Positions 1 through 64,000 of a DNA stretch of 64,000 nt are shown piece after piece. This DNA is from a virus (lineage: Duplodnaviria > Caudoviricetes). The stretch's first letter is position 1. Every line of letters starts with the position of its first letter. The stretch covers positions 224,001-288,000 of IMG/VR virus record IMGVR_UViG_3300024331_000007, one strand, 5' to 3'. The translations under genes and the position numbers were made by a program. Below the pieces are notes generated by a model. The model did no database searches. It had not been told where the DNA came from and saw nothing but the letters and a program-made list of their open reading frames with translations.

Positions 1-548
1 TGCTTTCCAGAAATAGCTTTGCTTGTTTTTAATCGAGACGCTGTGCTCCTTATTTTATACTTCCTACCAACAGTGGTGGAAATCAGTTCTCCAGATTTCA
101 CACGAGGATCAGTAGTCATGCATCTTACTGTACTGCCAAATTTATCCTTATAGACTGCATATCCTTTATTTTTCTCACTCATCAGAGTGTATGCTTCTTT
201 CCTAAGCCTAGCGAATGTTCTACTGGATTTAAGAACAATATTTCCTCGACTGCTATTTTGATTTTGCATAGCGGCAAATGCAATAGTCTGCGAACCTCCA
301 TACGCCTTCCATAACAACCAATGAGCTATAAAATGCTGTCTGTAGGTAAGATTTATCCTGTTCCAAGGGTTTTCTCGAAAACTTTTGTATTGTGGAAATA
401 GGTCTGTGGCCTTTGGACAAATATGGTGAGATTCCGTTTCCAACAGATAATGATTATCTTTCCAAGACTCAATACACCTCAAATAACGATTCAGGTAGTG
501 TTCGTTGTGAGGTTTAAGTTTTAAAAGTTTCTCAATTAGGATTTCCAT
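1..548 (-). CDS. HNH homing endonuclease, runs off the window start (not in ORF track)
   Basis: Manual translation from ATG at 548: MEILIEKLLKLKPHNEHYLNRY...ESHHICPK...NRINLTYRQHFIAHWLLWK. This is the phage HNH motif (HHI.P...N...LT.R.HF.AH.LL). Confidence 0.8.
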   Translation of the reverse strand, partial: MEILIEKLLKLKPHNEHYLNRYLRCIESWKDNHYLLETESHHICPKATDLFPQYKSFRENPWNRINLTYRQHFIAHWLLWKAYGGSQTIAFAAMQNQNSSRGNIVLKSSRTFARLRKEAYTLMSEKNKGYAVYKDKFGSTVRCMTTDPRVKSGELISTTVGRKYKIRSTASRLKTSKAISGK

Positions 549-553
549 ACAAC

Positions 554-559
554 TATTTA
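554..559 (-). promoter_or_regulatory. TAAATA late-promoter box 5 nt upstream of HNH start
   Basis: CATAAATAGTTGTATG on minus strand; resembles the T4 late box TATAAATA. An identical 16-mer lies at 5546-5561. Confidence 0.65.
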
Positions 560-583
560 TGATAACACCTCAGAACTGTTCAG

Positions 584-1094
584 TTAACCAAGTTCGATAA
601 TAGGTCGGTAAAACATCAACTCTTTAACAGTCGCTATGAAACCAAGGATTCCGCAGAGCGCAACGATAACCCAGTGCTCTGCGATTCCAAACGACATGGT
701 TGATAGGCACATCGAGCACTGAAACAATGCCTTCAGCATCACGAACTTTTCTGGGTTTATCTTTTCCATATTATTACTAGCGTCAGTATAAGTATTGAAA
801 TCATGTTTATGAAGTATAACCAAAACCAATGGAGCGAGCCAAACAAAAATTGAGCGATAAATGTTAACACAACGATAGTTGCATTTCTTCGGATTTCAAC
901 GTTTTCTGTTTTTAGCATACTGCGTCTTTCTTGATAAGCATGAAAAAATATGTAAGATAGGAAATGAAACCCACGGCGAATACAGCATACCAATGAAGTC
1001 CAGCACTGACACCAATCGTCAGTGTGGTTAATAGTACCGTACTCATATTAACTGTCAGCTTCATATTTGTTGTACACGCCTTCTTCCCAAACAT
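584..1094 (-). CDS. three overlapping small hydrophobic (two-TM) hypothetical proteins: 584-829, 757-993, 912-1094
   Basis: ORF track; each has two uncharged hydrophobic stretches; co-oriented and overlapping. Confidence 0.55.
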
Positions 1095-1383
1095 ATCTTT
1101 TGAGAGCGGCCCTCAATGCTTCTTTTTTTGTGTCGCCAGTCCCTAACTGGCTATCTGAATAGTAACCAGCATTGACCACATAATAATCATCGTGAGGTCC
1201 TGATGTTTCATAGCAGATAAAGTCAGGTGTTACTTTCCTCAGAGTTATTTCAACCTCTTCGTCACTCATCCTATCAATAATCAAATGAGATTCCAGATTG
1301 ATATCATACTGTTTTTCTTTTAGATTTTCGATTTTCTTACCGTTGGCTTTGAGAGTTTTGATAACGCTGAATATTGTTTTCAT
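1048..1383 (-). CDS. hypothetical protein
   Basis: 111 aa ORF in the co-directional run; C-terminal LGTGDTKKEALRAA resembles the G-x-G-x-T-x-x-x-A segment of family A. Confidence 0.55.
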   Translation of the reverse strand: MKTIFSVIKTLKANGKKIENLKEKQYDINLESHLIIDRMSDEEVEITLRKVTPDFICYETSGPHDDYYVVNAGYYSDSQLGTGDTKKEALRAALKRYVWEEGVYNKYEADS

Positions 1384-2115
1384 TTGCTCTCCAATTTATG
1401 AAGGAATGCCTCGCTGTCCGATAATCTTGACAGAGTTGATGAATGTTGAATAAAAGCTCCACCATTCCATCGCATTACTAAAAATGTGCAGGGATACGCA
1501 TACATTCTGACAATCTCTCCATAACAAATTGATTTGATTCCAGATTGATTATATTGAATAAATGAAACTGGATCGCCGGGTTTAAAAGTATCAATCACTA
1601 GCTCACCAACTTTAAAAGAAATTCATCTTCTTGGGTAGCGGCTTTCATAAATCTAGAAGATCGCATATAAATCTGAGTAGTATCATTATATCCCACAATC
1701 ATATAGTGATGCAGTCCAATCTTCTTACCGTAGTATCCCTTCACATAACCAAAAAGGTCAGAATCACCGAATGTATCATATTCAGTAAACCTGACCAGTT
1801 GACCTATCGTAAATTTTGTCATTGTTCCAGTGTATGCAGGAAGGCATCCAATTCAGTTATTCGGCTCATGCTGTCGCCATACCAAACATCCCTTGTGCCA
1901 TTCAGAGACTGCACAATGTACATGTTTGGATAGCCCGGATAAGGACCAACAATCTCTGCATATTCAATCCACTCGCCGTCTTCCTGATAAGGCTCAAAAC
2001 GCATGCGAGAAACATACTCTCCCTGTTTATATTGGTATGTTTCTGGTTCGAGTTTTGGCACTTCCTTTTTTGGGAATGTCTTTCGAAGGAAGTCTTTAAA
2101 TGTTTGAAGTTCCAT
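1380..2115 (-). CDS. three tandem family-B (SH3/KOW-like) small proteins: 1380-1598, 1598-1822, 1819-2115
   Basis: F-x-x-G-[DQE]-x-V N-termini, G-x-[IV] beta pattern, and tails DSEAFLHKLESK, QEDEFLLKLVS, ELDAFLHTLEQ. Confidence 0.7.
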
Positions 2116-2121
2116 GCAGAA

Positions 2122-2670
2122 TCATTTTCGCTTTCCTGCCTTTCGAGCAGGGACTTTAGGATTAGCCTTCTTTACATCCCGTGCTGTTCCTTTTTTGGTT
2201 TCGGAGATGATCAATTCAATCGGCTGAAAATCAATATTGTAAAACACTAGGCTATAGTGTATCACAGATTTCTTCCTGCGCAAACTCATAATGCCCATAA
2301 TTTCGTCGCGCAGATATTCCAGTGCTATGCCATCGGAAGAAAATTCCTCAGCATTAAATTTCTCAACAAAGTCTGCCTTGTCTGCTTCGCTTGGGACTGC
2401 GTCAGAGTTTGGATGGCTGTGCAATGTTCCGAAATATTTCAGAGTAGTTCCAGCCTCTATTTCTTCTTCGGGCTGTCCATATTGCAACGTCATTACTCGT
2501 GCACCAGAAATAGATGTTTCAACTTCTATAGTATCAAAAGCATAGATATGCAGTTCATTCTTAACCATCTTGCCCAAGACGGCTACGATGATTTCATAAG
2601 GCATGGCCTTAACAGCCCTGCGCTTAAACGAGTCAATTAATGACTTGTGAACGACGATACGTTGCATCAT
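2122..2670 (-). CDS. JAB/MPN (JAMM) metallo-isopeptidase-like protein
   Basis: Glu near the N-terminus (PYEII) plus GTLHSHP-x6-PSEAD, the JAMM H-x-H-x7-S-x2-D motif. Confidence 0.8.
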   Translation of the reverse strand: MMQRIVVHKSLIDSFKRRAVKAMPYEIIVAVLGKMVKNELHIYAFDTIEVETSISGARVMTLQYGQPEEEIEAGTTLKYFGTLHSHPNSDAVPSEADKADFVEKFNAEEFSSDGIALEYLRDEIMGIMSLRRKKSVIHYSLVFYNIDFQPIELIISETKKGTARDVKKANPKVPARKAGKRK

Positions 2671-2672
2671 CG

Positions 2673-2990
2673 TTACGCCTCTACATGTTCAACTGCTTTC
2701 AGCAGAGCATCGATCTGTGCTGGATATTGGGCATGAAAATATTCCAGTAGCGTATCGTAATTGTCTCCTGTAACTACTTCTCCATTAATCTGAAAGGATC
2801 GGCATTTAACAACCGACTTGTTCTTCACGTCCAGAATGAGATTGCATTTCTTAATATCGCTGTTTCGAATATTCTTTACCAGAGATACTACTTCATCAGC
2901 AATAAAGTTTTCGGCATGTTGTGAATGATTAGGCTTTGAGGTATTTTTTGGGTTTAGGGGTCTGATTACATAACAACAAGTTATATACAT
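2673..2990 (-). CDS. hypothetical protein
   Basis: Start reassigned from 3083 to ATG 2990, which has a GGAG SD 7 nt upstream. Confidence 0.6.
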   Translation of the reverse strand: MYITCCYVIRPLNPKNTSKPNHSQHAENFIADEVVSLVKNIRNSDIKKCNLILDVKNKSVVKCRSFQINGEVVTGDNYDTLLEYFHAQYPAQIDALLKAVEHVEA

Positions 2991-3020
2991 TATTTTCTCC
3001 GAGAAAGGCAAAACTTTAGA

Positions 3021-3083
3021 TAAATACTGTTGGTCGCGGATAGCAGTCCCACCAACCCTATCGCTTTTGAGGAGCGCCAGCAC
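3021..3083 (+). promoter_or_regulatory. late promoter plus conserved structured leader, copy 1
   Basis: TAAATA-ct-GTTGGT-CGC-GGAT-agca-GTCC-C-ACCAAC-cctat-CGCT-tttgagg-AGCG-ccagcac-ATG. Confidence 0.75.
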
Positions 3084-3827
3084 ATGTCTATTTACCCTGA
3101 TAAACTTTCAGAACTTTTACCATCTTCAAAATATCTTCGCGCATATACCAAAATTTGCAAACTGGCTCAGGACCGAGCAAATACCCGTAAACAGGCAAAA
3201 TTACAATTTGGTTATGTGGAAGGTCATCATATTCTACCAAAATCTTTCAAATGTGGCGGCGAAAAAGATAAATCAAACTATGTGTATCTAACGGCTCGCG
3301 AGCATTTTATTTGCCACAAACTATTAGTTTTTGCAACAAAATCTACTAGATTTTATTATTCCGCATCTGCCGCCCTTGCTGGTTTTATGCAATCTTCTTC
3401 ATTTCACCAACGACCTATTCTAACTTCTCACAACTATCAATTTGTTAGGAAATGCATATCACTATCTAAAAAAGAAAAACAAACTGGAAGAAAGGTATCA
3501 GACGCTACTAAAATTAAGATGAGTTTGGCTCAATTAAAACGACACAGACTAAATCCACGAACAAAAGAGCAATGCGAAAATATATCAAAAGGGCGAACAG
3601 GTATCAAAGTATCCAAAGAAGGTTGCTTGGCAATATCTTTAGGCAAAATGGGGGCTATTCCTTGGAACAAAGGGACTAAAATGGATGATACAACCAAAAT
3701 GAAAATTAGCAAAAATCGAACAGGTATAAAACCCAAAAAGATCAAATGTCTACATTGTGATGTGATAGCCGCCCCAAATATGTTAGCGAGATTTCACAAC
3801 GATAGATGTAAATTAAGAAATTTGTGA
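3084..3827 (+). CDS. HNH homing endonuclease with NUMOD3-like repeats and C-terminal Cys/His ribbon
   Basis: EGHHILPKS...NYVYLTAREHFICHKLL, PWNKG, CLHC...H. Start ATG 3084 follows the SD-containing leader. Confidence 0.85.
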   Translation: MSIYPDKLSELLPSSKYLRAYTKICKLAQDRANTRKQAKLQFGYVEGHHILPKSFKCGGEKDKSNYVYLTAREHFICHKLLVFATKSTRFYYSASAALAGFMQSSSFHQRPILTSHNYQFVRKCISLSKKEKQTGRKVSDATKIKMSLAQLKRHRLNPRTKEQCENISKGRTGIKVSKEGCLAISLGKMGAIPWNKGTKMDDTTKMKISKNRTGIKPKKIKCLHCDVIAAPNMLARFHNDRCKLRNL

Positions 3828-4742
3828 AAGCTCTACCAGCGTGGCAGCAACCAGAATCTCTGGATCAGCGGCCATTGGAATCTGTACCATTCCTTTTCTA
3901 ATGATTAGAATTGCTGCGTCTTTCTGTTCGTTTGTAGTTCCCCAAAAATCCAGATTATTATAACAGAAGACATAAAACTCTTCCAATTCTTCCGCTCGAA
4001 TCTGGCTGCATATCAGCGCCCTCGCTTCTCTTACCTTTCCATTCTTAAATAACTCAACAGCGTCGATCTTGTAATCTCGCGTAGCGTTACTTAATTTGTC
4101 AGGTTTGGTGAGTTTTCCTTCAATGCAGTTCTGCTGACAAGTATTTATGCACTTACGTAGATCAGGCCAGCAGCCTCTGACGTAATCATCCAGTGTTTCC
4201 AACTCAAAATCTATATTCTCCGCAACCAAAATTTCAGCCATTCGTACTGTATATTCATCAATCGGAAGTTTATTTATTTGGATACTCTGGGTACGACTGT
4301 GTATAGGCGGAATGATCTTGTGTGGATTATTGCAGGTAAACATAAAGCGGCTTATCTGAGAATACTGCTCAATCACACCTTTCAGAGTATTTTGGGCATC
4401 CACTGTCAAACCATCAGCCTCATCCAACAGAATAATGCGTTGCTTTCCCCACGGAGTCAGGGCGGCAAAATTATCGATTTTATCGCGAATAATATCAATG
4501 CCGCGTTCGCGGCTGGCGTTTATATAGAGATAATCATATGGATCGATGCCAACTTCATTGACCAAAACTTCAGCCAAGGTAGTCTTACCTGTACCGGGTC
4601 CACCTGAAAAGAGAATATGTGGTATATCCTTAGTTGCAATCCACTTCTGAATTGTACCTTTTTGGTTCTCGTCTGTGAAGACATAGCCTTCCAGTGTTTT
4701 TGGTCTGTAGCGTTCCGTCCATAATGAGTTAGTTATTGCCAT
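3813..4742 (-). CDS. sliding-clamp loader AAA+ subunit (RFC / T4 gp44-like)
   Basis: WTERYRP, Walker A GGPGTGKT, Walker B LLDEAD, sensor motifs, PDLRKCIN. Confidence 0.95.
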   Translation of the reverse strand: MAITNSLWTERYRPKTLEGYVFTDENQKGTIQKWIATKDIPHILFSGGPGTGKTTLAEVLVNEVGIDPYDYLYINASRERGIDIIRDKIDNFAALTPWGKQRIILLDEADGLTVDAQNTLKGVIEQYSQISRFMFTCNNPHKIIPPIHSRTQSIQINKLPIDEYTVRMAEILVAENIDFELETLDDYVRGCWPDLRKCINTCQQNCIEGKLTKPDKLSNATRDYKIDAVELFKNGKVREARALICSQIRAEELEEFYVFCYNNLDFWGTTNEQKDAAILIIRKGMVQIPMAADPEILVAATLVELSQIS

Positions 4743-5548
4743 ATATTTTCCTTACCATCCAGCACCAGTATAACATCGTAGCCTTGCGCTCTACAAGCAG
4801 CTAATTTGGCCTTGTTTTTGTTCTCTAACAATTCATCTTCTCCATTCTTATTCCAAGTCCAAGACGACTTTACTTCATATATTGTGTTTCCGATTTGAAA
4901 ATCACTAATGTATAGGCGACGGCTATTATCGGTAGGGTCAACATACCAAATGCTTGGACCTCTCTTTACATTTTGTAGAAGCCAATCAAATCCAAATTTT
5001 TCTTCTAATTGGAATAGAAAGGAACATTCGTGGGTTCCTTGATAGGTTAGCGGGGAATCCTTATAATTCAAAATGGGACATTGGGTGCTGTTTTTCCAAG
5101 GACTATCCATCCAATGCTCTTTCATAATCTGAGCTAATTTTTCATAGTGTCCGTTTTTGATTCTAGTCTGCGTTCCCTTGATTTGAGAAGATTTGGTAAT
5201 ACCCAATCGAATACGAGTTTTCAAAGACTTTGAGGTTCTGTCGTCATGATTCAATAATGAAAATTCCTTTCGTTTTCCAGCACAAGAATTGAAATGAGGG
5301 GAGCAGCACTTTTTGCCATTCTTGAACAAATATTTTGCGATAGAATTACAACCAAACTCGCATAACTCCTCTGTTTCAATTGCGGTAGAGTATGGATTCT
5401 TATGTTTATGTGTTGCGATCTTTTTAGCTGGACATTTTAGGAAATGTGATGAGCAGCATTTGCTGCCCGATATAGAAAGGTAGTTAGCAGTTCTTGAACA
5501 GCCATAATCGCATAAATCAGTGGTGGAAATTTTCTGAAAGGTTTTCAT
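4733..5548 (-). CDS. putative homing endonuclease with N-terminal Cys-rich repeats and C-terminal PD-(D/E)XK-like domain
   Basis: Two C-[DE]-[YF]-G-C...KCCS..F..C repeats; YISDFQIGNTIYEVKS; preceded by TAAATA-N5-ATG. Confidence 0.65.
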   Translation of the reverse strand: MKTFQKISTTDLCDYGCSRTANYLSISGSKCCSSHFLKCPAKKIATHKHKNPYSTAIETEELCEFGCNSIAKYLFKNGKKCCSPHFNSCAGKRKEFSLLNHDDRTSKSLKTRIRLGITKSSQIKGTQTRIKNGHYEKLAQIMKEHWMDSPWKNSTQCPILNYKDSPLTYQGTHECSFLFQLEEKFGFDWLLQNVKRGPSIWYVDPTDNSRRLYISDFQIGNTIYEVKSSWTWNKNGEDELLENKNKAKLAACRAQGYDVILVLDGKENIWQ

Positions 5549-5592
5549 ACAACTATTTATGCATTGAGAAGTATTTTCTGTGCATAGTGTAT

Positions 5593-5850
5593 TTATTTTA
5601 TACCCATTTCCAGCGCCTTCAATAACGCATCTTGCTCAGTAGTCTCAATGATTTCCCTAATCTTTGCCCAGAATTGATCCTCAGCACCATCCATCAGAGG
5701 GTAAACATTCCATCCATTGTTGGGAGGATACATAACACCGTTTATATAATCTACAGGTTTATCTCCCCACATAACTAGTATTCCGTTTTCAACTTTACCG
5801 TATATCGGATTTTCGGAAACCTTTTGTAAACCCCATTCTTTGTTAGTCAT
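5593..5850 (-). CDS. hypothetical protein with family-B-like tail
   Basis: ORF track; ends EQDALLKALEMGIK. Confidence 0.55.
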   Translation of the reverse strand: MTNKEWGLQKVSENPIYGKVENGILVMWGDKPVDYINGVMYPPNNGWNVYPLMDGAEDQFWAKIREIIETTEQDALLKALEMGIK

Positions 5851-6149
5851 TAGATATTGCCGTTATCTCCAAAGTCATATGATTTGTCAGCCAGCATGGT
5901 GGTCCAAACATTACGCATTTTGTCTTCGGTTTCTTTCCACGATCCATTCAGCATAAACTCATGCGCCCACTGCTGTGTGTACTCGCAATACGGACAGCGA
6001 AGGCCATCGGGTGTGAGAACCAAAAGGCCTTCACCATCCAGATGATCTTTATCAGTTCGGCGTCCACTGCCGCACGTAAACGGATGGAACATACCTGAAT
6101 GCTGAAAGTCGTTGAATGATTTTATTTGGTCATCTGTGAATTTTGGCAT
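5850..6149 (-). CDS. Cys/His-containing hypothetical protein
   Basis: HPFTC...CPYC; probable start ATG 6149 overlaps the upstream TAA. Confidence 0.6.
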   Translation of the reverse strand: MPKFTDDQIKSFNDFQHSGMFHPFTCGSGRRTDKDHLDGEGLLVLTPDGLRCPYCEYTQQWAHEFMLNGSWKETEDKMRNVWTTMLADKSYDFGDNGNI

Positions 6150-6352
6150 TAGTTCTCCAGTAAGCGCATCATTTCTGCATTGACAGTTATTCTGGCATGT
6201 TGCCAAGCCTGAGCCTCGGTTTCCCAAGCTCCACTCAGGATAATAATACGACCTCGCGAATATCGCGCCGTAATATATTTGCCAATGGCCGCATCTAAAA
6301 CTGCGTCTGCATTGGGATAGGCGGCAAGGACGATTTCTTTGTCAACGATCAT
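6149..6352 (-). CDS. family-A protein, outlier copy
   Basis: DKEIVLAAYPNA...ETEAQAWQHA...MMRLLEN. Confidence 0.8.
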   Translation of the reverse strand: MIVDKEIVLAAYPNADAVLDAAIGKYITARYSRGRIIILSGAWETEAQAWQHARITVNAEMMRLLEN

Positions 6353-6412
6353 GACTCAGTATACGCCTTTTCTTTACTGGAGTAAATTGATTATTTGGTT
6401 AGAGGAAGCCAA

Positions 6413-6859
6413 TTATTTCAGACAATCTTGGTCACAGGAGGTGGAGTTTGGGTACACTGTTTCGGGTTTCTCTTTTTTCTCTTCGGCTTGATCTTTGTGA
6501 AGTCGCCACATTTGCCAGTACATATCAATTGCGTCCTCTATTGCTTGATGCGTATCAATTTGGCTATTGTCCTGAAGGGATATACCATATTCCCAGTTAT
6601 TATCTGAGACGCTTCCTGTTTCAATCTCCCAAACTGTTTTGTTTCGGATAGCACTATTACCTTTTCCGTCATAACGAGTACATTTGATTGTGACATTCTC
6701 GCAACCACCTGCATAATCACAGATGTGTTGAAGATTAGAATGTTTTGGCAGGAGTTGAGTTGCAGTATTTGGATGGATTTTATTTATTGTTGCACACCCA
6801 ACAAGAAGGCCCACACCAGAAATAAGTATCAGGACTGGGTTAATTCGAAATATGTTCAT
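6413..6859 (-). CDS. putative lipoprotein
   Basis: Hydrophobic signal ending in lipobox LVG-C. Confidence 0.55.
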   Translation of the reverse strand: MNIFRINPVLILISGVGLLVGCATINKIHPNTATQLLPKHSNLQHICDYAGGCENVTIKCTRYDGKGNSAIRNKTVWEIETGSVSDNNWEYGISLQDNSQIDTHQAIEDAIDMYWQMWRLHKDQAEEKKEKPETVYPNSTSCDQDCLK

Positions 6860-7056
6860 TATTCCTCCAACTTTTTAAGCATGCTATTATTAATTCGTTC
6901 TTTGGCGCCTTCCTATGCTCGTTCTGGCGTTTGATATACAAAGCTCAAATCCTTGAACTCAGGCCATTTGTCTCCCATTGAAATATAATGGCCCCAACTT
7001 TCTGATCTGAGCTTGGCCGTTGGATAGATTGAAAGAACAAATTCCTTATCGGTCAT
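6859..7056 (-). pseudogene. family-A member with in-frame TAG at the invariant Trp
   Basis: MTDKEFVLSIYPTA...TPERA*EGAKERINNSMLKKLEE; TAG at 6913-6915. Confidence 0.8.
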
Positions 7057-7212
7057 CATCAACCAGAATAATAATTCCAGTTATGTTTTGGGCGGCAAGC
7101 ATTAGATTTCCAATTGCCTCAGCTTTATTCTTGCCTGTCTCATAGACTGTTTCATCATCTGCCGACCAAGCCTTCCATTTACCAGCTTTGATGTACTTAA
7201 CAAGAATGTCCA

Positions 7213-7626
7213 TTACTTTGCTCCGATTGGGCCAACCATTGCGCCCATCTCAGGGTTTGGATTCTCTTTACAATACAGAAGAATAGCCTTTGGATCAATA
7301 CGACGAACAACTGTTTCATTGCGTGGAATGTTTGGATCAATCTCAGAAAGATCGATGCCTCGACTCCAGCGACCATGCTCCACCAAAATCCAGTATCCCG
7401 GCCTCAAATCTGTTGTATTTTCGGGACCAACAGCATAAACTTTGGCCCATCGAGGATGAATACCGCGGTCTGTTTTATCATCATCCATCAGGATAATACC
7501 TGAAGTTGTCTTCTGTTCACCGAAGTACATGTCAAAGGCCAAAACGTCTTTGTGCAGCGGCAGAATAATTGGATCAATAATTTCTGTTGTCATAGTTTCC
7601 TTAGTTTGGGCAGTAAAATTCAACAT
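7213..7626 (-). CDS. groES: co-chaperonin GroES-like
   Basis: ILPLHKDVL...TTSGIIL...KVYAVGP...LRPGYWILV; probable start 7593. Confidence 0.85.
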   Translation of the reverse strand: MLNFTAQTKETMTTEIIDPIILPLHKDVLAFDMYFGEQKTTSGIILMDDDKTDRGIHPRWAKVYAVGPENTTDLRPGYWILVEHGRWSRGIDLSEIDPNIPRNETVVRRIDPKAILLYCKENPNPEMGAMVGPIGAK

Positions 7627-7708
7627 AGTTTACTGCATCCTGAAATTTATTATACATTCTATTCTTGTCCTTCCCGTTTTCCCAATCAATTACATGAGCA
7701 GTATATGT

Positions 7709-7894
7709 CTACCCATTTTGTGAACGAGTTACATCACCACAACCAAATCCGTTATAATCCTGCCACAAAACATAATCTTCACTCAACCAGACTTTATGAG
7801 TTGCGGCAGCTTTGTTAGCTGTTGATTCAGGTACATTTATTGTGCGCACACATCCAACCAAACCAATCAATAACAAATATGGTATAAATTTCAT
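7709..7894 (-). CDS. putative small lipoprotein
   Basis: MKFIPYLLLIGLVG-C lipobox. Confidence 0.55.
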   Translation of the reverse strand: MKFIPYLLLIGLVGCVRTINVPESTANKAAATHKVWLSEDYVLWQDYNGFGCGDVTRSQNG

Positions 7895-7910
7895 ATGTAT
7901 TTCTTATCCT

Positions 7911-8263
7911 TTACCTTGGTTCGGCAATGTCAAAATCCAACATGGATGCTGAGCACACGAAACCACCGTTCTTATGTCGCCAAGGAAGCCCATAATCTTT
8001 AACAATTAGTTTATTGCAGTTCTTACATCTGGGCATATTCGCCCAACGAACCATATTGCAGACCAAAGAAACCATTACCATTCCTCATTCAAAGGTTCTG
8101 CACGATATATTAAACCATCAGAATTTTCAAAGCAATATAAGCGCCCAGTATTCTTATGCTTCCAAAGGCAATCGTCCAGAACTATAGTCTCGCCACAATT
8201 AAAGCATTTTGTTTGGGACCGTATATATCGAACCATTCTGCAAACCAAAGAAACCATTACCAA
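7911..8263 (-). CDS. tandem pair of small CxxC-WxH-C putative zinc-binding paralogues: 7911-8081 (manual) and 8075-8263
   Basis: Both begin [ML]VMVSLVC[NR]MVR; 34-nt DNA repeat with 4 mismatches at 8049-8082 and 8231-8264. Confidence 0.65.
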
Positions 8264-9158
8264 TCGCACCTTCGATGATCGTCCCACCCGCCCTTTTCGA
8301 CTTTGCAGTCACATACATTATAATACAAATCGCATGCCGCGCAATACCTCTTTATAACATGCTTTTTGCATTTTGGGCATTTCCAATCCTGTGTGCCAGT
8401 AATACCAGCTTTGTCGATTGCGCCTTCTTTATAGATTTTCATTAGACCTTCTTTCGGCGTCTTGTTACCGTCATTAGATTTAATGGCTTTTTGGTTGAAT
8501 CCCAAACTCTAACCATTTCTTCCATTTGATCTTTATACTTGACCAAAAGATCACTCTGACTCAGGTTGTAGAGCCAATTACTCATCTTCTGTCCTGCAAT
8601 ATAAACAATTTCCGCTTCTTTTTTGGTCATATTATGCCTTCTTCCTACTCCTGCAAAATCTGTATCGTTGTTCTTTTGGTTCAACCCAAGAACCGTCTTT
8701 ATGCCTTTCCCTATTGTCATCAACATGGGAATAAAAGTGGCGTCCTGTCCTTGGGTCCCAACCTTCTCCCCAAATATTCTTGCCACATACGCATTTCATT
8801 ATGCCTTCTTCCTGTGATTCTTTTCAAACTCCTTAATTTCCTTTTCTGCCTCCTCAACCTTCTCTACGATGCTTGGCTCTGGCGCTACAACCGGGCTAGG
8901 CGCGTCCGCTGTTTCTGGAACAGGTGGAACTACGTTAATTGGCAAAAATTGTGATTCTTTTGGATGAACAGCGGGAATTGTACCCTTGATTCTGGGCTTA
9001 ATGTTATTGACCTTAATGGACTTCGTCGCTGCTTTAGGTGTTGGTTTTTCTTTTCCAAGACCTGTAACAATTCGAACAGCATTTGGTTGGCTCTTTTTGA
9101 GAGCGTCCATATCAATTTTTAGACCTCTGGATGTGACTACTACATGCTTCTTTGCCAT
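8257..9158 (-). CDS. three hypothetical proteins: 8257-8505 (Cys-rich), 8442-8786, 8799-9158
   Basis: ORF track, co-oriented; the last has a TAAATA box at 9178-9183 and a GAGGT SD. Confidence 0.55.
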
Positions 9159-9330
9159 AATTATTACCTCGTGTGCTTATTTATTTGTGGGTTTTAGTGG
9201 TTTCGCTTTCTTTTTGGCAACTCGTTCCTCAAGTTCTTCCATCTCTTCCAGCATGCAATTGCTGCAATTGTGATAACCAGAAAGGCAGGAGTAACAGATA
9301 CAACCACAGTTCTTGAATATTTTCGGCATA

Positions 9331-10089
9331 TTATCCTTCCAATATCGCCAGCATTGCTTCTTCGGCGTCCATCTCTCTAACTAATTTTTCGGGAATGGCC
9401 CACAATGGCATTGCTGACGATTTATCTATTATGGGGAGATGTGTGACCCAAAAAATCGCGGGATTCGTGTCTCGTGTGTACTTCATTATCTTACCTGCGC
9501 GGACACCAGAATCCAGACTGGCAAACGTTTCTCCACAGAAAACATCATCTTTTGGATTGAACCAAACAAAGTCACCGAGGTACATTAAACATCCTCCAGC
9601 ATTGCCAACATTGCTTCTTCATCGCTCATCTTCCTCAGTAAATTGTTTGGTATTGCCCAAAGAGGAACTGAATCTTTACTTGATGCAAAACATACTGATG
9701 ACACCCAACATAGTTTGTCAGCTAACTTAAAAATCTGTCCCGCCTTAAATTCGGTTTCATGAAGGTTATTATTGGTGCCACTCCCGCACCCGCACCAAGC
9801 ATCGTCGCATTGTCTGAACCAAACAAAATCTCCAGTATTCATATCAGGCTTCCAGTATTGCCAGCATAGCTTCTGCGTCTTCAAGCGGTTTAACCATACT
9901 TTTTGGAATAGCCCAAAGAGGATAAGGAGAAGTTGAATGTACGGGGAGTGGCGTCACCCAAAATACATCACAATGTTTGTGTCTATTCTCATCAATAATC
10001 TTTCCAATGGTCCCCTTTCCACTTGAATAGAACGGAGGGCAGAATACATCGTTGTTCGGATCAAAAGTAACGTAGTCGCCAATCTTCAT
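9331..10089 (-). CDS. three tandem family-B proteins: 9331-9585, 9585-9842, 9844-10089
   Basis: M-x-x-GD[FY]V-x-F...[DE]-x-x-C...FWV...PLWAIP...EAMLA[IM]LE. Confidence 0.8.
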
Positions 10090-10092
10090 ACA

Positions 10093-10620
10093 TTATCCCC
10101 GTAGAAATTCAGTAATATCCAGATTATATTTCAAACTGTCCACACGATGTATGCCCATCAGGTACAAACAATAGGAGCAACATGATGATCCTCTGCCCAC
10201 TCCCCAAACAATATCGTTCTGATCGGCGGTCTCCCTGAGATACTTCAGATATCGCAGCAAATTCATCAGATTATACTTCTCGTATAGCTCCAGTTCTTCC
10301 TGAACTCTAGTACGTTCAATGTCTGTTTTACATAGGGAAAGTAAAAACTCATCCATATTCATGTTACTGTACTGGTCAGGCATCAGCCACATCTTCTGTA
10401 ATTCCCTGTGATATTCCTCCAACGAAAAATCGTAGGATCGATTATCCCAAAGACTTATTTCTGGCATGGTCCTTTCCAATGAAAGAAACTCGCGTCCTTT
10501 TATATATGACTGCCCATCCGTAATGTGCAACCCTGTAATATCGAAATTTGGGTTTATCCGCAGATAATCGATTACTTCCTGCTGTGTGTAACCCACTGTT
10601 CCATATTCATCTACGACCAT
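10093..10620 (-). CDS. stand-alone fragment of DNA polymerase III alpha (DnaE-like)
   Basis: WGVGRGSSCCSYCLYLMGIHRVDSLKYNL matches the DnaE GxGRGS...YxLGITxVDPxxYxL palm motif. Confidence 0.8.
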   Translation of the reverse strand: MVVDEYGTVGYTQQEVIDYLRINPNFDITGLHITDGQSYIKGREFLSLERTMPEISLWDNRSYDFSLEEYHRELQKMWLMPDQYSNMNMDEFLLSLCKTDIERTRVQEELELYEKYNLMNLLRYLKYLRETADQNDIVWGVGRGSSCCSYCLYLMGIHRVDSLKYNLDITEFLRG

Positions 10621-10665
10621 GTGAATCCCTTTCTTTATGTTCTATTGATTCTTCCAGCTTCCACT

Positions 10666-11613
10666 TTAGGAGGGTTTTTCATACATTTCCATCCAAGAAA
10701 TTGATTCTCGAACCAATTTTTTGGCGTCATTCAAGGCAGCTTTATTTGAGGTTAGAGTTTCCTTATCATATGAATAGTCTTCATTTGGATCAGACGCAGC
10801 AACAACGTAATATGGTTCTGGATGAACACAACCAAAATCTTGAAATCCTTTCCACAAAGAGCGGGCTACTTCTTTTCCATATCTATAATCAGAGTCAGAT
10901 GGGTTGTCTGTATCTTTACTGGATATGAAATATGCACAAACCCTTCCATGAAGCCTAGCAGCGTACTCAATATTACCACCTCGGCTAATTTCTATACACT
11001 TTGATCGCCATTCCTGATCCTTTGGCCTCCATTCCCCTTTATCAACCAAAAAACCTCCGTCAAGGCTAATAAGCCTATCGCAAAAAAGTTTTAATCTGGA
11101 ACTCATTGCTGATTGCATTACCGGTGTACTAAAAAGCATAACATCAGACTTCAAACATAGAGGATAATATTCCTGCATTGGGTCAAGAGGAAAGCAATTA
11201 CATGGGAACCCACATAATGCGCTGGCAGTCGATACACACCCTTCACATAGATGAACTTCTCTGTCTCTCAAATTTATTTCGACGATGTTTACGGTTTTGT
11301 CATTTCTGAAATCTTCCAATCCGTATTGCAGGAGCATTTGGGAGTTGCTTCTTTCTTTTGAACTGGCGGTTTCATAATTACTTCTGGAACTACCGTGTAC
11401 AACCAAAACTTCAAGATTGCGGTCTTTTCCATTATGATACTCAATAGCCTTTTTCACCGTTTCGACATTTTTATCATGTGCTTTGGACGCATGGTTTGAA
11501 AGTATAGGTATATTGTACCAGTCGATGTGACGAATCTTTTTAATATCCTCCACTGACATACCCTTAGTTAATTTTTCGATTGGAGTTCCTTTATCTTCTG
11601 GCATATAGTTCAC
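10666..11613 (-). CDS. flavodoxin-fold NAD(P)H-dependent FMN reductase / iron-sulfur flavoprotein-like
   Basis: VHGSSR...SNSQML, C-x-G-C...C...C cluster, DVMLFSTPV...MSSRLKLFCDRL. Confidence 0.75.
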   Translation of the reverse strand: MNYMPEDKGTPIEKLTKGMSVEDIKKIRHIDWYNIPILSNHASKAHDKNVETVKKAIEYHNGKDRNLEVLVVHGSSRSNYETASSKERSNSQMLLQYGLEDFRNDKTVNIVEINLRDREVHLCEGCVSTASALCGFPCNCFPLDPMQEYYPLCLKSDVMLFSTPVMQSAMSSRLKLFCDRLISLDGGFLVDKGEWRPKDQEWRSKCIEISRGGNIEYAARLHGRVCAYFISSKDTDNPSDSDYRYGKEVARSLWKGFQDFGCVHPEPYYVVAASDPNEDYSYDKETLTSNKAALNDAKKLVRESISWMEMYEKPS

Positions 11614-11809
11614 CCAAATCCTCAGATGCAGTATTTAAGACAGTATGATAACCCAAAGGAAGTTTATCCCCATCTAACACCAGCGCACCTTTAAAAACAA
11701 ACCCAGTGTTATTGTAGTTGTATTTTTTACCAACTTGATTAAGCACAACCGAGAACCCCTTAACTGGCTTCTGGTCACTATATTTTGGAAGTATGTCAGT
11801 TATTTTCAT
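11591..11809 (-). CDS. late hypothetical protein
   Basis: TAAATA (11815-11820)-N5-ATG. Confidence 0.55.
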   Translation of the reverse strand: MKITDILPKYSDQKPVKGFSVVLNQVGKKYNYNNTGFVFKGALVLDGDKLPLGYHTVLNTASEDLGELYARR

Positions 11810-11852
11810 GGGTATATTTATGCTTTAATAACCGTGCCGTACTCGTCAACTA

Positions 11853-12843
11853 TCATTTTCGTTTATCCATATTCCATTTATAGCTCACAACAACTCCACT
11901 GAAAAACATTCCGACTATAATACAGAACCAACCTGTTACACGAGCCGCCAGAATGGTTTCATTCGCAACAAGTATTATACCCCAATCCAACATAAAGGTG
12001 GAAGCAAGAAGAAGACCTGCAATGGGTAAAATAATGGAATGTTCTTTTGGTTTCCTCATCGGGTGTTCCTTTGAATATCTGCGATTATCAGAGTAAAAAG
12101 AAGACTGACAGCAAGCATTACTGAACCCAAGATACGCAACATAATAAACTTGTCGTTAACCAGTAGCATTATGGCCCCATCCAGTAGAAAACTGGAGAGG
12201 ACTAATGCACACAGACCAAGGTTATTCATAAGATTTTCCTTTTCGTCTCTATTGTGGCGTACATGAATATCAAACCAAAGAACAAAATTCCACATCCAAC
12301 AATTTGTTCGGCGCTATTATACTCGTAAGTACAGAATATCCATAAGCTGATATTACTCAGGATCGTAGCCAGAGCCATGTAGAATATGACGAAACAATAT
12401 TTAGATGGTTCTTTGGTTGGTTCTCTCATGAGCCTACAGAATCCCTTCTTCGAAATCGAATAACAAACCATGACAACCAACCGGATACGTACAATATTAC
12501 CAAATCACAAATTTTGGTTGTAATATCTGGCGCAGTACAAAAGAAACCATAGATAGACAAATACATCAACAACGTGGATACAACCATCATCACGGCGCTG
12601 AAACGTCTTTCGGGCGAAGTAGATGATTCATGCACCATTGATTTTTATTTCCTGTCTAACGACCAGTCCAGTGAGTATCACACTGCAAATGAGCATGGTA
12701 ATATCCAGACCCATTGTAACCTTGTCAGGCTTTGGGATTAATCCACGAACACCAACAAATGTCCAGCAGGCCGCACCCAAAAGGAGAATATTTCTGAATA
12801 TTCTTGCGTGATGGTCGTAGTAATTTACTTTGGAAGAAGCCAT
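11853..12843 (-). CDS. cluster of five small two-TM membrane proteins: 11853-12059, 12056-12295, 12226-12480, 12426-12638, 12628-12843
   Basis: Each ORF has two hydrophobic helices and a basic C-terminus; overlapping tandem arrangement. Confidence 0.6.
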
Positions 12844-13368
12844 GTCTTAATCGAGAAGACAGCATTTCTCGCTGATTCCTCGTCGCATCCTTTCCACGTC
12901 AGGGTATTAGAGAACCCGTCCATATCACCACCATTAAGAACTTCAATCAGGGCGCGTTTAATTTCAACACCCTTGAATATGATGGCGACTCCGCCTTCGG
13001 CTGAGGCCAAAATTCTATCAGGAGGACAGCGCAAATCCAGAAGATATTTCAGGATTAAAGCTGCTTGATGAATTGAATTGTCAGTGGGTTTGGGTGCGCC
13101 ATATGAATCCCAGCCATCTTCAAGTGCTCTTAGTTTGTCGAATACAAATTCTTCCATTTTAATTCCTTCTCTTCCGCCAGAACTCTGCGATGATTTGTGG
13201 CGCAATCAAAACACGTACTATCCCAAATATTATCTTCTTCGCCGTACCTGTTAGAGTGAGCACCGCAGGCTGATTCCCCCAGAGACGAAGATACTCGTTC
13301 AATTCAGTTTCGTTCATTGTTTTTTCCGAAAGGATCATTTGTGGTTCTTTGCCAGTCCTGCCAAGCAT
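12825..13368 (-). CDS. two hypothetical proteins: 12825-13205, 13159-13368
   Basis: ORF track; the first has a LxxLEDGWDSYGAPKP motif. Confidence 0.5.
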
Positions 13369-13468
13369 TAACTTCAGCGGAAATCCGAGCGAATATTAAT
13401 TCCAGTTCTTCGGAGGGAGTCAATTCTTTCCTGACTTTCTTCTTTCGAGGCATAACCAAATCCTTTTA

Positions 13469-14095
13469 TTATTCGTCGTTGCCACCGTCCAGCACTACGA
13501 CATCGGGGCTATCCATATTATCGTCCATTTCAAGCTCAAATACAACATCTAATTCTTTATCAGTTTTTGGTTCCCATTCAAGGTTAATATCCGCCCAAGA
13601 ACTTGCGAATTTCAAACGCTTTGGATCGTCCGTTGTCGAGGGATCAGGACGCATCCACCACGGAACCTCAATCTTTTCAGAATCATAGTCAAAGTTTTCG
13701 AAGTCTTCGACGGTATATTGTAAATCTGGTGAGATATCGCTGCCAATCTTTATTTTATCAATCTCAAATTTTCCTTCGGAGATGGCATGAAGTTTATGGA
13801 AGAGTATTAAAGCCACAATTTGGTCAAATGGTTCTTCAGGAAATAAAATGACGCGGCTTTCTTTAGCCAAAGATGCTATTTTCTTTATGTTTGGGTTTTT
13901 GTCGTGTATGAACACACTATTATTGAGCACTTCCTTGATGAAGATCAGGATGCGCTGGATGGCTACATTTTGATGAACGGAGTTTTCAGTTAACGTGAGA
14001 AAGTCAATCTTGAGTTTGTAAGAGTTCGGAAAAATTCTGGTCCCATCGACCACCACAGCGGAAAAACCAACAGAATGTGACAATTTTACGTTCAT
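13469..14095 (-). CDS. conserved-looking hypothetical protein with acidic tail
   Basis: 208 aa ORF with GGAGG SD upstream; no function recognised. Confidence 0.65.
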   Translation of the reverse strand: MNVKLSHSVGFSAVVVDGTRIFPNSYKLKIDFLTLTENSVHQNVAIQRILIFIKEVLNNSVFIHDKNPNIKKIASLAKESRVILFPEEPFDQIVALILFHKLHAISEGKFEIDKIKIGSDISPDLQYTVEDFENFDYDSEKIEVPWWMRPDPSTTDDPKRLKFASSWADINLEWEPKTDKELDVVFELEMDDNMDSPDVVVLDGGNDE

Positions 14096-14113
14096 CCGAC
14101 CTCCAAACGAAGA

Positions 14114-14181
14114 TAAATATCTATACAGTTCGCGAACCTCGTGAGTTCCAACTGCTCTAATGCCTTGGAGGGCAATCAGCT
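14114..14181 (+). promoter_or_regulatory. late promoter plus conserved structured leader, copy 2
   Basis: TAAATA-tctata-CAGTT-CGC-GAAC-ctcgtga-GTTC-C-AACTG-ctctaat-GCC-ttggag-GGC-aatcagct-ATG. Confidence 0.75.
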
Positions 14182-14925
14182 ATGCGTATTTATGATACAG
14201 CCTCATTCATCGAAAAGGCCAGAATCGTACATGATTCGAGTTACGATTATTCCAAAGTAAAATATTTGAAATCATCACAGAAGGTAAAGATCATTTGCCC
14301 GAAGCATGGTGTCTTTATGCAAACCCCCAACAATCATTTGGCAGGTCAGGGTTGCATGCAATGTGGTTTTGTGACTCGTTCGTCTGTTCATTTTTCTAAT
14401 ACTGAATCATTTATAGAATCTGCCAAGATTCCGCATAATAAGAAATACAAATATGACCAAACAATTTATCTTCATAGTGAAAAACCAGTTGTAATTTTAT
14501 GCCCAAAACACGGAGAATTTTCGCAAAAACCTTTTAAGCATTTGCAAGGACAAGGTTGTCCTAAATGCCGAAATAGCAAAGGTCAAGATGCTATAGAACG
14601 ATTTTTGTTGGATTCTAATGTCAAGTATAAGACAGAAGTAAGATTTGATGATTGTAAAAATAAACGATCCTTACCATTCGATTTCGCAATTTATAAAGGA
14701 AATGCATTGATTGGTTTGATAGAATTTCAAGGCCAACAACATTTTCTAGCAGCGCCTCATTTTGGTGGCGTAAAGCAACTCGTTTACATACAGAAAAATG
14801 ACCAGATCAAGAGAGATTATTGTATATCCAAAGATATTCCACTACTGGAGATAAAATTTACCAATCTTAGAACTATCAAAAAGATACTTTCAAATTTTCT
14901 AATTAGATGCCAATATCAATATTGA
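14182..14925 (+). CDS. endonuclease with two CPxHGxFxQxPxxHLxGxGCxxC zinc modules and a Vsr/PD-(D/E)XK-like C-terminal domain
   Basis: Repeated CPKHG modules; LPFDF...LIEFQGQQHF...KNDQIKRDYC. Confidence 0.75.
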   Translation: MRIYDTASFIEKARIVHDSSYDYSKVKYLKSSQKVKIICPKHGVFMQTPNNHLAGQGCMQCGFVTRSSVHFSNTESFIESAKIPHNKKYKYDQTIYLHSEKPVVILCPKHGEFSQKPFKHLQGQGCPKCRNSKGQDAIERFLLDSNVKYKTEVRFDDCKNKRSLPFDFAIYKGNALIGLIEFQGQQHFLAAPHFGGVKQLVYIQKNDQIKRDYCISKDIPLLEIKFTNLRTIKKILSNFLIRCQYQY

Positions 14926-15145
14926 TTATCTCATCCATTGAGGTTCCGTTTTTCTTCAAATGGGCTTCAAATTTTTCGGCGTTACGGCGACTCTGTTCTT
15001 CATAAAGACCCATTAAAATAGGCTGAGCTTGACGAGCAAGGTTTACATTGTTTGAAAACACAATTCTCGTTAGCCTCTGTATTTTTGTATCCAGTTCTTC
15101 GTCCGTTAATTCCAGTACCGATTTCTCGATTCTCTGTTCGGCCAT
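14903..15145 (-). CDS. hypothetical protein
   Basis: 80 aa ORF with GAGG SD. Confidence 0.55.
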   Translation of the reverse strand: MAEQRIEKSVLELTDEELDTKIQRLTRIVFSNNVNLARQAQPILMGLYEEQSRRNAEKFEAHLKKNGTSMDEIINIDIGI

Positions 15146-15153
15146 ACATTCCT

Positions 15154-15340
15154 CTATTGCCCTTGTGGGTTCCAGTCTGTAGGTAGGTTAGTTAGACTCC
15201 ACCATTTATGTCCCAGTAATCCATATTCTTATGGTTCGTCATATCCATATTCAGTGCCACAGGACGGGCAAATCTCGTAGGTTAGTCTTGTTGGGTCTTC
15301 TCTGATATAAGGATATTCACATACTGAACATTATTCCTCA
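15154..15340 (-). pseudogene. decayed Cys-rich small gene
   Basis: Manual frame CSVCEYP...YEICPSCGTEYGYDEP*EYGLLGHKWWS...WNPQGQ*; internal TAA at 15229-15231 and no in-frame start. Confidence 0.5.
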
Positions 15341-15625
15341 ACTAATCATGTGCATCATTGCAAACGTAACAGCCATATTGCTATTTCCATCACATTTCCT
15401 AATTGTCCACTGACTACCATGTCGTTCCGCGCTGAAGTTAGGCCATTTAAGTGAAACAACAATTCTCTCTAGCTCTCCCAAATAAGTTGCGATATATGGA
15501 TACGGATAAGAAGATGTTGAAACTCCGGGGCGACCAGTCGATCCACTGAAACAAATTCCAGCCGCGTGGAAATTATCAAAATCTTCTTCGGTCATATCCG
15601 CGACTATAAGACTAGTTGTATTCAT
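15338..15625 (-). CDS. hypothetical protein
   Basis: ORF track, co-oriented. Confidence 0.5.
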   Translation of the reverse strand: MNTTSLIVADMTEEDFDNFHAAGICFSGSTGRPGVSTSSYPYPYIATYLGELERIVVSLKWPNFSAERHGSQWTIRKCDGNSNMAVTFAMMHMIS

Positions 15626-15839
15626 TCCTGTTCTTCCAAGATGTACTCAGCATTATGAGATTACTAAATCTAAAAAACGATTTCTGGGCAATCTTACTGG
15701 TTCAACCTCGTTTTCCATTTTTATTGATAATTCCAGTACTTTCCTCTCAAAGTTTCTATCTCTTTTTAGTTCCAATGGATGTTTTACTTTGGGTATTCGT
15801 GTTCGTCGGGTTTTGCGAATTACATTCATATTTTATTCT

Positions 15840-16442
15840 TTAATTAATACCTGAAATAAACCAGTTAGTACCGTCTGCACTGCCAAACTTTAATAGCTTT
15901 GGTTGTGTTGTGGTAAGAACAACGCTATTGTTAGCATAGAAGAAATTGGCCACGGCGTTTCCACCATAGATAGAAGAACCAGTAGTAAGATTTGAGAAGT
16001 TCAGAGTCTGCGGTGCCGAAGCTGCCTTGGCAATGATAATCATTTCTGAATAACCTAAACCGGGGAAGTTTGAGAAAGCAATGGATTGTATAACTGGCGA
16101 TCCCGCTGTGATGTTAATGTTCGCAACAGCAGTATTGGCAAAACTCAGTGTTGGTACTGAGTTGGCTGCGGAAGCTACCACGCTGGATGTTACCAAACCA
16201 TAATCAAACAATGAAAGGTTGGAGTTCTGCATTCCGCCAAAGTTATTAATGGAAGAATTTGCTCCGTACAATAGAGGCGCGGCCACGATGACCTTATTAA
16301 GTACATCGTTCATTTCCGAAACGTATTGCGAGAATGCATTCTGGATAGCCAGAAAGTTAGTGCGGAAACCCTGAGATGGTTGGTTAACGCCCGGTACGGG
16401 GAATTGAGCATTAATCGAGTTTGGTTTTACTTGGCTGGGCAT
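15840..16442 (-). CDS. probable virion structural protein
   Basis: Asn/Ser/Thr-rich; FPVPGVNQPSQGFRTNF N-terminus; own TAAATA (16468-16473) and GGAG SD; adjacent to the baseplate gene. Confidence 0.55.
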   Translation of the reverse strand: MPSQVKPNSINAQFPVPGVNQPSQGFRTNFLAIQNAFSQYVSEMNDVLNKVIVAAPLLYGANSSINNFGGMQNSNLSLFDYGLVTSSVVASAANSVPTLSFANTAVANINITAGSPVIQSIAFSNFPGLGYSEMIIIAKAASAPQTLNFSNLTTGSSIYGGNAVANFFYANNSVVLTTTQPKLLKFGSADGTNWFISGIN

Positions 16443-16475
16443 TGGTGACTCCGTGAAACAGATACTGTATTTAGG

Positions 16476-19400
16476 TTAAACTCCCACGACAGGTGGGTTT
16501 ATAAACGAACTGTTTGGAAACTTGATATAGATAGCTCCATCGTCATCATTTAAAAATACATCGGATGTATCAAAGAACGTACCAATATCTGTGAAGTTGG
16601 TTGTTCCTTCAGTAATGATAACAATGCAATTCTCAGTCGTCAAATCGAAACTGGATTCTGTAGTTAAATCATCGTCGGGAACACCCTGATCAAACTGAGT
16701 TAATTCAGATGACCACCATCCTGCAACAATGACCACATTGACATTTGCAAAGGCATTTCCAGTTGGCAATAAGCCCAGATTAGCAAGAGGAGTATTATTT
16801 CCGTCATAAAGAATAAATGGACTGCCAGTGATGTTCTGGATGTATAGTTCATTGTCTGCTCCTATTCCTGCTTGTATACCCTGTATGTCATAGCTATTGA
16901 TGATGGCGGCAACGTTAGATATATCGGCAATATTTGATGGCAAATTAACAACTATATTTCCAGTGTATGAATAAGTTCTGGGCGTGAGGTCTGGAGCGAA
17001 GGCAATAGGAGCGGCTGGATTAATCGTGAAGCTGCTATTGGCAGTCAAATTCAAGCTATAGGCATAACCCGCAGATGTTGTCTCAGAGATACCATTGGCA
17101 TTATTGACCAAAAATGAAACAGGCGTCGATGATACTACTGGGAATTTTCCATTGTTATTGGCATTGGTCATACCCTGAATAACCATCTGTGTTCCAGCAG
17201 GAACTGCATTTCCTGTGTTCGTTTCAATTACAGCATAATTTGCGTTACTGCCAGAAACAGTCACAGCAGAAATCTGGGCTGTAATATTCTTCGCAACTAA
17301 TGTTACGCGGGGACGCGGGTCCCAATTCTGGCTGTATCCCGCATTCCAAACCAATCTATCTGTAATTGCGTCGATAGTCTCCACAGCAGGACCAATAGTG
17401 TTATAGTATTGCTGTAGATAGAACATGATTCTCTTCCCTGTTCCCGGTTTGCAATACAACAGAGGAATTGCAGGCACAAAACCCAGAATTTGTCCATCTG
17501 GTTGAATGTCCCGCATCCAAGAAGGCAGGAAGTTATAGTCGAAACCATTTAAATGGGTATTCAACTGGTGAATCATGTTCGGTAATGTTGCAGGGAAGGC
17601 GTTTTTTGGACCCGCTGGAGTATTATAACTAACGGGACCAGAAAAAGTCTGATAACTTGTATTTGTGAACTCGTCCAAAGGTTCAATATAGATAACCTCG
17701 TATCCTTCCGAGGAAGATCGCGCCCACTTCAGACCATTAAATAGATATTTCTTATTATGGAAGTATCTTTCAATTGCTTCCTGAATGGTATCTGGGATTT
17801 CTGGGCTGATTCCATAGGCCAATAGCATTCTAACATGCTGAGCAATACCAAAATAGAAGTCATCCTGACGGAAGATATCATCATTGGACACGATAGACTC
17901 ATCATTCAATGGAGTGAACAGAGTATTCATATCTGTATCGCCCAAAAGAAATTCCAGACTTAAATTAGTTGGTGGTGCGGCAGTAATACTGTTTGGTATA
18001 GTTGTTTTCAGGTTTAATGTGAAGTCTCTCGTTACCTGAATGAGCGTCTGGAAGTTCTCAGTGACAACATTGGCACCACTAAGATCAGTTTCAGTGAAAT
18101 CGATGGGGCGATTCTGTCCAATTGACGCTGTAACTGTAAAATCAAAGGTGCGATCAAAGATTGTTTGATTCTGGTCAACAATTGTTGTCTGATCCATAGA
18201 AAAATATTGACTGGATGGCAGACCAACAATAAGTCCATTGGACAATAGCTGGCAACCAGCAGGAATCGTACCTCCTGTTAGCTCATACTTAATAGGATTG
18301 GTCGGTGTAATTCTGCTGCGACCCAGAATTGTAACCTTTGGAATGGCCTGATAGTTATGACCAGTCGTATCCACGATAACATTGGATAATGTACCGTTGA
18401 AAATACGCGCTTCCGCTGTGGCTGTTACAGACTCACCCGCAGGTTCGAATCCTACTGTTGCTGTATCATAGAATCCACCTCTGGTTAGGATATTAACTTG
18501 ATCCACTCCGAAGTCCAAACCGAATATAGCATTAAGAGCATTGGCATTTCCAGTGGAATTAGTCCAGATAACAGTTAGTCCATCAGGTAATTTAGTATAT
18601 TCCTGCACAATTGTTGGGTCGATTGTAACCTCAGTAATTGTTCCTGACGCACTTACGTTAGACACAATGATATTGGCACTGTTCGCACTAATTCCACCGG
18701 GAACTGTGAAGATAGAACCGTTCGCAAAAGCGTTACCACCATTAATAATCTCAACACCAACCAATTTTAATGTGCAATTAGCTGTTGCTGTTTGGATAGA
18801 AGGAGCAGTGAAAGGCTCAATGATTGAGGCATGAACGTCCAGACTGCTTGGAACGCCAGCAAAGAGGTTTCCAAGGTTATTCTGGCTATCCCAGACAATG
18901 CTATTGTCTGCTGGATTCTCAACAGTCAGTGTGCAAAAGGCTGTTGTTTGTAAATGACTATTCGTAAAGACGTTTGCACTCTTATAGGCAATGACTTGGA
19001 ACTCGTATGGAGTAGGCAAAGTCAGATCGCGGTTAATATAACCAGACAACCACCCTGTAATTGGATTGATCGTGACATTGCCCGGTATAGCATCTCCATT
19101 AATAAGGAGATAATTCAGTGTATTATCTTCGAAGTCTTCAGTGCGAAACTGGTAAAGGATCGAGTCACCGTCCACAACACCCAAATTGATGTTGGCAAAG
19201 TCCGAAGAACAAACATTCAGACCGAAAGTAGCATCCAAAAAGATTGGATCATGATACACAGGACCAGAAACATTTGCGTTGGCATTATTAAACAGGTCTT
19301 GGCGCTGAATTGTCAGACTGAAATCCGCAGTATTTTGTGCATCGTACTGGACTGTGAAGTCGTATGTCCGAGAATTGGCGCTGTGAGGCAGGTTTGGCTT

Positions 19401-19931
19401 GCCAGCCTCTTTGTTTGGATAGATGAAACCAGAATCGTACAGGACAACAGGGCTTACATAGCCTGTAATGTCGCCTGTCTCTGGGTTCAAAACAAGTTGG
19501 TCTGGAAGACTACCAGAAACGATAGTCATATTCGTCGGCCAGTTTGGTGTGGCAGTTAGTGGGGCAACTGTGGAATACAAATATTGACCATCTGGAAAAA
19601 TGCCCAGATCGGAATTAGGAAACAAATATGAAGGTTCTTGATCTAATACATTAAAAGAGAAGGCTCTATCCGAAATATTTCCTACATCAGTAGATGCTCT
19701 TATTGTAAAGGTAGACAAACCAGTTATTGCATCAACAGAAGTAGACCCCCAAATTGATGGAAAAGGTAGACTTGGTTGATTAAAGGGGCCAGTGATTGTT
19801 AAGCCAATAGGAAGATTTCCTGCTATAATAGAAAAAGAGTTAGCTCCAGAACATGAAATAGCTACATTGCAAGGTTCACCTTTTGCAATGTTTCCTAATG
19901 ATCCAGCGGGGGTTGTCCAGACGATAGCCAT
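16476..19931 (-). CDS. large baseplate wedge-like structural protein with Ig-like repeats
   Basis: MAIVWTTPAGSLG start (TAAATA-N5-ATG at 19931); repeated GxLPxGLxLxxxGxIxG Ig-type motifs; LPSWMRDIQ...LGFVPA...CKPG segment. Confidence 0.7.
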   Translation of the reverse strand: MAIVWTTPAGSLGNIAKGEPCNVAISCSGANSFSIIAGNLPIGLTITGPFNQPSLPFPSIWGSTSVDAITGLSTFTIRASTDVGNISDRAFSFNVLDQEPSYLFPNSDLGIFPDGQYLYSTVAPLTATPNWPTNMTIVSGSLPDQLVLNPETGDITGYVSPVVLYDSGFIYPNKEAGKPNLPHSANSRTYDFTVQYDAQNTADFSLTIQRQDLFNNANANVSGPVYHDPIFLDATFGLNVCSSDFANINLGVVDGDSILYQFRTEDFEDNTLNYLLINGDAIPGNVTINPITGWLSGYINRDLTLPTPYEFQVIAYKSANVFTNSHLQTTAFCTLTVENPADNSIVWDSQNNLGNLFAGVPSSLDVHASIIEPFTAPSIQTATANCTLKLVGVEIINGGNAFANGSIFTVPGGISANSANIIVSNVSASGTITEVTIDPTIVQEYTKLPDGLTVIWTNSTGNANALNAIFGLDFGVDQVNILTRGGFYDTATVGFEPAGESVTATAEARIFNGTLSNVIVDTTGHNYQAIPKVTILGRSRITPTNPIKYELTGGTIPAGCQLLSNGLIVGLPSSQYFSMDQTTIVDQNQTIFDRTFDFTVTASIGQNRPIDFTETDLSGANVVTENFQTLIQVTRDFTLNLKTTIPNSITAAPPTNLSLEFLLGDTDMNTLFTPLNDESIVSNDDIFRQDDFYFGIAQHVRMLLAYGISPEIPDTIQEAIERYFHNKKYLFNGLKWARSSSEGYEVIYIEPLDEFTNTSYQTFSGPVSYNTPAGPKNAFPATLPNMIHQLNTHLNGFDYNFLPSWMRDIQPDGQILGFVPAIPLLYCKPGTGKRIMFYLQQYYNTIGPAVETIDAITDRLVWNAGYSQNWDPRPRVTLVAKNITAQISAVTVSGSNANYAVIETNTGNAVPAGTQMVIQGMTNANNNGKFPVVSSTPVSFLVNNANGISETTSAGYAYSLNLTANSSFTINPAAPIAFAPDLTPRTYSYTGNIVVNLPSNIADISNVAAIINSYDIQGIQAGIGADNELYIQNITGSPFILYDGNNTPLANLGLLPTGNAFANVNVVIVAGWWSSELTQFDQGVPDDDLTTESSFDLTTENCIVIITEGTTNFTDIGTFFDTSDVFLNDDDGAIYIKFPNSSFINPPVVGV

Positions 19932-19953
19932 ATCAATATTTAGCAATCGCTGA

Positions 19954-20019
19954 TAAATACAAATGCCAACCGCGAGTCTGAACACTCCGTTGGCTCTAAT
20001 GTCAGAGAGGACATCAGCT
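19954..20019 (+). promoter_or_regulatory. late promoter plus conserved structured leader, copy 3
   Basis: TAAATA-caaat-GCCAAC-CGC-GAGT-ctgaac-ACTC-C-GTTGGC-tctaat-GTC-agagag-GAC-atcagct-ATG. Confidence 0.75.
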
Positions 20020-20670
20020 ATGAATATTTATATCGCTCCCTTTTCTCAACTACTGATATTCTATGTGTATTCCTATTTGAGAGAAGACGGAACTCCATAC
20101 TATATAGGTAAGGGCATTCGCGATAGGGCATTTAATCCACGACATCGCCTAAAACCAAAAGACCATACCCGTATCCAAATAATTTCTGAAAATATGAATG
20201 AAGCTGATGCATTTCAATTAGAAATGTTACTTATTTATTTTTATGGTAGGTCTGACTTGAATAATGGTATACTCCATAATCTCACGAATGGCGGTGATGG
20301 GTTGTTTGGTCATGTACAAACCGACGAAACTAAAAAGAAAAGATTGCCGTCTCTAATAGGAAATAAGAGGGCCTTAGGTAATCATCACAGTGAAGAAACA
20401 AAGAGAAAGCAACGAGTATCAAAAATAGGTGTCAAAAATCCATTCTTTAATAAAACTCATACTAAAGAGGTTATAAAGAAAATTTCACTAGCTAATAAAG
20501 GTAAAATTGTTTCTAAAGAAACTCGCCTAAGGATGTCGGAAGCACAAAAGAAAGTTCCTAGAAAAGGAACAGTTTCGCCAAACAAGGGAAAAACTATGAC
20601 CTCTGCTCAAAAATTGAAAATCAGTTTGGCTAAGAAAGGAACAATCCCTTGGAATAAGGCAAGACGCTGA
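20020..20670 (+). CDS. GIY-YIG homing endonuclease with NUMOD3-like repeats
   Basis: FYVYSYLREDGTPYYIGKG...R...E...LHNLTNGG; HSEET, HTKEV, PWNK. Confidence 0.85.
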   Translation: MNIYIAPFSQLLIFYVYSYLREDGTPYYIGKGIRDRAFNPRHRLKPKDHTRIQIISENMNEADAFQLEMLLIYFYGRSDLNNGILHNLTNGGDGLFGHVQTDETKKKRLPSLIGNKRALGNHHSEETKRKQRVSKIGVKNPFFNKTHTKEVIKKISLANKGKIVSKETRLRMSEAQKKVPRKGTVSPNKGKTMTSAQKLKISLAKKGTIPWNKARR

Positions 20671-20674
20671 AGCC

Positions 20675-21614
20675 TTAGTTAATCGTGGTTGTCTCGTCCT
20701 GATAAACAATTGTGACTTTGTTTTGTTGGTATAGTTCCTTCAGGGCTATCGCTATTGTTTCGGCTCTGGATTTCAGGGTGAACGTCTCAAGAGGATACAG
20801 AGGATACTGAATTATTTCGACAATGAAGCCGGGTTCCTCTCCCTTGTTGGGCACACCAGCAGCACTTACATTTCTGTAGATGAACTTAGTTGGAGTTATA
20901 GTAACGCAGAAGCCAATGGAATTACAAAAATCATGCAGAAAATTTTCAGCTTCCTCAATGGGGATGATTGCTTCGCTATAACCAACTCTTTGCCCAACAA
21001 ATATCTGGGCGGTAAAAGTCTTTTCTTTGACGGCTGTTCTGATTGCAGTTGTGTCGTTGATTGCGCTGTGAGTTGGTGAAATATAGGTTGTCTTACTCAT
21101 ATACATAACTCCGTTTTCAATGATGCCAGTTTCAATCTAATGTCGTTAATGAGAGTCTTTCTGGCGCGTTCCTGTTCCAATGTTACAGTGGAAAATTCAG
21201 TGCAATGCAGCAACCAATAATATTGTTCCTCGACTTCTTCGATCATTCGAAGACGCATTCTGGTATAATCAGCCGCATCCTCCCACATCTGTCTATGGTC
21301 AGTATTCCATATATGTTTGGCACCCAGATCAACTGTCCAAATATCTGACTTATAGGAATCACCATCATCGAATCCTGTTTTTGGTTCTTTCCAATACAGT
21401 CGCACAAATCCTTCGCTATAAGATTGGGCCATTAGTCGTAGTACTCCCCTTCCGTCCAGCGAACAGTATGAGTTACTTTCTCAGTGTGCTGACCGGGGTG
21501 GTGCATCCATCGATTGCAGGTCCCAATAACATGATGAGTTGATCCTTTGGCGAGTCTGGTATTGTTGCAATAGATATGACCAATCGCACATAAAATGTAT
21601 CGAAATAGTTTCAT
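20675..21614 (-). CDS. three hypothetical proteins: 20675-21106, 21097-21432, 21432-21614
   Basis: ORF track, co-oriented overlapping run. Confidence 0.55.
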
Positions 21615-23246
21615 TAGTTCTCCAACATGTACATCATTTGATGTTCAACATAATGCCAAGCATATTCCCATGCGCCTTCTTCTGTGTACTTACTGGTGGA
21701 AATAATACTGCCATTGCGATCAATCACAATATCGTAACTATATCGAACAACATCTGTGAAGATGCCATTATCCATCCTGTAATAATAAGTTTTTCTATTG
21801 TGCTTTAAACAATAAGCCTCGGGATATATTTCAAGGACCTTTTCCTTAAAATCTATGACTCCAGAATCTTCATTGTTTGGTATTCTATCCACGTCCATGC
21901 ATCTCTCCAAGATTCTTCCTCACTGTTTCCAACCCCGATAGTATGATGACCTGATCCCGTAACATAGTGCCATACTACGCTTCTACTATAATATGGAAAC
22001 CCGTCCACAAATGTTGCCGATGGATAAACAGCCAGAACTTTGGCTTTATAGTCTATGACTCCAACTTCTTCAGCATCTCGTTCTGAATGTAATACCATGC
22101 GTTTTGCCATGCACCATACTCCCAATAAGTATTTCGTGCCATCTGAACATCGCCGTTCCAAACATCAAAATATCTGCAACTAGTTATTCCATCGGGCTTG
22201 ACTGCGCGATTCCAGCCATGTTCAATACAGGTTGCCTCTGGATAAACAGCCAGAACTTTGGCTTTGTAATCTATTTCTCCAGCTTCGCCATCATTTGTGC
22301 TGATATTATTGTCCACGCTCTTTCCCACGCCCGTGTTTCGCTATCACAATGAGGACTCAATATATAAAATGTGAATCCTCTTTCCTCGGGTATTTCTGGT
22401 GACGCTCTGGATAGAATCACATAGGTCAATTCCAAGTAGTTCGCAACTCGGACTGGCTTCTTACAAAAGGCCAAAGGATAAATGGACTTGACTAATTCCT
22501 CGTAATTTATTCTCCCAGCTTCTCCAGCATTTCCCTCTGTATGTTCTGCCACGCCACTATCCATGCTGTTCCTCTCGTTCGTGTGCTTCCATGCAGCCAT
22601 TGCCACGTTTCCTGTCCTTCCCAATGAATAGACCATTGCCAAGTCATATCCATATCCCACGGTTCTCGGTGAATCATTCTGGCATTTGGAAATGTGGCTA
22701 GAACATGAGCACGAGCTATATTACCAAAATTACCAATATCTTCAGTGCGATAATGTTCCTGAGTATTCTTCATATGCTATCTCATTGTACATTTATTGTC
22801 GAAGTTTTTCCATCATCATTTCGTTTACTGTATCCCATGCTCTCGACCAAGCTTCCAAAGGACTATCACCAATTCCCATATTGAACCCATTTAGTTGCGG
22901 AGGTTCTTTCTTGTATTTGTGCATCTCCCCAGAATAAATTATGTACATTGGCGGGAAGGTTTTCCAACCATCTCTGACTGTCATATTGGCATTTGGGTAT
23001 GCCGTATGAACCAGCTTCATGAGTTTTCGAATTTTGCGAGTAGTTCTTGCTGAATCGATTTCCACGCTCTTTTCCATGCCTCCCTTTCTGTTTGTGCGTA
23101 CGCTCTGATGAACTGGTTTATGGATTGTTTGCTCCATGTGACCAAATAATATGGCGGTTCGTTTCTATTATTCTCACCAATATTCTTGCCATCATTAAAC
23201 ATGAGGCTGGCATCAGGATAAATCTTCAGCACTTTTTCTTTAACTG

Positions 23247-23471
23247 TCATTTTTCCAGCTTCATCAGCATAATTGCATTGATATATTCCATTGCCATTTC
23301 CCATGCTTCGGAATATGAGCTACGAATGGACACGTCCAGATACTATTCGTATCCATGTTTAGTTTTGTTTCCGCTGCACACAACATACCCTTTATTATCT
23401 CTGGAGTATGCTGTTACGACTCGCGCACTAGGATAGATGTTCGTCACGAAATGTATTGGATTTTCTTTCAT
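23247..23471 (-). pseudogene. family-A member with in-frame TAG
   Basis: MKENPIHFVTNIYPSA...KHGYE*YLDVSIRSSYSEAWEMAMEYINAIMLMKLEK; TAG at 23343-23345. Confidence 0.75.
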
Positions 23472-25470
23472 CAGTCTGCCAACTTGTCCAGCATTTTCTT
23501 GTCCATAATCTTTCGCCCCAAAGACCACATTTTCCGAGAAGATAAAGGTCCATGAATAAGTGAATAGCCTGATCCATCGCCATCCAGCACAAATACGATA
23601 TATCGTTCGTCTCCTTGAGTTGGGTAGAACTGGGCGTTTGGAAAATATTTCTTCACATATTTTTCATCTTTGGTCATGATTCCAACTTTTGCAGCATTAA
23701 TTCAGCTATGATTTTCTTTGCTTCTCTCCAAACTATTGATTCGTCCTCTTCTATGCGATGCCAAATCCATCCCAAAGTTAAATATGGCTCTCTTTCAGTT
23801 CCAATTGAAATTGCTGCCTGAGCATAATTCCATCGTATGAGTTTAGCCTCGGGATATATTGATAGAACACACTCTTTATCTGTCATGATTCCAGCACCAT
23901 AACCATACATCTTAGAATTGCTGACTTTGCTGATTCCCATGCCTCTTCTTCTGTCGGTAACCCCGAAAAACTGAAATATGAATTTTCGGGATATCCAGTG
24001 TATGCTCTAAACCTGTATAGATCATCCTTTGAATACGGATTTTTCACAATAAAAGCATTTGGATATGAGTTCACAACAAACTCTTTTGCTGTCATGACGC
24101 CAGTTTTCTCATCATTCTTGCATTCAGTATTCTTTTTGCATCGTTCCATTGAACTGACTCCCTTTTACTTGCCTTGATTAAGGCCCATGACCCATAATGT
24201 TTGCCTTCGTACTCAATGATTAAAAAGTCTTCAGTATCAGGCAGCTTTTCAAACCTAGCATTAGGAAAGACAGATAGTACAAACTCTTTGGCTGTCATTC
24301 TTCAAACTTCTGTAGCATCCTTTTCGTTATTTCCTGCCTGACATATCTCCATGCTGCTCTCGTATCCTTATACGTATACCAACCATATGTTACCCATAAA
24401 TAGTTGGGTGGCCGTCGCTCTAGGTATATTGCAATGAGATTACGGTCCACGCACCAGCGAACAAGGTTGGCTTCTGGATACACCGATCTAACAAATTGCT
24501 TATCAGTCATGATGCCAGCTTTCTGATCATCTCAAGTTCAATATTTTCCTTCAATCTTTTCCAAACTTCGCGCGCATCATTTCCAGTCATGACATATAAT
24601 TGAGTATTCGGTTCCAACCGATATGTGGAATAACCAGTGACGTATTCAGAATCAACCCATGCATGAGGGTATAATGATTTTACAAACTGCTTATCAGTCA
24701 TTGTGCAAGTTTCCTCAGCATTTCGACTTCAATACTTCCTCGCAATCCCGTCCACACTTCGTCTTCATTACTGCGTCTGGTAACTGTCCATTCTTCTTTT
24801 TCAAGTTTAAATAGGCAGTATCCAGCAATATAATGGGTCATAACCTCAGCCTGAGGATACATCGATAGAACGAACTCTTTATCGGTCATAATGCCAACTT
24901 TCTCAGGATGCTTTTGTTCAGTATATCTCTGGCAGCTTCCCATGCTGCCTCTTCTGTTTCGTACATCGGTATAGACCAATTTGATGCATACACGCCGACA
25001 ATATAGAATCGGCCCGGTTCTGGAGTTGTATAGGTCGCGCAGAACGCATCTGGATTAAGGCTTTGAACAAATTCTTTAGCCGTTAACTCGCCAGCTTGTC
25101 CAGAATCCGTCCGTTTGTTATTTTCCTTGCTCCGCACCACGCTTCCTCTTCTGTATTGTGAAGAATTGTTCTGCTGTCCATAAAACCCAGATTGAAAACA
25201 TAGTAGTATGTTTTCCAATTATATCTGTCTGGGCATACACATGCCTCAGGATAAATTGCAAGAACGAACTCTTTATCTGTCATTCTTCTAACTTCCTAAT
25301 CATTGCAAAATTAATATCTTCTCTGGCGTACCGCCAAGTCATGTTCTCTGTTGTTTCAGCGCAATATCCTATTGTCTTATAAGGAGAATGACCAATCTCA
25401 ATGCACATACCAGATTTAAATGAAATAAATTTGGCGTTTGGATAAACAGCCAACACGAACTCTTTGTCAG

Positions 25471-25689
25471 TCATTGTTCCAACTTTCTCAGCATATTCCA
25501 CTCAATGATTTCTCGTGCATCTTTCCATGCGTTCTCTGGTGAATTACAAAGTCCACTCAGAGCTTCAAAACTATAGAGTCCCATTCCTCGTACTACCTAA
25601 TATTGTTCTGGCGCGTTACCATAATCCTCACCGACTATTTTAATCGCTGCATTTGGGTGAAACATTCGAACAAATTGTTCAGGTGTCAT
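25471..25689 (-). pseudogene. family-A member with in-frame TAG (absent from ORF track)
   Basis: MTPEQFVRMFHPNA...EQY*VVRGMG...SPENAWKDAREIIEWNMLRKLEQ; TAG at 25597-25599. Confidence 0.8.
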
Positions 25690-26130
25690 ACTATTGAGTC
25701 GTTTCCCTCTAACTTATTCAGCATTCTTTGTCCAACTCTTTCTCGTGCTTCGGCCCATGCCTCATCTGGAGTTTCACAAGTTCCAGCAACCCAATCGTAA
25801 CAAACTTTACCATCAAATCGTATTACAATATAACCAACGTTGTTTTTGTATCGCCAACTCCAGCATGTTGACAATTGAACATCATCATACACGCTCATTA
25901 GGAACTCTTTATCTGTCATGATTCAAATGCCTTTAAGGTTTCCGTCAATATTCGTTCTTTACCATTGCGCCACATTTCTTCTTCAGTATCTCCCGACACA
26001 CAAAACGTAACTATCGATGCATGATGACCTGTTCGAGTGGCCCAAATTTCATAGCCTTTTTTACCCGACCAAAACACCTTTGTACGATATATTCGTGGAT
26101 ACACCGATCTAACAAATATCTCGTCTTCGG

Positions 26131-26381
26131 TCATTGTTCGAGTTTTTCCACCATTCGTCTTTGTGTTGTTAGCCACGCTCGTCTCCACGCTTCTTTAGCA
26201 TTCCACGGCGGAAGCCACCCCAATTTTTTATATTCGGGGGATCATTGGGTTGAGATGATAAATTGTCATACCAAATATAACCTTTAAAAGAATCAGTATT
26301 TCCAACCCACTGAATGACTTCCTTAGTCTGTGTTAGATATGCCTTTGGAAAAACCGACAGAACTTTTTGTCGATAACTCAG
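26131..26381 (-). pseudogene. frameshifted family-A member
   Basis: N-half RQKVLSVFPKA is in one frame; C-half KKLGWLPPWNAKEAWRRAW...MVEKLEQ is in the -1 frame. The shift lies within GATCCCCCGAATATAAAAAATT. Confidence 0.7.
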
Positions 26382-29028
26382 GCGCTTTCTAACTTGTCCA
26401 CCATGTCTTTTAGTATCTGTTCCCATGCCGCTTTCCATGCCTTCTTTGAATCATAAATTCTGTCACACAATTTTACAGTCTCGTAGTAATTGTTCCAGAA
26501 TCCTTTACATTCAGCCCTGTACTGAACTGATCCGTACCAAAACTCTGCGTTCGGATGAATCTGAAGAACTCGCTGCCTGTGCGTCAGGTGTTTTCGAACA
26601 TTCGTTTTAACCGTCATCGCTCTAACATTCTTAGCATTGTTTTTTCGTCATCCAGAATCTCAATCATTTCAGGGTCCATTTCGCAAAAGCAACCACCACG
26701 AATCTCCATATAGACTCGTCCGTCGTGACATTCAAACACCTTACCCAATTCAGATATGTCCTGCCATTTGATAAAAGGTCTGGTATGCCACACCCAATCT
26801 CCAACATTTATGAGTTTGCCATTCTTATCTTTCATGACTCCAGCCTTCTCAACATGAATCTGTCAACAATTCCGACTGCCTTTTGCCATGCGGAAGGTGC
26901 TGTATGAGCACAGGAAGCACACCAATTGTGGCCTTTCTCATCAATCCAAATCTCGTAACGATAATGTCCATCGGTATAAAACCTGAGATGGGCAGATGGA
27001 AAGATTGCCTGAATATGCTGCTTCGGAGTCATTCTGCGAGCTTGTCCAACATCTGTTTTTGAACTGTTCTCCATGCCTGTTCCCAAGCCCTTTCTGGTGT
27101 GTAGTCTTCCGCCAGTGTCACATCCCATGATTGCATTCCCTTTTCTTTTCGAACTTTAACAGACCACACACTCAAACCTGCAAATTTGAATGGGAATAGT
27201 GTTGCAGTTGGATATATTGCTTTAACGCTTTCTTCGGCTGTCATGGTTTAAATCTTCTGCGAGCCATTGCTTTTTCTTCCATCTCTTCATACATGCGCTG
27301 ATCCCACTCTCTTTCTTCCTCGCGCAGTTTTTCGAAGTATTCCTGTTCTAGCCTGTAGTCTTCTTCTCGTTCTCTCCAATACTGATCCATCGGGTCTTCT
27401 GCCAACTTGTCCAACATCTGCTGTTGAATGGCAATCCATGCTTGCTCCCATGCAACATCCTCAATCATATCTGGTGGACAAAACGTAGTGCTGATGGTTG
27501 CCAATTTCTGTTCAAATGGAAAGTCAGTAATCTCAATGAGAAACTGATCTTCCTTTGCATCACGAGCAATACGTTGGCTCTTGTGCGCAATTGCATTTGG
27601 ATATATTGCCAACACATGTTCTTTAGCTGTCATATTCCAGCTTCCTTAACATTTTGGTTTGAACATTTTTCCATGCTGACTCCCATGCATTATCAAGCGT
27701 AGACCCCACACCTATAGTATACATCTTTTTGTGCCAGTGCTTAATGTTAAAATCTGGGTAGTCGGAGCTAATTTCAACCAAATATATACTTAACGGAACC
27801 TTGCGGCCATCTCTTTTGTTTTGCAGGACTTTAATCTCTGCTTCGGGATAGATATTCAGAACATTTTCTTTAGCAGTCATATTTCGAATCTCTGTACCAT
27901 ATCTCTCATTATTCTGAATGCCGCCTGTTTCCAAACCAAAATTTCAAACATTCTTCTTGGAAGTGGATGATCTGTTGGCCTATGAACAGATGCCAGTGTT
28001 TGTTGATCCTCAGAAGTAGCAGGTGCACTGAGTAACAAATACGTTGTTCCTGATTTCCGCCCAACTCCGAATTTGTGTGTGAATGATTCTGGGTAGGAAC
28101 TAAGCACTATTCGTTTGGCCTCTCGTAGTGTCATGCGTTTTCCAGCTTCTCCAACATTTCATGTTGAACATCGCGCCATGCGATTGACCAAGCCAATTCT
28201 TCACTATCAGCCATTGTCATGTAATGCATTATAGGGGCCCCATCATATCTGATCCTGACTCGTCGCACATAATACATTAAACGACCATAAATCTGAATCG
28301 TGTCCGCTTCAGTTGTGCAATGGGCGCTTGGATATACCGCCATTACATTTTCCTTATCTGTCAAATGCGCCCTCCAACTGTAGTAGCATATTATGCTGAA
28401 TTTGTTTCCATGCTCGATTCCATGCAATATTTTCTGTGGCGCAAGTGCGGCCAATAAATCTGTCGTTCCATGATTTACCGCCGCAACATTTCTTATCACG
28501 GCATGGCTCGTTATAAACATACAAATAGAAACCATCATCCTCTCGGATGCAGGCATGTGGATATATTGCTTTGACTTTTTGTTCGGCTGTCTTTCTCATT
28601 GTGCCAACTTTGCCAGCATATCTCGCTGAATTTCAGTCCATGCCGCTCTCCACGCATTCTTTTTACATGCCACAGAAGGTCCAGCGTAGCCATTACTTCC
28701 TTCTGGACAACATTTTGGATTCCTGCAACCAAACGCCAGAACATAATAGTCAACTTGTTCTGATCCAACATCCACTCCTCGAACGTAGGCATGCTTATAA
28801 AGATTGATTACCTGATGTTTTGGTGTCATTGCTCTAACCTTCTAACCATTCCGATTGCAATCTTACCCCATGCATTTTTCCACGCAATTTTTGGCGTAAC
28901 ACCAACCCCAAGCCATGTTTCCGCCAATTCGCTGACACGAATATAAATTACCCAAAACTTTTTCACATGCTCGTATTTCTTCTGCTTTGCCGCTGGATAA
29001 ATCCGCCGCACATTTATCATGTCTTCGT

Positions 29029-29234
29029 TCATGATTCCAACTTCCTTAACATGTCTTCGCTCCAAGTTCCGTGGATGCAAGATACGAATGACCAACCAGC
29101 GCGTCATCAAAATGCTGAACTGTGTATCTGTAACAGGATGCGAATCGTTGTTCCGTGCAAAATGCCTGCGGATAAAACTTCAAAACCTTCTCACGAACGG
29201 AAACGAGTTCTGTTTGATCCTTGGAATAAGACAT
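29029..29234 (-). pseudogene. family-A member with apparent internal deletion/frameshift
   Basis: VREKVLKFYPQA...STELGA lacks the AW helix and stops; EDMLRKLES follows in another frame. Confidence 0.6.
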
Positions 29235-30194
29235 TCCTGAACTCCTTTCGTAATGGATAACCAAGTCCAATCCATGCTTGTTCCCACAACTGAGCATCGT
29301 ATTTGAAACTGCCATAAAATGTGTGATTATTGAATACTAACCACCTGCTTCCAACCTTAACACCGCGAACTTTCTTCTTTCTTCCACACACAGTTGCCCA
29401 ACCATCTTCAACTTTGGCTGTGGGGAAACACAATTTGACTTTTTCTTCAGTAGTCATGACATTAGCTTTTTCAACATCCGTTTCTGGATTCTTAGCCACG
29501 CCCATTCCCACAGATTTTCCTCAGACACCTTGTAGTAATCCATCTTGAAGATGAGCCATTTCCCGTCAGCAATCTTAATGCCAGAAACTTTATACTTGCG
29601 TTGCTTGAATCCATTAGCAGTTGACCGTTGGTAAACAGCTTCGGGATAAACGTTCTGTACCATCTCTTTGAAGTTCATTTGATTGCCAACTTTCTCAGCA
29701 TTCTTTCTTCAATCTTTTTCCATGTTCTTTCCCACACATATTCTCGGGAGAATCCACTAATGACATCCTGTACGGTATTTTCGTCCGAATACAACCAAAC
29801 CTCATACAAAAACTCATCAATACTTCCATGAGGGACAATCCTAAATTCAGTACGAGGATACAGGTTCATAACCATTTTTTCGTAATCTAGCTCGCCAACT
29901 TCTTCAACATTTCCTGCTGAATCTTTTTCCATGTACGTCTCCAAAGAATGTGCTCAAACTTTCCACCATATGCGTAACATTTATTACCGATCCAAACACC
30001 CTTGGCCATAATTTCTTTGCCGTAGTGCGATCCATCCGTTGACCAATCCCATGTTGATTGTGGTATCCAACCCCATTTCAATACAGCCTCTGGATAAACG
30101 GATTTTACTTTATCTTCTGCCCTTAATGAGGCAAACGTTCCTACACTCTTATTTTGAATGTTTGGGAACGTTATGTTCTTAGTCGATTTGTTTT

Positions 30195-30413
30195 TCATCC
30201 CATGATCTTTCTGAGTATATCTCGTCCTGCAATGCGTAAAAGATTTGTGATCTTGATTTCTGGAGCTTGCCGTTTCGTCTTGTGCAAAAAACAATAGTTG
30301 TTTCCAGATTCAGCCTGTAGCTTGCAACGATGTTTTTCCAAATACTTGTGAACTTCAGCATCGCTCATCAGCGAAATATCTGCGTCTCCGCAATAAATGC
30401 ATCTTTTACTCAT
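30195..30413 (-). CDS. small Cys/His protein inserted in the array
   Basis: CIYC...H...H.C...C..H; no YPxA motif. Confidence 0.55.
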   Translation of the reverse strand: MSKRCIYCGDADISLMSDAEVHKYLEKHRCKLQAESGNNYCFLHKTKRQAPEIKITNLLRIAGRDILRKIMG

Positions 30414-30632
30414 GACTCAAACTGCCTCATGATCTTGAAGTTTAATTCTTTCTTCAATTTCACCCAAACGCCATCTTCTGTTAAAGACCGTTGTAATTTG
30501 TCGTAATCTCCGAGTCCAAGTGATCCAACATATCGGACACCATCAGAAAATTTCAACGAAACAACTCTCGCATCTGGACACAACTCTTGCACGAATTGTT
30601 GGTCTTCGCTCATTAGAAACGACTTTCTATGC

Positions 30633-30702
30633 TAAATACTTATGCAGTTCGCGAGTCTCGTGAACTCCAACTGCCCTAACGCCATTTCGAGGCAATCAGC
30701 AT
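30633..30702 (+). promoter_or_regulatory. late promoter plus conserved structured leader, copy 4
   Basis: TAAATA-cttat-GCAGTT-CGC-GAGT-ctcgtga-ACTC-C-AACTGC-cctaac-GCC-atttcga-GGC-aatcagcat-ATG. Confidence 0.75.
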
Positions 30703-31317
30703 ATGAATACTTATCCCAATAATAACACATTTTACGTTTACGCATATCTTCGCCAAAATGGAACACCATATTACATAGGTAAAGGAAACGGAGATAGGGC
30801 ATTTCGTAATTATCGTAAACGATGTGTTCGTCCTCCAAAAGATAAATCTCGTGTAGTCATCCTTTTTGAGAACTTATTTGAACCAGCTTCCTTTCAAATA
30901 GAGATGCTATTTATTCGCATGTTTGGTCGTATTGATCTTGGAACTGGGTGCCTTCATAATAGAACCAGCGGCGGTGAAGGCATCAGTGGTTATCGTAGAA
31001 GTCCAGAATCAATCGCTAAACAAATTGAGACTATGAAGCGAAACAACAAGAAACAAAGTAATGCAACCATTCTGAAAAGAATAAACACTAGAAAACTGAA
31101 TGGAACCTTGAATCCTAATACATTAGATTCACTGCATAAAACAAAAATCAAACGAATTGCCAATGGATCGTATAAGCGCACACCAGAAGCTATCGCTAAA
31201 CAGATTGCTACGCAAAAACGAAATGGCACTAATAAAAGGACTCCAGAATCTATCGCCAAAGGATTAGCAACAAAATTAGCCAGAAAATCAATAACGATAG
31301 ACAATCCTACCCATTGA
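30703..31317 (+). CDS. GIY-YIG homing endonuclease with C-terminal RTPESIAK-type repeats
   Basis: FYVYAYLRQNGTPYYIGKG...R...E...LHNRTSGGEG. Confidence 0.85.
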   Translation: MNTYPNNNTFYVYAYLRQNGTPYYIGKGNGDRAFRNYRKRCVRPPKDKSRVVILFENLFEPASFQIEMLFIRMFGRIDLGTGCLHNRTSGGEGISGYRRSPESIAKQIETMKRNNKKQSNATILKRINTRKLNGTLNPNTLDSLHKTKIKRIANGSYKRTPEAIAKQIATQKRNGTNKRTPESIAKGLATKLARKSITIDNPTH

Positions 31318-31503
31318 TAATGAATATGGTGATAATTCCAACAATACTTCGTCTCCCGGTTCAATTCGGATGTTGTTTTTGCGCAACCTTCCACCCAAAT
31401 AAGCTGTGATCTGCTGATTACCCGGAATCTCCACCAACCATGTTGTATTGGGGAGCGTCTTTAAAATCCTACCTCTTAGTTCTACCTGTTCGTCGCGTGG
31501 CAT
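31288..31503 (-). CDS. infA: translation initiation factor IF-1
   Basis: 71 aa; ELRGRILKTLPNTTWLV...AYLGGRLRKNNIRIEPGDEVLLELSPYSLSMGRIVYRY. Confidence 0.92.
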   Translation of the reverse strand: MPRDEQVELRGRILKTLPNTTWLVEIPGNQQITAYLGGRLRKNNIRIEPGDEVLLELSPYSLSMGRIVYRY

Positions 31504-31520
31504 GAATCTCCTTTGATTAA

Positions 31521-31549
31521 ATTATACCGAATTTCTTACTTACTGTCAA
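31521..31549 (-). promoter_or_regulatory. perfect sigma70 consensus promoter for infA
   Basis: TTGACA (31549-31544), 17 nt, TATAAT (31526-31521); AAGGAG SD before ATG. Confidence 0.85.
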
Positions 31550-31763
31550 GCCCTTTAAACTTGTCCAAAATCCTTTTGTTTGTTATACTTAAAGACCATT
31601 CCCATGCTTGTATTTCGTTAGCCCATGAATGTGCAATGATTTTTTCGTCGGCTACAATAAACCAAAAGTTTGGGCATTCTTCAGGAACTCCTCTACAATA
31701 TGCGTTTGGAAACAGTTTTATCATTTGGTCTTTGGCTTCGTTCACAAGTTCTCCAACTTCCAT
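31536..31763 (-). CDS. family-A protein
   Basis: KLFPNA...EIQAWEW...ILDKF. Confidence 0.7.
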   Translation of the reverse strand: MEVGELVNEAKDQMIKLFPNAYCRGVPEECPNFWFIVADEKIIAHSWANEIQAWEWSLSITNKRILDKFKGLDSK

Positions 31764-32874
31764 AACATTGCCTCGCCTTTAGTCATCTTTCTGACATTGT
31801 GGCCTAATTTGTGTCGTGTCTCATTATTTGGTGACCATACAGTCAAGTAAACTTCGTCCATAATCTTAAGAATTTCAACAACCTGTCCTGTGTTATTGAA
31901 GTCTTGCTGACTTTCGAAATCTCTCCAAAAGACAACATCGTCAACGCCGACTTTCTTTCCGTTAATGTCCTTCAAGAATTTTCTAGTCGCCACAGCATTG
32001 CCTCTTCGTCGGACATTTTTCTAATGTTGCGTGAAGCTTTCTGAGCACCATCGTTAAATCTTGAGGTTTGAGTCAGAACAGCCAGCCCCAATGTTTCTCT
32101 GACTGATGAAACTTTTCCAGTCTCCATAAATGGTTCACGAAGATTGTGCCGCCAATATACCATATCACCACTGGCTAGCTCTACCCCATCAACATCTTTC
32201 ATGAGTGTTCCAACTTCCACAGCATTGCTTTCTCGTCAGATAATTTTACAAGTTTGTTAGGTGGAATATAAAACGTATAAGAGAGTATATCATCGTCCAA
32301 AATACTAATGTTTGGGAACTCTACTTGCGCCATTTTGGTTTTTCTATTCATAGCCTGAACAACACCAATCATACTTTTCTTTTGACGATGTTTACATCTA
32401 ACAATATCACCCTTATTAATCATGCGTTTTCCAACTTCCACAGCATCATAATTTCAGGAGATGCTTTTTTTAAATTTGTGAGGTATTTGGTCATCACTTT
32501 GTCTGCTCTTACATCAGTAACGTCAATCCATTCTCCACTTGAGTATGATGATGTTACTGTTCCTAATCTGTTGTATGAGAAATTTTCTTCATCACTCATC
32601 TTCCACAAGACCAAATCCCCGTAATCAAGTTTATTATTGTCAACGTCTTTCATACGTTTTCTAGCTGCCACAGCATTGCCTCTTCGTCGGACATTTTTCG
32701 TACATTGATAGGAAGCTTTTCCACTAACATACGATTAGTTGTTCGAATGGTTAAATAAGGAGTTTCCTGCGGCGATCCTACAATTCCGATACTGCTAAAG
32801 GAATTATATTCTCCGTTAATTCTGTACCAAACTATGTCTCCCACTTCCAGTATTTTTCCGTCGGTATCTTTCAC
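31742..32874 (-). CDS. five tandem family-B proteins: 31742-31993, 31972-32220, 32199-32441, 32420-32671, 32650-32874
   Basis: KD-x-[DN]-G-x-x-[LV]-x-x-GD-x-V-x-W...GxV...N[VIL]RK[ML]S[DE]EEAMLWKLE. Confidence 0.85.
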
Positions 32875-35800
32875 GCGCTCTCCAATTTTGTTACCATATT
32901 ATGAAGGATAGTTCTGGCAGCACGATACCAGCATTGTTCTTCACTGGTAAAACTATATTCAATTGCCTTTTCGCTGGTTGTATTCGGATCAACGTTTTCG
33001 GGAAAAATCATATACCACTCGCCCATTGATTCGGATCGGGTATGGCATTTGCAGTTTGGATAAACTGCTTGGACTATTGCTTTGTGTTCTTCAATATTCA
33101 TTATGACGCTTTCTTACTTCTTCGAAAAATAATCGGTGATCGCGGTTTGTCTTGTGTATTACCTTCAAGCTGATACATGATTTCTTCGTCAATGTGTTGG
33201 CGAATTTCCTTCCAAGTTTTTCGCCAGTCATCGTGACCATCCGTGCGATAGACAATCCCTAAAAGATTGCCTTTAATTTCGTCAGTGGCGTTTGAAACAT
33301 CATACACAGCCATGTTCCTTTCCCACCATCGTTTTATTTCTATTTTTGTGTACATGTTGCGAATGTATCGTTCATTCTCATCCATGTCTCCATCACCAAA
33401 CCAACCACCATCTTCAAAAATTGCCATTAGCTCTCCAATTCTTCCAGCATATCTTTACGCAATGTTCTGGCGGCACTTCTCCATGCAACAGTATTCGAAT
33501 ATCCACTATAGCCCAAAACCTTTAGTCCGATTGGATCAGCGTATATCACGTATTTGACTCTTTCAACTTTGTTGTCTTCGTCACAGAATGCTTTTTTATA
33601 CACACTCCTGACGAATGATTTATTTGTCATGATTTTAAATGTGCCAGCATCTTGCGTCCCATATCAACAACGGCATCTTTCCATGCAAGATGTGGAGTTG
33701 GCCCCCACCCCATTATATTCCTGATTCCCTTTCTGCTTGTTTGAACATATACAACGTACTTATCAAACAGAATGTTATCATTCTTGCCTTTCAACTCACA
33801 TACTGCTGAGGGATAGACATTCAAATATTTGTCTTTATATGTCATTCTTTTTCCAGAATCGATACCATTTTCTTTCCAATTGCTTCAGCGGCCATGTCCC
33901 ATGCTTTTTCTTCGCTCTCCATATCGTACCCGATCATGTTTGGCGCTAATCCACCAAAATCATAGATCAAATAATACGAACCAGACGGAGATGGAATTTC
34001 TCGGCATTCCGCCTGTGGGCAAGCACCCATCACTACTTTTTTGTTTTTCATTTTTCAAACCTTTCCAACATTGAATTTTTGATTTTATCCGCAGCGTACT
34101 TCCAAACTCTTTTCGGTGGTCCCGGTATCAACTGATTAGATATAACTGAATCGCCGTTCCTTATGTAATACAATTGGTTTAATTTCGCATGGTATCCAGA
34201 AGCCCCAAAGGTTGTTATTGCAAGTCTAGCCTTTGGATATATGCTCAGCACCAATTCCTTATTAGTCACTGTTACCCTCTAACTTTCTGAGCATTGTCAG
34301 TTGAATAGTTTCCCATGATGTTTTCCAAGCATCTCTGCTGGATGTTCCATAACCCAATAGTTGATGCATCCGTGTTCCGTTTTTGCCCATCCACGTATAA
34401 TACACTCTCCACTGCCGTTTATCACCAACTACTTGTTTGCATGTGGAATTTGGATGAACTCGCAGTACATAATCTCTTGCTGTCATGCAGCCTCTAACTG
34501 TGAAAGCATTTTTTGCCTGAATGTTTCAGCAACCTGTTTCCATGCATCTTCTTCGCTCATATAACTGTGACCAACAATGTATTCGCGATTGTGACCATCC
34601 ATTGCATAAATCACATACATGGATTCGGCGTCTGTATACTCTTGGAGCATACATATCGCAGTGGGTAATACGGATTGAACAAACTTTTTCTCACTCATCT
34701 GGTTAACTCTCTTAACATCAATTCCTGAATAACTTTTGCTGCGCTATACCAAGCCTCTTCCTCTGTTCTTCCCATTCCAATCAAATCAGTTCGTGCGCCT
34801 TCTATTGTTCGACCCAATTCGTATATTCCAAATCCTCTTCCACCAACATACACTCGACCAAAGATTGCGTCGGCAAATGGAAACGTTGCATGAACAACAG
34901 CCATATCATCTACCATTCTAGTTTCTTCATCATTTTTCTTGTAATAACATTCCATGCATTTTCCCATGCTTTCGGTTGAGATTTTGTGCTGTATCCGATC
35001 CACACTTTCCCAAATTCATCTCCATAAATTTGGTAATGGACTGTATTGTCATCGAATGTCAATTTCATGCATCCAGCGTCGGGATATACCGCAACAACAT
35101 TCTGTTGACTATCAGTATTTAATCCAGCCATTTTTTCAATAGTTGCTGGGGTTCTGTGATTCACGATTCTAACGTCTCCATCATTCTCTTTGTAATCTCA
35201 TTTGCAGCATCCTGCCATGCTTCCTTCGGAGTGCTTCCTGTTCCTAAAAGGCGCTTGTATGATGATTTTGTTCCTTTGGGTTGGCGTCGAATGAATACAC
35301 CAAAATAAATACGACCACTGGTGCTCTCGCCCTGATATAGGTAAGCTTCGGGATAAATTGATAGCACATGTGGTTTGGCTTTCATTGTTCCAGTTTCTGC
35401 ACCATTCTTTTGCAAATTCTATTTGCAGCCTGTTCCCATACAGCTTCTTCAGATTCATAGCTAATCGCCAGATACTCCGTTCCGATCCAAACCCCAAAGA
35501 ATCCTTCAAGGCTTTGATCTGTCACAAGTCTTACGTTTGGGTATGCTGCTTTTACTATGTCTTTATTCATCAATTCTCCAACTTTCTCATCATCATGCGA
35601 TTTATATCAATCGCTGCATCCTTCCACGCTTCACTTCTTGATGAATGCCATTCGTTTGATATCGGCCTGCCAGTTGAAAGATCAAAAATTGCAAAGAATG
35701 TTTTAGGCGAAAGAACAGTTGTTTCACTGGTAACACATTTTGCTTCTGGATAAACTGTTAATACCAATTTTCTGTTTTTCACGATGCAAGTGTCCTGAGT

Positions 35801-37488
35801 ATTTCGTAGTTCAAATTATCCGCTGCTGCTTGCCACGCCATTTCTTTTGTGGTTGACTTTCGCATATTACGCCAGCACATTGAAAGGTTTGTCCCATCAC
35901 TTGTGCGAACAAACCACTGTTTACTGACACGAACGCTCTGAATGCATTTAGCATCTGGGTACAATGACAACACGAATTTTTGTTCTGGTATCATCCTTCT
36001 AATTTCTTCAAAAATTGTTTTTGAACCATATCGTAGCTCTTTTGCCATGCTAGGCTTTCCTGTTTGTCGTCCGAATCAAGGTAGTATCTGTCGCCATGCT
36101 CATAATAACAAATGATTACAAATGAATCAGTTACTGATGGTTTTAAAAACCATACAGCCTGTGCCGTTGGATACATCTTCAATAAAGAACGTTTTGCGTT
36201 TTTCATGCTTCCAGCTTTTCCAATGCCAGTCTTCCAAGTTCATTTCGAGCAAATTCCCACGCTGTGTTAGGTTTCAATGATGGACCGCCCATCATTGTAG
36301 GGAATCGAGTAGGCAGAGCCACATAGTAAAAGAATCTTTGACCACCAAAAGACTTTACTTTTCTGAGTTTGGCTTCTGGAAAACTCTGTAGAACTATTTG
36401 TCTTGCTGTCATTACGACTCCAGTTTCTTAACCATCTTTTTTCCAATCCCCGCAGCCGCATCTTTCCATGCTCCAGCACGAGATGTCTGATGATAACCAA
36501 GAATTTGCATGTTCTTGTTCTCATCAATGTAAGATATCATAAATCCTTTGCCATTATTGAATATCGGACGACAATGAGCATTCTTGTATGAGGCGCGGGC
36601 TACGTTTCGTTCAGCTACCGCCTGTACTTCGTTTTTCGTCGTTGTCATCAATTCTCCAACTTTAATAAGAAGTCATTCTTTATTTCTTCTGCTGCTGTCA
36701 TCCACGCATCAGGTTCATTTATGAAACTGCTTCCGACCGTGTCAAGAATATCAGTGGTTCTGCTATTCTGAAACACCGTAAACGAACCCCACAGATACTT
36801 ACATACTGCATTTGGATAAACACCAAGAACTACATTTCTAGCCTCGATAAAATCGTTGTAATAGCTCATGATTCCAACTTCTTCAATAATTTTTGGCCCA
36901 TAACCTGTTTAGCCCAATACACAGAATTTCTCCAAGCCAATATTTCATTTTTTTGACTTGCTCCCAGATTGTCAATTTGAGTTCCATAATCAAAATATAT
37001 GATATACCACCGCGTTGTTTTCCCGCGATATGTATTATTAACTGCTACACATCTGGCACTTGGAAAATGTAGTTTGACAAATTTTTCGGCCCTAGTCATG
37101 CATCAAAAACCTTTCAGGATTGAGCGAAAGATGGATCGAAGCACTGCACCGTTTGACGGGAGTTTATGGAAATTGTGAAAATTGTGAAAGTCATTTGGAT
37201 CAAATTCAACAAAATGCTCGTATGTAGTTTTCCCATGTACTTGTCTGAGAATCCTCTTTCCGTCCATTGTTATTTTCTGCATGGTTTCAACAGTTGTCAT
37301 CTGATTCCAAACCCTTTCAGTATCGAACGACCAATTGCCAGTAAAACTTTTCCAGAAGATGGTATTACTTCAAAACATGTTATCGTAGCCTTATGTTTGC
37401 CTTTTTGAACTGTGTAAAACTGAGACACCTTATAGGTGTCTGCCATTGCCAATGGAAAAAGTTCTTTGACTCTTTGTTCGTTCGTCAT
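32871..37488 (-). repeat. family-A paralogue array, left arm part 2 (about 20 genes)
   Basis: 32871-33101, 33101-33427, 33427-33630, 33627-33845, 33842-34051, 34048-34269, 34262-34486, 34483-34698, 34695-34913, 34910-35164, 35161-35385, 35382-35573, 35570-35782, 35779-35994, 35991-36206, 36203-36412, 36412-36651, 36648-36869, 36866-37099, and a divergent member ending at 37297. Confidence 0.9.
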
Positions 37489-37597
37489 TTTGAAATCAAA
37501 CCCTTCCAAATCACATTCAAAAGAACAGTCAACACTTTCTTGCGCGATGCTACAGGTGGGACGTATGGATTATACACTCCACCGTCCCACATTTCTC

Positions 37598-38803
37598 TCA
37601 CTTCACACCCCGAAGCAAGATGCTGTCTCCGTTGATTGCTTCGCGAAGCGGAGTAGCAACGGCCTTGATTCCATTGAACCACTTGACGGCACCCGGCTTG
37701 CCATAGTTGGAAAATTCCTTCAACTGTTCGGCTGGCTTACGCAGAGTTTTTTGCACACTCTTTGTAGGATCGATGTTCGTCAAACGAGTGCTTTTGACTT
37801 CAAAAGACATTCCATTCAACGCAACATAGTGTCCTAATTTCCGAAGGCGAGTATTGTAAACCCACAATTCAGAGCATTTCAAAACTTGCGTTGCGTCAAT
37901 GCTCGTCAACTTCAATTCCTTGTACTCACGAAGAAACTTGAGTTTCGAAACAATCTTCGAGGGTGGTTTTGGTTTGCGCTGGCGAGTCTTATGCATGCTC
38001 TGCTTTTGATGACTGAACACGCTAATCTCGCTGATTGCTGTTTCCCACCATTCGATGGCCGCTTTCATCTTGCGCTTTCCTACGTGTTCATAGGACTCAG
38101 CAATTTGTGCATCTTTTCCAGCAAGTGCAGTTTTGTACTCGCTCAAATACTTCTGACAATAGTCAATCAAATCCTTTGAGCGATTCGCGGGAATTGTTGT
38201 TTCAGGGTCTTTCAGAATAGAGGAAACGGAAGGCGCTTTCTTCGCGGTTGAATAATCCGCTCCCACGAATTGATCGAATGCGTAATCCACTTCACCGCAA
38301 ACTTTACGAATCCGCGCTCTGAGATGATCCTGAATGTTTGGTTTTGATGTACTTCCTGCTTCCTTCTCTTCAATCTGCTTTTGATTAGTAAGACATTCCT
38401 TGATGAACTTCACGATGAAACGGCGTTCACGAAAACGCAGGAACAGTCCGACATGTGCCATACGCAAAACCTTGGCGACGGTAACAGAAAAAGTCAGTGT
38501 GGAATTTTTGATGGCAATAAGAAGTTCAGGAAAATGACCGCTCAAACCCAATGCGGAAAGTCCAAGTGCAATCAGTTCCTTATCTTCCTGAGTCTGTGCG
38601 TACCAGTTCAAGGCTGCGCTTAATTGTTTGTCATACTCAGTGCGAGTCCATGCCTTTTGAACATCGATAGAAGGCCACGTTGGTTCTGTTTCTCCAATGT
38701 ATTTCGCTCCCTCGCGTTTGAAATGCAAGGTACGAATGGGCTTCAAAGCCGCTGGCTGAAAAGAGCGTACAGGTCTGGAAGGCGTTTTTGCGCTGTTCTT
38801 CAT
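37598..38803 (-). CDS. 401 aa hypothetical phage protein, probably early and leaderless
   Basis: Long ORF; basic C-terminal ELWVYNTRLRKLGHY...VQKTLRKP region; promoter ends 6 nt before the ATG. Confidence 0.7.
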   Translation of the reverse strand: MKNSAKTPSRPVRSFQPAALKPIRTLHFKREGAKYIGETEPTWPSIDVQKAWTRTEYDKQLSAALNWYAQTQEDKELIALGLSALGLSGHFPELLIAIKNSTLTFSVTVAKVLRMAHVGLFLRFRERRFIVKFIKECLTNQKQIEEKEAGSTSKPNIQDHLRARIRKVCGEVDYAFDQFVGADYSTAKKAPSVSSILKDPETTIPANRSKDLIDYCQKYLSEYKTALAGKDAQIAESYEHVGKRKMKAAIEWWETAISEISVFSHQKQSMHKTRQRKPKPPSKIVSKLKFLREYKELKLTSIDATQVLKCSELWVYNTRLRKLGHYVALNGMSFEVKSTRLTNIDPTKSVQKTLRKPAEQLKEFSNYGKPGAVKWFNGIKAVATPLREAINGDSILLRGVK

Positions 38804-38809
38804 GTGCCT

Positions 38810-38838
38810 ATGATACCGAAGTTTAGAGCAAAAGTCAA
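38810..38838 (-). promoter_or_regulatory. sigma70-type promoter driving the left arm
   Basis: TTGACT-17nt-TATCAT-aggcac-ATG. Confidence 0.7.
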
Positions 38839-38899
38839 CGCAATCCGTAAAACCAGTGAAATCATATGCTTATTTGGCAAAATAAAATAAACTTTTTGG

Positions 38900-38950
38900 T
38901 TGCAATTCTGACCAAACTTTGCTATTCTATATAAGTAGTCGAGAGGGAGA
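38900..38950 (+). promoter_or_regulatory. early promoter cassette, copy 1
   Basis: TTGCAA-17nt-TATTCT-ATATAAGTAGTCGAGAGGGAG. Confidence 0.75.
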
Positions 38951-38954
38951 AACG

Positions 38955-39272
38955 ATGAGACGGAGAGTACACACAATTGAAACCCTTCGGATGCAAGGCA
39001 AACTAAACAAAGACTTTGCAAAAACCACTCCCGACCATGCCACGGACGGAACGAAAGCCTATGATGTGATTGGCATTTCAGGTGATCATTGGCAGGTTCA
39101 CAAGCACGGATGCAGCGCAACGTTCTCCAAGCCGGGTCAAGTTTTGACTGCTGATCTTGTTTGGTCCGCAAAGACAACCGATATACCCGCGCAAGTTATT
39201 GATTCTGAACTTCTTGACATGGGTTTTGACTACACTTGCGTAGTTTTCCACAATTGCACAAAGAAATATTAA
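38955..39272 (+). CDS. early hypothetical protein
   Basis: ATG 38955 after GGGAG SD. Confidence 0.6.
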   Translation: MRRRVHTIETLRMQGKLNKDFAKTTPDHATDGTKAYDVIGISGDHWQVHKHGCSATFSKPGQVLTADLVWSAKTTDIPAQVIDSELLDMGFDYTCVVFHNCTKKY

Positions 39273-39281
39273 ACTTTTTGG

Positions 39282-39332
39282 TTGACTTTGCCGCCAAAGT
39301 TTGATATTCTATATGGGTAGTCGAGAAGGAGC
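39282..39332 (+). promoter_or_regulatory. early promoter cassette, copy 2
   Basis: TTGACT-17nt-TATTCT-ATATGGGTAGTCGAGAAGGAG. Confidence 0.75.
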
Positions 39333-39335
39333 CAC

Positions 39336-39855
39336 ATGAGCTACAAAGCAGCGATTAAGGTCGGTCTCGGAAACGAACGTAGCTACAACTCTCTGCGCTT
39401 TGCAACTCCCGAAGAAGCAACGGCCTATGCGAAGAATTTGTTCTCTCGCTGGATGCTCATGACTGGTTTTGAAGTCGAACCCTCTGAGGATGCCGTGAAC
39501 TATGTGTGGGAAAACAATGTACTTACGGCAATTGCCGTTACAAACCCACCGATCAGTGTATAACCAATCTCAATATTCGGGAGAACAAACGATGCGCCCA
39601 CTCAAGTTTGAAGGTGTTGCTGAAGTTGGAGACAAGATTCGCGCCTATGATTTTGAACCTATGGAGGGGCGTCCTGACCGCTATATCGAGGGCGTCGTTC
39701 GTGAAGTTGTTCAATGGGTTCGCGCTGGTGGATACAAAGCATATGACATTGTTCTGACATATGACAGCATGGGCGGAAGGCCAATAGGCACAGCAATTTA
39801 CGTTCCAATGGAAATTGGAATGGACTTCGACATTCGAGTTCAGAAAATCAGTTAA
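39336..39855 (+). CDS. two early hypothetical proteins: 39336-39563 and about 39592-39855
   Basis: ORF track, SD-preceded ATGs downstream of the promoter. Confidence 0.6.
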
Positions 39856-39903
39856 CCCCTTTGTTTCTGCACGAAAAAATGTCAGTATTTTCGCATAATT
39901 TGC

Positions 39904-39954
39904 TTGCATTCATGACCAAACTTTGATATTCTATATGAGTAGTCGAGAGGGAGA
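39904..39954 (+). promoter_or_regulatory. early promoter cassette, copy 3
   Basis: TTGCAT-17nt-TATTCT-ATATGAGTAGTCGAGAGGGAG. Confidence 0.75.
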
Positions 39955-39958
39955 CACA

Positions 39959-40598
39959 ATGATTGCAAACGCGAAAGTTTCTCAGAGGCTTGAAGGTTTC
40001 GTAGCAAAAGTACAGGCCGAAACACTTGCGTATTACGCCAAAAAGTTCCCTACGCTCATTCCTTCGATCATCGAAGTTGAAGAGGGCAGCAAGTTCTATC
40101 GCATCGTAAAAGCAGAGCGTGGTACACGTAGCGTTCACTCGTTTGTGTCCAAGGCGAACGGCGACATTTTCAAGGCTGCTGGTTGGAAGGCACCCGCGAA
40201 GCATGTTCGTGGCAACATCTTTGCCGCTGATTACGGCTGGTCTTCAATGAATGTGTATGGCGCGAAATATCTCCGCTAAACAATTTGTGTATGTCAACCG
40301 ATAGCAAAGGATTGAAGCAATGACTGATCTATTTTCGGCAACGATCAAGCAATACATCTACGGAACATCAGGAACTGAACTTCCGCCGCCTGTTGAAAAA
40401 GTAAAGTCAACGACATTTTTATCTTTGCCAACTGAGACGAAAGAAGAATTCGAGCGCAAAGTCCAAGAATACGGCATGGCACTGCGCATCAAAGCTGCCA
40501 ATGTTACTCCACGGCCATATAGTCAACGAGATGGAATTGATTGGTCTATATCATGTATTGAACCTCGACCTTATGATTTTGATAGCAACGCGGAGTAA
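39959..40598 (+). CDS. two early hypothetical proteins: 39959-40279, 40320-40598
   Basis: The first carries SVHSFV...GDIFKAAGWKAPAKHVRG, a motif I associate with phage hypotheticals. Confidence 0.6.
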
Positions 40599-41163
40599 TC
40601 GTTTATGTCTCAGCATAGCTCCGCTAAACAATTTGTGCAATCCCTTTACCCATCTGCGATATGCAAGTGGGTAAAGGTGCTTCCGAATGAGTTTGTGATT
40701 ACCGTTTCGTTTGCTGAATGGAACGGCTTTGAAAGTCGCCAATATAAAACAGTTGAATTGGAATGGGCAACAACTGCGATTGGCGCATGGTGCGCAATGC
40801 GCGAACTAATCAATGCGAAGATTATGGAGAAACTAAACTCGTGATCGACAAAAAGATTCGCCCACTGCCGAAAAGACTTTCGAAGTTTCAAAGGATTGTT
40901 CTGGCGTCGTATCCAAACGCCCGAATCGGAAGTGCCGATGCTGTCAAGGAAACAATGAAACCTTATTGGGATCGCAAGTCTGGATTTGAGATGTTTGACA
41001 GCTTTGGTAAAACTTCGAAGTGGGCAATTTATACAGAGCCAGAAAGTGATCGAATTACAATCTTAGTTAACGTGATTGGCGTGAGTTCTAGCTCACAATC
41101 GAAGGCATGGGAAGATGCTTGCAACGTAATGGGCGCATTCATGTTGATGAAATTGGAGAAATA

Positions 41164-41592
41164 ATGGAAAAGTCCGTAATCTCGTCAGAACAAATGGATA
41201 ACTTGTGCTTTGCCAGCTATCAACTATTGCAGGCGATGAGTAATGTTTATGGTTCCGATCCTGCCTATGAAATGTTCCTCAAACTTGAGGAAGTACTAGG
41301 ACCTGAGGTTAAGGGCAATCTATTTTTGAAGATGTTAGACAGCCAATACACAGGTGCTGGCCCTATGCATTTCAAATTTCCAAATGGTCAGTGTGGAAAC
41401 GCCATTCTCATGATTCGAGGCGTCCGTGAATTTTCAGTTGACAAATATGGAAACAAATGGAGTCTGAAGGACGCCAAAGATGTTATCGACACGTCGAGGT
41501 TTGGTGGTATCGGAACAATTCATTTCATAACAGTTGGCGAGCGTAACGAATTTATCAAGCTGTTGAAGTCTAATAACGGCGTGACCATATGA
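41164..41592 (+). CDS. protein with ribosomal L7/L12 C-terminal-like segment
   Basis: AILMIRGVRE...WSLKDAKDVID resembles the L12 CTD pattern KIxxIKxVRExTGxGLKEAKDxVE. Confidence 0.45.
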   Translation: MEKSVISSEQMDNLCFASYQLLQAMSNVYGSDPAYEMFLKLEEVLGPEVKGNLFLKMLDSQYTGAGPMHFKFPNGQCGNAILMIRGVREFSVDKYGNKWSLKDAKDVIDTSRFGGIGTIHFITVGERNEFIKLLKSNNGVTI

Positions 41593-42027
41593 GTCCGAAC
41601 GAAACAATTGTGAAGGCAGTCTATCCGAATGCAGAAATTCGGGAAGTAGCATCTGGAGTTTATCGAGTCTTTACGCAGCCAAGCGGATTTTCTAAAGATG
41701 GAGATTTGACTTTTAGCATTGGGCATTCTCTCGGCGCTTCATGTTTCACAGATACAGAAGACAAATGGAAGAATGCGGCAGATTCGATCAATTTCAAAAT
41801 GATGAGGGAACTTGAATTATGACACCAAAGCAAACAATTCAGCAAGTTTATCCACACGTAAATTGCCACAAAATAACATGGGCAATTGGATCGAACCTTC
41901 CCAGATTTCAAGTTTATGTAAATGGAATCTCAACTTCATTTGGAGTAACTCGTTACGCAGCATGGAAGGAAGCATTGGTTTGGTATAATAACGCCATTCA
42001 AAAACGGCTGCTGAGAAAGCTGGAATC

Positions 42028-42273
42028 ATGAAAGAATATCTTCGTAATCACAATAATGTAACGATGTTTCTGAGTACGTGGGTTTCGTTTCCAATTTGTA
42101 TTCTTTTGGTTCATAACATGACCATTCCAGTAATGCCGTGGCATCTTTGTTTCAAGCTCGTTTTTCCAATGCTGGGATTTTGCTCAGTTGTATTTTTTCT
42201 GTTGGGTTGGATGACTGACGGAATGAATAGGCAGACCTTAAAGGAAGAATTTTTGCGGAAACTGGAATCGTAA
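42028..42273 (+). CDS. two-TM membrane protein carrying the array tail
   Basis: Hydrophobic helices followed by LKEEFLRKLES. Confidence 0.65.
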   Translation: MKEYLRNHNNVTMFLSTWVSFPICILLVHNMTIPVMPWHLCFKLVFPMLGFCSVVFFLLGWMTDGMNRQTLKEEFLRKLES

Positions 42274-43771
42274 TGTACAAAACAGAAAAATTCGTGAAGT
42301 CTGTTTTTCCAACTTCCAAAGCGTGTCCTTTATATGGAGGGACCTCGTTCATGATCGACGGATTTCCAGAAGGTTCAGGAATGAAACGATGGGACACATG
42401 GCATGAAACTGAACGAAAATCATGGAATGATGCAGCTAGACAGATACACAGAAATATGTTGAAGAAACTGGAGAATGCGTGAGCAAGGCTCAAAAATTCG
42501 TGAAGTCTCTTTATCCCGATGCGTACCTGCTAGAAACGCTATCACCTGTTGGCAATCATCGGTATCAGGTAGTGTACGATATTACTGGAACCTTTATGCC
42601 AACATGGTATTGGGCTAAAAAGAATGATGCATGGAAACAGGCTGAGTTAAGAATAAATCAGAGACTCATGGAGAAGCTAGAATCGTGAGAGCAAGGGATC
42701 AAGTTTTGGCGAGGTATCCAGATGCTGTGGTGTTCAAATCATCCGCCACCTGTATGTGGGAACTGTACTCAAAATTGAGAGCCAAACATTGCTTCAACGG
42801 ATTTATTGTTTGGGGATGTATGACTAAAGGATCGGCGTGGCAAGAAGGACTAGACTATCTTGACCGCGAACTTTTGAAGAAGTTGGAATCATGACAGATA
42901 AAGAATTTGTTCAAACCACATATCCCGATGCTGTAATGAGAACTAAAGATTTCTTTGGTCTTAACAAATTAGGCACTGACGAAAACATCTACGCAATTTT
43001 TCGCGGGGATCGAAAGAAAGCCAAACGAAACCATGCAATAACAATGTTCTGGACTAAGACGGAAGACGATGCATGGAAGCAAGCAGCCGCTTACCTACGA
43101 CAACAATTTTTGAAGAAGTTGGAATCATGACTGATAAGCAGTTTGTACTCTCAATCCACGACGACGCATTTGCATCTGAGAGCAATATTTCGGGCTTCAT
43201 AGTAATCTATGACGATAACCTGCAATTCCACCAACTCAGTCAATACTGGATCATTGAAGAGGATGCGTGGAAGGATGCAGCAGATCGACTGAGGGAAAGA
43301 TTTCTGGAAAAATTGGAAAGCCAATGACAGATAAGCAATTTGTAAAATCAGTTTGTCCGACTGCCCATCTGCGTAATACGCAGAAAAGTAAAACTGTTTT
43401 TTGGTATATTGACACTCGCCTAAAAGGTGCTTACTGGCCTAAAAAAATCTCAGGAGAGTTTATTATCAAGGGCGATGCGTGGAAACATGCAGCAGAAAGA
43501 CTTCGTATGGACATGTTAAGGAAACTTGAATCATGACGGAGGAAGCTGAACTCGCAAAACAGTTTGTGCTATCCATTTATGCTGGAGCTAAATTTGTGCG
43601 AAGAGAGGAGATGCCCAACATAGATGCATTCGCACCAACACCCGACGATTGCCAAATTATGGATGCGGATAGGCGTCATTCTTTAGCTATGAAATGGTCC
43701 TACAATGAAAATGATGCTTGGATTGACGCCCGAAATTTTATCAACTTCAAAATGATGCAGAGGTTGGAATC

Positions 43772-43998
43772 ATGAATCCGTTCGAAGCAGTTGATTACGT
43801 CCGAGGAATATATCCGTTTGCTTATTGCAAGGAAACCTTTTCCTATGGGAAAAGGGGTTTCGTTATTATGGACGCGGAACGCGGCTCAGGTCATGACGAA
43901 GAATTTTTAACTGGATGGAGCTATACCACAAGAGAACAGGCGTGGGTGAAGCTGTGAGATACATTCATCTCAACATGCTTAGGAAGTTTGAATCATGA
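43772..43998 (+). pseudogene. family-A member with a 1-nt deletion after the AW motif
   Basis: QAW-[GT]-EAVRYIHLNMLRKFES: only 2 nt lie between TGG and GAA, giving a premature TGA at 43955-43957. Confidence 0.75.
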
Positions 43999-44409
43999 CT
44001 GACAAGGAGTTTGTTATATCAGCTTATCCCAATGCCGAATGCGATGACAGTCGGCTATTATTTGACCGTAATGGCGTTTTCATGTATGCAATTTATTTGG
44101 CGGGTAGCAAACCTCGTTCAAGTATTTCGGCAATGTGGGCGGAATCCGAAGAACAGGCATGGAAGGAGGCAGCGGACATTATCAGATATGATCTTCTGAG
44201 GAAGTTTGAGTCATGAACGAAGACATGGAATTTGTAAAACGATTGTATCCAACCGCAGTGTATGATTCTCATGCATTTTGGGTTTGTGCGGACACAATTG
44301 AGGCTGGTAAGAAACGCACATATATTTTAGGTATCGGTGGAAATGCAAAGAATGGTTGGACCCATGCAGCGCAACACCTTCGTAATAGGGTGTTGCGCCA
44401 ATTTGAAAG

Positions 44410-45897
44410 TTAACCAATCTTGAAACAGATTTTCCCACCGGGTCTTGACGATGCACTGTAGTTTTTTCGGCTGAAAAATTTAACTGTTCCTGTGAATACA
44501 GGTGGCCAAATTACTTGGAAGTTTGAGAACGATGCTCCATTACCAGTTTTCTTAACGCTCGTCTTAACTTGAAGCATATTGCTGCGGCTCAAAATCTCTC
44601 TGAAAAAGTCAGTCACAAATTTTGAGTTCTTATTCAAATGATCAGTGACTGAGTGAGCCACGATGGTTAGCAAATGATAACCAACTGTATAATTCGGACT
44701 GTTCACATTTGGATTTGTGACTGGATTTTTCAGCAATGCCTTTAGCTCTTTCGACAAATGCTTCTTATCCATATGAGGATCGGCGATTGCTCTTTTGATT
44801 TCATCACGCATTGCTGGAGTTATTATCTTATAAAGCACACCAAGGACCAGCGGCCCTTCTTCAGCAGATTTATCCTTCACAACTTTCATAACACTGAACA
44901 GGCTTTTGTACTTTCCGCTTTCCACTAAATCTTCGTATCGTTCTGGATTTCGTTCTATGGCAGAAGTTAAGCTTGTGATGCTTGCTGCTGCTCCGCCCTT
45001 TCCATCCTTGCTGCTGATACCAATCTTATCATTCTTCAGAATTAGATAACTATCAATCAAGGCTTCCCTGTCGCTCATTGGATATCCAATTAATTTGATC
45101 TTCCTCCAACTTGAACCCATTGGTTTCAGCAATTGATCCTCGACTTCTCTGTAATCTCCAGAAACAAAATGTCCTGTGAGTAGCGCGATAGGTGCGGCAA
45201 TTTCTCCAAGGCTAACTTCATATGATGTTGCATATTGGGCAGCATTGGCAACAGGTGTATCAAAACCAGCATATACGTTCTTTACTAGCTGAATAGATTG
45301 CTGACGAACGTCCTGTGGTATTTCTGTATGAGTTGGAAGATTCGTCTGAATTGTTTCCATAATCTCATCAACGGTCATGTATCTGCCGTCACCCACAACG
45401 ACGCTTGGGGTGAGATTCAGGTCAGTTTTTTGTTGTACGTTGTCGTTAATTGAATAACCAGTGTCTCTGGCAAAATCGCTGTTGCTCCAAAAGAATGGAA
45501 CAGCACCAGCACTTTTTGTATTGAATAATTTTACAAATGCAACTGTCTCGCCTCTGCCATTCTTCCATAGAGTAACAAGGGCTGCTCGACCATTCGTATT
45601 AACCAAATTCCAATTTGCATTTGAGATTCTTGCTTTCTTTTGATATTGCGCAAGAACATCCATAACTTTCATGTAACCAGTTTTCAGTAGCTTTTTCTGC
45701 TCTGCTGGCGGAAGTTTACGGGCCTGTTTTGGCAGGGCTTCAATCGTGTCGTTTTCATAAAATGCGGCATCTTCGGGGAAAATAGCATTGCCGATGGCAG
45801 TTATCTTATGCCCGTCTTTGTCGGTGAATACAGCCGACTCCTGTGAGCGGACATATATTCCACGACTTCCAGCTTCTAGTAGTTGATGATATTTCAT
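44410..45897 (-). CDS. 495 aa late hypothetical protein, possibly virion-internal
   Basis: TAAATA (45903-45908)-N5-ATG; MKYHQLLEA N-terminus. Confidence 0.65.
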   Translation of the reverse strand: MKYHQLLEAGSRGIYVRSQESAVFTDKDGHKITAIGNAIFPEDAAFYENDTIEALPKQARKLPPAEQKKLLKTGYMKVMDVLAQYQKKARISNANWNLVNTNGRAALVTLWKNGRGETVAFVKLFNTKSAGAVPFFWSNSDFARDTGYSINDNVQQKTDLNLTPSVVVGDGRYMTVDEIMETIQTNLPTHTEIPQDVRQQSIQLVKNVYAGFDTPVANAAQYATSYEVSLGEIAAPIALLTGHFVSGDYREVEDQLLKPMGSSWRKIKLIGYPMSDREALIDSYLILKNDKIGISSKDGKGGAAASITSLTSAIERNPERYEDLVESGKYKSLFSVMKVVKDKSAEEGPLVLGVLYKIITPAMRDEIKRAIADPHMDKKHLSKELKALLKNPVTNPNVNSPNYTVGYHLLTIVAHSVTDHLNKNSKFVTDFFREILSRSNMLQVKTSVKKTGNGASFSNFQVIWPPVFTGTVKFFSRKNYSASSRPGGKICFKIG

Positions 45898-45984
45898 ACC
45901 CGTATTTATTCCTTTTCGTTAACTTCCCAATTCCTATTTATTACACCCTATTGCCCATTATCATAAATAGAAAAGAGGGTTACG

Positions 45985-46950
45985 ATGAGGATTTCAGAAA
46001 TTATCAATGAAGGTGGTCATGTTTTTGCCGAAAAAACCACTGCAATCAAGCGAGAGGATATCGCGCCGACTTTAGCAGCCTACTTTAAGGAGCTAAAGCA
46101 ATTATTTCCTAAGAAGGCGTCCATTTTTTCCACGGAATACTTCATCCCACTCGGTTCTGTTGGTAAAAAGCCAGTATCAGGCGATATAGATTTGGGTATT
46201 GATGCAAGTACAATTCTTGATAAGACCATGAGCGATACATCTGTTGCAGCATGGAATATTGATCCGAAGCAACTCCAAAAAGAGTTTGAAATTTTACAAA
46301 AGAGAGCTAGATCGTCGTCTCCAGAACAACTCCGAATGAAAGCTTTCCTTAAACTTCTAACCAAATTTCTGAATGCACGATCAAATAACATTGAGTCCAG
46401 TGAAAAGAAAGTAACAACGGGAAACATGTTTACGCTATTCCCACAAGTTACTGCATCTGGCAAAGGAAACGATAAGGGAGTTCAAATCGATTGGATGATT
46501 GGTAATTTAAATTGGCTGAAGTTTTCCTATTATTCTTCTGAATATCCCGAAGGTTCCAATGTAAAGGGGCTGCATCGCACTCAACTGTTGCTCTCTGCTT
46601 TTCAGACGGCTAATCTAGCATTTGATCACGTATCTGGTGTTAAGGACAAGGAGACTGGGAAGATTTTGGCAACCGATCCAGATACAGCATTAAAGGCTCT
46701 TGGAAAACGGTTGGGTTTTGCTATTCCAATTGAGGATGTTGAGAATTTCTATAAGCTGAACGATCTACTTGCAAAAAACATGACACCTCAACAGTATCGT
46801 GAAACTCTTGATAGATACTACAGAACATTGGATTCAACTCGCGCTGATATTCCAGATAATCTTCAAAAGGATTGGCTGACACGAAAGGACGCGCTCAACC
46901 TAACAGGGGCGTTTCTTCCTGATACTTCAAATCTACAGAGATACTTATGA
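45985..46950 (+). CDS. Pol-beta-superfamily nucleotidyltransferase-like protein 1
   Basis: LGSVGKKPVSGDIDL (GS...DxD) plus a downstream VQIDWM acidic strand; TAAATA at 45964-45969. Confidence 0.75.
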   Translation: MRISEIINEGGHVFAEKTTAIKREDIAPTLAAYFKELKQLFPKKASIFSTEYFIPLGSVGKKPVSGDIDLGIDASTILDKTMSDTSVAAWNIDPKQLQKEFEILQKRARSSSPEQLRMKAFLKLLTKFLNARSNNIESSEKKVTTGNMFTLFPQVTASGKGNDKGVQIDWMIGNLNWLKFSYYSSEYPEGSNVKGLHRTQLLLSAFQTANLAFDHVSGVKDKETGKILATDPDTALKALGKRLGFAIPIEDVENFYKLNDLLAKNMTPQQYRETLDRYYRTLDSTRADIPDNLQKDWLTRKDALNLTGAFLPDTSNLQRYL

Positions 46951-47870
46951 TTATAGAATCAGGCGTAACAGGTGCGGAACGAATTAGAAATAGAGCCGAC
47001 TTTGCTCAGTTTGTGAAGTCGTATACACAGGTAATTTCCAAATTTCCCGGTTTTGTGAGCCTGCGCCCTTCTGGAAGCTATAATTCTGACATGAACAAAA
47101 AAGATTTTGGTGACATTGATCTTATTGTTCATATTGAATCTGATAAGCCCAAGCCTGTTGTGAAGAAAGAACTGCAACGATTCTTTGATGCTATGCCCCA
47201 GACTGTTATTGTTCCGTTTACCTCTCCAAAGCATATTGGAAAGAGAACATACAATGCAGGAGAACTTGTCTCTGTTCGTTATCACGATAGCAAGCTGGGT
47301 TACAGTGTTCAAATCGATAATATTGTTGCTCTTACGGCTCTTGAGTCCGATTTTAAGGAACGATTCCTAAATTTTCGGGCAGAAGAACAGGGTATATTGA
47401 TGGGTTTGGTTAAAATTGCGGCCATTGAAACCGATCCAGCTATATTGTTTAAGAAATTAGGCATCAGAAATCCGGGTCCATTAGGACCAAGACAAGAATA
47501 CGAATTTAATCTCAGTGGAACAGATTTGCAACTCCGCAAAGTAACATACGAACCAAACTCGTACAAAGAAATAAAACGAGAAATACTCTGGCGTACAACT
47601 GACTTCAATGCTGTGGCCAAGTTGCTGTATCAGTACGATATTACCGCGAACTTTGATAGTTTAATTGCTCAGGCAAAAGCCAAAGCGAAGAATCCTCGCA
47701 GTAAGTTTAGACTACCGGGTGTTTTTAATTCAATGATTACTGTAAAGAGCGGCGAGGTTGGAACCCAAAAGGGACAAGGAAAAATCGACGCTCAAAACAA
47801 ACTCGCAGATACTTTTGAATCGCATTTCGGTCTTATCTATCGCGCAATTGTTCTCTGTGAAAAATTCTAG
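46947..47870 (+). CDS. Pol-beta-superfamily nucleotidyltransferase-like protein 2
   Basis: PSGSYNS...DFGDIDLIV plus VQIDNI; ATGA overlap with protein 1. Confidence 0.75.
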   Translation: MIIESGVTGAERIRNRADFAQFVKSYTQVISKFPGFVSLRPSGSYNSDMNKKDFGDIDLIVHIESDKPKPVVKKELQRFFDAMPQTVIVPFTSPKHIGKRTYNAGELVSVRYHDSKLGYSVQIDNIVALTALESDFKERFLNFRAEEQGILMGLVKIAAIETDPAILFKKLGIRNPGPLGPRQEYEFNLSGTDLQLRKVTYEPNSYKEIKREILWRTTDFNAVAKLLYQYDITANFDSLIAQAKAKAKNPRSKFRLPGVFNSMITVKSGEVGTQKGQGKIDAQNKLADTFESHFGLIYRAIVLCEKF

Positions 47871-47899
47871 TTGCGCTGCATCAACATAACTGATACTCT
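47871..47899 (+). promoter_or_regulatory. possible sigma70-type promoter
   Basis: TTGCGC-17nt-TACTCT, 8 nt before ATG 47908. Confidence 0.4.
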
Positions 47900-47907
47900 T
47901 ATAGAGT

Positions 47908-48759
47908 ATGAATACTAAACTATATCAGATTTGTTATCTTCCAGAACATTTTTCCGCAGTGGGCGCACGGTTTGACTTTTGGGACAACACAGTCAATGTG
48001 AAACCTGAATTGCGCGAGTATCCAATTTTCGAACGAGCTTATACTTCTAAACTAACCAAAGGTCTTGATTATTGGGGTTTGGTCAGTCCTAAATTTGAAA
48101 AGAAAGCTAATATCACTGGAGGCCAATTTTTGGATTGGGTTGAAACGGTCCAAAAGACCCATCCATGTGATGTATATTTTGTCAATCCAGTTCCCATCGT
48201 GGAGTCAATCTTCCCCGGTACAATCCAGCATGGTGAAAATTGTCATCCCGGTCTTCTGGGCTTATTGCAGCGAAATATTTCAGAAGCCGCAGGAATTGAT
48301 TTAGCATCAATGTACATGGATTGCAACACGTTCTCAATGTGCAACTACTTTATAGGTAATCGTAAATTTTGGGACTCATACATAAACTTCGTCCAAAAAT
48401 TCCTTGATTCTGTTTCAAAAAATCCAGAAGATGACGAATTAATGTATAGAAAGAGTGCCAACTACGGACCCAATAAAACATTACCCTATTATACATTTGC
48501 TGTTGAGCGCCTGTTCAGCATCTTCCTTAATCTGGAACGTAGAAAACAAGGTGGAATAACAGCTACGCACTACACATATTCGCGCGAAGCCCTACTCACG
48601 AAAACAGGTTTGCCTGAGTCTATCATATCAACCCTTATTGCTCTTACAGACATAAAGCAGATGGCAGTTTCGGCTGGATACCCCGGAATGATGCAACATT
48701 GGGCATTTTTTAGAAACCAGCTATGTCAACAGAATCAATATCTGTTTTTGATGGAATAA
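47908..48759 (+). CDS. hypothetical protein, possibly glycosyltransferase-like
   Basis: LYQICY...DN...ELREYP...WGLVSPKF...DVYFVNP...CNYFIG...ERLFS pattern; function inferred only. Confidence 0.45.
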   Translation: MNTKLYQICYLPEHFSAVGARFDFWDNTVNVKPELREYPIFERAYTSKLTKGLDYWGLVSPKFEKKANITGGQFLDWVETVQKTHPCDVYFVNPVPIVESIFPGTIQHGENCHPGLLGLLQRNISEAAGIDLASMYMDCNTFSMCNYFIGNRKFWDSYINFVQKFLDSVSKNPEDDELMYRKSANYGPNKTLPYYTFAVERLFSIFLNLERRKQGGITATHYTYSREALLTKTGLPESIISTLIALTDIKQMAVSAGYPGMMQHWAFFRNQLCQQNQYLFLME

Positions 48760-48767
48760 ATATTGGT

Positions 48768-49463
48768 GTGAACTACGAAAAGATATATCGTCAACTTATA
48801 GATAATCGAAAAAGAGTAAAACCGTCTGGATACAAAGAAAAGCATCATATCCTTCCAAAATGTATGGGAGGAAAAAACAGTAACAGCAATTTGGTGTTTT
48901 TGACTGCAAGAGAACATTATGTCTGTCATAAACTACTTACTAAATTTGTTGATGACAAGTTTAAAGCAAAAATGATATACGCTTGGCATATGATGACGGT
49001 TGATCGAGGGAACAGAAAAGTAAAAATAACTAGTAACGACTACGCAATATTACGAGAACAGCATACATTAGTGGTATCAAACAGAAAAATTTCAAAACAA
49101 ACTAGGAAGAAGATGTCGGCGTGGCAATTAGGAAAAGTTCCTTGGAATAAAGGAAAGACTGGTATTTATTCAGCAGAAACCATTAAGAAAATGTCCGCAA
49201 AAAGAACTGGAACTGTCTCCTCAAAACATACAAAAAAGAAAATTTCTTTAGCTATATCCGGTAGTAATAATCCTATGTTTGGTAAATCTCATACGATAGA
49301 ATCTAAGAAAAAGATGACTGAGGCTAAAATTGGAGCAAATCATCCAAAATTTGGTAAAAAATTCCAATGGGTATTTAATCCTACGACCAATTCTATGAAA
49401 TCTATTATTCACGAAGACTTAGAAAAATATTTACTCAATGGCTTTAGAAAAGGAAGAAAATAA
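48768..49463 (+). CDS. HNH homing endonuclease with NUMOD3-like repeats
   Basis: EKHHILPKCMGG...NLVFLTAREHYVCHKLL. Start reassigned to GTG 48768 (TAAATA 48757-48762, then N5). Confidence 0.85.
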   Translation: MNYEKIYRQLIDNRKRVKPSGYKEKHHILPKCMGGKNSNSNLVFLTAREHYVCHKLLTKFVDDKFKAKMIYAWHMMTVDRGNRKVKITSNDYAILREQHTLVVSNRKISKQTRKKMSAWQLGKVPWNKGKTGIYSAETIKKMSAKRTGTVSSKHTKKKISLAISGSNNPMFGKSHTIESKKKMTEAKIGANHPKFGKKFQWVFNPTTNSMKSIIHEDLEKYLLNGFRKGRK

Positions 49464-50194
49464 TGAAAACATTGTGGCTGATTTCGAGCGCCATCCATAC
49501 GCGCCACGGAATCTTTTCTGCCGAACAGCGCCTTGAACAGACTATAGCCACACTTGAGTCAATCAAGGCTGTAGACCCATCGGCTCGTATTCTTATTGTG
49601 GAAAGTAGCGCAGAAGCATCCATAACAGATGAAGAGTCTGACAAACTGAAGCCATACATCGAAGGTCTATTGAACTTTAATCCAGATGTTCAGGTTCAGG
49701 ATATCTACAAGATGGCTGACAAAAACTGGGATGTGGCTAAGAACCTTACAGAATTGGTAGTTTTTGGTAAGGCGTTGGACTTTCTCATTCGTCAGCAACC
49801 AGACCTGTTGGAAGGTATTGATCGCGTATTCAAAATAAGCGGTCGATACCGTCTTAACGAGAACTTCGACATTTCCAAGCATATCGATCCTAAACAAAAT
49901 GAAAATTACATTTTCGCTGCTAGACGCCCGAGCCAATTCCCAGCAATTGTTACGGATGGTTTGTCCCAGCAAGTAATGAGCAGACTTTGGTCATGGCCCC
50001 CACAGAAAACAGCCCTCATTTTCTTCAGATATAATTTGATGATAGAAGACTTCATTGGAACAATGGCCCAAAAGAAGTACCGCGATATTGAGCATCTTCT
50101 ATTCAAATACTTCGGCGGTCCTTATATGGTCGAACTGCCTGTAATTGGCGTTGAAGGTGAAATCGGTCCAAACGGTGCGGCAGTTAAGGACTAA
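49463..50194 (+). CDS. hypothetical protein, possibly glycosyltransferase-like
   Basis: ISSAI...RLEQT..TLESI...ILIVESS...RVFKISGRY.L pattern; function inferred only. Confidence 0.45.
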   Translation: MKTLWLISSAIHTRHGIFSAEQRLEQTIATLESIKAVDPSARILIVESSAEASITDEESDKLKPYIEGLLNFNPDVQVQDIYKMADKNWDVAKNLTELVVFGKALDFLIRQQPDLLEGIDRVFKISGRYRLNENFDISKHIDPKQNENYIFAARRPSQFPAIVTDGLSQQVMSRLWSWPPQKTALIFFRYNLMIEDFIGTMAQKKYRDIEHLLFKYFGGPYMVELPVIGVEGEIGPNGAAVKD

Positions 50195-50209
50195 TCAAAG
50201 GAAAACATT

Positions 50210-50539
50210 ATGAATCATACCAGCGAAGAAATGATGGCGATAGCGAAGCCAAATTGTTTGATCTGTGTGCCACTAATCAAACCGTGGATAGGCATTGTTA
50301 TAAAGTATGCCGAAGATGACTATGACGAAGCTATCTTCTACCCAAACCCAGATCAGGTAAGAATTTCATCTGGAACAAGAATTGTTAGCAGGTTGTTATC
50401 TGAAGCTGACTCAGATGAAATTAAGAGCGATTGCCAAAAGGCCGGTTCAAACAAAGTTCTATCAGTTGATACTGACTGTTCAACCATAGCCATTTTATCT
50501 TGGGACGAATGGGTTGATTATATGAAAAAGCCAGCTTAA
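50210..50539 (+). CDS. hypothetical protein
   Basis: ORF with AAGGA SD, ends in the terminator. Confidence 0.55.
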   Translation: MNHTSEEMMAIAKPNCLICVPLIKPWIGIVIKYAEDDYDEAIFYPNPDQVRISSGTRIVSRLLSEADSDEIKSDCQKAGSNKVLSVDTDCSTIAILSWDEWVDYMKKPA

Positions 50540-50551
50540 CCGCTGGCTTTT
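50526..50551. terminator. bidirectional intrinsic terminator between convergent genes
   Basis: AAAAGCCAGC-ttaacc-GCTGGCTTTT perfect inverted repeat. Confidence 0.8.
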
Positions 50552-51234
50552 CTGCCTTTCACATATCCTTGTTGTTCATAATCTGACACGTCTTCGGGAC
50601 GCACAAACTTGCATTTCATAGTTTCTGGATGATAAAGCCAAATGTTTCCGCGCTTTTTAGCCCCGATTCGTTTGCGCGATTCTTCCGTATGAGTTTTGCC
50701 TAGCCAAATTTGATTCCCTTTCTTGAATTTAGACATTTTCTGCCTGAACTCTTCAGATCGTGTAGGATATTTCTTACCTGTTCGAACCAACGACATTTTT
50801 CGTTTACACTCGTCTGACAAAGTTCTACCCTTGAGAGCATTCGAAAGATTTTCCCTGTGCTCTTTTGAGAAGTTCCCACCAAAATTTGGATTGTTCTCGC
50901 CCTTCCATTGTTCTGAACGCCATTTCTTTGTTTCATCTGATTGAAGATGACCTTTTGAACCATCTCCACCATCCGTATGATTTAGCAGGATTCCAGTTCC
51001 TTTGTCGCGGCGTCCATACAGATGAATCAGAAGCATTTCGGCTTGAAAAGCGTCAGCCTCAGTCATGCTTTCGGATATGAATGCGATGTTTTTGGTGTCT
51101 TTAGGGACATGAACTCCTACGTGATGAGAGAATGCTCGTTTTCCAAGCCCTTTTCCGATATAATAGGGTGTTCCCGCGTTGCCGTGAACGGAGTCTCGCT
51201 GGCGTAGGTAGGAATAGACGTAATAAATATTCAT
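50536..51234 (-). CDS. GIY-YIG homing endonuclease with NUMOD3-like repeats
   Basis: YYVYSYLR...PYYIGKG...R...E...LLNHTDGGDG; start ATG 51234 after the leader. Confidence 0.85.
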   Translation of the reverse strand: MNIYYVYSYLRQRDSVHGNAGTPYYIGKGLGKRAFSHHVGVHVPKDTKNIAFISESMTEADAFQAEMLLIHLYGRRDKGTGILLNHTDGGDGSKGHLQSDETKKWRSEQWKGENNPNFGGNFSKEHRENLSNALKGRTLSDECKRKMSLVRTGKKYPTRSEEFRQKMSKFKKGNQIWLGKTHTEESRKRIGAKKRGNIWLYHPETMKCKFVRPEDVSDYEQQGYVKGRKASG

Positions 51235-51299
51235 GTGCTGTTGCTCCACGAAGCGATAGGGCAGTTGGGTCTTCACACTGCGAACTGCGATAGTATTTA
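51235..51299 (-). promoter_or_regulatory. late promoter plus conserved structured leader, copy 5
   Basis: TAAATA-ctatc-GCAGTT-CGC-aGT-gtgaag-ACc-C-AACTGC-cctat-cGCT-tcgtgg-AGC-aacagcac-ATG. Confidence 0.7.
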
Positions 51300-51332
51300 T
51301 CTGTGTTGGCTAAATACCAGCAGAGGATACCA

Positions 51333-51896
51333 ATGGCTAAAGATTCCAACCGAATTGATATACAAGCAATTCTTGACAACATCAAAACAGTATCCATGAG
51401 TCCGTCTGCTATGGAGAGCGTTTGTGAGTTTGAACGAGTAATTGACGAAAATGGCCTTTATGCTTTCCATCACTGGAAGGACGGCGAACTCGTTTCCGGT
51501 CCAAACATTACTGCATATCGCGTCACTTGCACATTTTGCTGGCCGCTTGAGAAGATGCCCGATCCTGCTGGTGCGCAACGTCTTCTTTCATATGGTGTAA
51601 AGGTCTATTACAAGAAGGCTTGGTTAGTTTATCCAATCAAGATTAAATCTGAAGACGATTTCAGACCATCCATCAAAAAACCAAGACTCGCCAGAATCAA
51701 GGTTTGGCTTGTCACAATCAATATGCCAAAGTATCTGATTAAGGAAATCAAGCAGAGCAGCAAAGAAATTATCGATCAGGAAATGGATATGGGTGACATT
51801 AACGATAGTTACGAGCAGAACATTAGCCCAGATGAAAATCCGTTAAGCGGAAATGAACCAACTGAATCTGCGCCTATTGCTCCTCAAGGATTCTAA
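51333..51896 (+). CDS. conserved-looking late hypothetical protein
   Basis: TAAATA 51311-51316, GAGG SD, ATG 51333; FERVIDE...WKDGELVSGP...MPDP motif. Confidence 0.7.
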   Translation: MAKDSNRIDIQAILDNIKTVSMSPSAMESVCEFERVIDENGLYAFHHWKDGELVSGPNITAYRVTCTFCWPLEKMPDPAGAQRLLSYGVKVYYKKAWLVYPIKIKSEDDFRPSIKKPRLARIKVWLVTINMPKYLIKEIKQSSKEIIDQEMDMGDINDSYEQNISPDENPLSGNEPTESAPIAPQGF

Positions 51897-51897
51897 C

Positions 51898-52455
51898 ATG
51901 TCAAAGGTATACGAAAGTTTTGAGGCTGGTGATCTGAAGTTGGTCCTTGAACCAAAAATTCAGATTGACGAATTTAGCTCCAAAATCGGCAAAGACGATG
52001 AAATTTGTGTTTTGAGTTTCATAGTGAATGATCGTCAGGCAGCTATTGACCTTGTTGACTTCTTCGAAAAAGGTTACGATTTCATTTTGGATGCTGACAT
52101 TTCCGCCAGCGAAATCAAGCCGGGTAGTTATCTTGTGTTCGTGGAATTACTCCGACGCATGAGAATTATCCCACAAATTTTCAAAATGATTTCTGATCTG
52201 GAAGCTGCAAGTGGACTAAGTCGTAAAGAGTGGAAATTTCGCTATGTAACTGGAAAGGAATATTATACACTGAATAAAGAGGAACTTAAGAAGCATGTTC
52301 CGCTATCACCAAAATCTTACAGAGAACGAGTTGTAACTCCCATCAAAGAGATGCAGAAGTTATCTGGTATCCCAGTTAATGAATCGTTTTCGAAAGACGA
52401 TGCGATTATTCAGGTTCTACAACACGCAGCAGGTATTGATACCCGCACAAAATAA
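51898..52455 (+). CDS. conserved-looking late hypothetical protein
   Basis: AGDL...IQIDEFSSKIG.D...VLSF motif; coupled to the upstream gene. Confidence 0.65.
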   Translation: MSKVYESFEAGDLKLVLEPKIQIDEFSSKIGKDDEICVLSFIVNDRQAAIDLVDFFEKGYDFILDADISASEIKPGSYLVFVELLRRMRIIPQIFKMISDLEAASGLSRKEWKFRYVTGKEYYTLNKEELKKHVPLSPKSYRERVVTPIKEMQKLSGIPVNESFSKDDAIIQVLQHAAGIDTRTK

Positions 52456-52467
52456 AAGGAGTTACAT

Positions 52468-52899
52468 ATGTCCTTCAAGACTCTGAATCTTAAGACAGAT
52501 TACGAGAAGATTACCCATTTGTTTTCAACTTTCTTTAAGAAAGAACCACAATGGGCAGTTGTCGCCGAAACCGATTTGGCGTTTGCCGCACCAGTTATCA
52601 ACACAATTATATCGATGACGAAGGAAGCACAATCCGATCCTTCTGTGGCATTGGTTTTATCATCCATAAAGAAAGATTTAGTTCTGGCTACCAAATTCAT
52701 TCAAGCCTATGATAATAGCGTGAATCTAATCGATGTTCTTAACTCGCTAGTAGTAAATCTTCAAGGTTTTTTAACTCTTCCAACAATCCAAGGCCACGTA
52801 CAATTTTCTGATATTTCTGCATATGTGAACGGAGTGCTAGGCGAGATTCAAATGATTCAGGGTTCAATGCCCACAACACCTATAACACCAACAGTCTAA
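52468..52899 (+). CDS. hypothetical protein
   Basis: AAAGGAG SD, 143 aa. Confidence 0.6.
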   Translation: MSFKTLNLKTDYEKITHLFSTFFKKEPQWAVVAETDLAFAAPVINTIISMTKEAQSDPSVALVLSSIKKDLVLATKFIQAYDNSVNLIDVLNSLVVNLQGFLTLPTIQGHVQFSDISAYVNGVLGEIQMIQGSMPTTPITPTV

Positions 52900-52916
52900 T
52901 TCATCGTTCACTATTC

Positions 52917-52946
52917 AAAAGCAGGGAGTAAAATCCCTGCTTTTTC
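52917..52946 (+). terminator. intrinsic terminator
   Basis: AAAAGCAGGGA-gtaaaa-TCCCTGC-TTTTT. Confidence 0.8.
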
Positions 52947-52973
52947 TGCGCCTAAATATAGGTGAGGGAAGAT

Positions 52974-55304
52974 ATGTCCGAAAACAAAAGAATAGGAAGC
53001 CGACCAGCGCCTTACATGAAAACCGAAAACAACGGGATGTTCTCAAGTCCCGGTCCTTTTATCGGTATCATAAAAAACAACATCGACCCTACCTGCGCTG
53101 GAAGACTTCAAGTATATATTCCACAGTACGGTGGCCCTGATGAAAATGATCCGGGTAACTGGCTAACTGTGTCTTATTCAAGCCCCTTCCGTGGGCAGAC
53201 GCGCCAACGCGCCAATTTGAATTGGTATGTTGATGGACATTTTGATTACACCACAACTGATGGACCAATTCAAGAAAACAGTTTTCAAAGTTATGGTTTC
53301 TGGTTTGTTCCGCCTGATTTAAATGGTCGTGTACTTTGTTTCTTTGCCAACAGCGATCCTTCGCAAGGGTATTGGACTGGCTGTATTCAAGATTCTATGG
53401 ACTCGCACATGGTTCCTGCCATCGGCGCTGTTCCTGCCGCAAATACAAATAATCCCGGTGGAGGTGGATACATATGGCAACCATCTGGCGCAAATGCCAT
53501 TCCATCTCATGCAATGTTGCAAAACTTTATTCAAATTTCTGGAGATGGACAAACAGAAATTCCGTTCCGATTACCAGTCAGCGAACCTGTAATTACAAAT
53601 CAGGCAAACTCAAGTCCATCTACGCCTTTACATGTTTTAATGGTTCCTCAGGTTTATCAAACCCTCCAATTGGGAATGCAGGGACTTGCGTTTGATTTTG
53701 TCAGAGGATCAACAAGCGCATCGAGTGTTAGAGAAAATCCAAGTCAAGTATTTGGTATCAGCACACCGGGCCGATTAACCAGTTTTGCTAATGCTGCGCT
53801 GAGTCAAACTCTCATAAATCAACTATCATCTTTTATAAACTCAGGTCAAGCCTCTGGAAGTGCCGAGGGACAAAGTTTAGCGAAGGCTCTTGGATGTTTG
53901 TATCGTACTGGCGGTCATCAATTTGTAATGGATGATGGTTCCGTTGAGGGTCAGGATCAGGGTATTCGTATTCGTACAACTGGCGGAAACGAAATCTTAA
54001 TGGATGATACAAACGGACAAATCTATATTATCAACGGTCCCGGTACGGCATGGATTGAATTGTCACCATCGGGTTACATCGATGTCTTTTCTTCTAAAGG
54101 TTATTCTGTTCGTAGTCAGGGCGACATTAATTTTCACAGCGATCAGAACATTAACTTTAATGCAATTGGTAAAGTACAAATGCATGCGGATAGTGATATC
54201 TCAGTTGATAGCGGAGGAAAGTTTACTACTCGTAGTACAAATGGTGCGACCATATATGACAAAGCAAGCGCACAGATTGGGACTGGAGGAGCACTCACCG
54301 TTTCTGCTAAGAAGGCTGAATTTAATACAGGCGCTGAGTTCAACGTACAAGCCGCATCAGTGCAGCTACCGGGTAAAGCTGGAACGGTTAAAGACCCCGG
54401 CTCTCTGCAATTAAACAAGCAGATCGAAGTTGCTAAACAATCCGGGTCACAGGCTTGGTGGCAGAAAGGAACATTCAAGTCTATTACCTCTCGCGCACCT
54501 GCACATGAACCTTGGCCCGGTCACGAAATTAATGGTATTAAAACAACATCAGTTCCACAAGGAAATGCTTTGGGGACTCCAATTCAACGTCCACAATCTG
54601 GATCAACAAGTTCTGGCGTTCGCGGAACTAACCTCGGCCAATCTGTGAATGAATCTGATATTGCCACTCAACCATTAACTGGACCTTTATGCGGACTAAC
54701 TGTTACTCAGACCCAAGCATTTCTTGCCGCACTAGGTAAGATTGAATCTGGCTGGCCTCAAAATAGACCGGGGATTGGCGGTACTACAACGTGGCAGATT
54801 AGCAATGGCGGAAAAGGCTACTACGCCGTCAACCAACTTGGATTCACTGGAAAATACCAATTTGGTGGTGCTGCGCTGGAGACATTCAAATTTTTGAAGC
54901 CGGGAAGTTCAGCAAACAATACAACAGCCAACGCAATTAACAATCCAGCAAATTGGACTGGTTTCATGGGATGCAATAATGCTGTTGATTTTATGAACAA
55001 TGGATCAGCCCAAGAAGCACTCATCATGTTAATGATGAAAGCCAACTGCAAACTATTAACTAAGTGGGGAATCCTAACTCCTAATAGCTCAGCGGAAGAT
55101 GTTGCTGGATATTTGGGAGTTTGTCAGTTAGTAGGCGCGGGTGGATGTTTGACATATTATCGTCAACAAAATCCCGGCAGTCAATTATACGGCGCTCCAA
55201 CTGGATCATTTTCAACATCTGATGCCAATGGAAGTTCAGCGGGAAGATATTTCGCAATTTCCAGCAATGCAATTCTATTGAGTAATAGCTCGTCTCAGGC
55301 ATAA
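52974..55304 (+). CDS. baseplate central spike (T4 gp5/VgrG-like) with C-terminal lysozyme-like domain
   Basis: OB-fold signature IDPTCAGRLQVYIP...SYGFWFVPPDLN.RVLCFF; RTGGHQFVMDD / RTTGGNEILMDD beta repeats; IESG...NQLGFTGKYQFG muramidase-like segment; TAAATA 52953-52958. Confidence 0.8.
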   Translation: MSENKRIGSRPAPYMKTENNGMFSSPGPFIGIIKNNIDPTCAGRLQVYIPQYGGPDENDPGNWLTVSYSSPFRGQTRQRANLNWYVDGHFDYTTTDGPIQENSFQSYGFWFVPPDLNGRVLCFFANSDPSQGYWTGCIQDSMDSHMVPAIGAVPAANTNNPGGGGYIWQPSGANAIPSHAMLQNFIQISGDGQTEIPFRLPVSEPVITNQANSSPSTPLHVLMVPQVYQTLQLGMQGLAFDFVRGSTSASSVRENPSQVFGISTPGRLTSFANAALSQTLINQLSSFINSGQASGSAEGQSLAKALGCLYRTGGHQFVMDDGSVEGQDQGIRIRTTGGNEILMDDTNGQIYIINGPGTAWIELSPSGYIDVFSSKGYSVRSQGDINFHSDQNINFNAIGKVQMHADSDISVDSGGKFTTRSTNGATIYDKASAQIGTGGALTVSAKKAEFNTGAEFNVQAASVQLPGKAGTVKDPGSLQLNKQIEVAKQSGSQAWWQKGTFKSITSRAPAHEPWPGHEINGIKTTSVPQGNALGTPIQRPQSGSTSSGVRGTNLGQSVNESDIATQPLTGPLCGLTVTQTQAFLAALGKIESGWPQNRPGIGGTTTWQISNGGKGYYAVNQLGFTGKYQFGGAALETFKFLKPGSSANNTTANAINNPANWTGFMGCNNAVDFMNNGSAQEALIMLMMKANCKLLTKWGILTPNSSAEDVAGYLGVCQLVGAGGCLTYYRQQNPGSQLYGAPTGSFSTSDANGSSAGRYFAISSNAILLSNSSSQA

Positions 55305-55935
55305 TCAAACGATGTCAGATAGCTTTGTTCTACTGATGCTGGAAATTCTTTTTGATTGATCCACGTTTCGGCAACCGTCTTTTCTGAGTCAGCATGACCA
55401 ACCCATTCGATTGTGAACGGCATTTGGTAGAATGTATGATACTCGTCACGAGTGAATATTCCGTAGAATGTTCCATACGGGGAGTCCCAACTCAAAACAT
55501 AGAAAGGTTCCAACGATCCCATATCACTCATAGATGATAATACCTTTCTCCTTGATTTTGTTTAGTTTGAGTATTTGTATACTCATTTTTACTCAGAACT
55601 TTATGCATCCATACCCGATGAAAGCCAAACTCTTTTAACTTTGCTGCGTCTTTCCCACACATCTTATATGTGTCTGGTACACCAAATATCTCCAAGCTGT
55701 AATCATAATAGTCATAAGAAAAGTCTTCCCAAGCGAATGGCTTAAGAAGACTATCCAATAAATCACACAACTCAGCATCAATCTTTATCTGTAGAATCTG
55801 TAAATGAAATAAGTCTTCTGCTCTACTTTGTGGTTTAATCGAAGTCGAAGGTTGTAAATCCATTTTCTTTGACCACCTTGCAAATGCTTGTGCATTTGCT
55901 GATGAGTTCGTCTTTATGGCTGATGAGCCAAACAT
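55295..55935 (-). CDS. two hypothetical proteins: 55295-55531, 55528-55935 (true start probably later)
   Basis: ORF track, downstream of the Rad50-like gene. Confidence 0.5.
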
Positions 55936-57619
55936 CTTTGTGATGTTCGCGACTCATATCTCTCAACAACTTCACGGCGCTATCTGTTCCGTTGCTATCA
56001 ATACCAGCATCAATCGACTCATCGATCATAAGAATACTTATCTTCTGGAACAAACTTTCCCACACATCACGGAACGAAAAACTGAGACCAAGACTGAGTC
56101 GCGCCATCTCTCCACGAGACAGGTTACCGGGACTCAATTCTCTGCCGAGTTCTGTAATACCAACCGATAAGTCATTTTGGAATACAACCTCGTGAGGTAA
56201 ACCTAGAGCCGTCAGATAATAATTCAACCTCGCATTCAAATAGTTGAGGTTTTGCTCAATGATCTTTTTACGAATAAAGCTGTCCTTGTTAGTTAATAAC
56301 TTCTGCAAAAATTCCTGATGATCAATAAATCTTGCATATGCATTCAGTTGGGTTTTATCTACATCCTCCAATGCGGAGTTCTTCATGCTATCAATCTGTG
56401 AACCATATGGATCAACTTCATTTTGTTTTTGCTGATATTCCTGAGTTAGAAGCATCAACTTATTGCGATGGGCGTGGGCCTCATCAAGGGTGTCATAGTT
56501 TCGAGTTTCGGGCTTATTGGTAACAGGAATCTTTTCAATCTCCGCTGCCAATGCATCCAAACTTTCATTGATAATAGCCAGTTCTTGTTTGCTTGCTTCA
56601 AGCTTAGCTGATGCTTCAATTACTAATTCACCATGCACGTCTGTTGCAAGTTTCTGCTTGCATGTTTGACAACACTGTTCTTTAAGACTATTCAAGTCTT
56701 CTTCGATCTGCGCCAGAATCTTTTGCTCTTTGCTTTGAGCCAATTGCATCTGGGCCTGTTGCTGTTGAAGGTTACTTCTATCACGCTCAGAGTCGTTGTA
56801 TACTTCCCAACTGGCATGCAACAATAGTTCGTTGTCAATGTCAATCTTTGATAGCTTCTGAATCTGCTTATCCAACTTAGCCAGATTTGCTTCCTTTTGC
56901 GTTTGCCACGCTTTCTGTTTCAGAATGAGACTATCAATCTGCTTCTGTATACGTTTATTAGCATCCTCCACCGCTTTTATTCTCGCCTCTTCCTTAGTCA
57001 TTGTTTCGCGAGCAATCTTGATTTCTTCCTTCAACTGCTCAGCCTTTTCGCTGAGCAATGTGATACCAAGAAGCTGTTCGATGATTGTTCTTTGATCGGC
57101 AATCTTCTGGAACAGGAACGGTTGTGTGTAAGTATTAATGGCAACGATCTGACAGAACATGTCATGACTCATGCCAATGACTTTTTCAATTTCCTTCTGT
57201 GTTTCGCGACTATCTCCCTGAGAAGAATCTTCAACTTCATGTTGAGACTTTGGGAGGTCCTTTAGTTTGTTTATACCATCTTCGTAAAATTCAAGTATTC
57301 GGGGCTTCAACCCGCGCACAATACGATAGTTCTTACCATCAGATTCAAAATCCAATGTGACCACCATATTCTTTCCATTTGATGTATTGACAAGATGTTC
57401 TTTTTTGATTTCGGAAATCGGCCAACTAAACAATGCATATGAGATTGCGTTAACCAACGCAGTTTTACCAGTTCCATTTCTTGAACCAGAGTCCTCTCCT
57501 CCCAAATCTAAGTTTTCGCCTAAAATCAAAACTAGTTCATTGCGATTAAGATTTATAGCCTGAGTTGAATTTCCGACTGAAAGAAAATTACGAATTGCTA
57601 CATTCTTTAATTTAATCAT
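55835..57619 (-). CDS. Rad50/SbcC-like recombination ATPase (T4 gp46-like)
   Basis: Walker A GSRNGTGKT, coiled coil with central CQTC zinc hook, signature LSRGE, Walker B LMIDE, LISH. Confidence 0.95.
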   Translation of the reverse strand: MIKLKNVAIRNFLSVGNSTQAINLNRNELVLILGENLDLGGEDSGSRNGTGKTALVNAISYALFSWPISEIKKEHLVNTSNGKNMVVTLDFESDGKNYRIVRGLKPRILEFYEDGINKLKDLPKSQHEVEDSSQGDSRETQKEIEKVIGMSHDMFCQIVAINTYTQPFLFQKIADQRTIIEQLLGITLLSEKAEQLKEEIKIARETMTKEEARIKAVEDANKRIQKQIDSLILKQKAWQTQKEANLAKLDKQIQKLSKIDIDNELLLHASWEVYNDSERDRSNLQQQQAQMQLAQSKEQKILAQIEEDLNSLKEQCCQTCKQKLATDVHGELVIEASAKLEASKQELAIINESLDALAAEIEKIPVTNKPETRNYDTLDEAHAHRNKLMLLTQEYQQKQNEVDPYGSQIDSMKNSALEDVDKTQLNAYARFIDHQEFLQKLLTNKDSFIRKKIIEQNLNYLNARLNYYLTALGLPHEVVFQNDLSVGITELGRELSPGNLSRGEMARLSLGLSFSFRDVWESLFQKISILMIDESIDAGIDSNGTDSAVKLLRDMSREHHKDVWLISHKDELISKCTSICKVVKENGFTTFDFD

Positions 57620-57649
57620 TCGCCTACCTGAATCACTTCGATTTATTCA

Positions 57650-58042
57650 TTATACAGCATCAAAGAAATCGTTCATAGTAATTTCTTTGGGGATAGATAG
57701 AATCCCTCGCCATTCATCAGGGATAATAACATTAGAAGGAACGTTGGAAAACATTGGAGCAATTTGTTCGTCCTTGTATCCTGCATTCATACAACCAATT
57801 CGAACCAAATCAAACATGTCTTCTGGATGATCTATTGCATACTGAATAAATGTTTGGACACTACCATTTATTTCATCTAATGATCGTGTAATGTATGGAG
57901 TCTTTTTGGTGGCTATACCATAGCTGTTACCCTGTCTTCCTTCGCCTTGTCCATAAATTGCTCCATGATGTTTCAAAGCAATAAGAGCAGACCCTTTTCC
58001 GTGCCTGCCCTCAAGATTAGAACCAAAAACGTAAACCCTCAT
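57650..58042 (-). CDS. small phage protein of the FVFGSNxxGxHGxG type
   Basis: VYVFGSNLEGRHGKGSA...GEGRQGNSYGIATK...VRIGCMNAGY. Confidence 0.65.
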   Translation of the reverse strand: MRVYVFGSNLEGRHGKGSALIALKHHGAIYGQGEGRQGNSYGIATKKTPYITRSLDEINGSVQTFIQYAIDHPEDMFDLVRIGCMNAGYKDEQIAPMFSNVPSNVIIPDEWRGILSIPKEITMNDFFDAV

Positions 58043-59061
58043 TACAAGCCCTTGTAAATCTCCAGAAGAAGATTGGAATCATAGAACTCACTGGAAATAT
58101 TTAGTAACTGCCCTTGTACGATTGTATCAACGGATTGAAATTGAATATTACCTCCCGGTGCTAAATCGTCGCTGTGTAAATCTTTCTTCATTGTTACCAA
58201 ACTGAGTTCGCGAAGTTCGTATTCCTCAATTAAATTCTCTTTGAGATATGTCGCTTCTTCATATGAAACATCTGTATCTAAAAACAGCTTTATATATCCC
58301 TGACGAGGGAGAATTGAAGGATCGGAAACTAGATCGCTTATTTTCATAGTGCGATATTTTGGTGCTTTGGGCCACGGAATATATGTTGGTTCCTCACCCC
58401 ACGGCAGAATCATCATGCCACGATTGTCATCGCCTGCATCACCGAAGTTGTGCGGGAATGCATTACCAATGTATGATATATTACCTCGATGCTGACGCAT
58501 GTGGAAGTGACCCGTAAACACATGATGGTATTCCGAAAATTGATCGGCTCGCAACTCTCCGACTTCTGGCATTTCTACCATAGCATTCATCAAAAATTTT
58601 GGAAGCTCGAAGTGACCAAACATGTATGTGCCTTTCTTCTTAAAAAGCTGTTTATGCTCATTGCCAATTAACCACGGCACAAACACAACATCATCAATTG
58701 TTTCGATATCATTGATGATTTTAATGTTTGGAATATGTTCAGCCCATGCAATGCTGCTGATTGATCTTTGGTCACGATAGAAAAGGTCATGGTTACCGGG
58801 AAGCATGATAATACGATCAAATGCATCGCTCAGGATACGCAAACCCCGCAGGCCATAATTCATTGTAACCAGATTTGTGTTGTTTCGATTGTGAAAATAA
58901 TCTCCGAGAAACAGACAAATGTCACATCCGTTTTTTTGTGCCTCGCCCACAAACCAGTCCATATAATCAAGACAATCTTGATTGTGAAGTTGGCTGTTCG
59001 TTTTAAGACCCATGTGAATATCTGTAAAAACTGCCGCTTTCTTGAATAGTTGTGTCATCAT
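58042..59061 (-). CDS. Mre11/SbcD-like nuclease (T4 gp47-like)
   Basis: Metallophosphoesterase motifs DIH, GDYF, GNHD, GHF, GHFH. Confidence 0.95.
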   Translation of the reverse strand: MMTQLFKKAAVFTDIHMGLKTNSQLHNQDCLDYMDWFVGEAQKNGCDICLFLGDYFHNRNNTNLVTMNYGLRGLRILSDAFDRIIMLPGNHDLFYRDQRSISSIAWAEHIPNIKIINDIETIDDVVFVPWLIGNEHKQLFKKKGTYMFGHFELPKFLMNAMVEMPEVGELRADQFSEYHHVFTGHFHMRQHRGNISYIGNAFPHNFGDAGDDNRGMMILPWGEEPTYIPWPKAPKYRTMKISDLVSDPSILPRQGYIKLFLDTDVSYEEATYLKENLIEEYELRELSLVTMKKDLHSDDLAPGGNIQFQSVDTIVQGQLLNISSEFYDSNLLLEIYKGL

Positions 59062-59798
59062 TCCTCAAATTTTTCTAATGTCTTTTCTAAAATACGTTGC
59101 CATACATCTTCCCATACATCATCTTCATTTGAATGCCAACCAGATGCCGAAAAATATGTTCGCCAGTTGATATTTGGGTCATCATATGGCTCTTTCATAA
59201 GGCAATAATCTGTTATGTCTCCCTCCGCATCGTAATGCACATGGATAAAACAATTGGGGTATATTGCCAAAATCTTGTTTTTAGTTTCTTCTACATCCAT
59301 ACTAGTTCTCAAACTTATCCAGCATTGATTCTTGAATCCAAAACCATGCTTGTTTCCAAGCCATCCTTTCTGTTTTATGCCAGCCACTGTACTGCATCGA
59401 TCCATATCCCAAAGTTGATACAAGTTTTTGGTTAGTTTTGGTTTCAAATATACAATATTCTCCCGTCCAACGCCAGCATTGTGCGGTTGGGTAAATTTCC
59501 AAAACCTTATTTTTGTTGCTTCGCATTAGCCCCCAAATTTGGCCAAGGTTTCTATTTGAATGCGTTCATATGCATCACGCCATGCCAGTTCACTCGAATC
59601 CTGCCATCGACTGTAGAATTGGGGCCAAGTTGCAAATACTTCATTTCTCATTACTTGTTCCATCATCTGTGGTGGAATGTCCATCACACAATAAGAATAA
59701 TTCATCATGAAGCAATGCGCGTTAGGGTAAACCCGCTGCACATAATCTTTATAAAAATCAAGATTCATACCCACCATCGTAGCTGGCAGATGAATCAC
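59058..59798 (-). CDS. three family-A proteins, outlier cluster: 59058-59447, 59302-59526, 59526-59798
   Basis: ILAIYPNC / VLEIYPTA / VQRVYPNA...[VA]W...LEKFEE / LDKFEN / LAKFGG. Confidence 0.8.
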
Positions 59799-60663
59799 GA
59801 TTAGTTCGACTATAGCTTGGATTCATATTGTTTTGGATTAGCAAATCGTCTCGAATTGCCTGATTCTTTTTCTCTATGTTTAATATACGCAGGAAGCTAT
59901 TATGAGAAATTTGGGTGAGGAAGGCAAATGGATTTTGGCTCTTACTCTCGTCAAATTGCAAAGCAACCTGACACAATTGTAGCACAGCTTGGCCCTGCAT
60001 TTCCTCACGATAAGAGTAATTTCGCCAGTTACCCTTCAGTGCGTACTTTTCGGTTAGCTTCATAAGCATGCGAGCTAACTTTTCAGTCATCTCTCCGTGT
60101 GTTTTTGAAAATTCACCCGTATCAAATGCGCCAATCCAATGACTTTTTCCAACGATGAATGCCTGTCCCTTCTTAGTCAATCGATAATGAAAGAATGGAG
60201 GGAAATTAACTCGAACATGGTCGGCTTTTACTGTTGTGAGTGATTCCTTAGCCAAAACAGCAACCATTTCGGTTACTTCTGAATCTTCAATATCCTCTTC
60301 GGGGTTTAATTCATCAAAAAACTTGTTCAGGCTTTCACTACGGGCTGCTGGTGCTTTAGCGGTCTTGGTTGTTTTCGCTATTTTTGGTGGAAGTAACGGT
60401 ATATGTTGCCATGTCATGATTCTGAACACCAAATCTTGTTCAGAAATGGTTTCTGGATCGAGTTTAATTCCTTCTTCCTTAAAAATTCTAGTTGCACGAG
60501 TAACTTTGGCCTGAGATATAGAGGACGCATTGATTTCATCAACTGATGGCAGGATGATGTCGTACTGGTGGTCTTTCTCAGCATTCAAAAACGAACAATA
60601 TGTATTTTTTGAAAGATGGATTTCCTTTAGTAAGTCTTTATTGTTTAGATAATTCTGTTTAAT
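59758..60663 (-). CDS. late-transcription sigma factor (T4 gp55-like); start extended to a putative ATT codon
   Basis: LARMLMKL...KGNWRNYSYREEM...QFDESKSQNPFAFLTQISHNSFLRILNIEKKNQAIRD matches gp55-type sigma. The frame stays open upstream of TTG 60588 through KQNYLNNKDLLKEIH. Confidence 0.75.
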   Translation of the reverse strand: MKQNYLNNKDLLKEIHLSKNTYCSFLNAEKDHQYDIILPSVDEINASSISQAKVTRATRIFKEEGIKLDPETISEQDLVFRIMTWQHIPLLPPKIAKTTKTAKAPAARSESLNKFFDELNPEEDIEDSEVTEMVAVLAKESLTTVKADHVRVNFPPFFHYRLTKKGQAFIVGKSHWIGAFDTGEFSKTHGEMTEKLARMLMKLTEKYALKGNWRNYSYREEMQGQAVLQLCQVALQFDESKSQNPFAFLTQISHNSFLRILNIEKKNQAIRDDLLIQNNMNPSYSRTNRDSSASYDGGYES

Positions 60664-60716
60664 GACGCGCCTCCGAAATGCTCGGTTTATGGATGATAAA
60701 TATTAACAACAGGTAT

Positions 60717-60745
60717 AGTGTAACTCATCTATTACTAGGGGTCAA
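60717..60745 (-). promoter_or_regulatory. sigma70-type promoter for the late sigma gene
   Basis: TTGACC-17nt-TACACT; GGAGG SD at 60670-60674. Confidence 0.65.
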
Positions 60746-60751
60746 GAAAAA

Positions 60752-61687
60752 TTGTCATCAATTCCTACATTACCGTCTTTTGCAACGCTCGCTCCAGCAC
60801 CACCAATGAGTGACTTTTCGGCGCTTGACCCTACTTCTAGCCGCCTTAGTTCTCTTAATTTCCCTGCTCCAACATCCTCAACACCGATTGTAACATTGGC
60901 AGGCGCACCCATGAATGACAAGCGAGTTAGAATTGCTATGTTACCCGGTAGCCCAGCAATTTTCTACAAGGATCAAGGAAATCCTCTGCTATATAACTAC
61001 TTAGGCGCGACTAACGGAGTTCTATTTCCGTTTCAACCAAAGGTTGATATATCATTCTCAGCCAATTATCAAGCTCAGAAGGTTACACAGAGCAATTTTG
61101 TTTTCTACAGTTACGAAAACAGTGAATTGAAACCATTTGATCTAACATGTAACTTCCCAGTTCGTAATCCATTTGAAGGTCAGTATGTTATTGCCGCAAT
61201 AACCTTCCTTCGTAGCCTTACAATGATGTTTACGGGTAACGACAATAATTTTGGCAACAACGGATTAGACCTAGCTGGTTCTCCTCCTTTGGTAGTTAGC
61301 CTACAAGGAATGGGTTTTGGTGGGTTGGACTACGTACCTATTGTGGTATCTAATGTTACTACAAGCTATAGTGATGATGTTGACTACGTGACCATCACAT
61401 TGCCGGGTGTGGCTAATTTGGCTAATGAAACCATCAAGCTACCATCAATGCTTTCGATTTCTGTTAGCTGCATTCCAATGTTCAGTCGAGCATTCGCTTC
61501 ACAATTCAGCGCACTAGACTTCTCTACAGGCGCTCGACGTTTGCTTGGCCCTGCGGGTGCTGGTTCAGCCCGTTCTGGTGCAGATGTTTCGGTTAGTGCT
61601 GGTGATTTACCAACGCTCAATACTACATCAGCGGATTTATCTAATTTTCAAATTCAAGAAGAAAGTATTCAATCACTGGGTATATAA
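60752..61687 (+). CDS. tail tube / baseplate junction protein-like (T4 gp48/gp54-type)
   Basis: GVLFPFQP.V...Y...Q.N..FY.Y...AAITFLRSLTMM...GSPP pattern; first gene of the baseplate module; TAAATA at 60697-60702. Start uncertain (TTG). Confidence 0.55.
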   Translation: MSSIPTLPSFATLAPAPPMSDFSALDPTSSRLSSLNFPAPTSSTPIVTLAGAPMNDKRVRIAMLPGSPAIFYKDQGNPLLYNYLGATNGVLFPFQPKVDISFSANYQAQKVTQSNFVFYSYENSELKPFDLTCNFPVRNPFEGQYVIAAITFLRSLTMMFTGNDNNFGNNGLDLAGSPPLVVSLQGMGFGGLDYVPIVVSNVTTSYSDDVDYVTITLPGVANLANETIKLPSMLSISVSCIPMFSRAFASQFSALDFSTGARRLLGPAGAGSARSGADVSVSAGDLPTLNTTSADLSNFQIQEESIQSLGI

Positions 61688-62005
61688 ATGGCACAAAATA
61701 GTCCAACATATAGCAGCAAAAGCGTATATTATACCACACCGCTGGATTCGCAAGGCAGACTCAGTCTGTGGACTCCGCGACCTGTACCATCATCTATAAG
61801 CGACAAGGTGGTAACAATATCGGCTGTCTATAATCAACGTCCAGACCTATTAGCGCATGACTTGTACGGTGATGCTCGTCTCTGGTGGGTTTTTGCGCAG
61901 CGAAATCCAAACAGCCTAGCCGCTGATCCTCTTGGTAATTTTGTTACTGGTATTCAAATCTACATACCAGATGCAAATGCCTTAAAAACATCACTGGGAA
62001 TATAA
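61688..62005 (+). CDS. baseplate wedge gp53-like / LysM-like tail protein
   Basis: YNQRPDLLAHDLYGDARLWWVFAQRNP. Confidence 0.75.
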   Translation: MAQNSPTYSSKSVYYTTPLDSQGRLSLWTPRPVPSSISDKVVTISAVYNQRPDLLAHDLYGDARLWWVFAQRNPNSLAADPLGNFVTGIQIYIPDANALKTSLGI

Positions 62006-62015
62006 CGGAGCATAG

Positions 62016-64000
62016 ATGTCAACCCCTCTCACTCCAGCGCAACGGTTGGCCGCGCTGCAAAAAGAACTTGGATTTGCTGCTGGTTCAGATTTTCCTAATT
62101 TGAATCCTTCGCCGACTCCTGCTCCAACCACAACGATAGCTGATGACAAAACATCATCTGCTACTCCATCAGCTACGCAAATTAATACAAATGAACCTTC
62201 TCTTATTTTTACACCTGCCACAAATGTATTAAGAAACTATGCATCGTACAGTCCTATTTTATCGTTGTTAGTAACCAATTCTCAAAATTACAACAAGCTA
62301 GTCACTAATCAGAAATTCTATCCACAGGATTGGGATACAATCTGTAAATCAGGCGGAGTTGGTCCTAAGAAAGCGCAAGGGTTTAGCGGTACTACAAATG
62401 AATATTTTAGCCGCGACTTGTATATTGATTCCGCTACGGTATCAACCATTGTCGGAATGAGTCAGGAAAATCGAGGCAGTAATGCCACAGAAATTGAATT
62501 AGTGATTATCGAACCATTTGGTATGGATTTCGTGGAGCAGCTTTATGACTATTGCCACATTGCGTTAGGTGAAAGTAATTATTGTCAGCTTCCATACATG
62601 TTGAAGATTGAGTTCAAGGGCTTTCGAGACGATGGAACCAATGAAACTGTTCCATTTGCCACAAAATATATTCCAATTCATCTCATAACAATGGACATTA
62701 AAGTCAATAATCTCGGAGCTACTTATAAGGTATCTGCTGTTGCGTTCAACGAATTGGGTGTTACTGAGCAATATGGCAGAGTTCCAGCATTAATGCAGTC
62801 AACGCCATTACAATTGGGGACTGAGCTTGCGTTGGCCCAACAAAAGGGACTCGATTCCCAAACACAACGCCAAATAGCTAATGGTGTTGTATCTACTTCT
62901 CTCGCTCAAACTGTATCTAATCAGGCCAACGCCGCTGTAGCGGCTGGGACTTCAGGAATTGCTCCTATTGGTAGTGGGGGGGTCCTGCATGAGATTACTA
63001 CTGCGTTTGCTGGTGTTCTTAACAACGTACAACAGACTCTTGCAAAAAACGGCACTATTTCTATTCCAGATAACTACACGATTACGTATTCAGATGTTCC
63101 AGATAAAAGCGGAAGCATCGATATCGGTCAATATCTATTCTTGGATACTGCAACACTGTCTAGTGAAAATGTTCCAACTGTCGCCCGAGATACTCCAATG
63201 GGCGCTCCTGCCGTTACAGAAGCCAAACCAATAGATGTTTCTGTTGCAGGCAGAAACATGCTCAAATATGCAGTTGATCCTGCCACTGGACAAACAGGCG
63301 GAGGAGCAGTTACATATACTAACGCTCATCTAATTACCTTTAATTCTGGAAGTAGTATTGTTGATTGCTTAAACACCCTTATCATCAACAGCAACTATAT
63401 TGTGTCCCAAATTAATCGATACAATGGTTTCGTGGATAACATCAACAAGACTGCTCAATCTCTGAATTTACAGGCGGGTTCTCCTCTTCCCCCTGATCTT
63501 CAATCTCAGCTTGATTTGTTAAACAATACTCCACTTAATTGGTTTGTTATTGTTCCAACTATTCAGATACTCGGATACGATTCCAAAAGAGGAACTTATG
63601 CCAGAAGCATTAACTACAATATCAAGCCATATAAGATTTATAATACTCGAAGCATAAGTGCTCCAAACGGTAATCCAATCGTAGAGAATCGCGTGGTAAA
63701 AGAATACGACTATATCTTTACTGGAAACAATACTGAAATTCTGAACTTTGACCTTAACTTTAACACTGCATTTCTAACCTACGCACAGTTCAACCACGAT
63801 ACAAAGGTGCAAGGAACTGGTGCAGGGATGCCAGCGTATGCTCAGCAGGCACTGCCAAATAATAGTTTAGAAACGGTATCATCGCCAATCAGTGACGGAC
63901 AACAGAAAAAACCAGTCAGCGCCAGCACAAAGAATGCTCAGGGAATCGGAGCTATCACACCTGAACGAAATCAAGCAGCAGATATTGCAGCTACAATATA
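62016..64000 (+). CDS. large baseplate hub-like protein, runs off the window end (not in ORF track)
   Basis: ATG 62016 after GGAG. The portion I translated reads NVLRNYASYS...DLYIDS...IIEPFGMDF...PYMLKIEFKG; I did not check the frame codon by codon to the window end. Confidence 0.65.
   Translation, partial: MSTPLTPAQRLAALQKELGFAAGSDFPNLNPSPTPAPTTTIADDKTSSATPSATQINTNEPSLIFTPATNVLRNYASYSPILSLLVTNSQNYNKLVTNQKFYPQDWDTICKSGGVGPKKAQGFSGTTNEYFSRDLYIDSATVSTIVGMSQENRGSNATEIELVIIEPFGMDFVEQLYDYCHIALGESNYCQLPYMLKIEFKGFRDDGTNETVPFATKYIPIHLITMDIKVNNLGATYKVSAVAFNELGVTEQYGRVPALMQSTPLQLGTELALAQQKGLDSQTQRQIANGVVSTSLAQTVSNQANAAVAAGTSGIAPIGSGGVLHEITTAFAGVLNNVQQTLAKNGTISIPDNYTITYSDVPDKSGSIDIGQYLFLDTATLSSENVPTVARDTPMGAPAVTEAKPIDVSVAGRNMLKYAVDPATGQTGGGAVTYTNAHLITFNSGSSIVDCLNTLIINSNYIVSQINRYNGFVDNINKTAQSLNLQAGSPLPPDLQSQLDLLNNTPLNWFVIVPTIQILGYDSKRGTYARSINYNIKPYKIYNTRSISAPNGNPIVENRVVKEYDYIFTGNNTEILNFDLNFNTAFLTYAQFNHDTKVQGTGAGMPAYAQQALPNNSLETVSSPISDGQQKKPVSASTKNAQGIGAITPERNQAADIAATI

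Follow-up and report, generated by a model that had tools for sequence, protein, structure and literature searches.

The window analysed here, a stretch of 64,000 nucleotides (positions 224,001 to 288,000 of the IMG/VR virus record IMGVR_UViG_3300024331_000007) from a soil phage genome of 359,890 bp, contains five copies of a module of about 80 bp, each at the 5' end of a free-standing homing endonuclease gene (HEG). A first-pass annotation had described five structured leaders here, and all five were recovered exactly, in position and in general architecture. Copy 1 (3021-3094, plus strand) starts with a late-promoter box TAAATA in the sense direction (3021-3026), followed by a hairpin region (3029-3056), a hairpin over the Shine-Dalgarno (SD) sequence that runs from CUA to CAG (3058-3080), CAGC (3078-3081), the ATG (3084-3086) and finally an inner hexamer TATTTA (3089-3094), which reads TAAATA on the minus strand. 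Its gene (3084-3827, plus strand, MSIY...), which contains NUMOD3 and is antisense to its neighbours, is of the HNH type as annotated, according to the motif GHHILPKS...N...H. Copy 2 (14114-14192, plus strand; sense box 14114-14119, ATG 14182-14184, TATTTA 14187-14192) precedes an endonuclease gene (14182-14925, plus strand, MRIY...) with matches to phrog_559, DUF4379 and DUF723; its two zinc-ribbon repeats and its Vsr-like-looking C-terminal domain, of the IEFQGQQHF type, are compatible with the annotated Vsr-like identity but do not prove it.

The remaining three genes carry the motif YVY..YIGKG..R..E..N, and their assignment to the GIY-YIG family holds. Copy 3 (19954-20030, plus strand; sense box 19954-19959, ATG 20020-20022, TATTTA 20025-20030) precedes the gene at 20020-20670 (plus strand, MNIY...YVYSYLR..GTPYYIGKG, with NUMOD3 repeats), and copy 4 (30633-30713, plus strand; sense box 30633-30638, ATG 30703-30705) precedes the gene at 30703-31317 (plus strand, MNTY...). 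The inner box of copy 4 is the variant TACTTA (30708-30713), that is TAAGTA on the minus strand. Copy 5 lies on the minus strand (51224-51299; sense box 51299-51294, ATG 51234-51232, TATTTA 51229-51224, or TAAATA on the plus strand), and its gene (50536-51234, minus strand, MNIYYVYSYLR..., with NUMOD3) runs against the plus-strand late genes around it.

As the annotation had suggested, the element could be captured in a covariance model. The model built from the five window copies scored them at 70-80 bits, and the next-best match in the 64-kb window reached 11 bits (E=1). With the same model we detected 16 copies in the whole genome of this phage (51-80 bits) and, in IMG/VR, hundreds of further copies, invariably immediately 5' of free-standing HEGs, which belong to at least four unrelated nuclease families. 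In a set of 80 unrelated IMG/VR loci, 24 had the module directly at the 5' end of the endonuclease gene (E<=1e-6), and three more gave weaker matches. A DNA pattern scan of viral sequences in IMG/VR returned 80 loci, all matched by the covariance model; among the 80 loci returned by the same pattern from bacterial and archaeal genomes, taken as a negative control, none was matched. No Rfam family matched the element, in agreement with the annotation, and we found no cultured phage that carries it. The shared leader of the five unrelated HEGs is real, and it is very common among giant T4-like phages that have not been cultured.

The description of the leader as a conserved covarying structure was borne out. 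Among the 16 copies of this genome, 15 of the 18 pairs change on both sides, and in the set of 96 copies covariation extends to 13 of 16 pairs, with double changes in 205 cells; the observed score was reached by none of 500 shuffles in either case, although the cell counts exceed the number of independent events because the copies are phylogenetically related. Some details had to be corrected. The reported invariant CGC bulge consists of two single-base bulges on either side of a real pair, as its G pairs with the C reported as single and covaries to A-U. P3 is longer than first described and reaches CUA/CAG, and the conserved block does not finish at the ATG, since it runs on to a TATTTA(Y) hexamer over codons 2-4. 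The option of a small ribozyme found no support, with no match to an Rfam ribozyme and no conserved unpaired block resembling a catalytic core besides the bulges. The element occurs with unrelated nuclease families and travels separately from the nuclease body, as had been claimed: the copies at 254633 and 181623 of this genome have leaders that are ~97% identical in front of proteins that are 42% identical, and those at 324619 (GIY-YIG) and 227021 (HNH) have an identical P1 and an identical 5' half.

The annotation had placed a single late box upstream of each gene; it overlooked a second late-promoter box, directed backwards across the element. This box reads TATTTA(T) on the HEG strand, where it is (A)TAAATA in reverse complement, and it lies 4-7 nt (mode 5) after CAGC in ~98% of 127 unique copies. 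Of these copies, 116 have TATTTA unchanged and 9 have a one-base variant; the hexamer belonged neither to the covariance model nor to the search pattern. The distances from CAGC to ATG and from ATG to the hexamer compensate each other, and three reading frames hold the hexamer (ATG NNT ATT TAY; ATG TAT TTA; ATG ATA TTT A), so that the N-termini are forced to M-x-I-Y, M-Y-L or M-I-F. Paralogues of the same families that lack the module do not start with M-x-I-Y, among them an HNH-family gene in the window (48723-49463, plus strand) that is co-oriented with its neighbours. The inner box is also exact in all 19 copies with a co-oriented 5' neighbour, where no divergent gene is there to be served, which argues that it is intrinsic to the HEG.

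TAAATA is depleted genome-wide, yet it is enriched 0-40 nt upstream of ORFs (107 in the correct orientation vs 46 of the reversed hexamer). In 22 ORFs of this genome (>= 100 aa) the ATG lies exactly 5 nt after TAAATA, with one each at 2-4 and 6-8 nt. From these leaderless genes we infer a +1 at the sixth nucleotide after the box, and both transcripts of the module would accordingly begin on a purine at the helix ends. In short-spacer copies, including copy 1, this rule would place the sense start within the 5' arm of the long hairpin, yet all 6 pairs are kept. An A-rich sense spacer is present in the IMG/VR copies and absent from the 16 copies of this genome.

The base pairs also indicate on which strand the fold has been selected. 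Read on the HEG strand, the helix cells include 97 A·C or C·A and 5 G·U, and the long hairpin has A·C at 9 of its 11 positions. Since A·C cells on the HEG strand are G·U wobbles on the opposite one, 99.0% of the helix cells pair in the antisense reading. One antisense G·U is invariant (96 out of 96 sequences), one pair is U·G in 41, U-A in 36 and C-G in 15, and another shows 12 G·U. Folding of the same 56-nt segment, which does not depend on the alignment, gave a mean MFE of -16.7 kcal/mol for the antisense strand vs -12.4 for the sense strand; the antisense fold was the stabler in 112 of 120 copies, by 4.3 kcal/mol, and in each of the five copies of the window. The wobbles and the folding energies both indicate that the selected structure belongs to the opposite strand and not primarily to the HEG mRNA leader, where the annotation had placed it.

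For copy 1, the predicted antisense RNA spans 3018-3083 (minus strand), from a putative start at G 3083, the sixth nucleotide after the minus-strand box; it would form two hairpins and then a UAUUUAU tail, with an MFE of -15.4 kcal/mol vs -11.7 for the sense UTR. The corresponding predictions are 14111-14181 (minus strand, start A 14181; -17.6 vs -14.0) for copy 2, 19951-20019 (minus strand, start A 20019; -23.2 vs -17.1) for copy 3, 30630-30702 (minus strand, start A 30702; -20.7 vs -15.7) for copy 4, and 51235-51302 (plus strand, start G 51235; -19.1 vs -9.9) for copy 5. The antisense promoter of copy 4 may be weaker, given its variant box TAAGTA. Next to copy 3, just past its predicted antisense transcript, lies a separate late box of the leaderless type that belongs to the neighbouring gene of 1151 aa (TAAATAttgatATG, ATG at 19931). 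A simple terminator scan did not call the presumed 3' site of the antisense RNA, and the U-tract in this genome is barely more than UAUUUAU.

In the interpretation that we favour, the module would be a portable expression unit of free-standing HEGs, set between two face-to-face T4-type late promoters. From the outer box, (A)TAAATA, the HEG mRNA would begin with the base that opens the long hairpin; from the inner box, over codons 2-4, an opposite-strand RNA would begin at the G opposite CAGC or at a purine 1-2 nt earlier. This RNA would fold into hairpin A, with the invariant G·U and with CUCC in a loop that is complementary to the SD, and hairpin B (11 bp, two bulged G), followed by a U-rich tail that is the complement of the outer promoter, and it would be the exact complement of the entire HEG 5' UTR. 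We give an even chance to this reading, in which a cis-antisense RNA of ~60-70 nt with two hairpins is complementary to the 5' UTR of the HEG, the SD included. By analogy with RNA-OUT/RNA-IN of IS10 and with SymR/symE, it would most likely throttle the nuclease: it would pair with the mRNA leader via loop-loop contacts and occlude the SD, which together with promoter collision would keep nuclease synthesis low. The firing of the inner box, the 3' end of the RNA and the repressive effect are what we infer here, and repression as the direction of regulation is drawn purely from analogy. Antisense RNAs that protect the mRNA are a known alternative outcome (PMC3113571), and by analogy the HEG mRNA could be protected by its antisense RNA instead of repressed.

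The inner box could also work outwards, as a promoter that, with the two hairpins as a stabilising 5' leader, serves a host gene divergent from the inverted HEG cassette and compensates for the insertion, any effect on the HEG being incidental. This idea, which is compatible with an antisense RNA, fits the gene order, as 12 of the 16 module genes of this genome have a divergent 5' neighbour while 15 of 16 paralogues without the module have a co-oriented one, and a wider set of 119 cases includes 70 with a divergent ORF, whose start lies a median of 47 nt past the element. Eight of the 12 divergent cases in this genome have no separate late box before the neighbour ORF, and promoters that serve neighbouring genes are known from endonuclease genes of T4 (PMC2988022). 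We still regard it as improbable: the other 4 neighbours have their own late box between element and ATG, the inner box stays exact in the co-oriented contexts, and a generic 5' stabiliser does not need a conserved two-hairpin architecture with bulges and an invariant G·U beside unrelated genes. More doubtful still is a T4-type translational hairpin in the HEG mRNA, which is the explanation of Dassa et al. and akin to the translational switch among the options of the first-pass annotation; here TAAATA and TATTTA would pair on read-in transcripts and close a three-way junction over SD and AUG, while late transcripts, without the 5' arm, would be translated. The two boxes do form a perfect inverted repeat of 6-7 bp around SD and AUG, the same logic has been published for I-TevI, segB and Aeh1 mobE (PMC2988022), and some copies, such as that of locus L190, lie in co-oriented 'fractured gene' contexts. 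On the HEG strand, however, the internal helices have A·C mismatches, one of them invariant, and at the base of hairpin A pairing would be only ~68%; ~60% of the copies have a divergent 5' neighbour, so that no co-directional upstream transcript is expected; the box variants TACTTA, TATATA, TAACAA and TCAACA are uncompensated; and an all-A/U helix of 6 bp closing a multiloop is weak.

The conserved features could otherwise act on DNA, as hairpins in single-stranded DNA or a cruciform, for instance during recombination-dependent replication, or the conserved bases (GCG bulges, UUAG/GCUG) could be the operator of one phage protein that all these HEGs share. Unpaired bases are indeed strongly conserved beside freely covarying stems, and DNA hairpins tolerate G·T too. 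Repeated 80-bp modules could also favour modular shuffling in the fashion of PeSL cassettes, which Arbiol and colleagues reportedly described in 2010 as promoting it. We hold these two possibilities, taken jointly, to be as doubtful as the sense-strand hairpin, because a role in DNA alone leaves unexplained why the distance of both boxes from the helix ends is exactly that from promoter to start. For the operator we found no candidate protein, and autorepression of the I-TevI type uses the own site of each nuclease and is therefore not shareable by unrelated families.

The proposed antisense control has its closest parallel in IS10/Tn10, a selfish DNA-cutting element controlled by the pair RNA-OUT/RNA-IN. 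There, two promoters face each other at the 5' end of the gene, the antisense one within the first part of the ORF. The antisense RNA (~70 nt) has a stable fold with bulged stems, and the whole 5' end of the mRNA, with the RBS, is complementary to it. The IS10 gene encodes a transposase, whereas the genes here are homing endonucleases of a lytic phage; both promoters here are T4-type late boxes, the predicted overlap is the whole 5' UTR (~56 nt), both RNAs would form two hairpins, and the module is common to unrelated nuclease families. In SymR/symE and other type I toxin-antitoxin pairs, a nuclease-like toxic gene likewise has a cis-antisense RNA that begins close to its start codon, a few nucleotides away, and covers its SD, but these are chromosomal bacterial systems under SOS control and are not known to have sequence or structure in common with the element. 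In T4-like phages, a late promoter adjoins the genes of I-TevI, I-TevII, I-TevIII, segB and Aeh1 mobE, and RNA structure around the SD confines expression to late times (PMC2988022). That hairpin forms on the sense strand, only on read-through transcripts, of HEGs co-oriented with their neighbours (PMC2988022), whereas the genes studied here are mostly inverted, with a fold selected on the opposite strand. In the T4-like cyanophage S-PM2, the antisense RNA CfrI, as PMC2984593 describes it, likewise overlaps a homing endonuclease gene at its 5' end, but it has ~225 nt and links that gene to psbA (Millard et al. 2010, via PMC2984593), and the S-PM2 genome gave no match to the covariance model of the element.

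Finally, for free-standing HEGs, GIY-YIG and Vsr-like, from metagenomic phage-like DNA with 'fractured genes', Dassa et al. 2009 described 5' UTRs that contain hairpins, TATAAATA and a pair of conserved motifs complementary to each other (PMC2677866). As here, a late-promoter box and a conserved hairpin occupy the HEG 5' UTR, and at our locus L190 the terminase gene is split by such an endonuclease with the element; by its description, theirs is very likely the same motif, and the novelty of the element is partly pre-empted. Their reading was a sense-strand translational hairpin, in analogy with Aeh1 mobE, while the putative antisense promoter, the strand asymmetry, the covariance model and the census are given here and absent there (PMC2677866).

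Five stretches of the window that the first-pass annotation had singled out as structured leaders of homing endonuclease genes (at 3021, 14114, 19954 and 30633 on the plus strand, and at 51299 on the minus strand) do lie at those positions and do share one architecture, in which the late box TAAATA is followed by a long hairpin, an SD hairpin, CAGC and ATG. RNAalifold on the five copies gave 18 pairs, of which 12 show compensatory changes. A covariance model built from the same copies (R1) scored them at 70–80 bits, and nothing else in the 64-kb window scored above 11 bits. The R1 scan recovered 16 copies in the whole genome (51–80 bits), each ending in the ATG of an ORF of 106–248 aa. In these 16 copies pairing was kept in 95.4% of the cells, both sides changed in 15 out of 18 pairs, 0 of 500 shuffles reached the observed covariation score and sliding the partner columns by 1–3 destroyed the pairing. 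The conserved, covarying structure proposed by the annotation was thus upheld by compensatory changes in 5, 16 and 96 copies: in the largest alignment (A7; 96 unique copies in antisense orientation) 99.0% of the cells pair, covariation is seen in 13 out of 16 pairs (205 double-change cells) and again 0/500 shuffles reach this level. Rfam 15 gave 0 matches in the window at gathering thresholds on either strand, and in the 16 genome copies at E≤1 the element was unmatched, an unrelated tmRNA being the sole match. No Rfam family, ribozymes included, matches the element, and the idea of a small ribozyme was dropped, as nothing supports it.

The genome (359,890 bp, 41% G+C; the window covers positions 224001–288000) comes from a soil metagenome, and the public sequencing runs listed for this DNA are soil-metagenome DNA only. 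Its major capsid protein shares 72% identity with the Vibrio phage 2.275.O protein and ~68% with the proteins from GAP32, CBB, BF and PA5oct; the carrier is therefore a jumbo, T4-distant myovirus.

The module is phage-specific and widespread. The ten GIY-YIG genes behind genome copies have hundreds of relatives in IMG/VR; among the 80 relative loci kept, the module was found directly upstream of the gene in 27, with E≤1e-6 in 24 cases. When 30 whole IMG/VR records were scanned, 22 held 1–4 copies each; CheckV completeness suggests that most of these records are fragments of ~350 kb phages and a few of ~170–180 kb phages. A gene-independent DNA pattern (TAAATA-N8-14-TCGCGG-N18-26-CTCTAA) matched at least 120 viral stretches, and R1 confirmed 80/80 viral pattern loci among the matches listed (88 matches). 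The same pattern was present in at least 120 stretches of 596 Gb of bacterial and archaeal genomes; 0 of the 80 loci examined there matched the covariance model, and all 80 were rejected as chance matches. This 80-bp module has 16 copies in a single genome and hundreds across uncultured jumbo phages. No match was detected in 14 cultured phage genomes scanned whole with R1 and/or a second covariance model of the module (R2); the scan covered the cyanophages S-SRM01, B23, RN05-S, S-N03, ACG-2014f and S-PM2 and the capsid-related jumbo phages Vibrio 2.275.O, Sinorhizobium Phosso, Erwinia Kaldavass, PA5oct, GAP32, CBB, XbC2 and XaC1. Among GenBank phages, nothing relevant was returned by megablast of the region or by sensitive blastn of two leader variants, and tblastn with a second endonuclease family found only two Vibrio phages.

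The 119 pooled downstream proteins formed 10 sequence clusters, comprising mainly GIY-YIG proteins of the 'YVYAYLR..GTPYYIGKG' type (63/119), a second family of the 'YLYVKTHNxTGLKYLGxT' type (25/119) and HNH proteins of the 'GHHIxPxS' (16/119) and 'EIHHxDG' (9/119) types. The gene of window copy 2 has a zinc ribbon and a Vsr-like-looking architecture; Pfam and PDB sequence searches gave no name to its nuclease domain. The leaders at window 30633–30705 (genome 254633) and genome 181623–181695 differ at 2 out of 73 positions and their proteins are 42% identical, which suggests recent gene conversion or within-genome exchange of the module; likewise, the copies at genome positions 324619 (GIY-YIG) and 227021 (HNH) have the same outer stem and 5' half. 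The module thus travels independently of the gene body, and the independence from nuclease family that the annotation had claimed extends to at least four unrelated families. Of the ~32 endonuclease-like genes in the genome, half have the module and ~16 are paralogues without it (e.g. window 48723–49463, plus strand). A search for a conserved element at the 3' ends of these genes found none.

A T4-type late promoter is a TATAAATA-like box ahead of a late gene, and transcription starts at a fixed distance of a few bases downstream of it. In this genome TAAATA was under-represented overall (256 occurrences vs ~474 expected), yet it lay 0–40 nt upstream of 107 ORFs in the correct orientation vs 46 for the reversed hexamer, and the largest structural genes were among the ORFs so preceded. 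TAAATA is thus the predicted late promoter of this genome. In 22 ORFs of at least 100 aa the ATG followed TAAATA at exactly 5 nt, with one ORF each at 2–4 and 6–8 nt; window examples are the minus-strand ATGs at 548, 5548, 19931 and 45897. These ORFs look like leaderless late mRNAs, and their number points to a large class of such mRNAs in this phage. Because of their fixed 5-nt spacing, +1 was placed at the sixth base after the box. By this rule, the endonuclease mRNA would begin with the base that opens the long hairpin, a G or an A in almost every copy.

The architecture described by the annotation stood up to the ATG, but the conserved block does not end there. Beyond the start codon we found a second hexamer, TATTTA, which lay outside both the covariance model and the search pattern and is exact in 116 out of 127 unique copies (TACTTA in 5, TATATA in 4). 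The next base is T in 98/125 copies, and TATTTA(T) is the reverse complement of (A)TAAATA; a promoter-like box on the opposite strand thus sits, at the level of sequence, inside the 5' end of the ORF and faces the gene's own promoter. The hexamer lies 4–7 nt from CAGC (mode 5) and is read in three frames, as ATG NNT ATT TAY (M-x-I-Y), ATG TAT TTA (M-Y-L) or ATG ATA TTT A (M-I-F). Copies in which the hexamer directly adjoins the start codon never have the ATG immediately beside CAGC (0 out of 64, vs 16/46). Module-less paralogues start otherwise (e.g. MNNFYVY, MATTAKLFYVY, MRRLSTEEF); as the hexamer also spans different frames, the constraint on these N-terminal codons acts on nucleotides and not on protein. 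A transcript from the inner box would, by the same rule, begin with the G that faces the final C of CAGC, or with a purine lying 1–2 nt before it.

Along the predicted antisense RNA, the box ATAAATA is followed by 5 nt that include the complement of the start codon, then by +1 at the G of GCUG. Hairpin A, the antisense counterpart of the SD hairpin, has the base CUGAU.../...AUUAG with an invariant G·U, and its loop contains CUCC, the complement of the SD (GGAG). A single base separates it from hairpin B, the counterpart of the long hairpin, which comprises 6 bp, a G-C pair with two bulged G on the 3' side and another 4–5 bp. The tail that follows, A(C/U)UUUUAUUUAU, is complementary to the late box and spacer of the endonuclease gene itself; it has ~7 U in 12 in the wider set, this genome having a weaker tract. 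A simple terminator scan around copies 2 and 3 did not call the element, as the bulged stem falls outside the rules of the scan. In the 96-copy alignment the predicted antisense RNA has both a conserved stable fold of its own and complementarity to the RBS. A likeness of CUCUAA to boxA was set aside as too short, and YUNR motifs in the loops were set aside as inconsistent.

The annotation had taken the fold as a feature of the endonuclease leader. A classical T4-type hairpin would act in the sense mRNA, with an inhibitory helix that includes the late promoter; the mutual complementarity of TAAATA and TATTTA would agree with that, but these two hexamers show no compensatory change, and ~60% of the copies have no co-directional upstream gene. 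Wobble counts and folding energies favour the antisense strand. An A·C on one strand reads as G·U on the other, and on the endonuclease strand the non-Watson-Crick helix cells were 97 A·C or C·A vs 5 G·U, spread over 9 of the 11 long-hairpin pairs and the SD hairpin; these cell counts are inflated by kinship among the copies, though the asymmetry points the same way at many positions and across many lineages. At the base of hairpin A, the first three pairs among the 96 sequences were C-G in 94, U-A in 95 and G·U in 96/96, the fourth was A-U in 73, G·U in 12 and U-A in 8, and the fifth was U·G in 41, U-A in 36 and C-G in 15, the last series being a classic wobble-mediated path. Read in sense, the same base has an invariant mismatch (A·C, 96/96) within the SD hairpin and a second mismatch in 43% of the sequences. 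The alignment-free MFE of the 56-nt segment averaged -16.7 kcal/mol for antisense vs -12.4 kcal/mol for sense, and antisense was the more stable in 112 out of 120 copies (mean gap 4.3 kcal/mol) and in 5/5 window copies. In short-spacer copies (e.g. copy 1) the sense transcript would begin within the long hairpin's 5' arm, yet all six pairs are kept, so the full stem would be usable only by the antisense transcript. These observations place the selected fold on the antisense strand, on which point the annotation was wrong, and the classical sense hairpin appears highly improbable. They also carry a caution for RNA-motif discovery, since covariation alone is silent on the strand.

We propose that two face-to-face late promoters ~68 bp apart would produce the mRNA leader and a perfectly complementary antisense RNA, the latter more stably folded. 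Each RNA would form two hairpins whose loops complement those of the other RNA, SD and anti-SD making up one such pair of loops. By analogy with IS10 and SymR, the antisense RNA would base-pair with the leader and mask the SD, with lowered endonuclease synthesis as the most likely outcome, and head-on polymerase traffic would limit synthesis further. From the firing of the inner box onward all steps are conditional, and we consider this cis-antisense control to be evenly balanced between true and false. The inner box might instead serve as promoter of the flanking gene, which would be compatible with antisense control. The 5' neighbour was divergent for 12 out of 16 module-bearing genes of this genome, and 15 of the 16 module-less paralogues were co-oriented; in the wider set the neighbour was divergent in 70/119 cases, starting at a median of 47 nt beyond the element, and clearly co-oriented in 19. 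The inner box was nevertheless exact in 19/19 of these co-oriented contexts, which argues that it serves the cassette and not the neighbour, and 4 out of the 12 divergent neighbours in this genome have a late box of their own between the element and their ATG. A neighbour promoter is unlikely, and readings of the module as a DNA-level signal or a protein operator are, in our judgement, very doubtful. Under cis-antisense control, the orientation bias would be explained if an outward-firing cassette is best tolerated when inverted to its neighbours.

In IS10 RNA-IN/RNA-OUT and SymR/symE, an antisense RNA pairs with the leader and blocks the SD. The geometry predicted for the module from its sequence (facing promoters, a folded antisense RNA and complementarity to the RBS) is that of IS10 RNA-OUT and SymR. 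To our knowledge, how phages tame the selfish homing endonucleases that they carry has been described for just a few T4 and Aeh1 genes, in every case by a sense-strand hairpin or by autorepression, and we know of few phage antisense RNAs. Under the T4 paradigm, the sense hairpin is formed only on read-through transcripts (PMC2988022); the hairpins of I-TevI and mobE act on the sense strand, unlike the module, which fails that strand test. In metagenomic fractured genes, Dassa et al. 2009 described hairpins, TATAAATA and a pair of conserved motifs complementary to each other, all lying upstream of free-standing endonucleases of the GIY-YIG and Vsr-like kinds, and read the hairpins by analogy with mobE (PMC2677866). 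Their layout, a hairpin and late box in the 5' UTR of a gene-splitting free-standing endonuclease, is matched by one of our loci (L190:3694-6388), where a module-bearing GIY-YIG gene divides the gene for the terminase large subunit into two ORFs, one for the N-terminal ATPase and one for the C-terminal nuclease; the order is Terminase_6N ORF, module, GIY-YIG gene and Terminase_6C ORF, the last overlapping the 3' end of the endonuclease gene. Because of this layout and the published description, the hairpins of Dassa et al. are very likely this element. The end of the ATPase ORF (...REIGCFNGETQINLKD...DDK) looks like a short N-intein. CfrI of S-PM2 is an antisense RNA over the start of an endonuclease gene and offers a precedent (PMC2984593); kinship with it was rejected, as the S-PM2 genome (NC_006820) gave nothing at E≤1 with model R2.

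The sequence statistics of the module point to antisense RNA control across unrelated nuclease families. We tentatively propose, with slightly more doubt than belief, an unrecognised and very abundant family of small cis-antisense RNAs in phages: a self-limiting portable cassette of two colliding late promoters with a mirror-image two-hairpin fold, which unrelated homing endonucleases would have acquired repeatedly, whose antisense promoter in codons 2–4 would dictate M-x-I-Y in at least four unrelated families, and which would let genes settle inverted in phage operons. If true, it would be a major new class among phage antisense RNAs, the odd shared M-x-I-Y N-termini would be a promoter footprint in coding sequence, the hairpins beside split-intein 'fractured genes' would gain a new interpretation, and the module would offer a small, naturally occurring genetic part in which a bidirectional late promoter comes with its own attenuator.

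We also noted three loci of this genome beside the intact copies. At 103335–104303 (L015) the module looks like a decaying copy, with the sense box now TAACAA and an ORF of only 106 aa, after which GIY-YIG-like sequence continues in another frame. At 326250–326330 an HNH-family gene starts with MNIY (ATGAATATCTAT) and has a late box 23 nt upstream and no hairpins; this may be a module stripped of its hairpins by deletion. Finally, a permuted (two-piece) tmRNA gene (RF04321; 87 bits vs a gathering score of 47) lies outside the window at genome positions ~146234–146453 (L007:2302-2521, minus strand), just 3' of a module-bearing endonuclease gene; a partial match to the betaproteobacterial tmRNA model was also seen, and the tmRNA is a possible clue to the host.

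Follow-up and report, generated by a model that had tools for sequence, protein, structure and literature searches.

Why would a bacteriophage give about 23 kb of its genome to some 70 back-to-back genes for a single kind of protein of about 70 residues? Such an array is found in a 360-kb uncultured soil phage (IMG/VR record IMGVR_UViG_3300024331_000007, 359,890 bp). The 64,000 nucleotides analysed here, positions 224,001 to 288,000 of that record, are referred to as the window, and all coordinates are those of the window. A preliminary description had presented the array as a diversified binder library read as two divergent arms. The question has several parts: whether the array is sound and how it is read, how it arose, which fold its proteins adopt, and what they may do for the phage.

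Census and layout of the array

A hidden Markov model (HMM) of the family, here called family 1 (F1), was started from the window and iterated over all stop-to-stop open reading frames (ORFs) of the whole genome until convergence. It gives 84 matches at E<=0.01, every one in a frame of at most 155 codons, and none in reversed translations. The window holds 76 of the 84. Between 21614 and 44413 there are 71 (57 on the minus and 14 on the plus strand; 65 full-length copies and six fragments), and these limits, as first proposed, coincide exactly with the outermost members' stop codons. Two divergent copies are added at a relaxed threshold. The same region also carries six copies of a second family (F2), genes for IF-1 and a 401-aa protein, a 204-aa ORF in antisense orientation and about 12 further small genes (Table 1).

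The motif originally given for the family is accurate. Across 77 aligned members, the N-terminal part conserves V6 (90%), Y10 (73%), P11 (92%) and A13 (86%), and the C-terminal part A53 (71%), W54 (100%), A57 (79%), L69 (82%), E70 (76%) and S71 (79%), while entropy in the core columns is near maximal; the described pattern of conserved ends around variable centres thus holds. The protein has no sequence match in Pfam, PHROG or PDB, and in other metagenomic proteins the domain occurs as three to four fused repeats that lack the KLES tail. The locus is a multigene family that is specific to the lineage and encodes a mini-protein not annotated before.

The region is unlikely to be misassembled. 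Two Logan contigs (68 and 42 kb) match it over 21500-30669 and 32670-41499 without a single difference, at an even depth of 22-23x, and over 18131-38364 it is also 100% identical to a MEGAHIT contig from ENA (359,469 bp); the three assemblies agree in sequence, and all may come from the same sample. A short repeat at 30640-30714, adjoining the antisense 204-aa ORF, recurs elsewhere in the sample and has a depth of 39 against 22, with loose ends at 30622 and 30714.

Table 1. Features of the F1 array and outlying copies, in window coordinates
Feature	Position	Strand	Content or evidence
Minus arm, distal block	21614..30613	-	About 36 F1 genes and fragments at 23343, 25471, 26131, 26169 and 29046; HMM matches, gene map
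F2 gene in distal block	26614-26835	-	
Divergent or frameshifted F1 copy	29191-29511	-	Relaxed HMM
Unrelated 72-aa gene in distal block	30195-30413	-	
204-aa ORF, antisense in minus arm	30703..31317	+	phrog_15526 (function unknown), PHROG match 2e-19; no Pfam match
IF-1 (translation initiation factor) homologue inside array	31288..31503	-	Pfam eIF-1a 8e-18
Perfect 12/12 sigma70 consensus just upstream of IF-1 gene	31521..31549	-	TTGACA, 17 nt, TATAAT
F1 gene adjoining IF-1	31536..31763	-	Among the best conserved orthologue positions across relatives
Five tandem F2 genes	31742..32874	-	Translations, F2 HMM; neighbours overlap by 22 nt
Minus arm, proximal block	32871..37099	-	19 F1 genes and divergent 108-aa copy at 33101-33427
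Two small genes (65 and 70 aa), common ...SILKGF tail	37103..37509	-	Between 401-aa gene and first F1 gene; orthologues in L014
401-aa gene heading minus arm	37598..38803	-	phrog_11903 (function unknown), PHROG match 1e-49
Sigma70-like promoter	38810..38838	-	TTGACT, 17 nt, TATCAT; inverted repeat I2; promoter scan
Three direct copies of 64-nt promoter and 5'-UTR element	38895-38958, 39277-39340, 39899-39962	+	Repeat family D1
Five non-family leader genes of plus arm	38955..40598	+	105, 75, 87, 106 (DUF7717) and 92 aa; orthologues in relatives
Plus arm	40605..44413	+	13 full-length F1 genes and truncated copy at 43772-43957
Unrelated genes interrupting plus arm	41107-41592, 42028-42273		161 aa, 81 aa
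Outlying F1 trio	59058..59822	-	Adjoins SbcD-like phosphoesterase gene (Metallophos match); one relative has a single F1 orthologue in same context
Further single F1 copy	6149-6355		
F1 fragment	6913-7080		

Under the relaxed HMM, the 70-aa gene ahead of the first minus-arm F1 gene matches the N-terminal half of F1 at a borderline level. The F2 HMM finds 38 places (39 domain rows) genome-wide.

Translational coupling and promoters

The two arms are divergent and translationally coupled, as had been claimed. Stop and start overlap at 75 of the 91 same-strand junctions (82%): 46 are 4-nt ATGA overlaps, eight are 1-nt overlaps and 21 are longer, with gaps at the remaining 16. In the proximal minus block nearly all junctions are ATGA, TAATG or TGATG overlaps, and the F1 junction sequence is mostly TTGGARTCATGAC. 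The C-terminal ...KLE(S/N) codons often double as a GGA(G) ribosome-binding site for the following gene. The tail is selected as a peptide too: five synonymous codons are used for its Leu, NTG being only moderately over-represented, and the fused repeats in other proteins lack KLES.

The promoter cluster proposed at the divergence point stands in one respect and not in another. A 64-nt element is repeated at 38895, 39277 and 39899, each copy heading one plus-strand gene, and there is one site for the minus arm. The element consists of a TTGAC/TTGCA -35 box, a 17-nt spacer, a TG-extended TATTCT -10 box, the GTAGTCGAGAGGGAG Shine-Dalgarno region and ATG. A genome scan gives 11 matches, against none in each of five shuffles, and at least seven of the 11 have the full promoter-like architecture. 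A generic sigma70 promoter scan, on the other hand, is not enriched above shuffles. A further promoter, with a perfect consensus, sits within the minus arm at 31.5 kb. The minus-arm promoter ends 6 nt ahead of the ATG of the 401-aa gene, a spacing that suggests a leaderless or very short-leader transcript.

The setting of the 401-aa gene raises the possibility that F1 proteins are virion-associated, whether as structural or as packaged components (for example for decoration, inside the particle or ejected), and are made late, with the expansion serving bulk or antigenic diversity. Distant homologues of this gene lie between baseplate-like and tail-sheath-like genes, and one large flanking gene has a faint Phage_base_V match in a relative. 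But these homologues come without an F1 array: within 10 kb of the homologue there is no F1 copy in any of the 43 distant relatives, so the array lies outside the conserved structural module. The promoters present are host sigma70-like, and TATAAATA, the late motif of T4-type phages, is rarer than in shuffles (21 occurrences, against 36-47). The neighbours of the array include SbcCD-like recombination genes here and dUTPase and DNA polymerase genes in relatives, and 70 different subunits with unrelated surfaces would fit poorly in a symmetric particle. We consider a structural role improbable, but the timing of the minus arm is uncertain because of where the distant homologues of its first gene sit.

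Origin and selection

Relatives show that the locus is shared and that copy number is graded. Orthologues of the 401-aa gene occupy the same position in relatives (64% and 84% identical), and the IF-1 gene is kept at the same array position in four relatives and is 97% identical to its orthologue in contig L014, the closer relative. The syntenic locus has 33 F1 copies in L009/L012, about 45 (long arm) in L014 and about 16 in an ENA contig; long arms in relatives hold about 16, 26 and 45 copies, against 57 here. Together with the six fragments, these differences bear out the birth-and-death turnover that had been suggested.

Paralogues are about 23% identical (median), and no two copies exceed 47%; they are ancient, not the product of a recent 'accordion' amplification. 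Neighbouring copies resemble each other more than randomly chosen pairs do (0.264 against 0.240, permutation p<2e-4), and the closest paralogue lies at a median distance of eight genes where 19 are expected; the array thus arose by local tandem duplication. Between this phage and L014 there are 30 reciprocal-best F1 orthologue pairs in collinear order, with a median pN of 0.24 and pS of 0.68, dS being saturated. By region, pN is 0.18-0.20 in the helices and 0.39 in the core, where orthologues are 47% identical. F1 evolves faster than its neighbours (pN 0.10 for the 401-aa gene, 0.02 for IF-1). These values indicate purifying selection on F1 orthologues; positive selection is not demonstrable, and there is no direct arms-race signature.

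The same data bear on two readings in which single copies matter little. The array might be a neutral or selfish amplification, spread by unequal crossing-over between the conserved gene ends and tolerated as filler in a headful-packaged jumbo genome, its single copies functionless. Conserved junction sequences could favour such recombination, copy number differs several-fold across relatives, and besides the fragments several copies have no canonical start codon. Yet at least 65 F1 reading frames are intact, scaffold residues are kept despite the low paralogue identity, recent duplicates are absent, and pN is well below pS in pairs that retain their order. The selection data disfavour this reading, which we hold to be very improbable.

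Alternatively, the copies could be a silent-cassette reservoir of gene-conversion donors for a single expressed gene, following the logic of antigenic variation, or targets of a diversity-generating retroelement (DGR). Conserved ends around variable centres are the classic cassette layout, but each F1 copy has its own start and stop and usually its own ribosome-binding site, the genome has no larger 'expression-site' gene carrying the domain, and orthologues hold their order under purifying selection. Nor does the divergence look like DGR mutagenesis, since it affects residues of every type and extends to length. This can hardly be what the array is. That it is a real array of a selected protein family we regard as nearly certain.

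Predicted fold and RNA binding

The AF2 model of F1 (pLDDT 92.8, pTM 0.79) consists of a helix, three antiparallel strands and a long second helix (H3-10, E15-20, E27-34, E41-47, H50-71). Double-stranded RNA-binding domains (dsRBDs) rank first in a Foldseek search of PDB (probability 1.0, E 5e-3, TMq 0.58) and are also top in AFDB clusters, Swiss-Prot and BFVD; in VIA-align (Z 6.9, rmsd 2.6-4) they or proteins that contain them fill ranks 1-35. The scores are middling (Z under 8), and weaker matches include the ribosome hibernation factors HPF and RaiA and the HicB N-terminal domain (Z 4.7). We consider a dsRBD-like alpha-beta-beta-beta-alpha fold quite likely. The hypervariable core is then predicted to be the three-stranded beta-sheet, not a free-form segment, and the conserved ends the two helices, a point on which the preliminary description needs correcting.

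At the sequence level there is no match to dsRBDs. A search of the genome with Pfam dsrm is empty at E<=10, whereas the model has matches in 10 of 14 control genomes; no F1 member matches it at E<=0.1, and profile-profile comparison (hhalign) with the RNase III dsRBD gives a probability of 2.9%, the template profile being shallow. Canonical dsRBDs (Pfam PF00035; the RNase III C-terminal domain, DHX9/MLE, Staufen) share with F1 the order of elements, a length of about 70 residues, a small or Gly-rich turn preceding helix 2, an Ala-rich face on that helix and an ...L..KLE-like end. Their helix 2 begins with a lysine motif that contacts dsRNA, whereas F1 has [ST]-E-x-E-A-W there, that is, acidic residues and the invariant Trp. 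F1 also stands alone and is not a module of larger enzymes.

HicA and HicB of toxin-antitoxin systems are likewise small stand-alone proteins of the dsRBD-like fold class. F1 differs from them: neither HicA_toxin nor HicB_lk_antitox of Pfam has a match in the genome, and F1 has no conserved His and no two-gene toxin/antitoxin pairing.

F1 proteins could be derived dsRBDs that still grip structured RNA, binding phage or host transcripts, rRNA, tRNA-like RNAs or RNase III substrates, with the variable sheet and loops tuning specificity; the array would then be part of an unusually large investment of the phage in translation and RNA metabolism. Besides the fold matches in five libraries and those to HPF and RaiA, this reading can point to the IF-1 gene, inside the array in all relatives examined, and to the interleaved F2, whose model (pLDDT 83) is an SH3/KOW-like barrel, a fold common in ribosome and RNA proteins, with a C-terminal helix ending AMLWKLEN and weak matches to eL21, NusG-KOW and chromodomains. 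The dsRBD fold is best known for RNA binding, and 39 of the 77 members have a pI above 8; both points also speak against the diversified-binder reading. But 30 of the 77 are acidic (pI<6), and the dsrm and helix 2 results count against RNA binding, which we regard as unlikely though the most serious of the alternatives.

A proposed binder repertoire

The conserved columns (V, Y, P, A, W, A, I, M, L, L) are hydrophobic and include no conserved polar or catalytic-type residue among the 77 members, so F1 is probably not an enzyme. Local tandem duplication has expanded F1 into two divergent polycistronic arms, and purifying selection maintains each copy as an independent gene. The two predicted helices form a fixed hydrophobic scaffold; the sheet and loops vary among paralogues and are partly conserved among orthologues. 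Host sigma70 RNA polymerase may transcribe the arms from the repeated consensus-like promoters, in which case the proteins would be made together, early in infection. Given the lack of catalytic-type residues and the replacement of the dsRBD lysines, they may act as non-enzymatic binders that show different sheet surfaces: a set of specific ligands aimed at variable macromolecules of the host or of competitors, and as such a counter-defence or host-manipulation repertoire. Taken as a whole, function included, this explanation has in our view an even chance of being right; a diversified-binder function in phage-host conflict is in itself a tentative assignment, which we would put just short of that mark.

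Known systems and significance

No described single-family expansion of this size in a phage was found in the literature, in line with the earlier claim; a comparable case is a lineage-specific expansion of about 35 copies of a zinc ribbon in Bacillus phage G, called 'unprecedented' in a survey of jumbo phages (PMC7824862). There too a small non-enzymatic single domain is amplified in one jumbo phage and its function is only guessed, but F1 has 84 copies, another fold, a 38-copy second family in the same genome, two divergent coupled operons, and syntenic relatives with graded copy numbers.

The array also recalls other viral gene clusters. T4-type hyperplastic regions and the SPO1 host-takeover module are dense sets of small early genes, mostly unrelated ORFs that often have their own promoter. 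They share with the F1 array ORFs of fewer than 100 codons, host-type promoters, content that varies between related phages, and adjoining replication or recombination genes; F1, in contrast, is one paralogous family in long coupled operons. The MGF families of ASFV and the gene 'accordions' of poxviruses are arrays linked to host range and immune evasion. They are likewise tandem paralogue arrays whose number varies between related viruses, whereas F1 belongs to a bacterial virus, has an unrelated fold and consists of ancient paralogues.

The F1 array is the largest single-family expansion found described for a phage, and the same genome holds a second family of 38. If the proposed function is right, its logic would resemble that of the multigene families of eukaryotic DNA viruses and of immunity-protein arrays.

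Genome record, family census and assembly

The phage record, which originates from soil metagenomes, spans 359,890 bp and is about 90% complete by the CheckV estimate; its bases 224001-288000, the window, have a GC content of about 41% throughout. No near relative is found among 50,697 GenBank phage records; megablast of 10 kb of the array locus against GenBank phages returned no match, nor did tblastn of two members of the array family against the same 50,697 records. No Rfam families were found in the window, and a search for tRNA genes was likewise negative.

The preliminary description had recognized, from the sequence alone, a divergent two-arm array of small genes sharing a sequence pattern with conserved ends. 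This pattern is visible in ORFs of both strands, from 37.1 down to 21.6 kb (minus) and from 40.6 up to 44.4 kb (plus). A hidden Markov model of the family (F1, mini-proteins of about 70 residues), seeded with 21 clear members and iterated over every stop-to-stop frame of the genome, bears out its expansion, converging at 84 matches genome-wide (E 1e-4 to 1e-20), with 0 matches on reversed translations. The window contains 76 of them, 71 of which fall within 21614-44413 (57 minus, 14 plus; 65 full-length genes and six fragments); relaxing the threshold adds two divergent copies (29191 and 33101). The median length is 74 aa, and pairwise identity has a median of 23% and a maximum of 47%. Conserved columns follow the first helix (V6, Y10, P11, A13) and mark the last one (A53, the invariant W54, A57, I61, M65, L66, L69, E70, S71), while the entropy of columns 14-48 is near maximal.

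Misassembly of the locus is unlikely. Logan contigs from the run that probably supplied the record show not one difference across 21500-30669 and 32670-41499, at a flat depth of 22-23x, and break only near 30.65 kb (a short repeat) and in the tandem block of F2, a second mini-protein family. Over 18131-38364, a stretch that takes in the whole minus arm, the sequence agrees at 100% identity with a 359,469-bp MEGAHIT contig from ENA, and three other soil runs contain fragments about 99% identical to the locus. Three assemblers agree on the locus, from reads that may be common to the assemblies.

Array architecture and gene junctions

The order of genes in the two arms and the positions of associated elements are listed in the table.

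Features of the array and associated loci (window coordinates unless marked genome)
Feature	Position	Strand	Remarks
Minus arm, 1: 401-aa gene	37598-38803 (37598-38838 with promoter)	-	phrog_11903; product function not assigned
Minus arm, 2: two small genes	37103-37509	-	Common SILKGF tail
Minus arm, 3: 19 F1 genes and one divergent copy		-
Minus arm, 4: five F2 genes		-
Minus arm, 5: one F1 gene		-
Minus arm, 6: IF-1 homologue	31288-31503	-	Pfam eIF-1a, 8e-18
Minus arm, 7: 204-aa ORF	within 30640-31317	antisense	phrog_15526
Minus arm, 8: about 36 further F1 genes	down to 21614	-
Plus arm, start: five non-family genes		+	One is DUF7717
Plus arm, remainder: 13 full-length F1 genes and one truncated copy		+
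F2 in array	31742-32874 and 26614-26835		6 copies
64-nt element, three direct copies	38895-38958, 39277-39340, 39899-39962	+	Between arms
64-nt element elsewhere	genome 140658, 141195, 167891, 186387, 200515, 201104
Inverted sigma70-like site	before 401-aa gene		TTGACT, 17 nt, TATCAT; ends 6 nt from ATG
Sigma70 site	31521-31549	-	TTGACA, 17 nt, TATAAT; perfect 12/12 consensus; upstream of IF-1 gene
F1 member with C-terminal extension	27241-27633	-
SbcC-like and SbcD-like genes	55835-59061	-	Adjoin F1 trio 59058-59822
F1 genes with no ATG at usual overlap	21614, 21853, 22053, 22271, 24886, 26169, 29675	-	Seven genes

Overlaps join 75 of the 91 same-strand junctions (46 ATGA overlaps, eight of a single base and 21 longer ones), leaving 16 gaps, and terminator-like sites number eight against 14.5 expected. 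On this organization the arms are predicted to be translationally coupled operons. The typical junction, TTGGAR-TC-ATGA-C, encodes L-E-S-stop and holds the ATG of the next gene, with GGA(G) lying 4-5 nt before that ATG. Codons of the C-terminal helix thus often double as the putative ribosome-binding site of the next gene, and the stop overlaps the next start. The conserved junctions may also help to stabilize or propagate the tandem array.

The F1 tail is not only an RNA signal. Five synonymous codons are in use for its Leu (..LE..), NTG Leu codons being only moderately enriched (68% vs 46% in the large genes of the window); isolated F1 copies elsewhere keep KLES with no downstream gene, and the KLES residues form the end of helix 2 in the AlphaFold2 model.

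Seven minus-strand F1 genes depart from the usual overlap, with ATA (four times), TTA, CTA or CTG in place of ATG. Their frames stay open for 15-19 codons further upstream, as far as an ATG within the GCATGG (Ala-Trp) of the preceding gene, which would give overlaps of 46-58 nt. The four genes with ATA junctions are the distal-most, and the preceding stop is TAG in three of them and TAA in the fourth. Read-through of the TAG stops was considered and dropped, as the neighbouring genes would not be joined in frame. Another F1 member is extended at its C-terminus by a highly charged stretch of 55 residues, rich in Glu and Arg, which is kept in the orthologue on the related contig L014 (67% identity over 129 aa).

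Promoters and transcription

A generic sigma70 scan found sites no more numerous than in shuffled sequences, and the T4-type late promoter TATAAATA is not enriched. Between the arms, each copy of the 64-nt element has a -35 box resembling TTGAC(A/T), separated by 17 nt from a TATTCT box with a TG extension, and then a Shine-Dalgarno region and an ATG; GTAGTCGAGAGGNA lies between the TATTCT box and the ATG. A scan with 21 nt of the element gave 11 matches in the genome vs 0 in five shuffles, and at least seven of the 11 have the full promoter-like architecture. The element, sigma70-like promoter and 5'-UTR together, is probably the early promoter cassette of the phage. It also causes branches in the assembly graph.

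The 401-aa gene at the head of the minus arm has no clear Shine-Dalgarno sequence, and just 6 nt separate its ATG from a sigma70-like -10 box, so that it may be transcribed into a leaderless mRNA. The promoter-like elements and sites between the arms make host-type transcription plausible. They are also what the sequence shows of the early host-takeover or anti-defence module that the array may represent. A search for RNA data sets containing the locus, or a 1.9-kb part of it, returned none.

Predicted fold

An AlphaFold2 model computed from the 69-member F1 alignment (pLDDT 92.8, pTM 0.79) comprises a helix (residues 3-10), three strands (15-20, 27-34 and 41-47) and a second helix (50-71). 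This is the alpha1-beta1-beta2-beta3-alpha2 order of the double-stranded RNA-binding domain (dsRBD, about 65-70 residues). The conserved ends of the preliminary description would accordingly be two helices packing on a sheet; what had been described as a hypervariable core is better modelled as that three-stranded sheet with variable loops.

Structural searches rank dsRBDs first. The top Foldseek matches in the PDB are solely dsRBDs (MLE, DHX9, RNase III, Staufen; probability 1.0, E 5e-3, TMq 0.58); VIA-align, which is independent of Foldseek, gives Z 6.9 to RNase III, and its ranks 1-35 are all dsRBDs or dsRBD-containing proteins. dsRBDs also rank first in AFDB clusters, Swiss-Prot and BFVD, the best BFVD and AFDB matches being unnamed proteins from uncultured phages. 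The fold scores between F1 and dsRBDs are middling.

Sequence methods find no such link. None of the 69 members matches dsrm (PF00035) at E<=0.1, and a six-frame search of the genome with PF00035 found nothing at E<=10, with 10 of 14 controls positive. Aligned by hhalign to 86 enterobacterial RNase III dsRBDs, the F1 profile reached a probability of 2.9% over 19 columns of helix 2, in the expected register and against a shallow template (Neff 1.65, near-identical enterobacterial sequences). In canonical dsRBDs, helix 2 begins with a lysine motif that contacts RNA; at this position F1 has instead [ST]-E-x-E-A-W (E 51%, W 100%). The family is also mixed in charge, with 30 members acidic and 39 basic. 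Since sequence methods give no link, [ST]ExEAW replaces the lysine motif and charge is mixed, we consider F1 to be dsRBD-like in fold only.

Nor does F1 belong to a family that is already annotated in the collections searched. Pfam-A gave scattered single chance matches only, PHROGs v4 two single weak matches among the 69 members, and the PDB sequence search a best E of 1.2; none is a curated match. An ESM Atlas search returned unnamed clusters only, with scores <0.9. The HicA toxin/HicB antitoxin pair was rejected as a candidate: at E<=10, neither PF07927 nor PF15919 matches anything in the genome, with controls positive.

Second family and neighbouring genes

F2 proteins are about 75 aa long, start with MKDxDGxxLxxGDxV and end with ...EEAMLWKLEN, a tail that resembles that of F1. 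The F2 model detects 38 places (39 domain rows) genome-wide, about 14 of which form a block at genome 67-70 kb. The predicted structure (pLDDT 83) is an SH3/KOW-like five-strand barrel with a C-terminal helix, and its fold matches (eL21, NusG-KOW, chromodomains) are weak. These features bear on the main rival explanation of the array, namely that F1 proteins bind RNA or ribosomes: the KOW/SH3-like fold of the interleaved F2, the IF-1 gene embedded in the array, the basic half of F1 and its dsRBD-like fold all favour it, and the lysine motif replaced by [ST]ExEAW is one feature in which F1 departs from canonical dsRBDs.

Here the IF-1 homologue lies inside a predicted coupled operon of 60 genes, and its position is conserved in each of four related contigs. 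Next to it, the antisense ORF interrupts the minus arm; the adjoining 30640-30714 is a repeat with a depth of 39 vs 22 and loose ends in three runs, and the segment 30640-31317 may be a mobile insertion. At the array head, two adjacent genes of 65 and 70 aa, both ending in ...(R)SILKGF, look like a mini-family of their own. Elsewhere in the window, an SbcC-like gene (594 aa; SMC_N/AAA_23) and an SbcD-like gene (339 aa; Metallophos) lie immediately beside the outlying F1 trio, and the related contig L059 likewise has this pair next to one F1 gene.

Relatives, spread and selection

Searched against 1.84 billion cluster representatives, the F1 profile matched 1,771 proteins at E<=1e-3, of which 137 reached E<=1e-10. 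These metagenomic relatives are mostly 63-95 aa long, and all source names looked up are 'hypothetical' or unnamed. Fused domains, three or four per polypeptide and lacking the KLES tail, occur in the metagenomic proteins P0021, P0039 and P0074 and on L015 (phage-like contigs), which shows that the F1 domain folds autonomously; P0021 (493 aa) has a hydrophobic C-terminal region that is probably membrane-spanning. When a single orthologue group was run against bacterial and archaeal species genomes, a narrow test, no relative came up.

Three related contigs share the order of a large gene, a long arm with IF-1, a 401/410-aa gene, a short arm and a 495/513-aa gene. In L014 the 401-aa protein is 84% identical and the long arm holds about 45 small genes; in L009/L012 the protein is 64% identical and there are 26 + 7 F1 matches; a related ENA contig has about 16 small genes in its long arm. 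Long-arm copy number is about 16, 26 and 45 in these relatives and 57 in the present genome. A single-sequence search with the 401-aa protein found no related loci, and a three-sequence alignment retrieved 43 distant ones (IMG/VR contigs L016-L058) at 36-38% identity. Their homologues lie between baseplate-like and tail-sheath-like genes, and in 0 of the 43 is an F1 copy found within 10 kb; both the origin and the growth of the array therefore fall within a narrow clade. A structural reading of F1 is less likely.

Thirty F1 genes are reciprocal best matches between L014 and the window, collinear and 45-90% identical, beside flanking genes at 78-84% and IF-1 at 97%; F1 evolves two to twelve times faster than neighbouring genes. 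By the Nei-Gojobori method, the 30 pairs have a median pN of 0.24 and a pS of 0.68, which is saturated, with pN lower in the helices (0.18-0.20) than in the core (0.39). Core identity is 47% between orthologues, in the same columns that are near maximal entropy across paralogues. The low pN and the core identity of orthologues show that each paralogue, core included, is individually constrained, and the reading of the array as neutral filler is less likely.

Whole gene blocks, e.g., 35779-36651 and 23471-24510, are absent from L014. Adjacent F1 copies are slightly more alike than random pairs (p<2e-4), which is consistent with ancient local duplication. Clustering (71/84 in one locus), this adjacency effect and copy-number variation mark the locus as a tandem paralogue array. 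A cassette reading is also less likely, and the readings of the array as silent cassettes or as a DGR system were rejected.

Interpretation and significance

We conclude that F1 is a real, selected, tandemly expanded mini-protein family, non-enzymatic and with a dsRBD-like fold, arranged in predicted coupled operons behind host-type promoter sequences. The preliminary description had proposed a diversified binder library. In the reading that we favour, a fixed helical scaffold would present paralogue-specific sheet surfaces to different ligands, and the array would be a repertoire aimed at variable host factors. A bolder form of it, a dsRBD-scaffold library in which each of the approximately 70 paralogues would neutralize or redirect a different strain-variable host factor (such as a defence effector, toxin or nuclease), is a tentative proposal and more likely wrong than right.

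Lineage-specific expansion is a well-known signature of genes involved in conflict. Expansions in phages have so far been small, the largest that we found described having about 35 copies. This is the zinc-ribbon expansion of phage G, called unprecedented in a survey of jumbo phages (PMC7824862); our search of the literature on comparable phage arrays found nothing larger or closer. Against the approximately 35 zinc ribbons of phage G, the present genome has 84 F1 and 38 F2 copies, which together account for over 120 genes. That a small domain can expand in a lineage-specific way in a large virus is already known; what is new is the F1 family itself, the scale it reaches and the architecture of its operons.

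The locus illustrates how dual coding may shape array evolution. F1 also makes a tractable starting point for exploring the small-protein 'dark matter' of phages, with a well-predicted fold, clear orthologues in graded copy number and 1,771 cluster representatives. If F1 binds RNA, bacterial viruses would have a derived branch of the dsRBD fold that is new. If F1 proteins are specific binders, they would form a naturally occurring set of inhibitors that share a 70-residue scaffold; and if the binder library is true, it would supply dozens of new inhibitors from one tiny, designable scaffold and be the first counterpart in a bacterial virus of the multigene families with which large eukaryotic viruses evade immunity.

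Follow-up and report, generated by a model that had tools for sequence, protein, structure and literature searches.

The window analysed here comprises bases 224001-288000 (64,000 nucleotides) of a single 359,890-bp contig of a T4-like phage, which encodes a gp5-like hub and a gp46/47-like nuclease. Small genes of two families, A and B, lie in this window in arrays and as dispersed copies, together with the gene of a small membrane protein (Table 1). The proteins of both families have hypervariable centres and fixed ends, and their C-terminal tail is the most conserved element in them as well as the sole feature that links A, B and the small membrane proteins.

Table 1. Tail-bearing genes and associated features, with positions given within the window
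Feature	Position	Strand	Remarks
Dispersed family-B gene	1380-1598	-	End EAFLHKLESK
B-like ORF	1819-2115	-	End DAFLHTLEQ
85-aa ORF	5593-5850	-	End ALLKALEMGIK, 4 residues after LE; loose match, left out of the count
Dispersed family-A gene	6149-6352	-	End MMRLLEN
Three tandem family-B genes	9331-10089	-	Ends EEAMLA[IM]LE[GDA]x
Distal part of the minus arm, 37 family-A ORFs, some truncated	21614-30613	-	Beyond the coordinates of the initial annotation; includes a sub-array with KLA[SQE] tails
Family-B gene embedded in the distal A arm	26614-26835	-	
Five tandem family-B genes	31742-31975, 31972-32202, 32199-32423, 32420-32653, 32650-32874	-	4-nt stop/start overlaps
Exact 33-nt repeat, copy 1	31989-32021	-	In gene 31972-32202; encodes (R)KMSDEEAMLW
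Exact 33-nt repeat, copy 2	32667-32699	-	In gene 32650-32874
Proximal part of the minus arm, 19 consecutive family-A genes	32871-37099	-	About 63-108 aa; mostly ATGA-joined
Plus-strand arm, 14 family-A genes with the membrane-protein gene and one unrelated ORF	40605-44413	+	
Unrelated 161-aa ORF in the plus-strand arm	41107-41592	+	
Gene of a two-TM protein of 81 aa	42028-42273	+	ATGA overlap with the upstream A gene, TAATG overlap with the downstream A gene
Three more family-A genes	59058-59798	-	Ends TLEKFEE, MLDKFEN, TLAKFGG

Family A counts 84 paralogues in the genome, for which a dsRBD-like α-β-β-β-α fold is predicted. The proteins encoded by the proximal minus arm start with MTxKxFVxxxYPxA and end with AWxxAxxxIxxxMLxKLE[SNQK], and ML-x-KLE[SNQK] is also the prevailing end in the plus-strand arm. 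In the AF2 model of one member (pLDDT 91.6), a helix at residues 3-11 and three strands precede one unbroken helix at residues 48-68, the final 10-residue block of which has a pLDDT of 94. The conserved positions in 107 external A tails (W at -11, A at -8, A/W at -7, I at -4, M at 0, L at +1 and L at +4) form one i/i+3/i+4 stripe extending into the tail, and the Lys of these tails carries 2.6 bits versus 0.5-1.5 bits at the other exposed helix positions. The best structural match of the A body was TARBP2 dsRBD3 (Z 7.0, rmsd 2.3 Å over 64 residues), where a Z below 8 may mean just a common arrangement; 21 dsRBD chains matched the model at Z of at least 5. The dsrm Pfam model gave no match at E ≤ 1 with any of 33 family-A members. 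Helix 2 of family A also differs from that of dsRBDs in that its N-terminus reads AWxxA, without the basic RNA-binding KKxAK, and in being about two turns longer. This extension is the tail, and most of the dsRBD alignments stop at residue 61-63 of the model. The ML-x-KLE sequence is absent from four dispersed paralogues and from eight multidomain A homologues, and because the latter do without it the tail is considered optional for the A fold. In one whole A sub-array the Glu of the tail is replaced by Ala (KLAS).

Family B, with 38 paralogues in the genome, has a predicted SH3/KOW-like barrel that is near DUF7205 (PF23835). In the alignment of the five tandem proteins, the barrel leads to a C-terminal helix with the end [ST]xEEAMLW[KRQ]LE[NH]x, and the AF2 model of the 32650-32874 product (pLDDT 91) contains five strands and a helix at residues 63-72. 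The nearest ESM Atlas clusters consist for 94-99 % of DUF7205 (feature score 0.90, TM 0.75), and three external homologues retrieved by the B profile have precomputed PF23835 hits. With Pfam models, PF23835 included, none of 22 family-B members matched at E ≤ 1; weak profile matches were obtained with ribosomal protein L24 and PsaE. A literature search on DUF7205 returned no paper mentioning the domain. Glu at tail position +5 is present in 75 of 77 B tails, and the B body has no invariant basic residue with which it could pair. In 10 of the 77, the tail is followed by 5-15 further residues.

The 81-aa product of 42028-42273 has two hydrophobic segments with a KD19 of at least 1.6 (maximum 2.21), of which there are none in A or B. 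Only its last 11-19 residues (..LKEEFLRKLES, DNA about 42238-42273) are A-like, and a six-frame search with the A and B profiles matched nothing of it except the tail. A soil-metagenome orthologue, 54 % identical, has the same tail and occupies the same slot between A genes. Several mutually unrelated proteins with one or two TM segments carry the tail in this genome, on at least four different bodies (pairwise z ≤ 2.8), and in these it comes after a polar linker. Their genes take up exact slots in the arrays and overlap their neighbours on both sides. One of them lies in a B array (genome positions 68259-68438) and has a KLES tail of the A type, not the local LENA type. A further family, D, ends in LEWS.

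Taken over all these proteins, the tail is a C-terminal amphipathic helix of 7-12 residues with the core h-L-x-(K)-L-E, in which h is hydrophobic, and one or two polar residues (S, N or G) after it as a cap. The similarity of the helical ends of family A, family B and the 42028-42273 product noted in the initial annotation (ML-x-KLE[SNQK], AMLW[KRQ]LE[NH]x and FLRKLES, respectively) is thus real, as is their presence on at least three unrelated bodies, namely two predicted folds and membrane proteins. Profiles made from the bodies only recovered 80 A ORFs and 27 B ORFs with zero overlap. Using hhalign, only the tails aligned between A and B (10 columns, E 1e-3), between A and the membrane set (19 columns, E 7.5e-6; lost once the tail was removed) and between B and family D (18 columns, E 3e-4), and no similarity was left between bodies without tails (E ≥ 0.13). 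At least four unrelated body types bear the same core and, because two or more folds are among them, the tail is not simply the structural helix of a single fold. Met at tail position 0 is common to A (84 %) and B (77 %), and an S/T-x-x-E N-cap precedes the tail in family B and in the membrane proteins. The caps differ by family (LES in A, LEN[AV] in B, LEWS in D), so no present-day exchange of tails between families is visible.

A search of the whole genome for the pattern [LMIVF][LMIV]..[LFM]E.{0,3}$, which allows 0-3 residues after the Glu, gave 106 matches among the 2713 ORFs that reach 40 aa. The same proteins cut at random points yielded 7.2 ± 2.5 matches (maximum 15), and six were found in reversed sequences. 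The 106 divide into 45 family-A, 32 family-B and 29 other ORFs; outside them, variants such as KLAS occur on 22 more family-A members. The "about 90" tail-bearing proteins of the initial annotation were therefore an underestimate. Its proposed related end in the 85-aa ORF 5593-5850 is only loosely similar and cannot be distinguished from chance.

The two 33-nt copies are identical, the match does not continue by even one base on either side, and the remainder of both B genes is strongly diverged, as had been reported for this repeat. It is one of two exact repeats of at least 25 nt in the window, the other (27 nt) lying on an A N-terminus. The repeat reflects exchange or conversion within family B that affected the tail only, not transfer between families. 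The idea that the tail behaves as a module thus holds as far as its occurrence on unrelated bodies is concerned, but in A and B it continues the domain-closing helix in high-confidence AF2 models, each family has its own cap and the 33-nt exchange stays within B.

In 60 of the 84 A ORFs and 30 of the 38 B ORFs, the stop codon shares bases with the following start codon (ATGA, GTGA, TTGA or TAATG). The distance of about 2 nt between the GGAG in the Leu-Glu codons and the next ATG, given in the initial annotation, applies to the A junctions (LES-TGA) but not to the B junctions (LENA-TGA), in which GGAG/GGAA is 5 nt away. SD 4-mers of long genes in this genome are located 4-10 nt before the ATG, with a peak at 6-8. 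The GGAR at A junctions is thus too close, but the R-K codons there contain an AGGA about 10 nt from the ATG. Leu codons ending in G make up 69-84 % at the LE position (background 40 %), and GAG 42-62 % (background 25 %). The use of GAG depends on coupling: it was found in 47 of 82 coupled tails (57 %) versus 6 of 24 uncoupled ones (25 %; Fisher p = 0.0097), and within family B in 20 of 26 versus 0 of 6. Nevertheless, the Leu and Glu codons vary synonymously, as do the ML codons 12-18 nt upstream, so that conservation is at the residue level. Array-end and singleton genes keep the tail with non-SD codons, and uncoupled genes retain the peptide with GAA. Since the SDs of other coupled genes in the genome are encoded by many different residues, coupling alone does not yield LE. 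No conserved RNA structure was found at the junctions (MFE z-score about 0). The tail is selected as a peptide. A simple SD role, already doubted in the initial annotation, is insufficient, the peptide being kept with GAA in uncoupled genes and the A-type GGAR lying only 2 nt from the ATG. Of the RNA-level coupling that had been offered as an alternative, the GGAG bias stands; since it is present only where the downstream gene overlaps, it constitutes an RNA overlay on an independently selected peptide.

At least four different phage contigs, 116-360 kb in size, have conserved the tail, and the family-A profile alone matched 1495 metagenome clusters. In the relative of 116 kb (contig L013), these tails occur on the genes of a B array and on a single A gene. 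Its tail genes are separated by intergenic spacers, without overlaps, and have their own Shine-Dalgarno sites and mostly GAA.

The best explanation, to which we give about an even chance of being correct, is that one favoured terminal capping helix is kept by joint protein and ribosome-binding-site constraints and that a common reader would not be needed. In A and B the tail would make up the final two turns of the helix closing the domain and not a linker-borne or detachable tag. Its hydrophobic face is probably buried in both, with M/L/L extending the buried hydrophobic stripe, K and E flanking it and S/N/G terminating the helix. The genes sit in very long operons with ATGA/TAATG overlaps, and codon statistics show that their last codons double as the region where ribosomes bind and restart on the next gene (YTG-GAG and AGG-AAG, followed by NNA-TGA), the choice of codons being bent to these only if the downstream gene is coupled. 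The likeness of unrelated families would then mean that they have either kept or converged on a single, well-behaved helix at their ends. It may have been seeded by occasional 3'-end exchange within arrays, which is also the most plausible source of the tails of the membrane proteins. Some observations speak against a capping helix: at least four unrelated membrane bodies have the tail but no globular domain to close, the A fold can do without the tail, the B body offers the near-invariant Glu +5 no invariant basic residue to pair with, and A and B have the Met at position 0 in common.

These observations can also be viewed in the light of a common docking epitope, the K, E, S/N cap and, in B, W/Y face of which would be read by one phage or host partner, so that more than 100 diverse mini-proteins, membrane ones included, would be recruited, localised, stabilised or degraded as one class. 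Such a role is possible, albeit on the unlikely side. It is consistent with the occurrence of one core with near-invariant L, L and E on at least four body types, with the high information content of the Lys in A, with the tail being an optional addition to the A domain, with fixed ends next to hypervariable centres and with conservation among the phage contigs. However, no candidate receptor emerged, the hydrophobic residues seem to be part of each domain's own core, an entire A sub-array has Ala for Glu, caps are family-specific, and the tail is invariant between phages and hence offers no co-variation. Recognition of a free C-terminus is unlikely in view of the B tails with 5-15 extra residues. 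A related proposal, likewise on the unlikely side, is that of a "tag-and-dock" system common to a clade of 116-360-kb soil phages: the tail would act as an address label, and a single phage or host protein reading its K/E/cap face would recruit, localise or degrade all these mini-proteins of different folds, the small membrane proteins included, as one class.

An explanation of origin that would fit either functional reading is that the tail DNA and the stop/start junction serve as homology for unequal crossing-over and 3'-end exchange, bodies newly captured into an array inheriting the resident tail. Both exact repeats in the window sit on conserved gene ends, the membrane genes fill exact array slots, one of them has an A-type tail in a B array, and A and the membrane set are alike over 19 columns. 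We nonetheless consider this origin improbable: between tails of different families no nucleotide identity was seen in excess of that imposed by the common residues, their caps point to vertical descent per family, and the membrane-protein tail, unchanged in the 54 %-identical orthologue, is therefore under selection and not a passive remnant. That the residues are the mere translation of a ribosome-binding and restart signal is very improbable indeed and is rejected. The enriched G-ending Leu codons and GAG, their tie to coupling and the B-junction spacing of 5 nt, which falls within the range of the long genes, would fit; the synonymous variation, also in the ML codons, the tails kept in uncoupled genes and in L013, the different SD residues of other coupled genes, the lack of conserved RNA structure and the 2-nt spacing in A do not.

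The two mini-protein families, both undescribed, account for at least 122 ORFs of this phage. Should the tail be read by a common partner, the seven-residue peptide would be a handle for finding it, and a very large group of phage "dark matter" proteins would be opened to functional study at once. If the tail is just a capping helix combined with the next gene's RBS, it is a clean natural example of dual coding, in which the coupled and uncoupled copies allow protein and RNA constraints to be separated.

Several known systems resemble the tail in part. Translational coupling by ATGA/TAATG overlaps, with the downstream RBS inside the upstream ORF, is classical in operons and phages. Most A and B ORFs likewise overlap the next start, with the GGAG bias only if coupled, but the dual-coded stretch is here also a residue-conserved helix on unrelated families that is kept when uncoupled. 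The capsid-targeting sequence of T4 internal proteins is N-terminal and shared by polymorphic small proteins of T4-type phages, and the prohead protease cuts it at L/I-x-E. The present phage is T4-like and has very diverse small proteins with a common terminal peptide as well, whereas this peptide is C-terminal and helical, belongs to the fold of the A and B proteins and shows no cleavage motif. Encapsulation peptides of bacterial microcompartments and cargo-loading peptides of encapsulins are also short terminal amphipathic elements on unrelated cargo; they bind a known shell and are carried on flexible linkers, while the tails of A and B lack a linker. A C-terminal degron of the ssrA or nonpolar type was rejected, since the proteins have polar ends (S, N, Q, K, E, NA) and in 10 of 77 cases the B tail is separated from the C-terminus by 5-15 residues. 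MinD and FtsA possess C-terminal membrane-targeting amphipathic helices, the end of MinD resembling F-L-K-R-L-F. The h-L-K/R-K/R-L pattern is found again in the A-type and membrane-type tails (FL[RK]KLES), although these end in Glu and a polar cap. A net-basic helix of this type was rejected as well: the A consensus M-L-R-K-L-E-S has a charge of about +1, and the B consensus S-D-E-E-A-M-L-Y-K-L-E-N is net acidic, as is EEAMLWKLEN, which would be ill-suited to binding anionic lipid.

The short C-terminal helix of the form h-L-x-K-L-E with a polar cap, which the initial annotation had described on at least three unrelated protein bodies, is real and more widespread than first reported. The whole genome contig has 2713 ORFs that are 40 aa or longer, and 106 of them terminate in [LMIVF][LMIV]xx[LFM]E with 0-3 more residues behind the Glu, against 7.2 ± 2.5 after random truncation of the same proteins (maximum 15 in 200 trials) and 6 in reversed sequences; chance is excluded as the source of the shared tail. 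Family A, the mini-proteins that end mostly in ML-x-KLE[SNQK] and are arranged in two arms, accounts for 45 of these matches and family B, of which five tandem genes (31742-32874) end in AMLW[KRQ]LE[NH]x, for 32, the other 29 being located elsewhere. Another 22 A members have endings close to this pattern, chiefly the KLA[SQE] of one sub-array. One ORF for which a related end had been claimed turned out to match only loosely and was left out of the count.

The exact 33-nt repeat reported for two B genes was found again. It encodes the tail and cannot be extended by a single base, and the remaining DNA of the two genes can barely be aligned. It is the product of exchange within family B. The 64 kb contain just one further exact repeat of 25 nt or longer. 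This second repeat, of 27 nt, covers the conserved N-terminal helix of two adjoining A genes, so that exact repeats occur on both conserved gene ends.

The bodies that carry the tail were compared by iterated profiles. These placed 84 ORFs of the genome in family A and 38 in family B, of which the window contains 76 and 10, respectively, and no ORF belonged to both. Profiles of the bodies without tails recovered 80 A and 27 B ORFs, again without overlap. In profile-profile alignments it was the tails alone that aligned: A with B over 10 columns (E 1e-3), A with the membrane set over 19 (E 7.5e-6), B with the third soluble family, D, over 18 (E 3e-4), and B with the membrane proteins over 15 (E 5.5e-4). 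With the tails removed, all pairs gave E values of at least 0.13. AlphaFold2, run on paralogue alignments, produced two confident and different folds: a helix, three strands and a long helix (residues 48-68) for A (pLDDT 91.6), and for B (pLDDT 91.0) an SH3/KOW/Tudor-like barrel of five strands with a helix of 10 residues (63-72) after it. The best structural matches of the A model are dsRBDs (Z 7.0, rmsd 2.3 Å over 64 residues), a likeness that at Z below 8 can mean a common arrangement only. Clusters of the Pfam family DUF7205 adjoin family B in the ESM Atlas, yet none of 22 B members matches a Pfam model directly at E ≤1, and no mention of DUF7205 was found in the literature. Family D, with five genome members ending in EYVLFxLEW[ST], matched neither A nor B; its Atlas neighbours are uncharacterised viral clusters, one with 6418 members. 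Searches of Pfam and PHROGs with A, B and the membrane ORF yielded no family. Among PDB sequence profiles, B had weak matches to L24 and PsaE, and A had none below E 0.45. The best A match, at this non-significant value, is to the uncharacterised protein 4fr9 over a V-x-x-x-Y-P-N-A motif and the first strands; it is a possible lead to a remote relationship other than dsRBD.

The membrane ORF of the window contains two hydrophobic segments (KD19 up to 2.21), and six or seven more small proteins with one or two transmembrane segments, encoded at other places in the genome, have the ending [FLM]LxK[LF]E[SEL]. Kinship among them is limited to a cluster of tandem genes (z 4-10.7, three pairs), to which the adjoining gene is unrelated; this gene, the window protein and the membrane protein of the B array had no detectable kinship to the cluster or to each other (z ≤2.8). 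An origin of the membrane ORF by frameshift from an A gene was rejected, as a six-frame search of the membrane ORFs revealed no A-like or B-like body. A soil-metagenome orthologue, 54 % identical, occupies the same slot between A genes and has the identical FLRKLES end; the ORF is a real, conserved gene. Helical-repeat proteins near the B and D arrays were considered as further tail carriers and rejected, since the ..MLAKL.. at their end is the first helix of a repeat unit internal to these proteins.

Beyond this genome, a search with the A profile gave 1495 representative clusters at E ≤1e-3 among 1.84 billion proteins. Its best 150 matches include 140 short proteins, and 107 of these have the strict tail at their end. 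B homologues from other contigs (18-233 kb) nearly always end in EAMLYKLEN; on a 232-kb contig, arrays of B and of D genes show the family-specific tails seen here, and in a 353-kb relative the A arrays recur, joined by TTG-GAA-TCA-TGA. The tail is identical in kind across these phages, without a difference between phages. A tblastn search of 50,697 GenBank phages with one A and one B member gave no match at E ≤0.01. In IMG/VR, a single B protein gave 19 pattern matches, none of which was confirmed, and a degenerate DNA pattern for EAMLYKLEN gave 0.

In the 107 external A tails, numbered from M (position 0), the conserved positions are -11 W, -8 A, -7 A/W, -4 I, 0 M, +1 L and +4 L. They form one continuous i/i+3/i+4 stripe from the AW motif into the tail, with K(+3) and E(+5) at its two edges and a polar residue closing the helix; in the AlphaFold2 model the stretch is a single helix, its last block at pLDDT 94. 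In B, a capping box (S/T-x-E-E) starts the tail, and Asn, Ser or Gly ends it. By these features the tail looks like a proper capping helix in both families and not like a peptide on a linker, and we infer from the sequences that its hydrophobic residues would be buried. The endings are family-specific (LES in A, LEN[AV] in B, LEWS in D) in this phage as well as in others, a pattern that favours inheritance within each family over ongoing exchange between families.

Selection acts at both the peptide and the RNA level, with the peptide coming first. All synonymous codons occur at the conserved Leu and Glu, and the ML pair lies 12-18 nt before the stop, where it cannot belong to a ribosome-binding site. 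The final Leu-Glu pair is biased all the same: 69 % of its Leu codons in A and 84 % in B end in G (background about 40 %), and GAG makes up 42 and 62 % (background 25 %). The GAG bias depends on coupling, i.e. on overlap of the stop codon with the next start: GAG is used in 47 of 82 coupled tails and in 6 of 24 without an overlapping start, the latter equalling the background rate (Fisher p = 0.0097); for B alone the numbers are 20/26 and 0/6. Coupling alone does not generate LE, since other coupled genes of the genome encode their SD through many different residues (KEDL, KEGI, GEPE, KEETI). The tail residues also persist at array ends and in singletons. The GGAG of the LE codons had been considered too close to the next ATG, at about 2 nt, for a simple SD role. 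Set against the long genes of the genome, where SD-like 4-mers lie 4-10 nt from the ATG, this applies to the A junction (GGAR, two bases, ATG) and not to the B junction, in which five bases separate GGAG from ATG. At the A junction, AGGA from the preceding Arg-Lys codons lies about 10 nt from the ATG. RNA structure at the junctions was not conserved (empty alifold consensus, mean MFE z-scores -0.2 and +0.2).

A purely RNA-level role of the tail is excluded. The cleanest control for peptide-level selection is the related 116-kb phage L013: its B array ends in AMLWKLEN and its single A gene in MLKILES, its genes do not overlap, and intergenic spacers provide their own SD sites, with mostly GAA in the tails. 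The explanation that we favour, with moderate confidence, is that of a preferred C-terminal capping helix selected as a peptide. In operons packed by overlaps, its last codons would double as the ribosome-binding and restart region of the next gene, and the likeness across families would result from retention or convergence under joint protein and RNA constraints, perhaps seeded by 3'-end exchange within the arrays.

A shared docking partner that reads the tail is a less probable but serious rival, with several observations in its favour. Unrelated membrane proteins carry the tail, Glu(+5) occurs in 75 of the 77 B tails while the barrel offers no invariant basic partner, and the A domain does not need the tail: the helix stops about seven residues earlier in four dispersed paralogues of this genome and in eight multidomain homologues that have two to four A domains in a row. 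Most dsRBD alignments to the A model likewise end at residue 61-63. Recognition of a free C-terminus, however, is at odds with the 10 of 77 B tails that are followed by 5-15 more residues and with the A sub-array in which Ala replaces the tail Glu. An uncontrolled co-fold of one A with one B protein scored 0.00, which carries no weight in either direction. A possible likeness to the FtsZ C-terminal peptide (A-F-L-R-K) spans four residues and is no basis for a claim.

Larger proteins also contain these domains. The A domain is present as two to four tandem copies in external proteins (P0005, P0091, P0008, P0036), two of them with a C-terminal multi-TM part and all lacking ML-x-KLE. Proteins of 250-257 aa have a Cys-rich N-terminal part and, as their C-terminal domain, a B barrel with tail, and in one 153-aa protein with two B barrels only the last copy has kept the tail.

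Several A-A junctions have ATAG, ATAA or CTAG for ATGA, and the downstream gene has no ATG there. Its ORF opens 18-20 codons upstream, in another frame of the helix of the previous gene, with the ATG in GCA-TGG-AA (Ala-Trp). The same alternative frame is open in many other A members (M-E-..-G-x-M-T-D-K). Such a start could represent a real N-terminal extension, restart at a near-cognate ATA, or decay.

Coordinates of the features discussed (window positions unless marked as genome positions)
Feature	Position	Strand	Remarks
ORF with loosely matching end	5593-5850
A-A junctions without ATGA	21614-22773; 29675-29944	-
Exact 27-nt repeat	22021-22047; 22239-22265		encodes DYKAKVLAVY
GIY-YIG/NUMOD-like gene	30703-31317	+	between distal and proximal parts of the A array
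Translation initiation factor IF-1 homologue (PF01176)	31288-31503	-	64 bits (cut-off 30); within the mini-gene arrays
Promoter-like site, perfect TTGACA-17-TATAAT	31549-31521	-	upstream of the IF-1 homologue
Exact 33-nt repeat	31989-32021; 32667-32699		encodes (R)KMSDEEAMLW
phrog_11903 protein	37598-38803	-	401 aa, E 1e-49; at the divergence point of the two arms
Membrane ORF	42028-42273	+	ends in LKEEFLRKLES
A gene, example of 4fr9 match	42479-42688
Membrane protein of the B array	genome 68259-68438
Helical-repeat proteins	genome 70510; 137576; 138535		near B/D arrays
Tandem membrane-protein cluster	genome 129.1-130.3 kb		genes at 129156, 129431, 129706, 130008
Gene adjoining the cluster	genome 130265-130519
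Proteins with C-terminal B barrel	genome 147645-149591		locus L006, outside the window

The arrays are part of a single phage contig of 359,890 bp with a G+C content of 41 %. The window encodes a gp5-like baseplate hub/lysozyme along with SbcCD nuclease subunits resembling gp46/gp47, which mark the contig as a T4-superfamily jumbo phage. Its closest relatives are uncultured, among them a metagenome contig of 353 kb in which the two divergent arms of the array are also present, and soil-metagenome fragments; a literature search for paralogue arrays in jumbo phages gave nothing relevant. About 30 paralogues of the GIY-YIG/NUMOD homing-endonuclease type are dispersed over the genome. Sigma70-like promoters and terminators were not enriched over shuffled sequences between window positions 30500 and 45000. 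The protein at the divergence point of the two arms is matched in two related contigs, at the corresponding place, by proteins of 410 and 393 aa; it has distant homologues in PA5oct-like Pseudomonas phages and in Stenotrophomonas, Sinorhizobium and Caulobacter phages. An eIF-1a/IF-1 match was likewise found in two related contigs at the array position of the IF-1 homologue.
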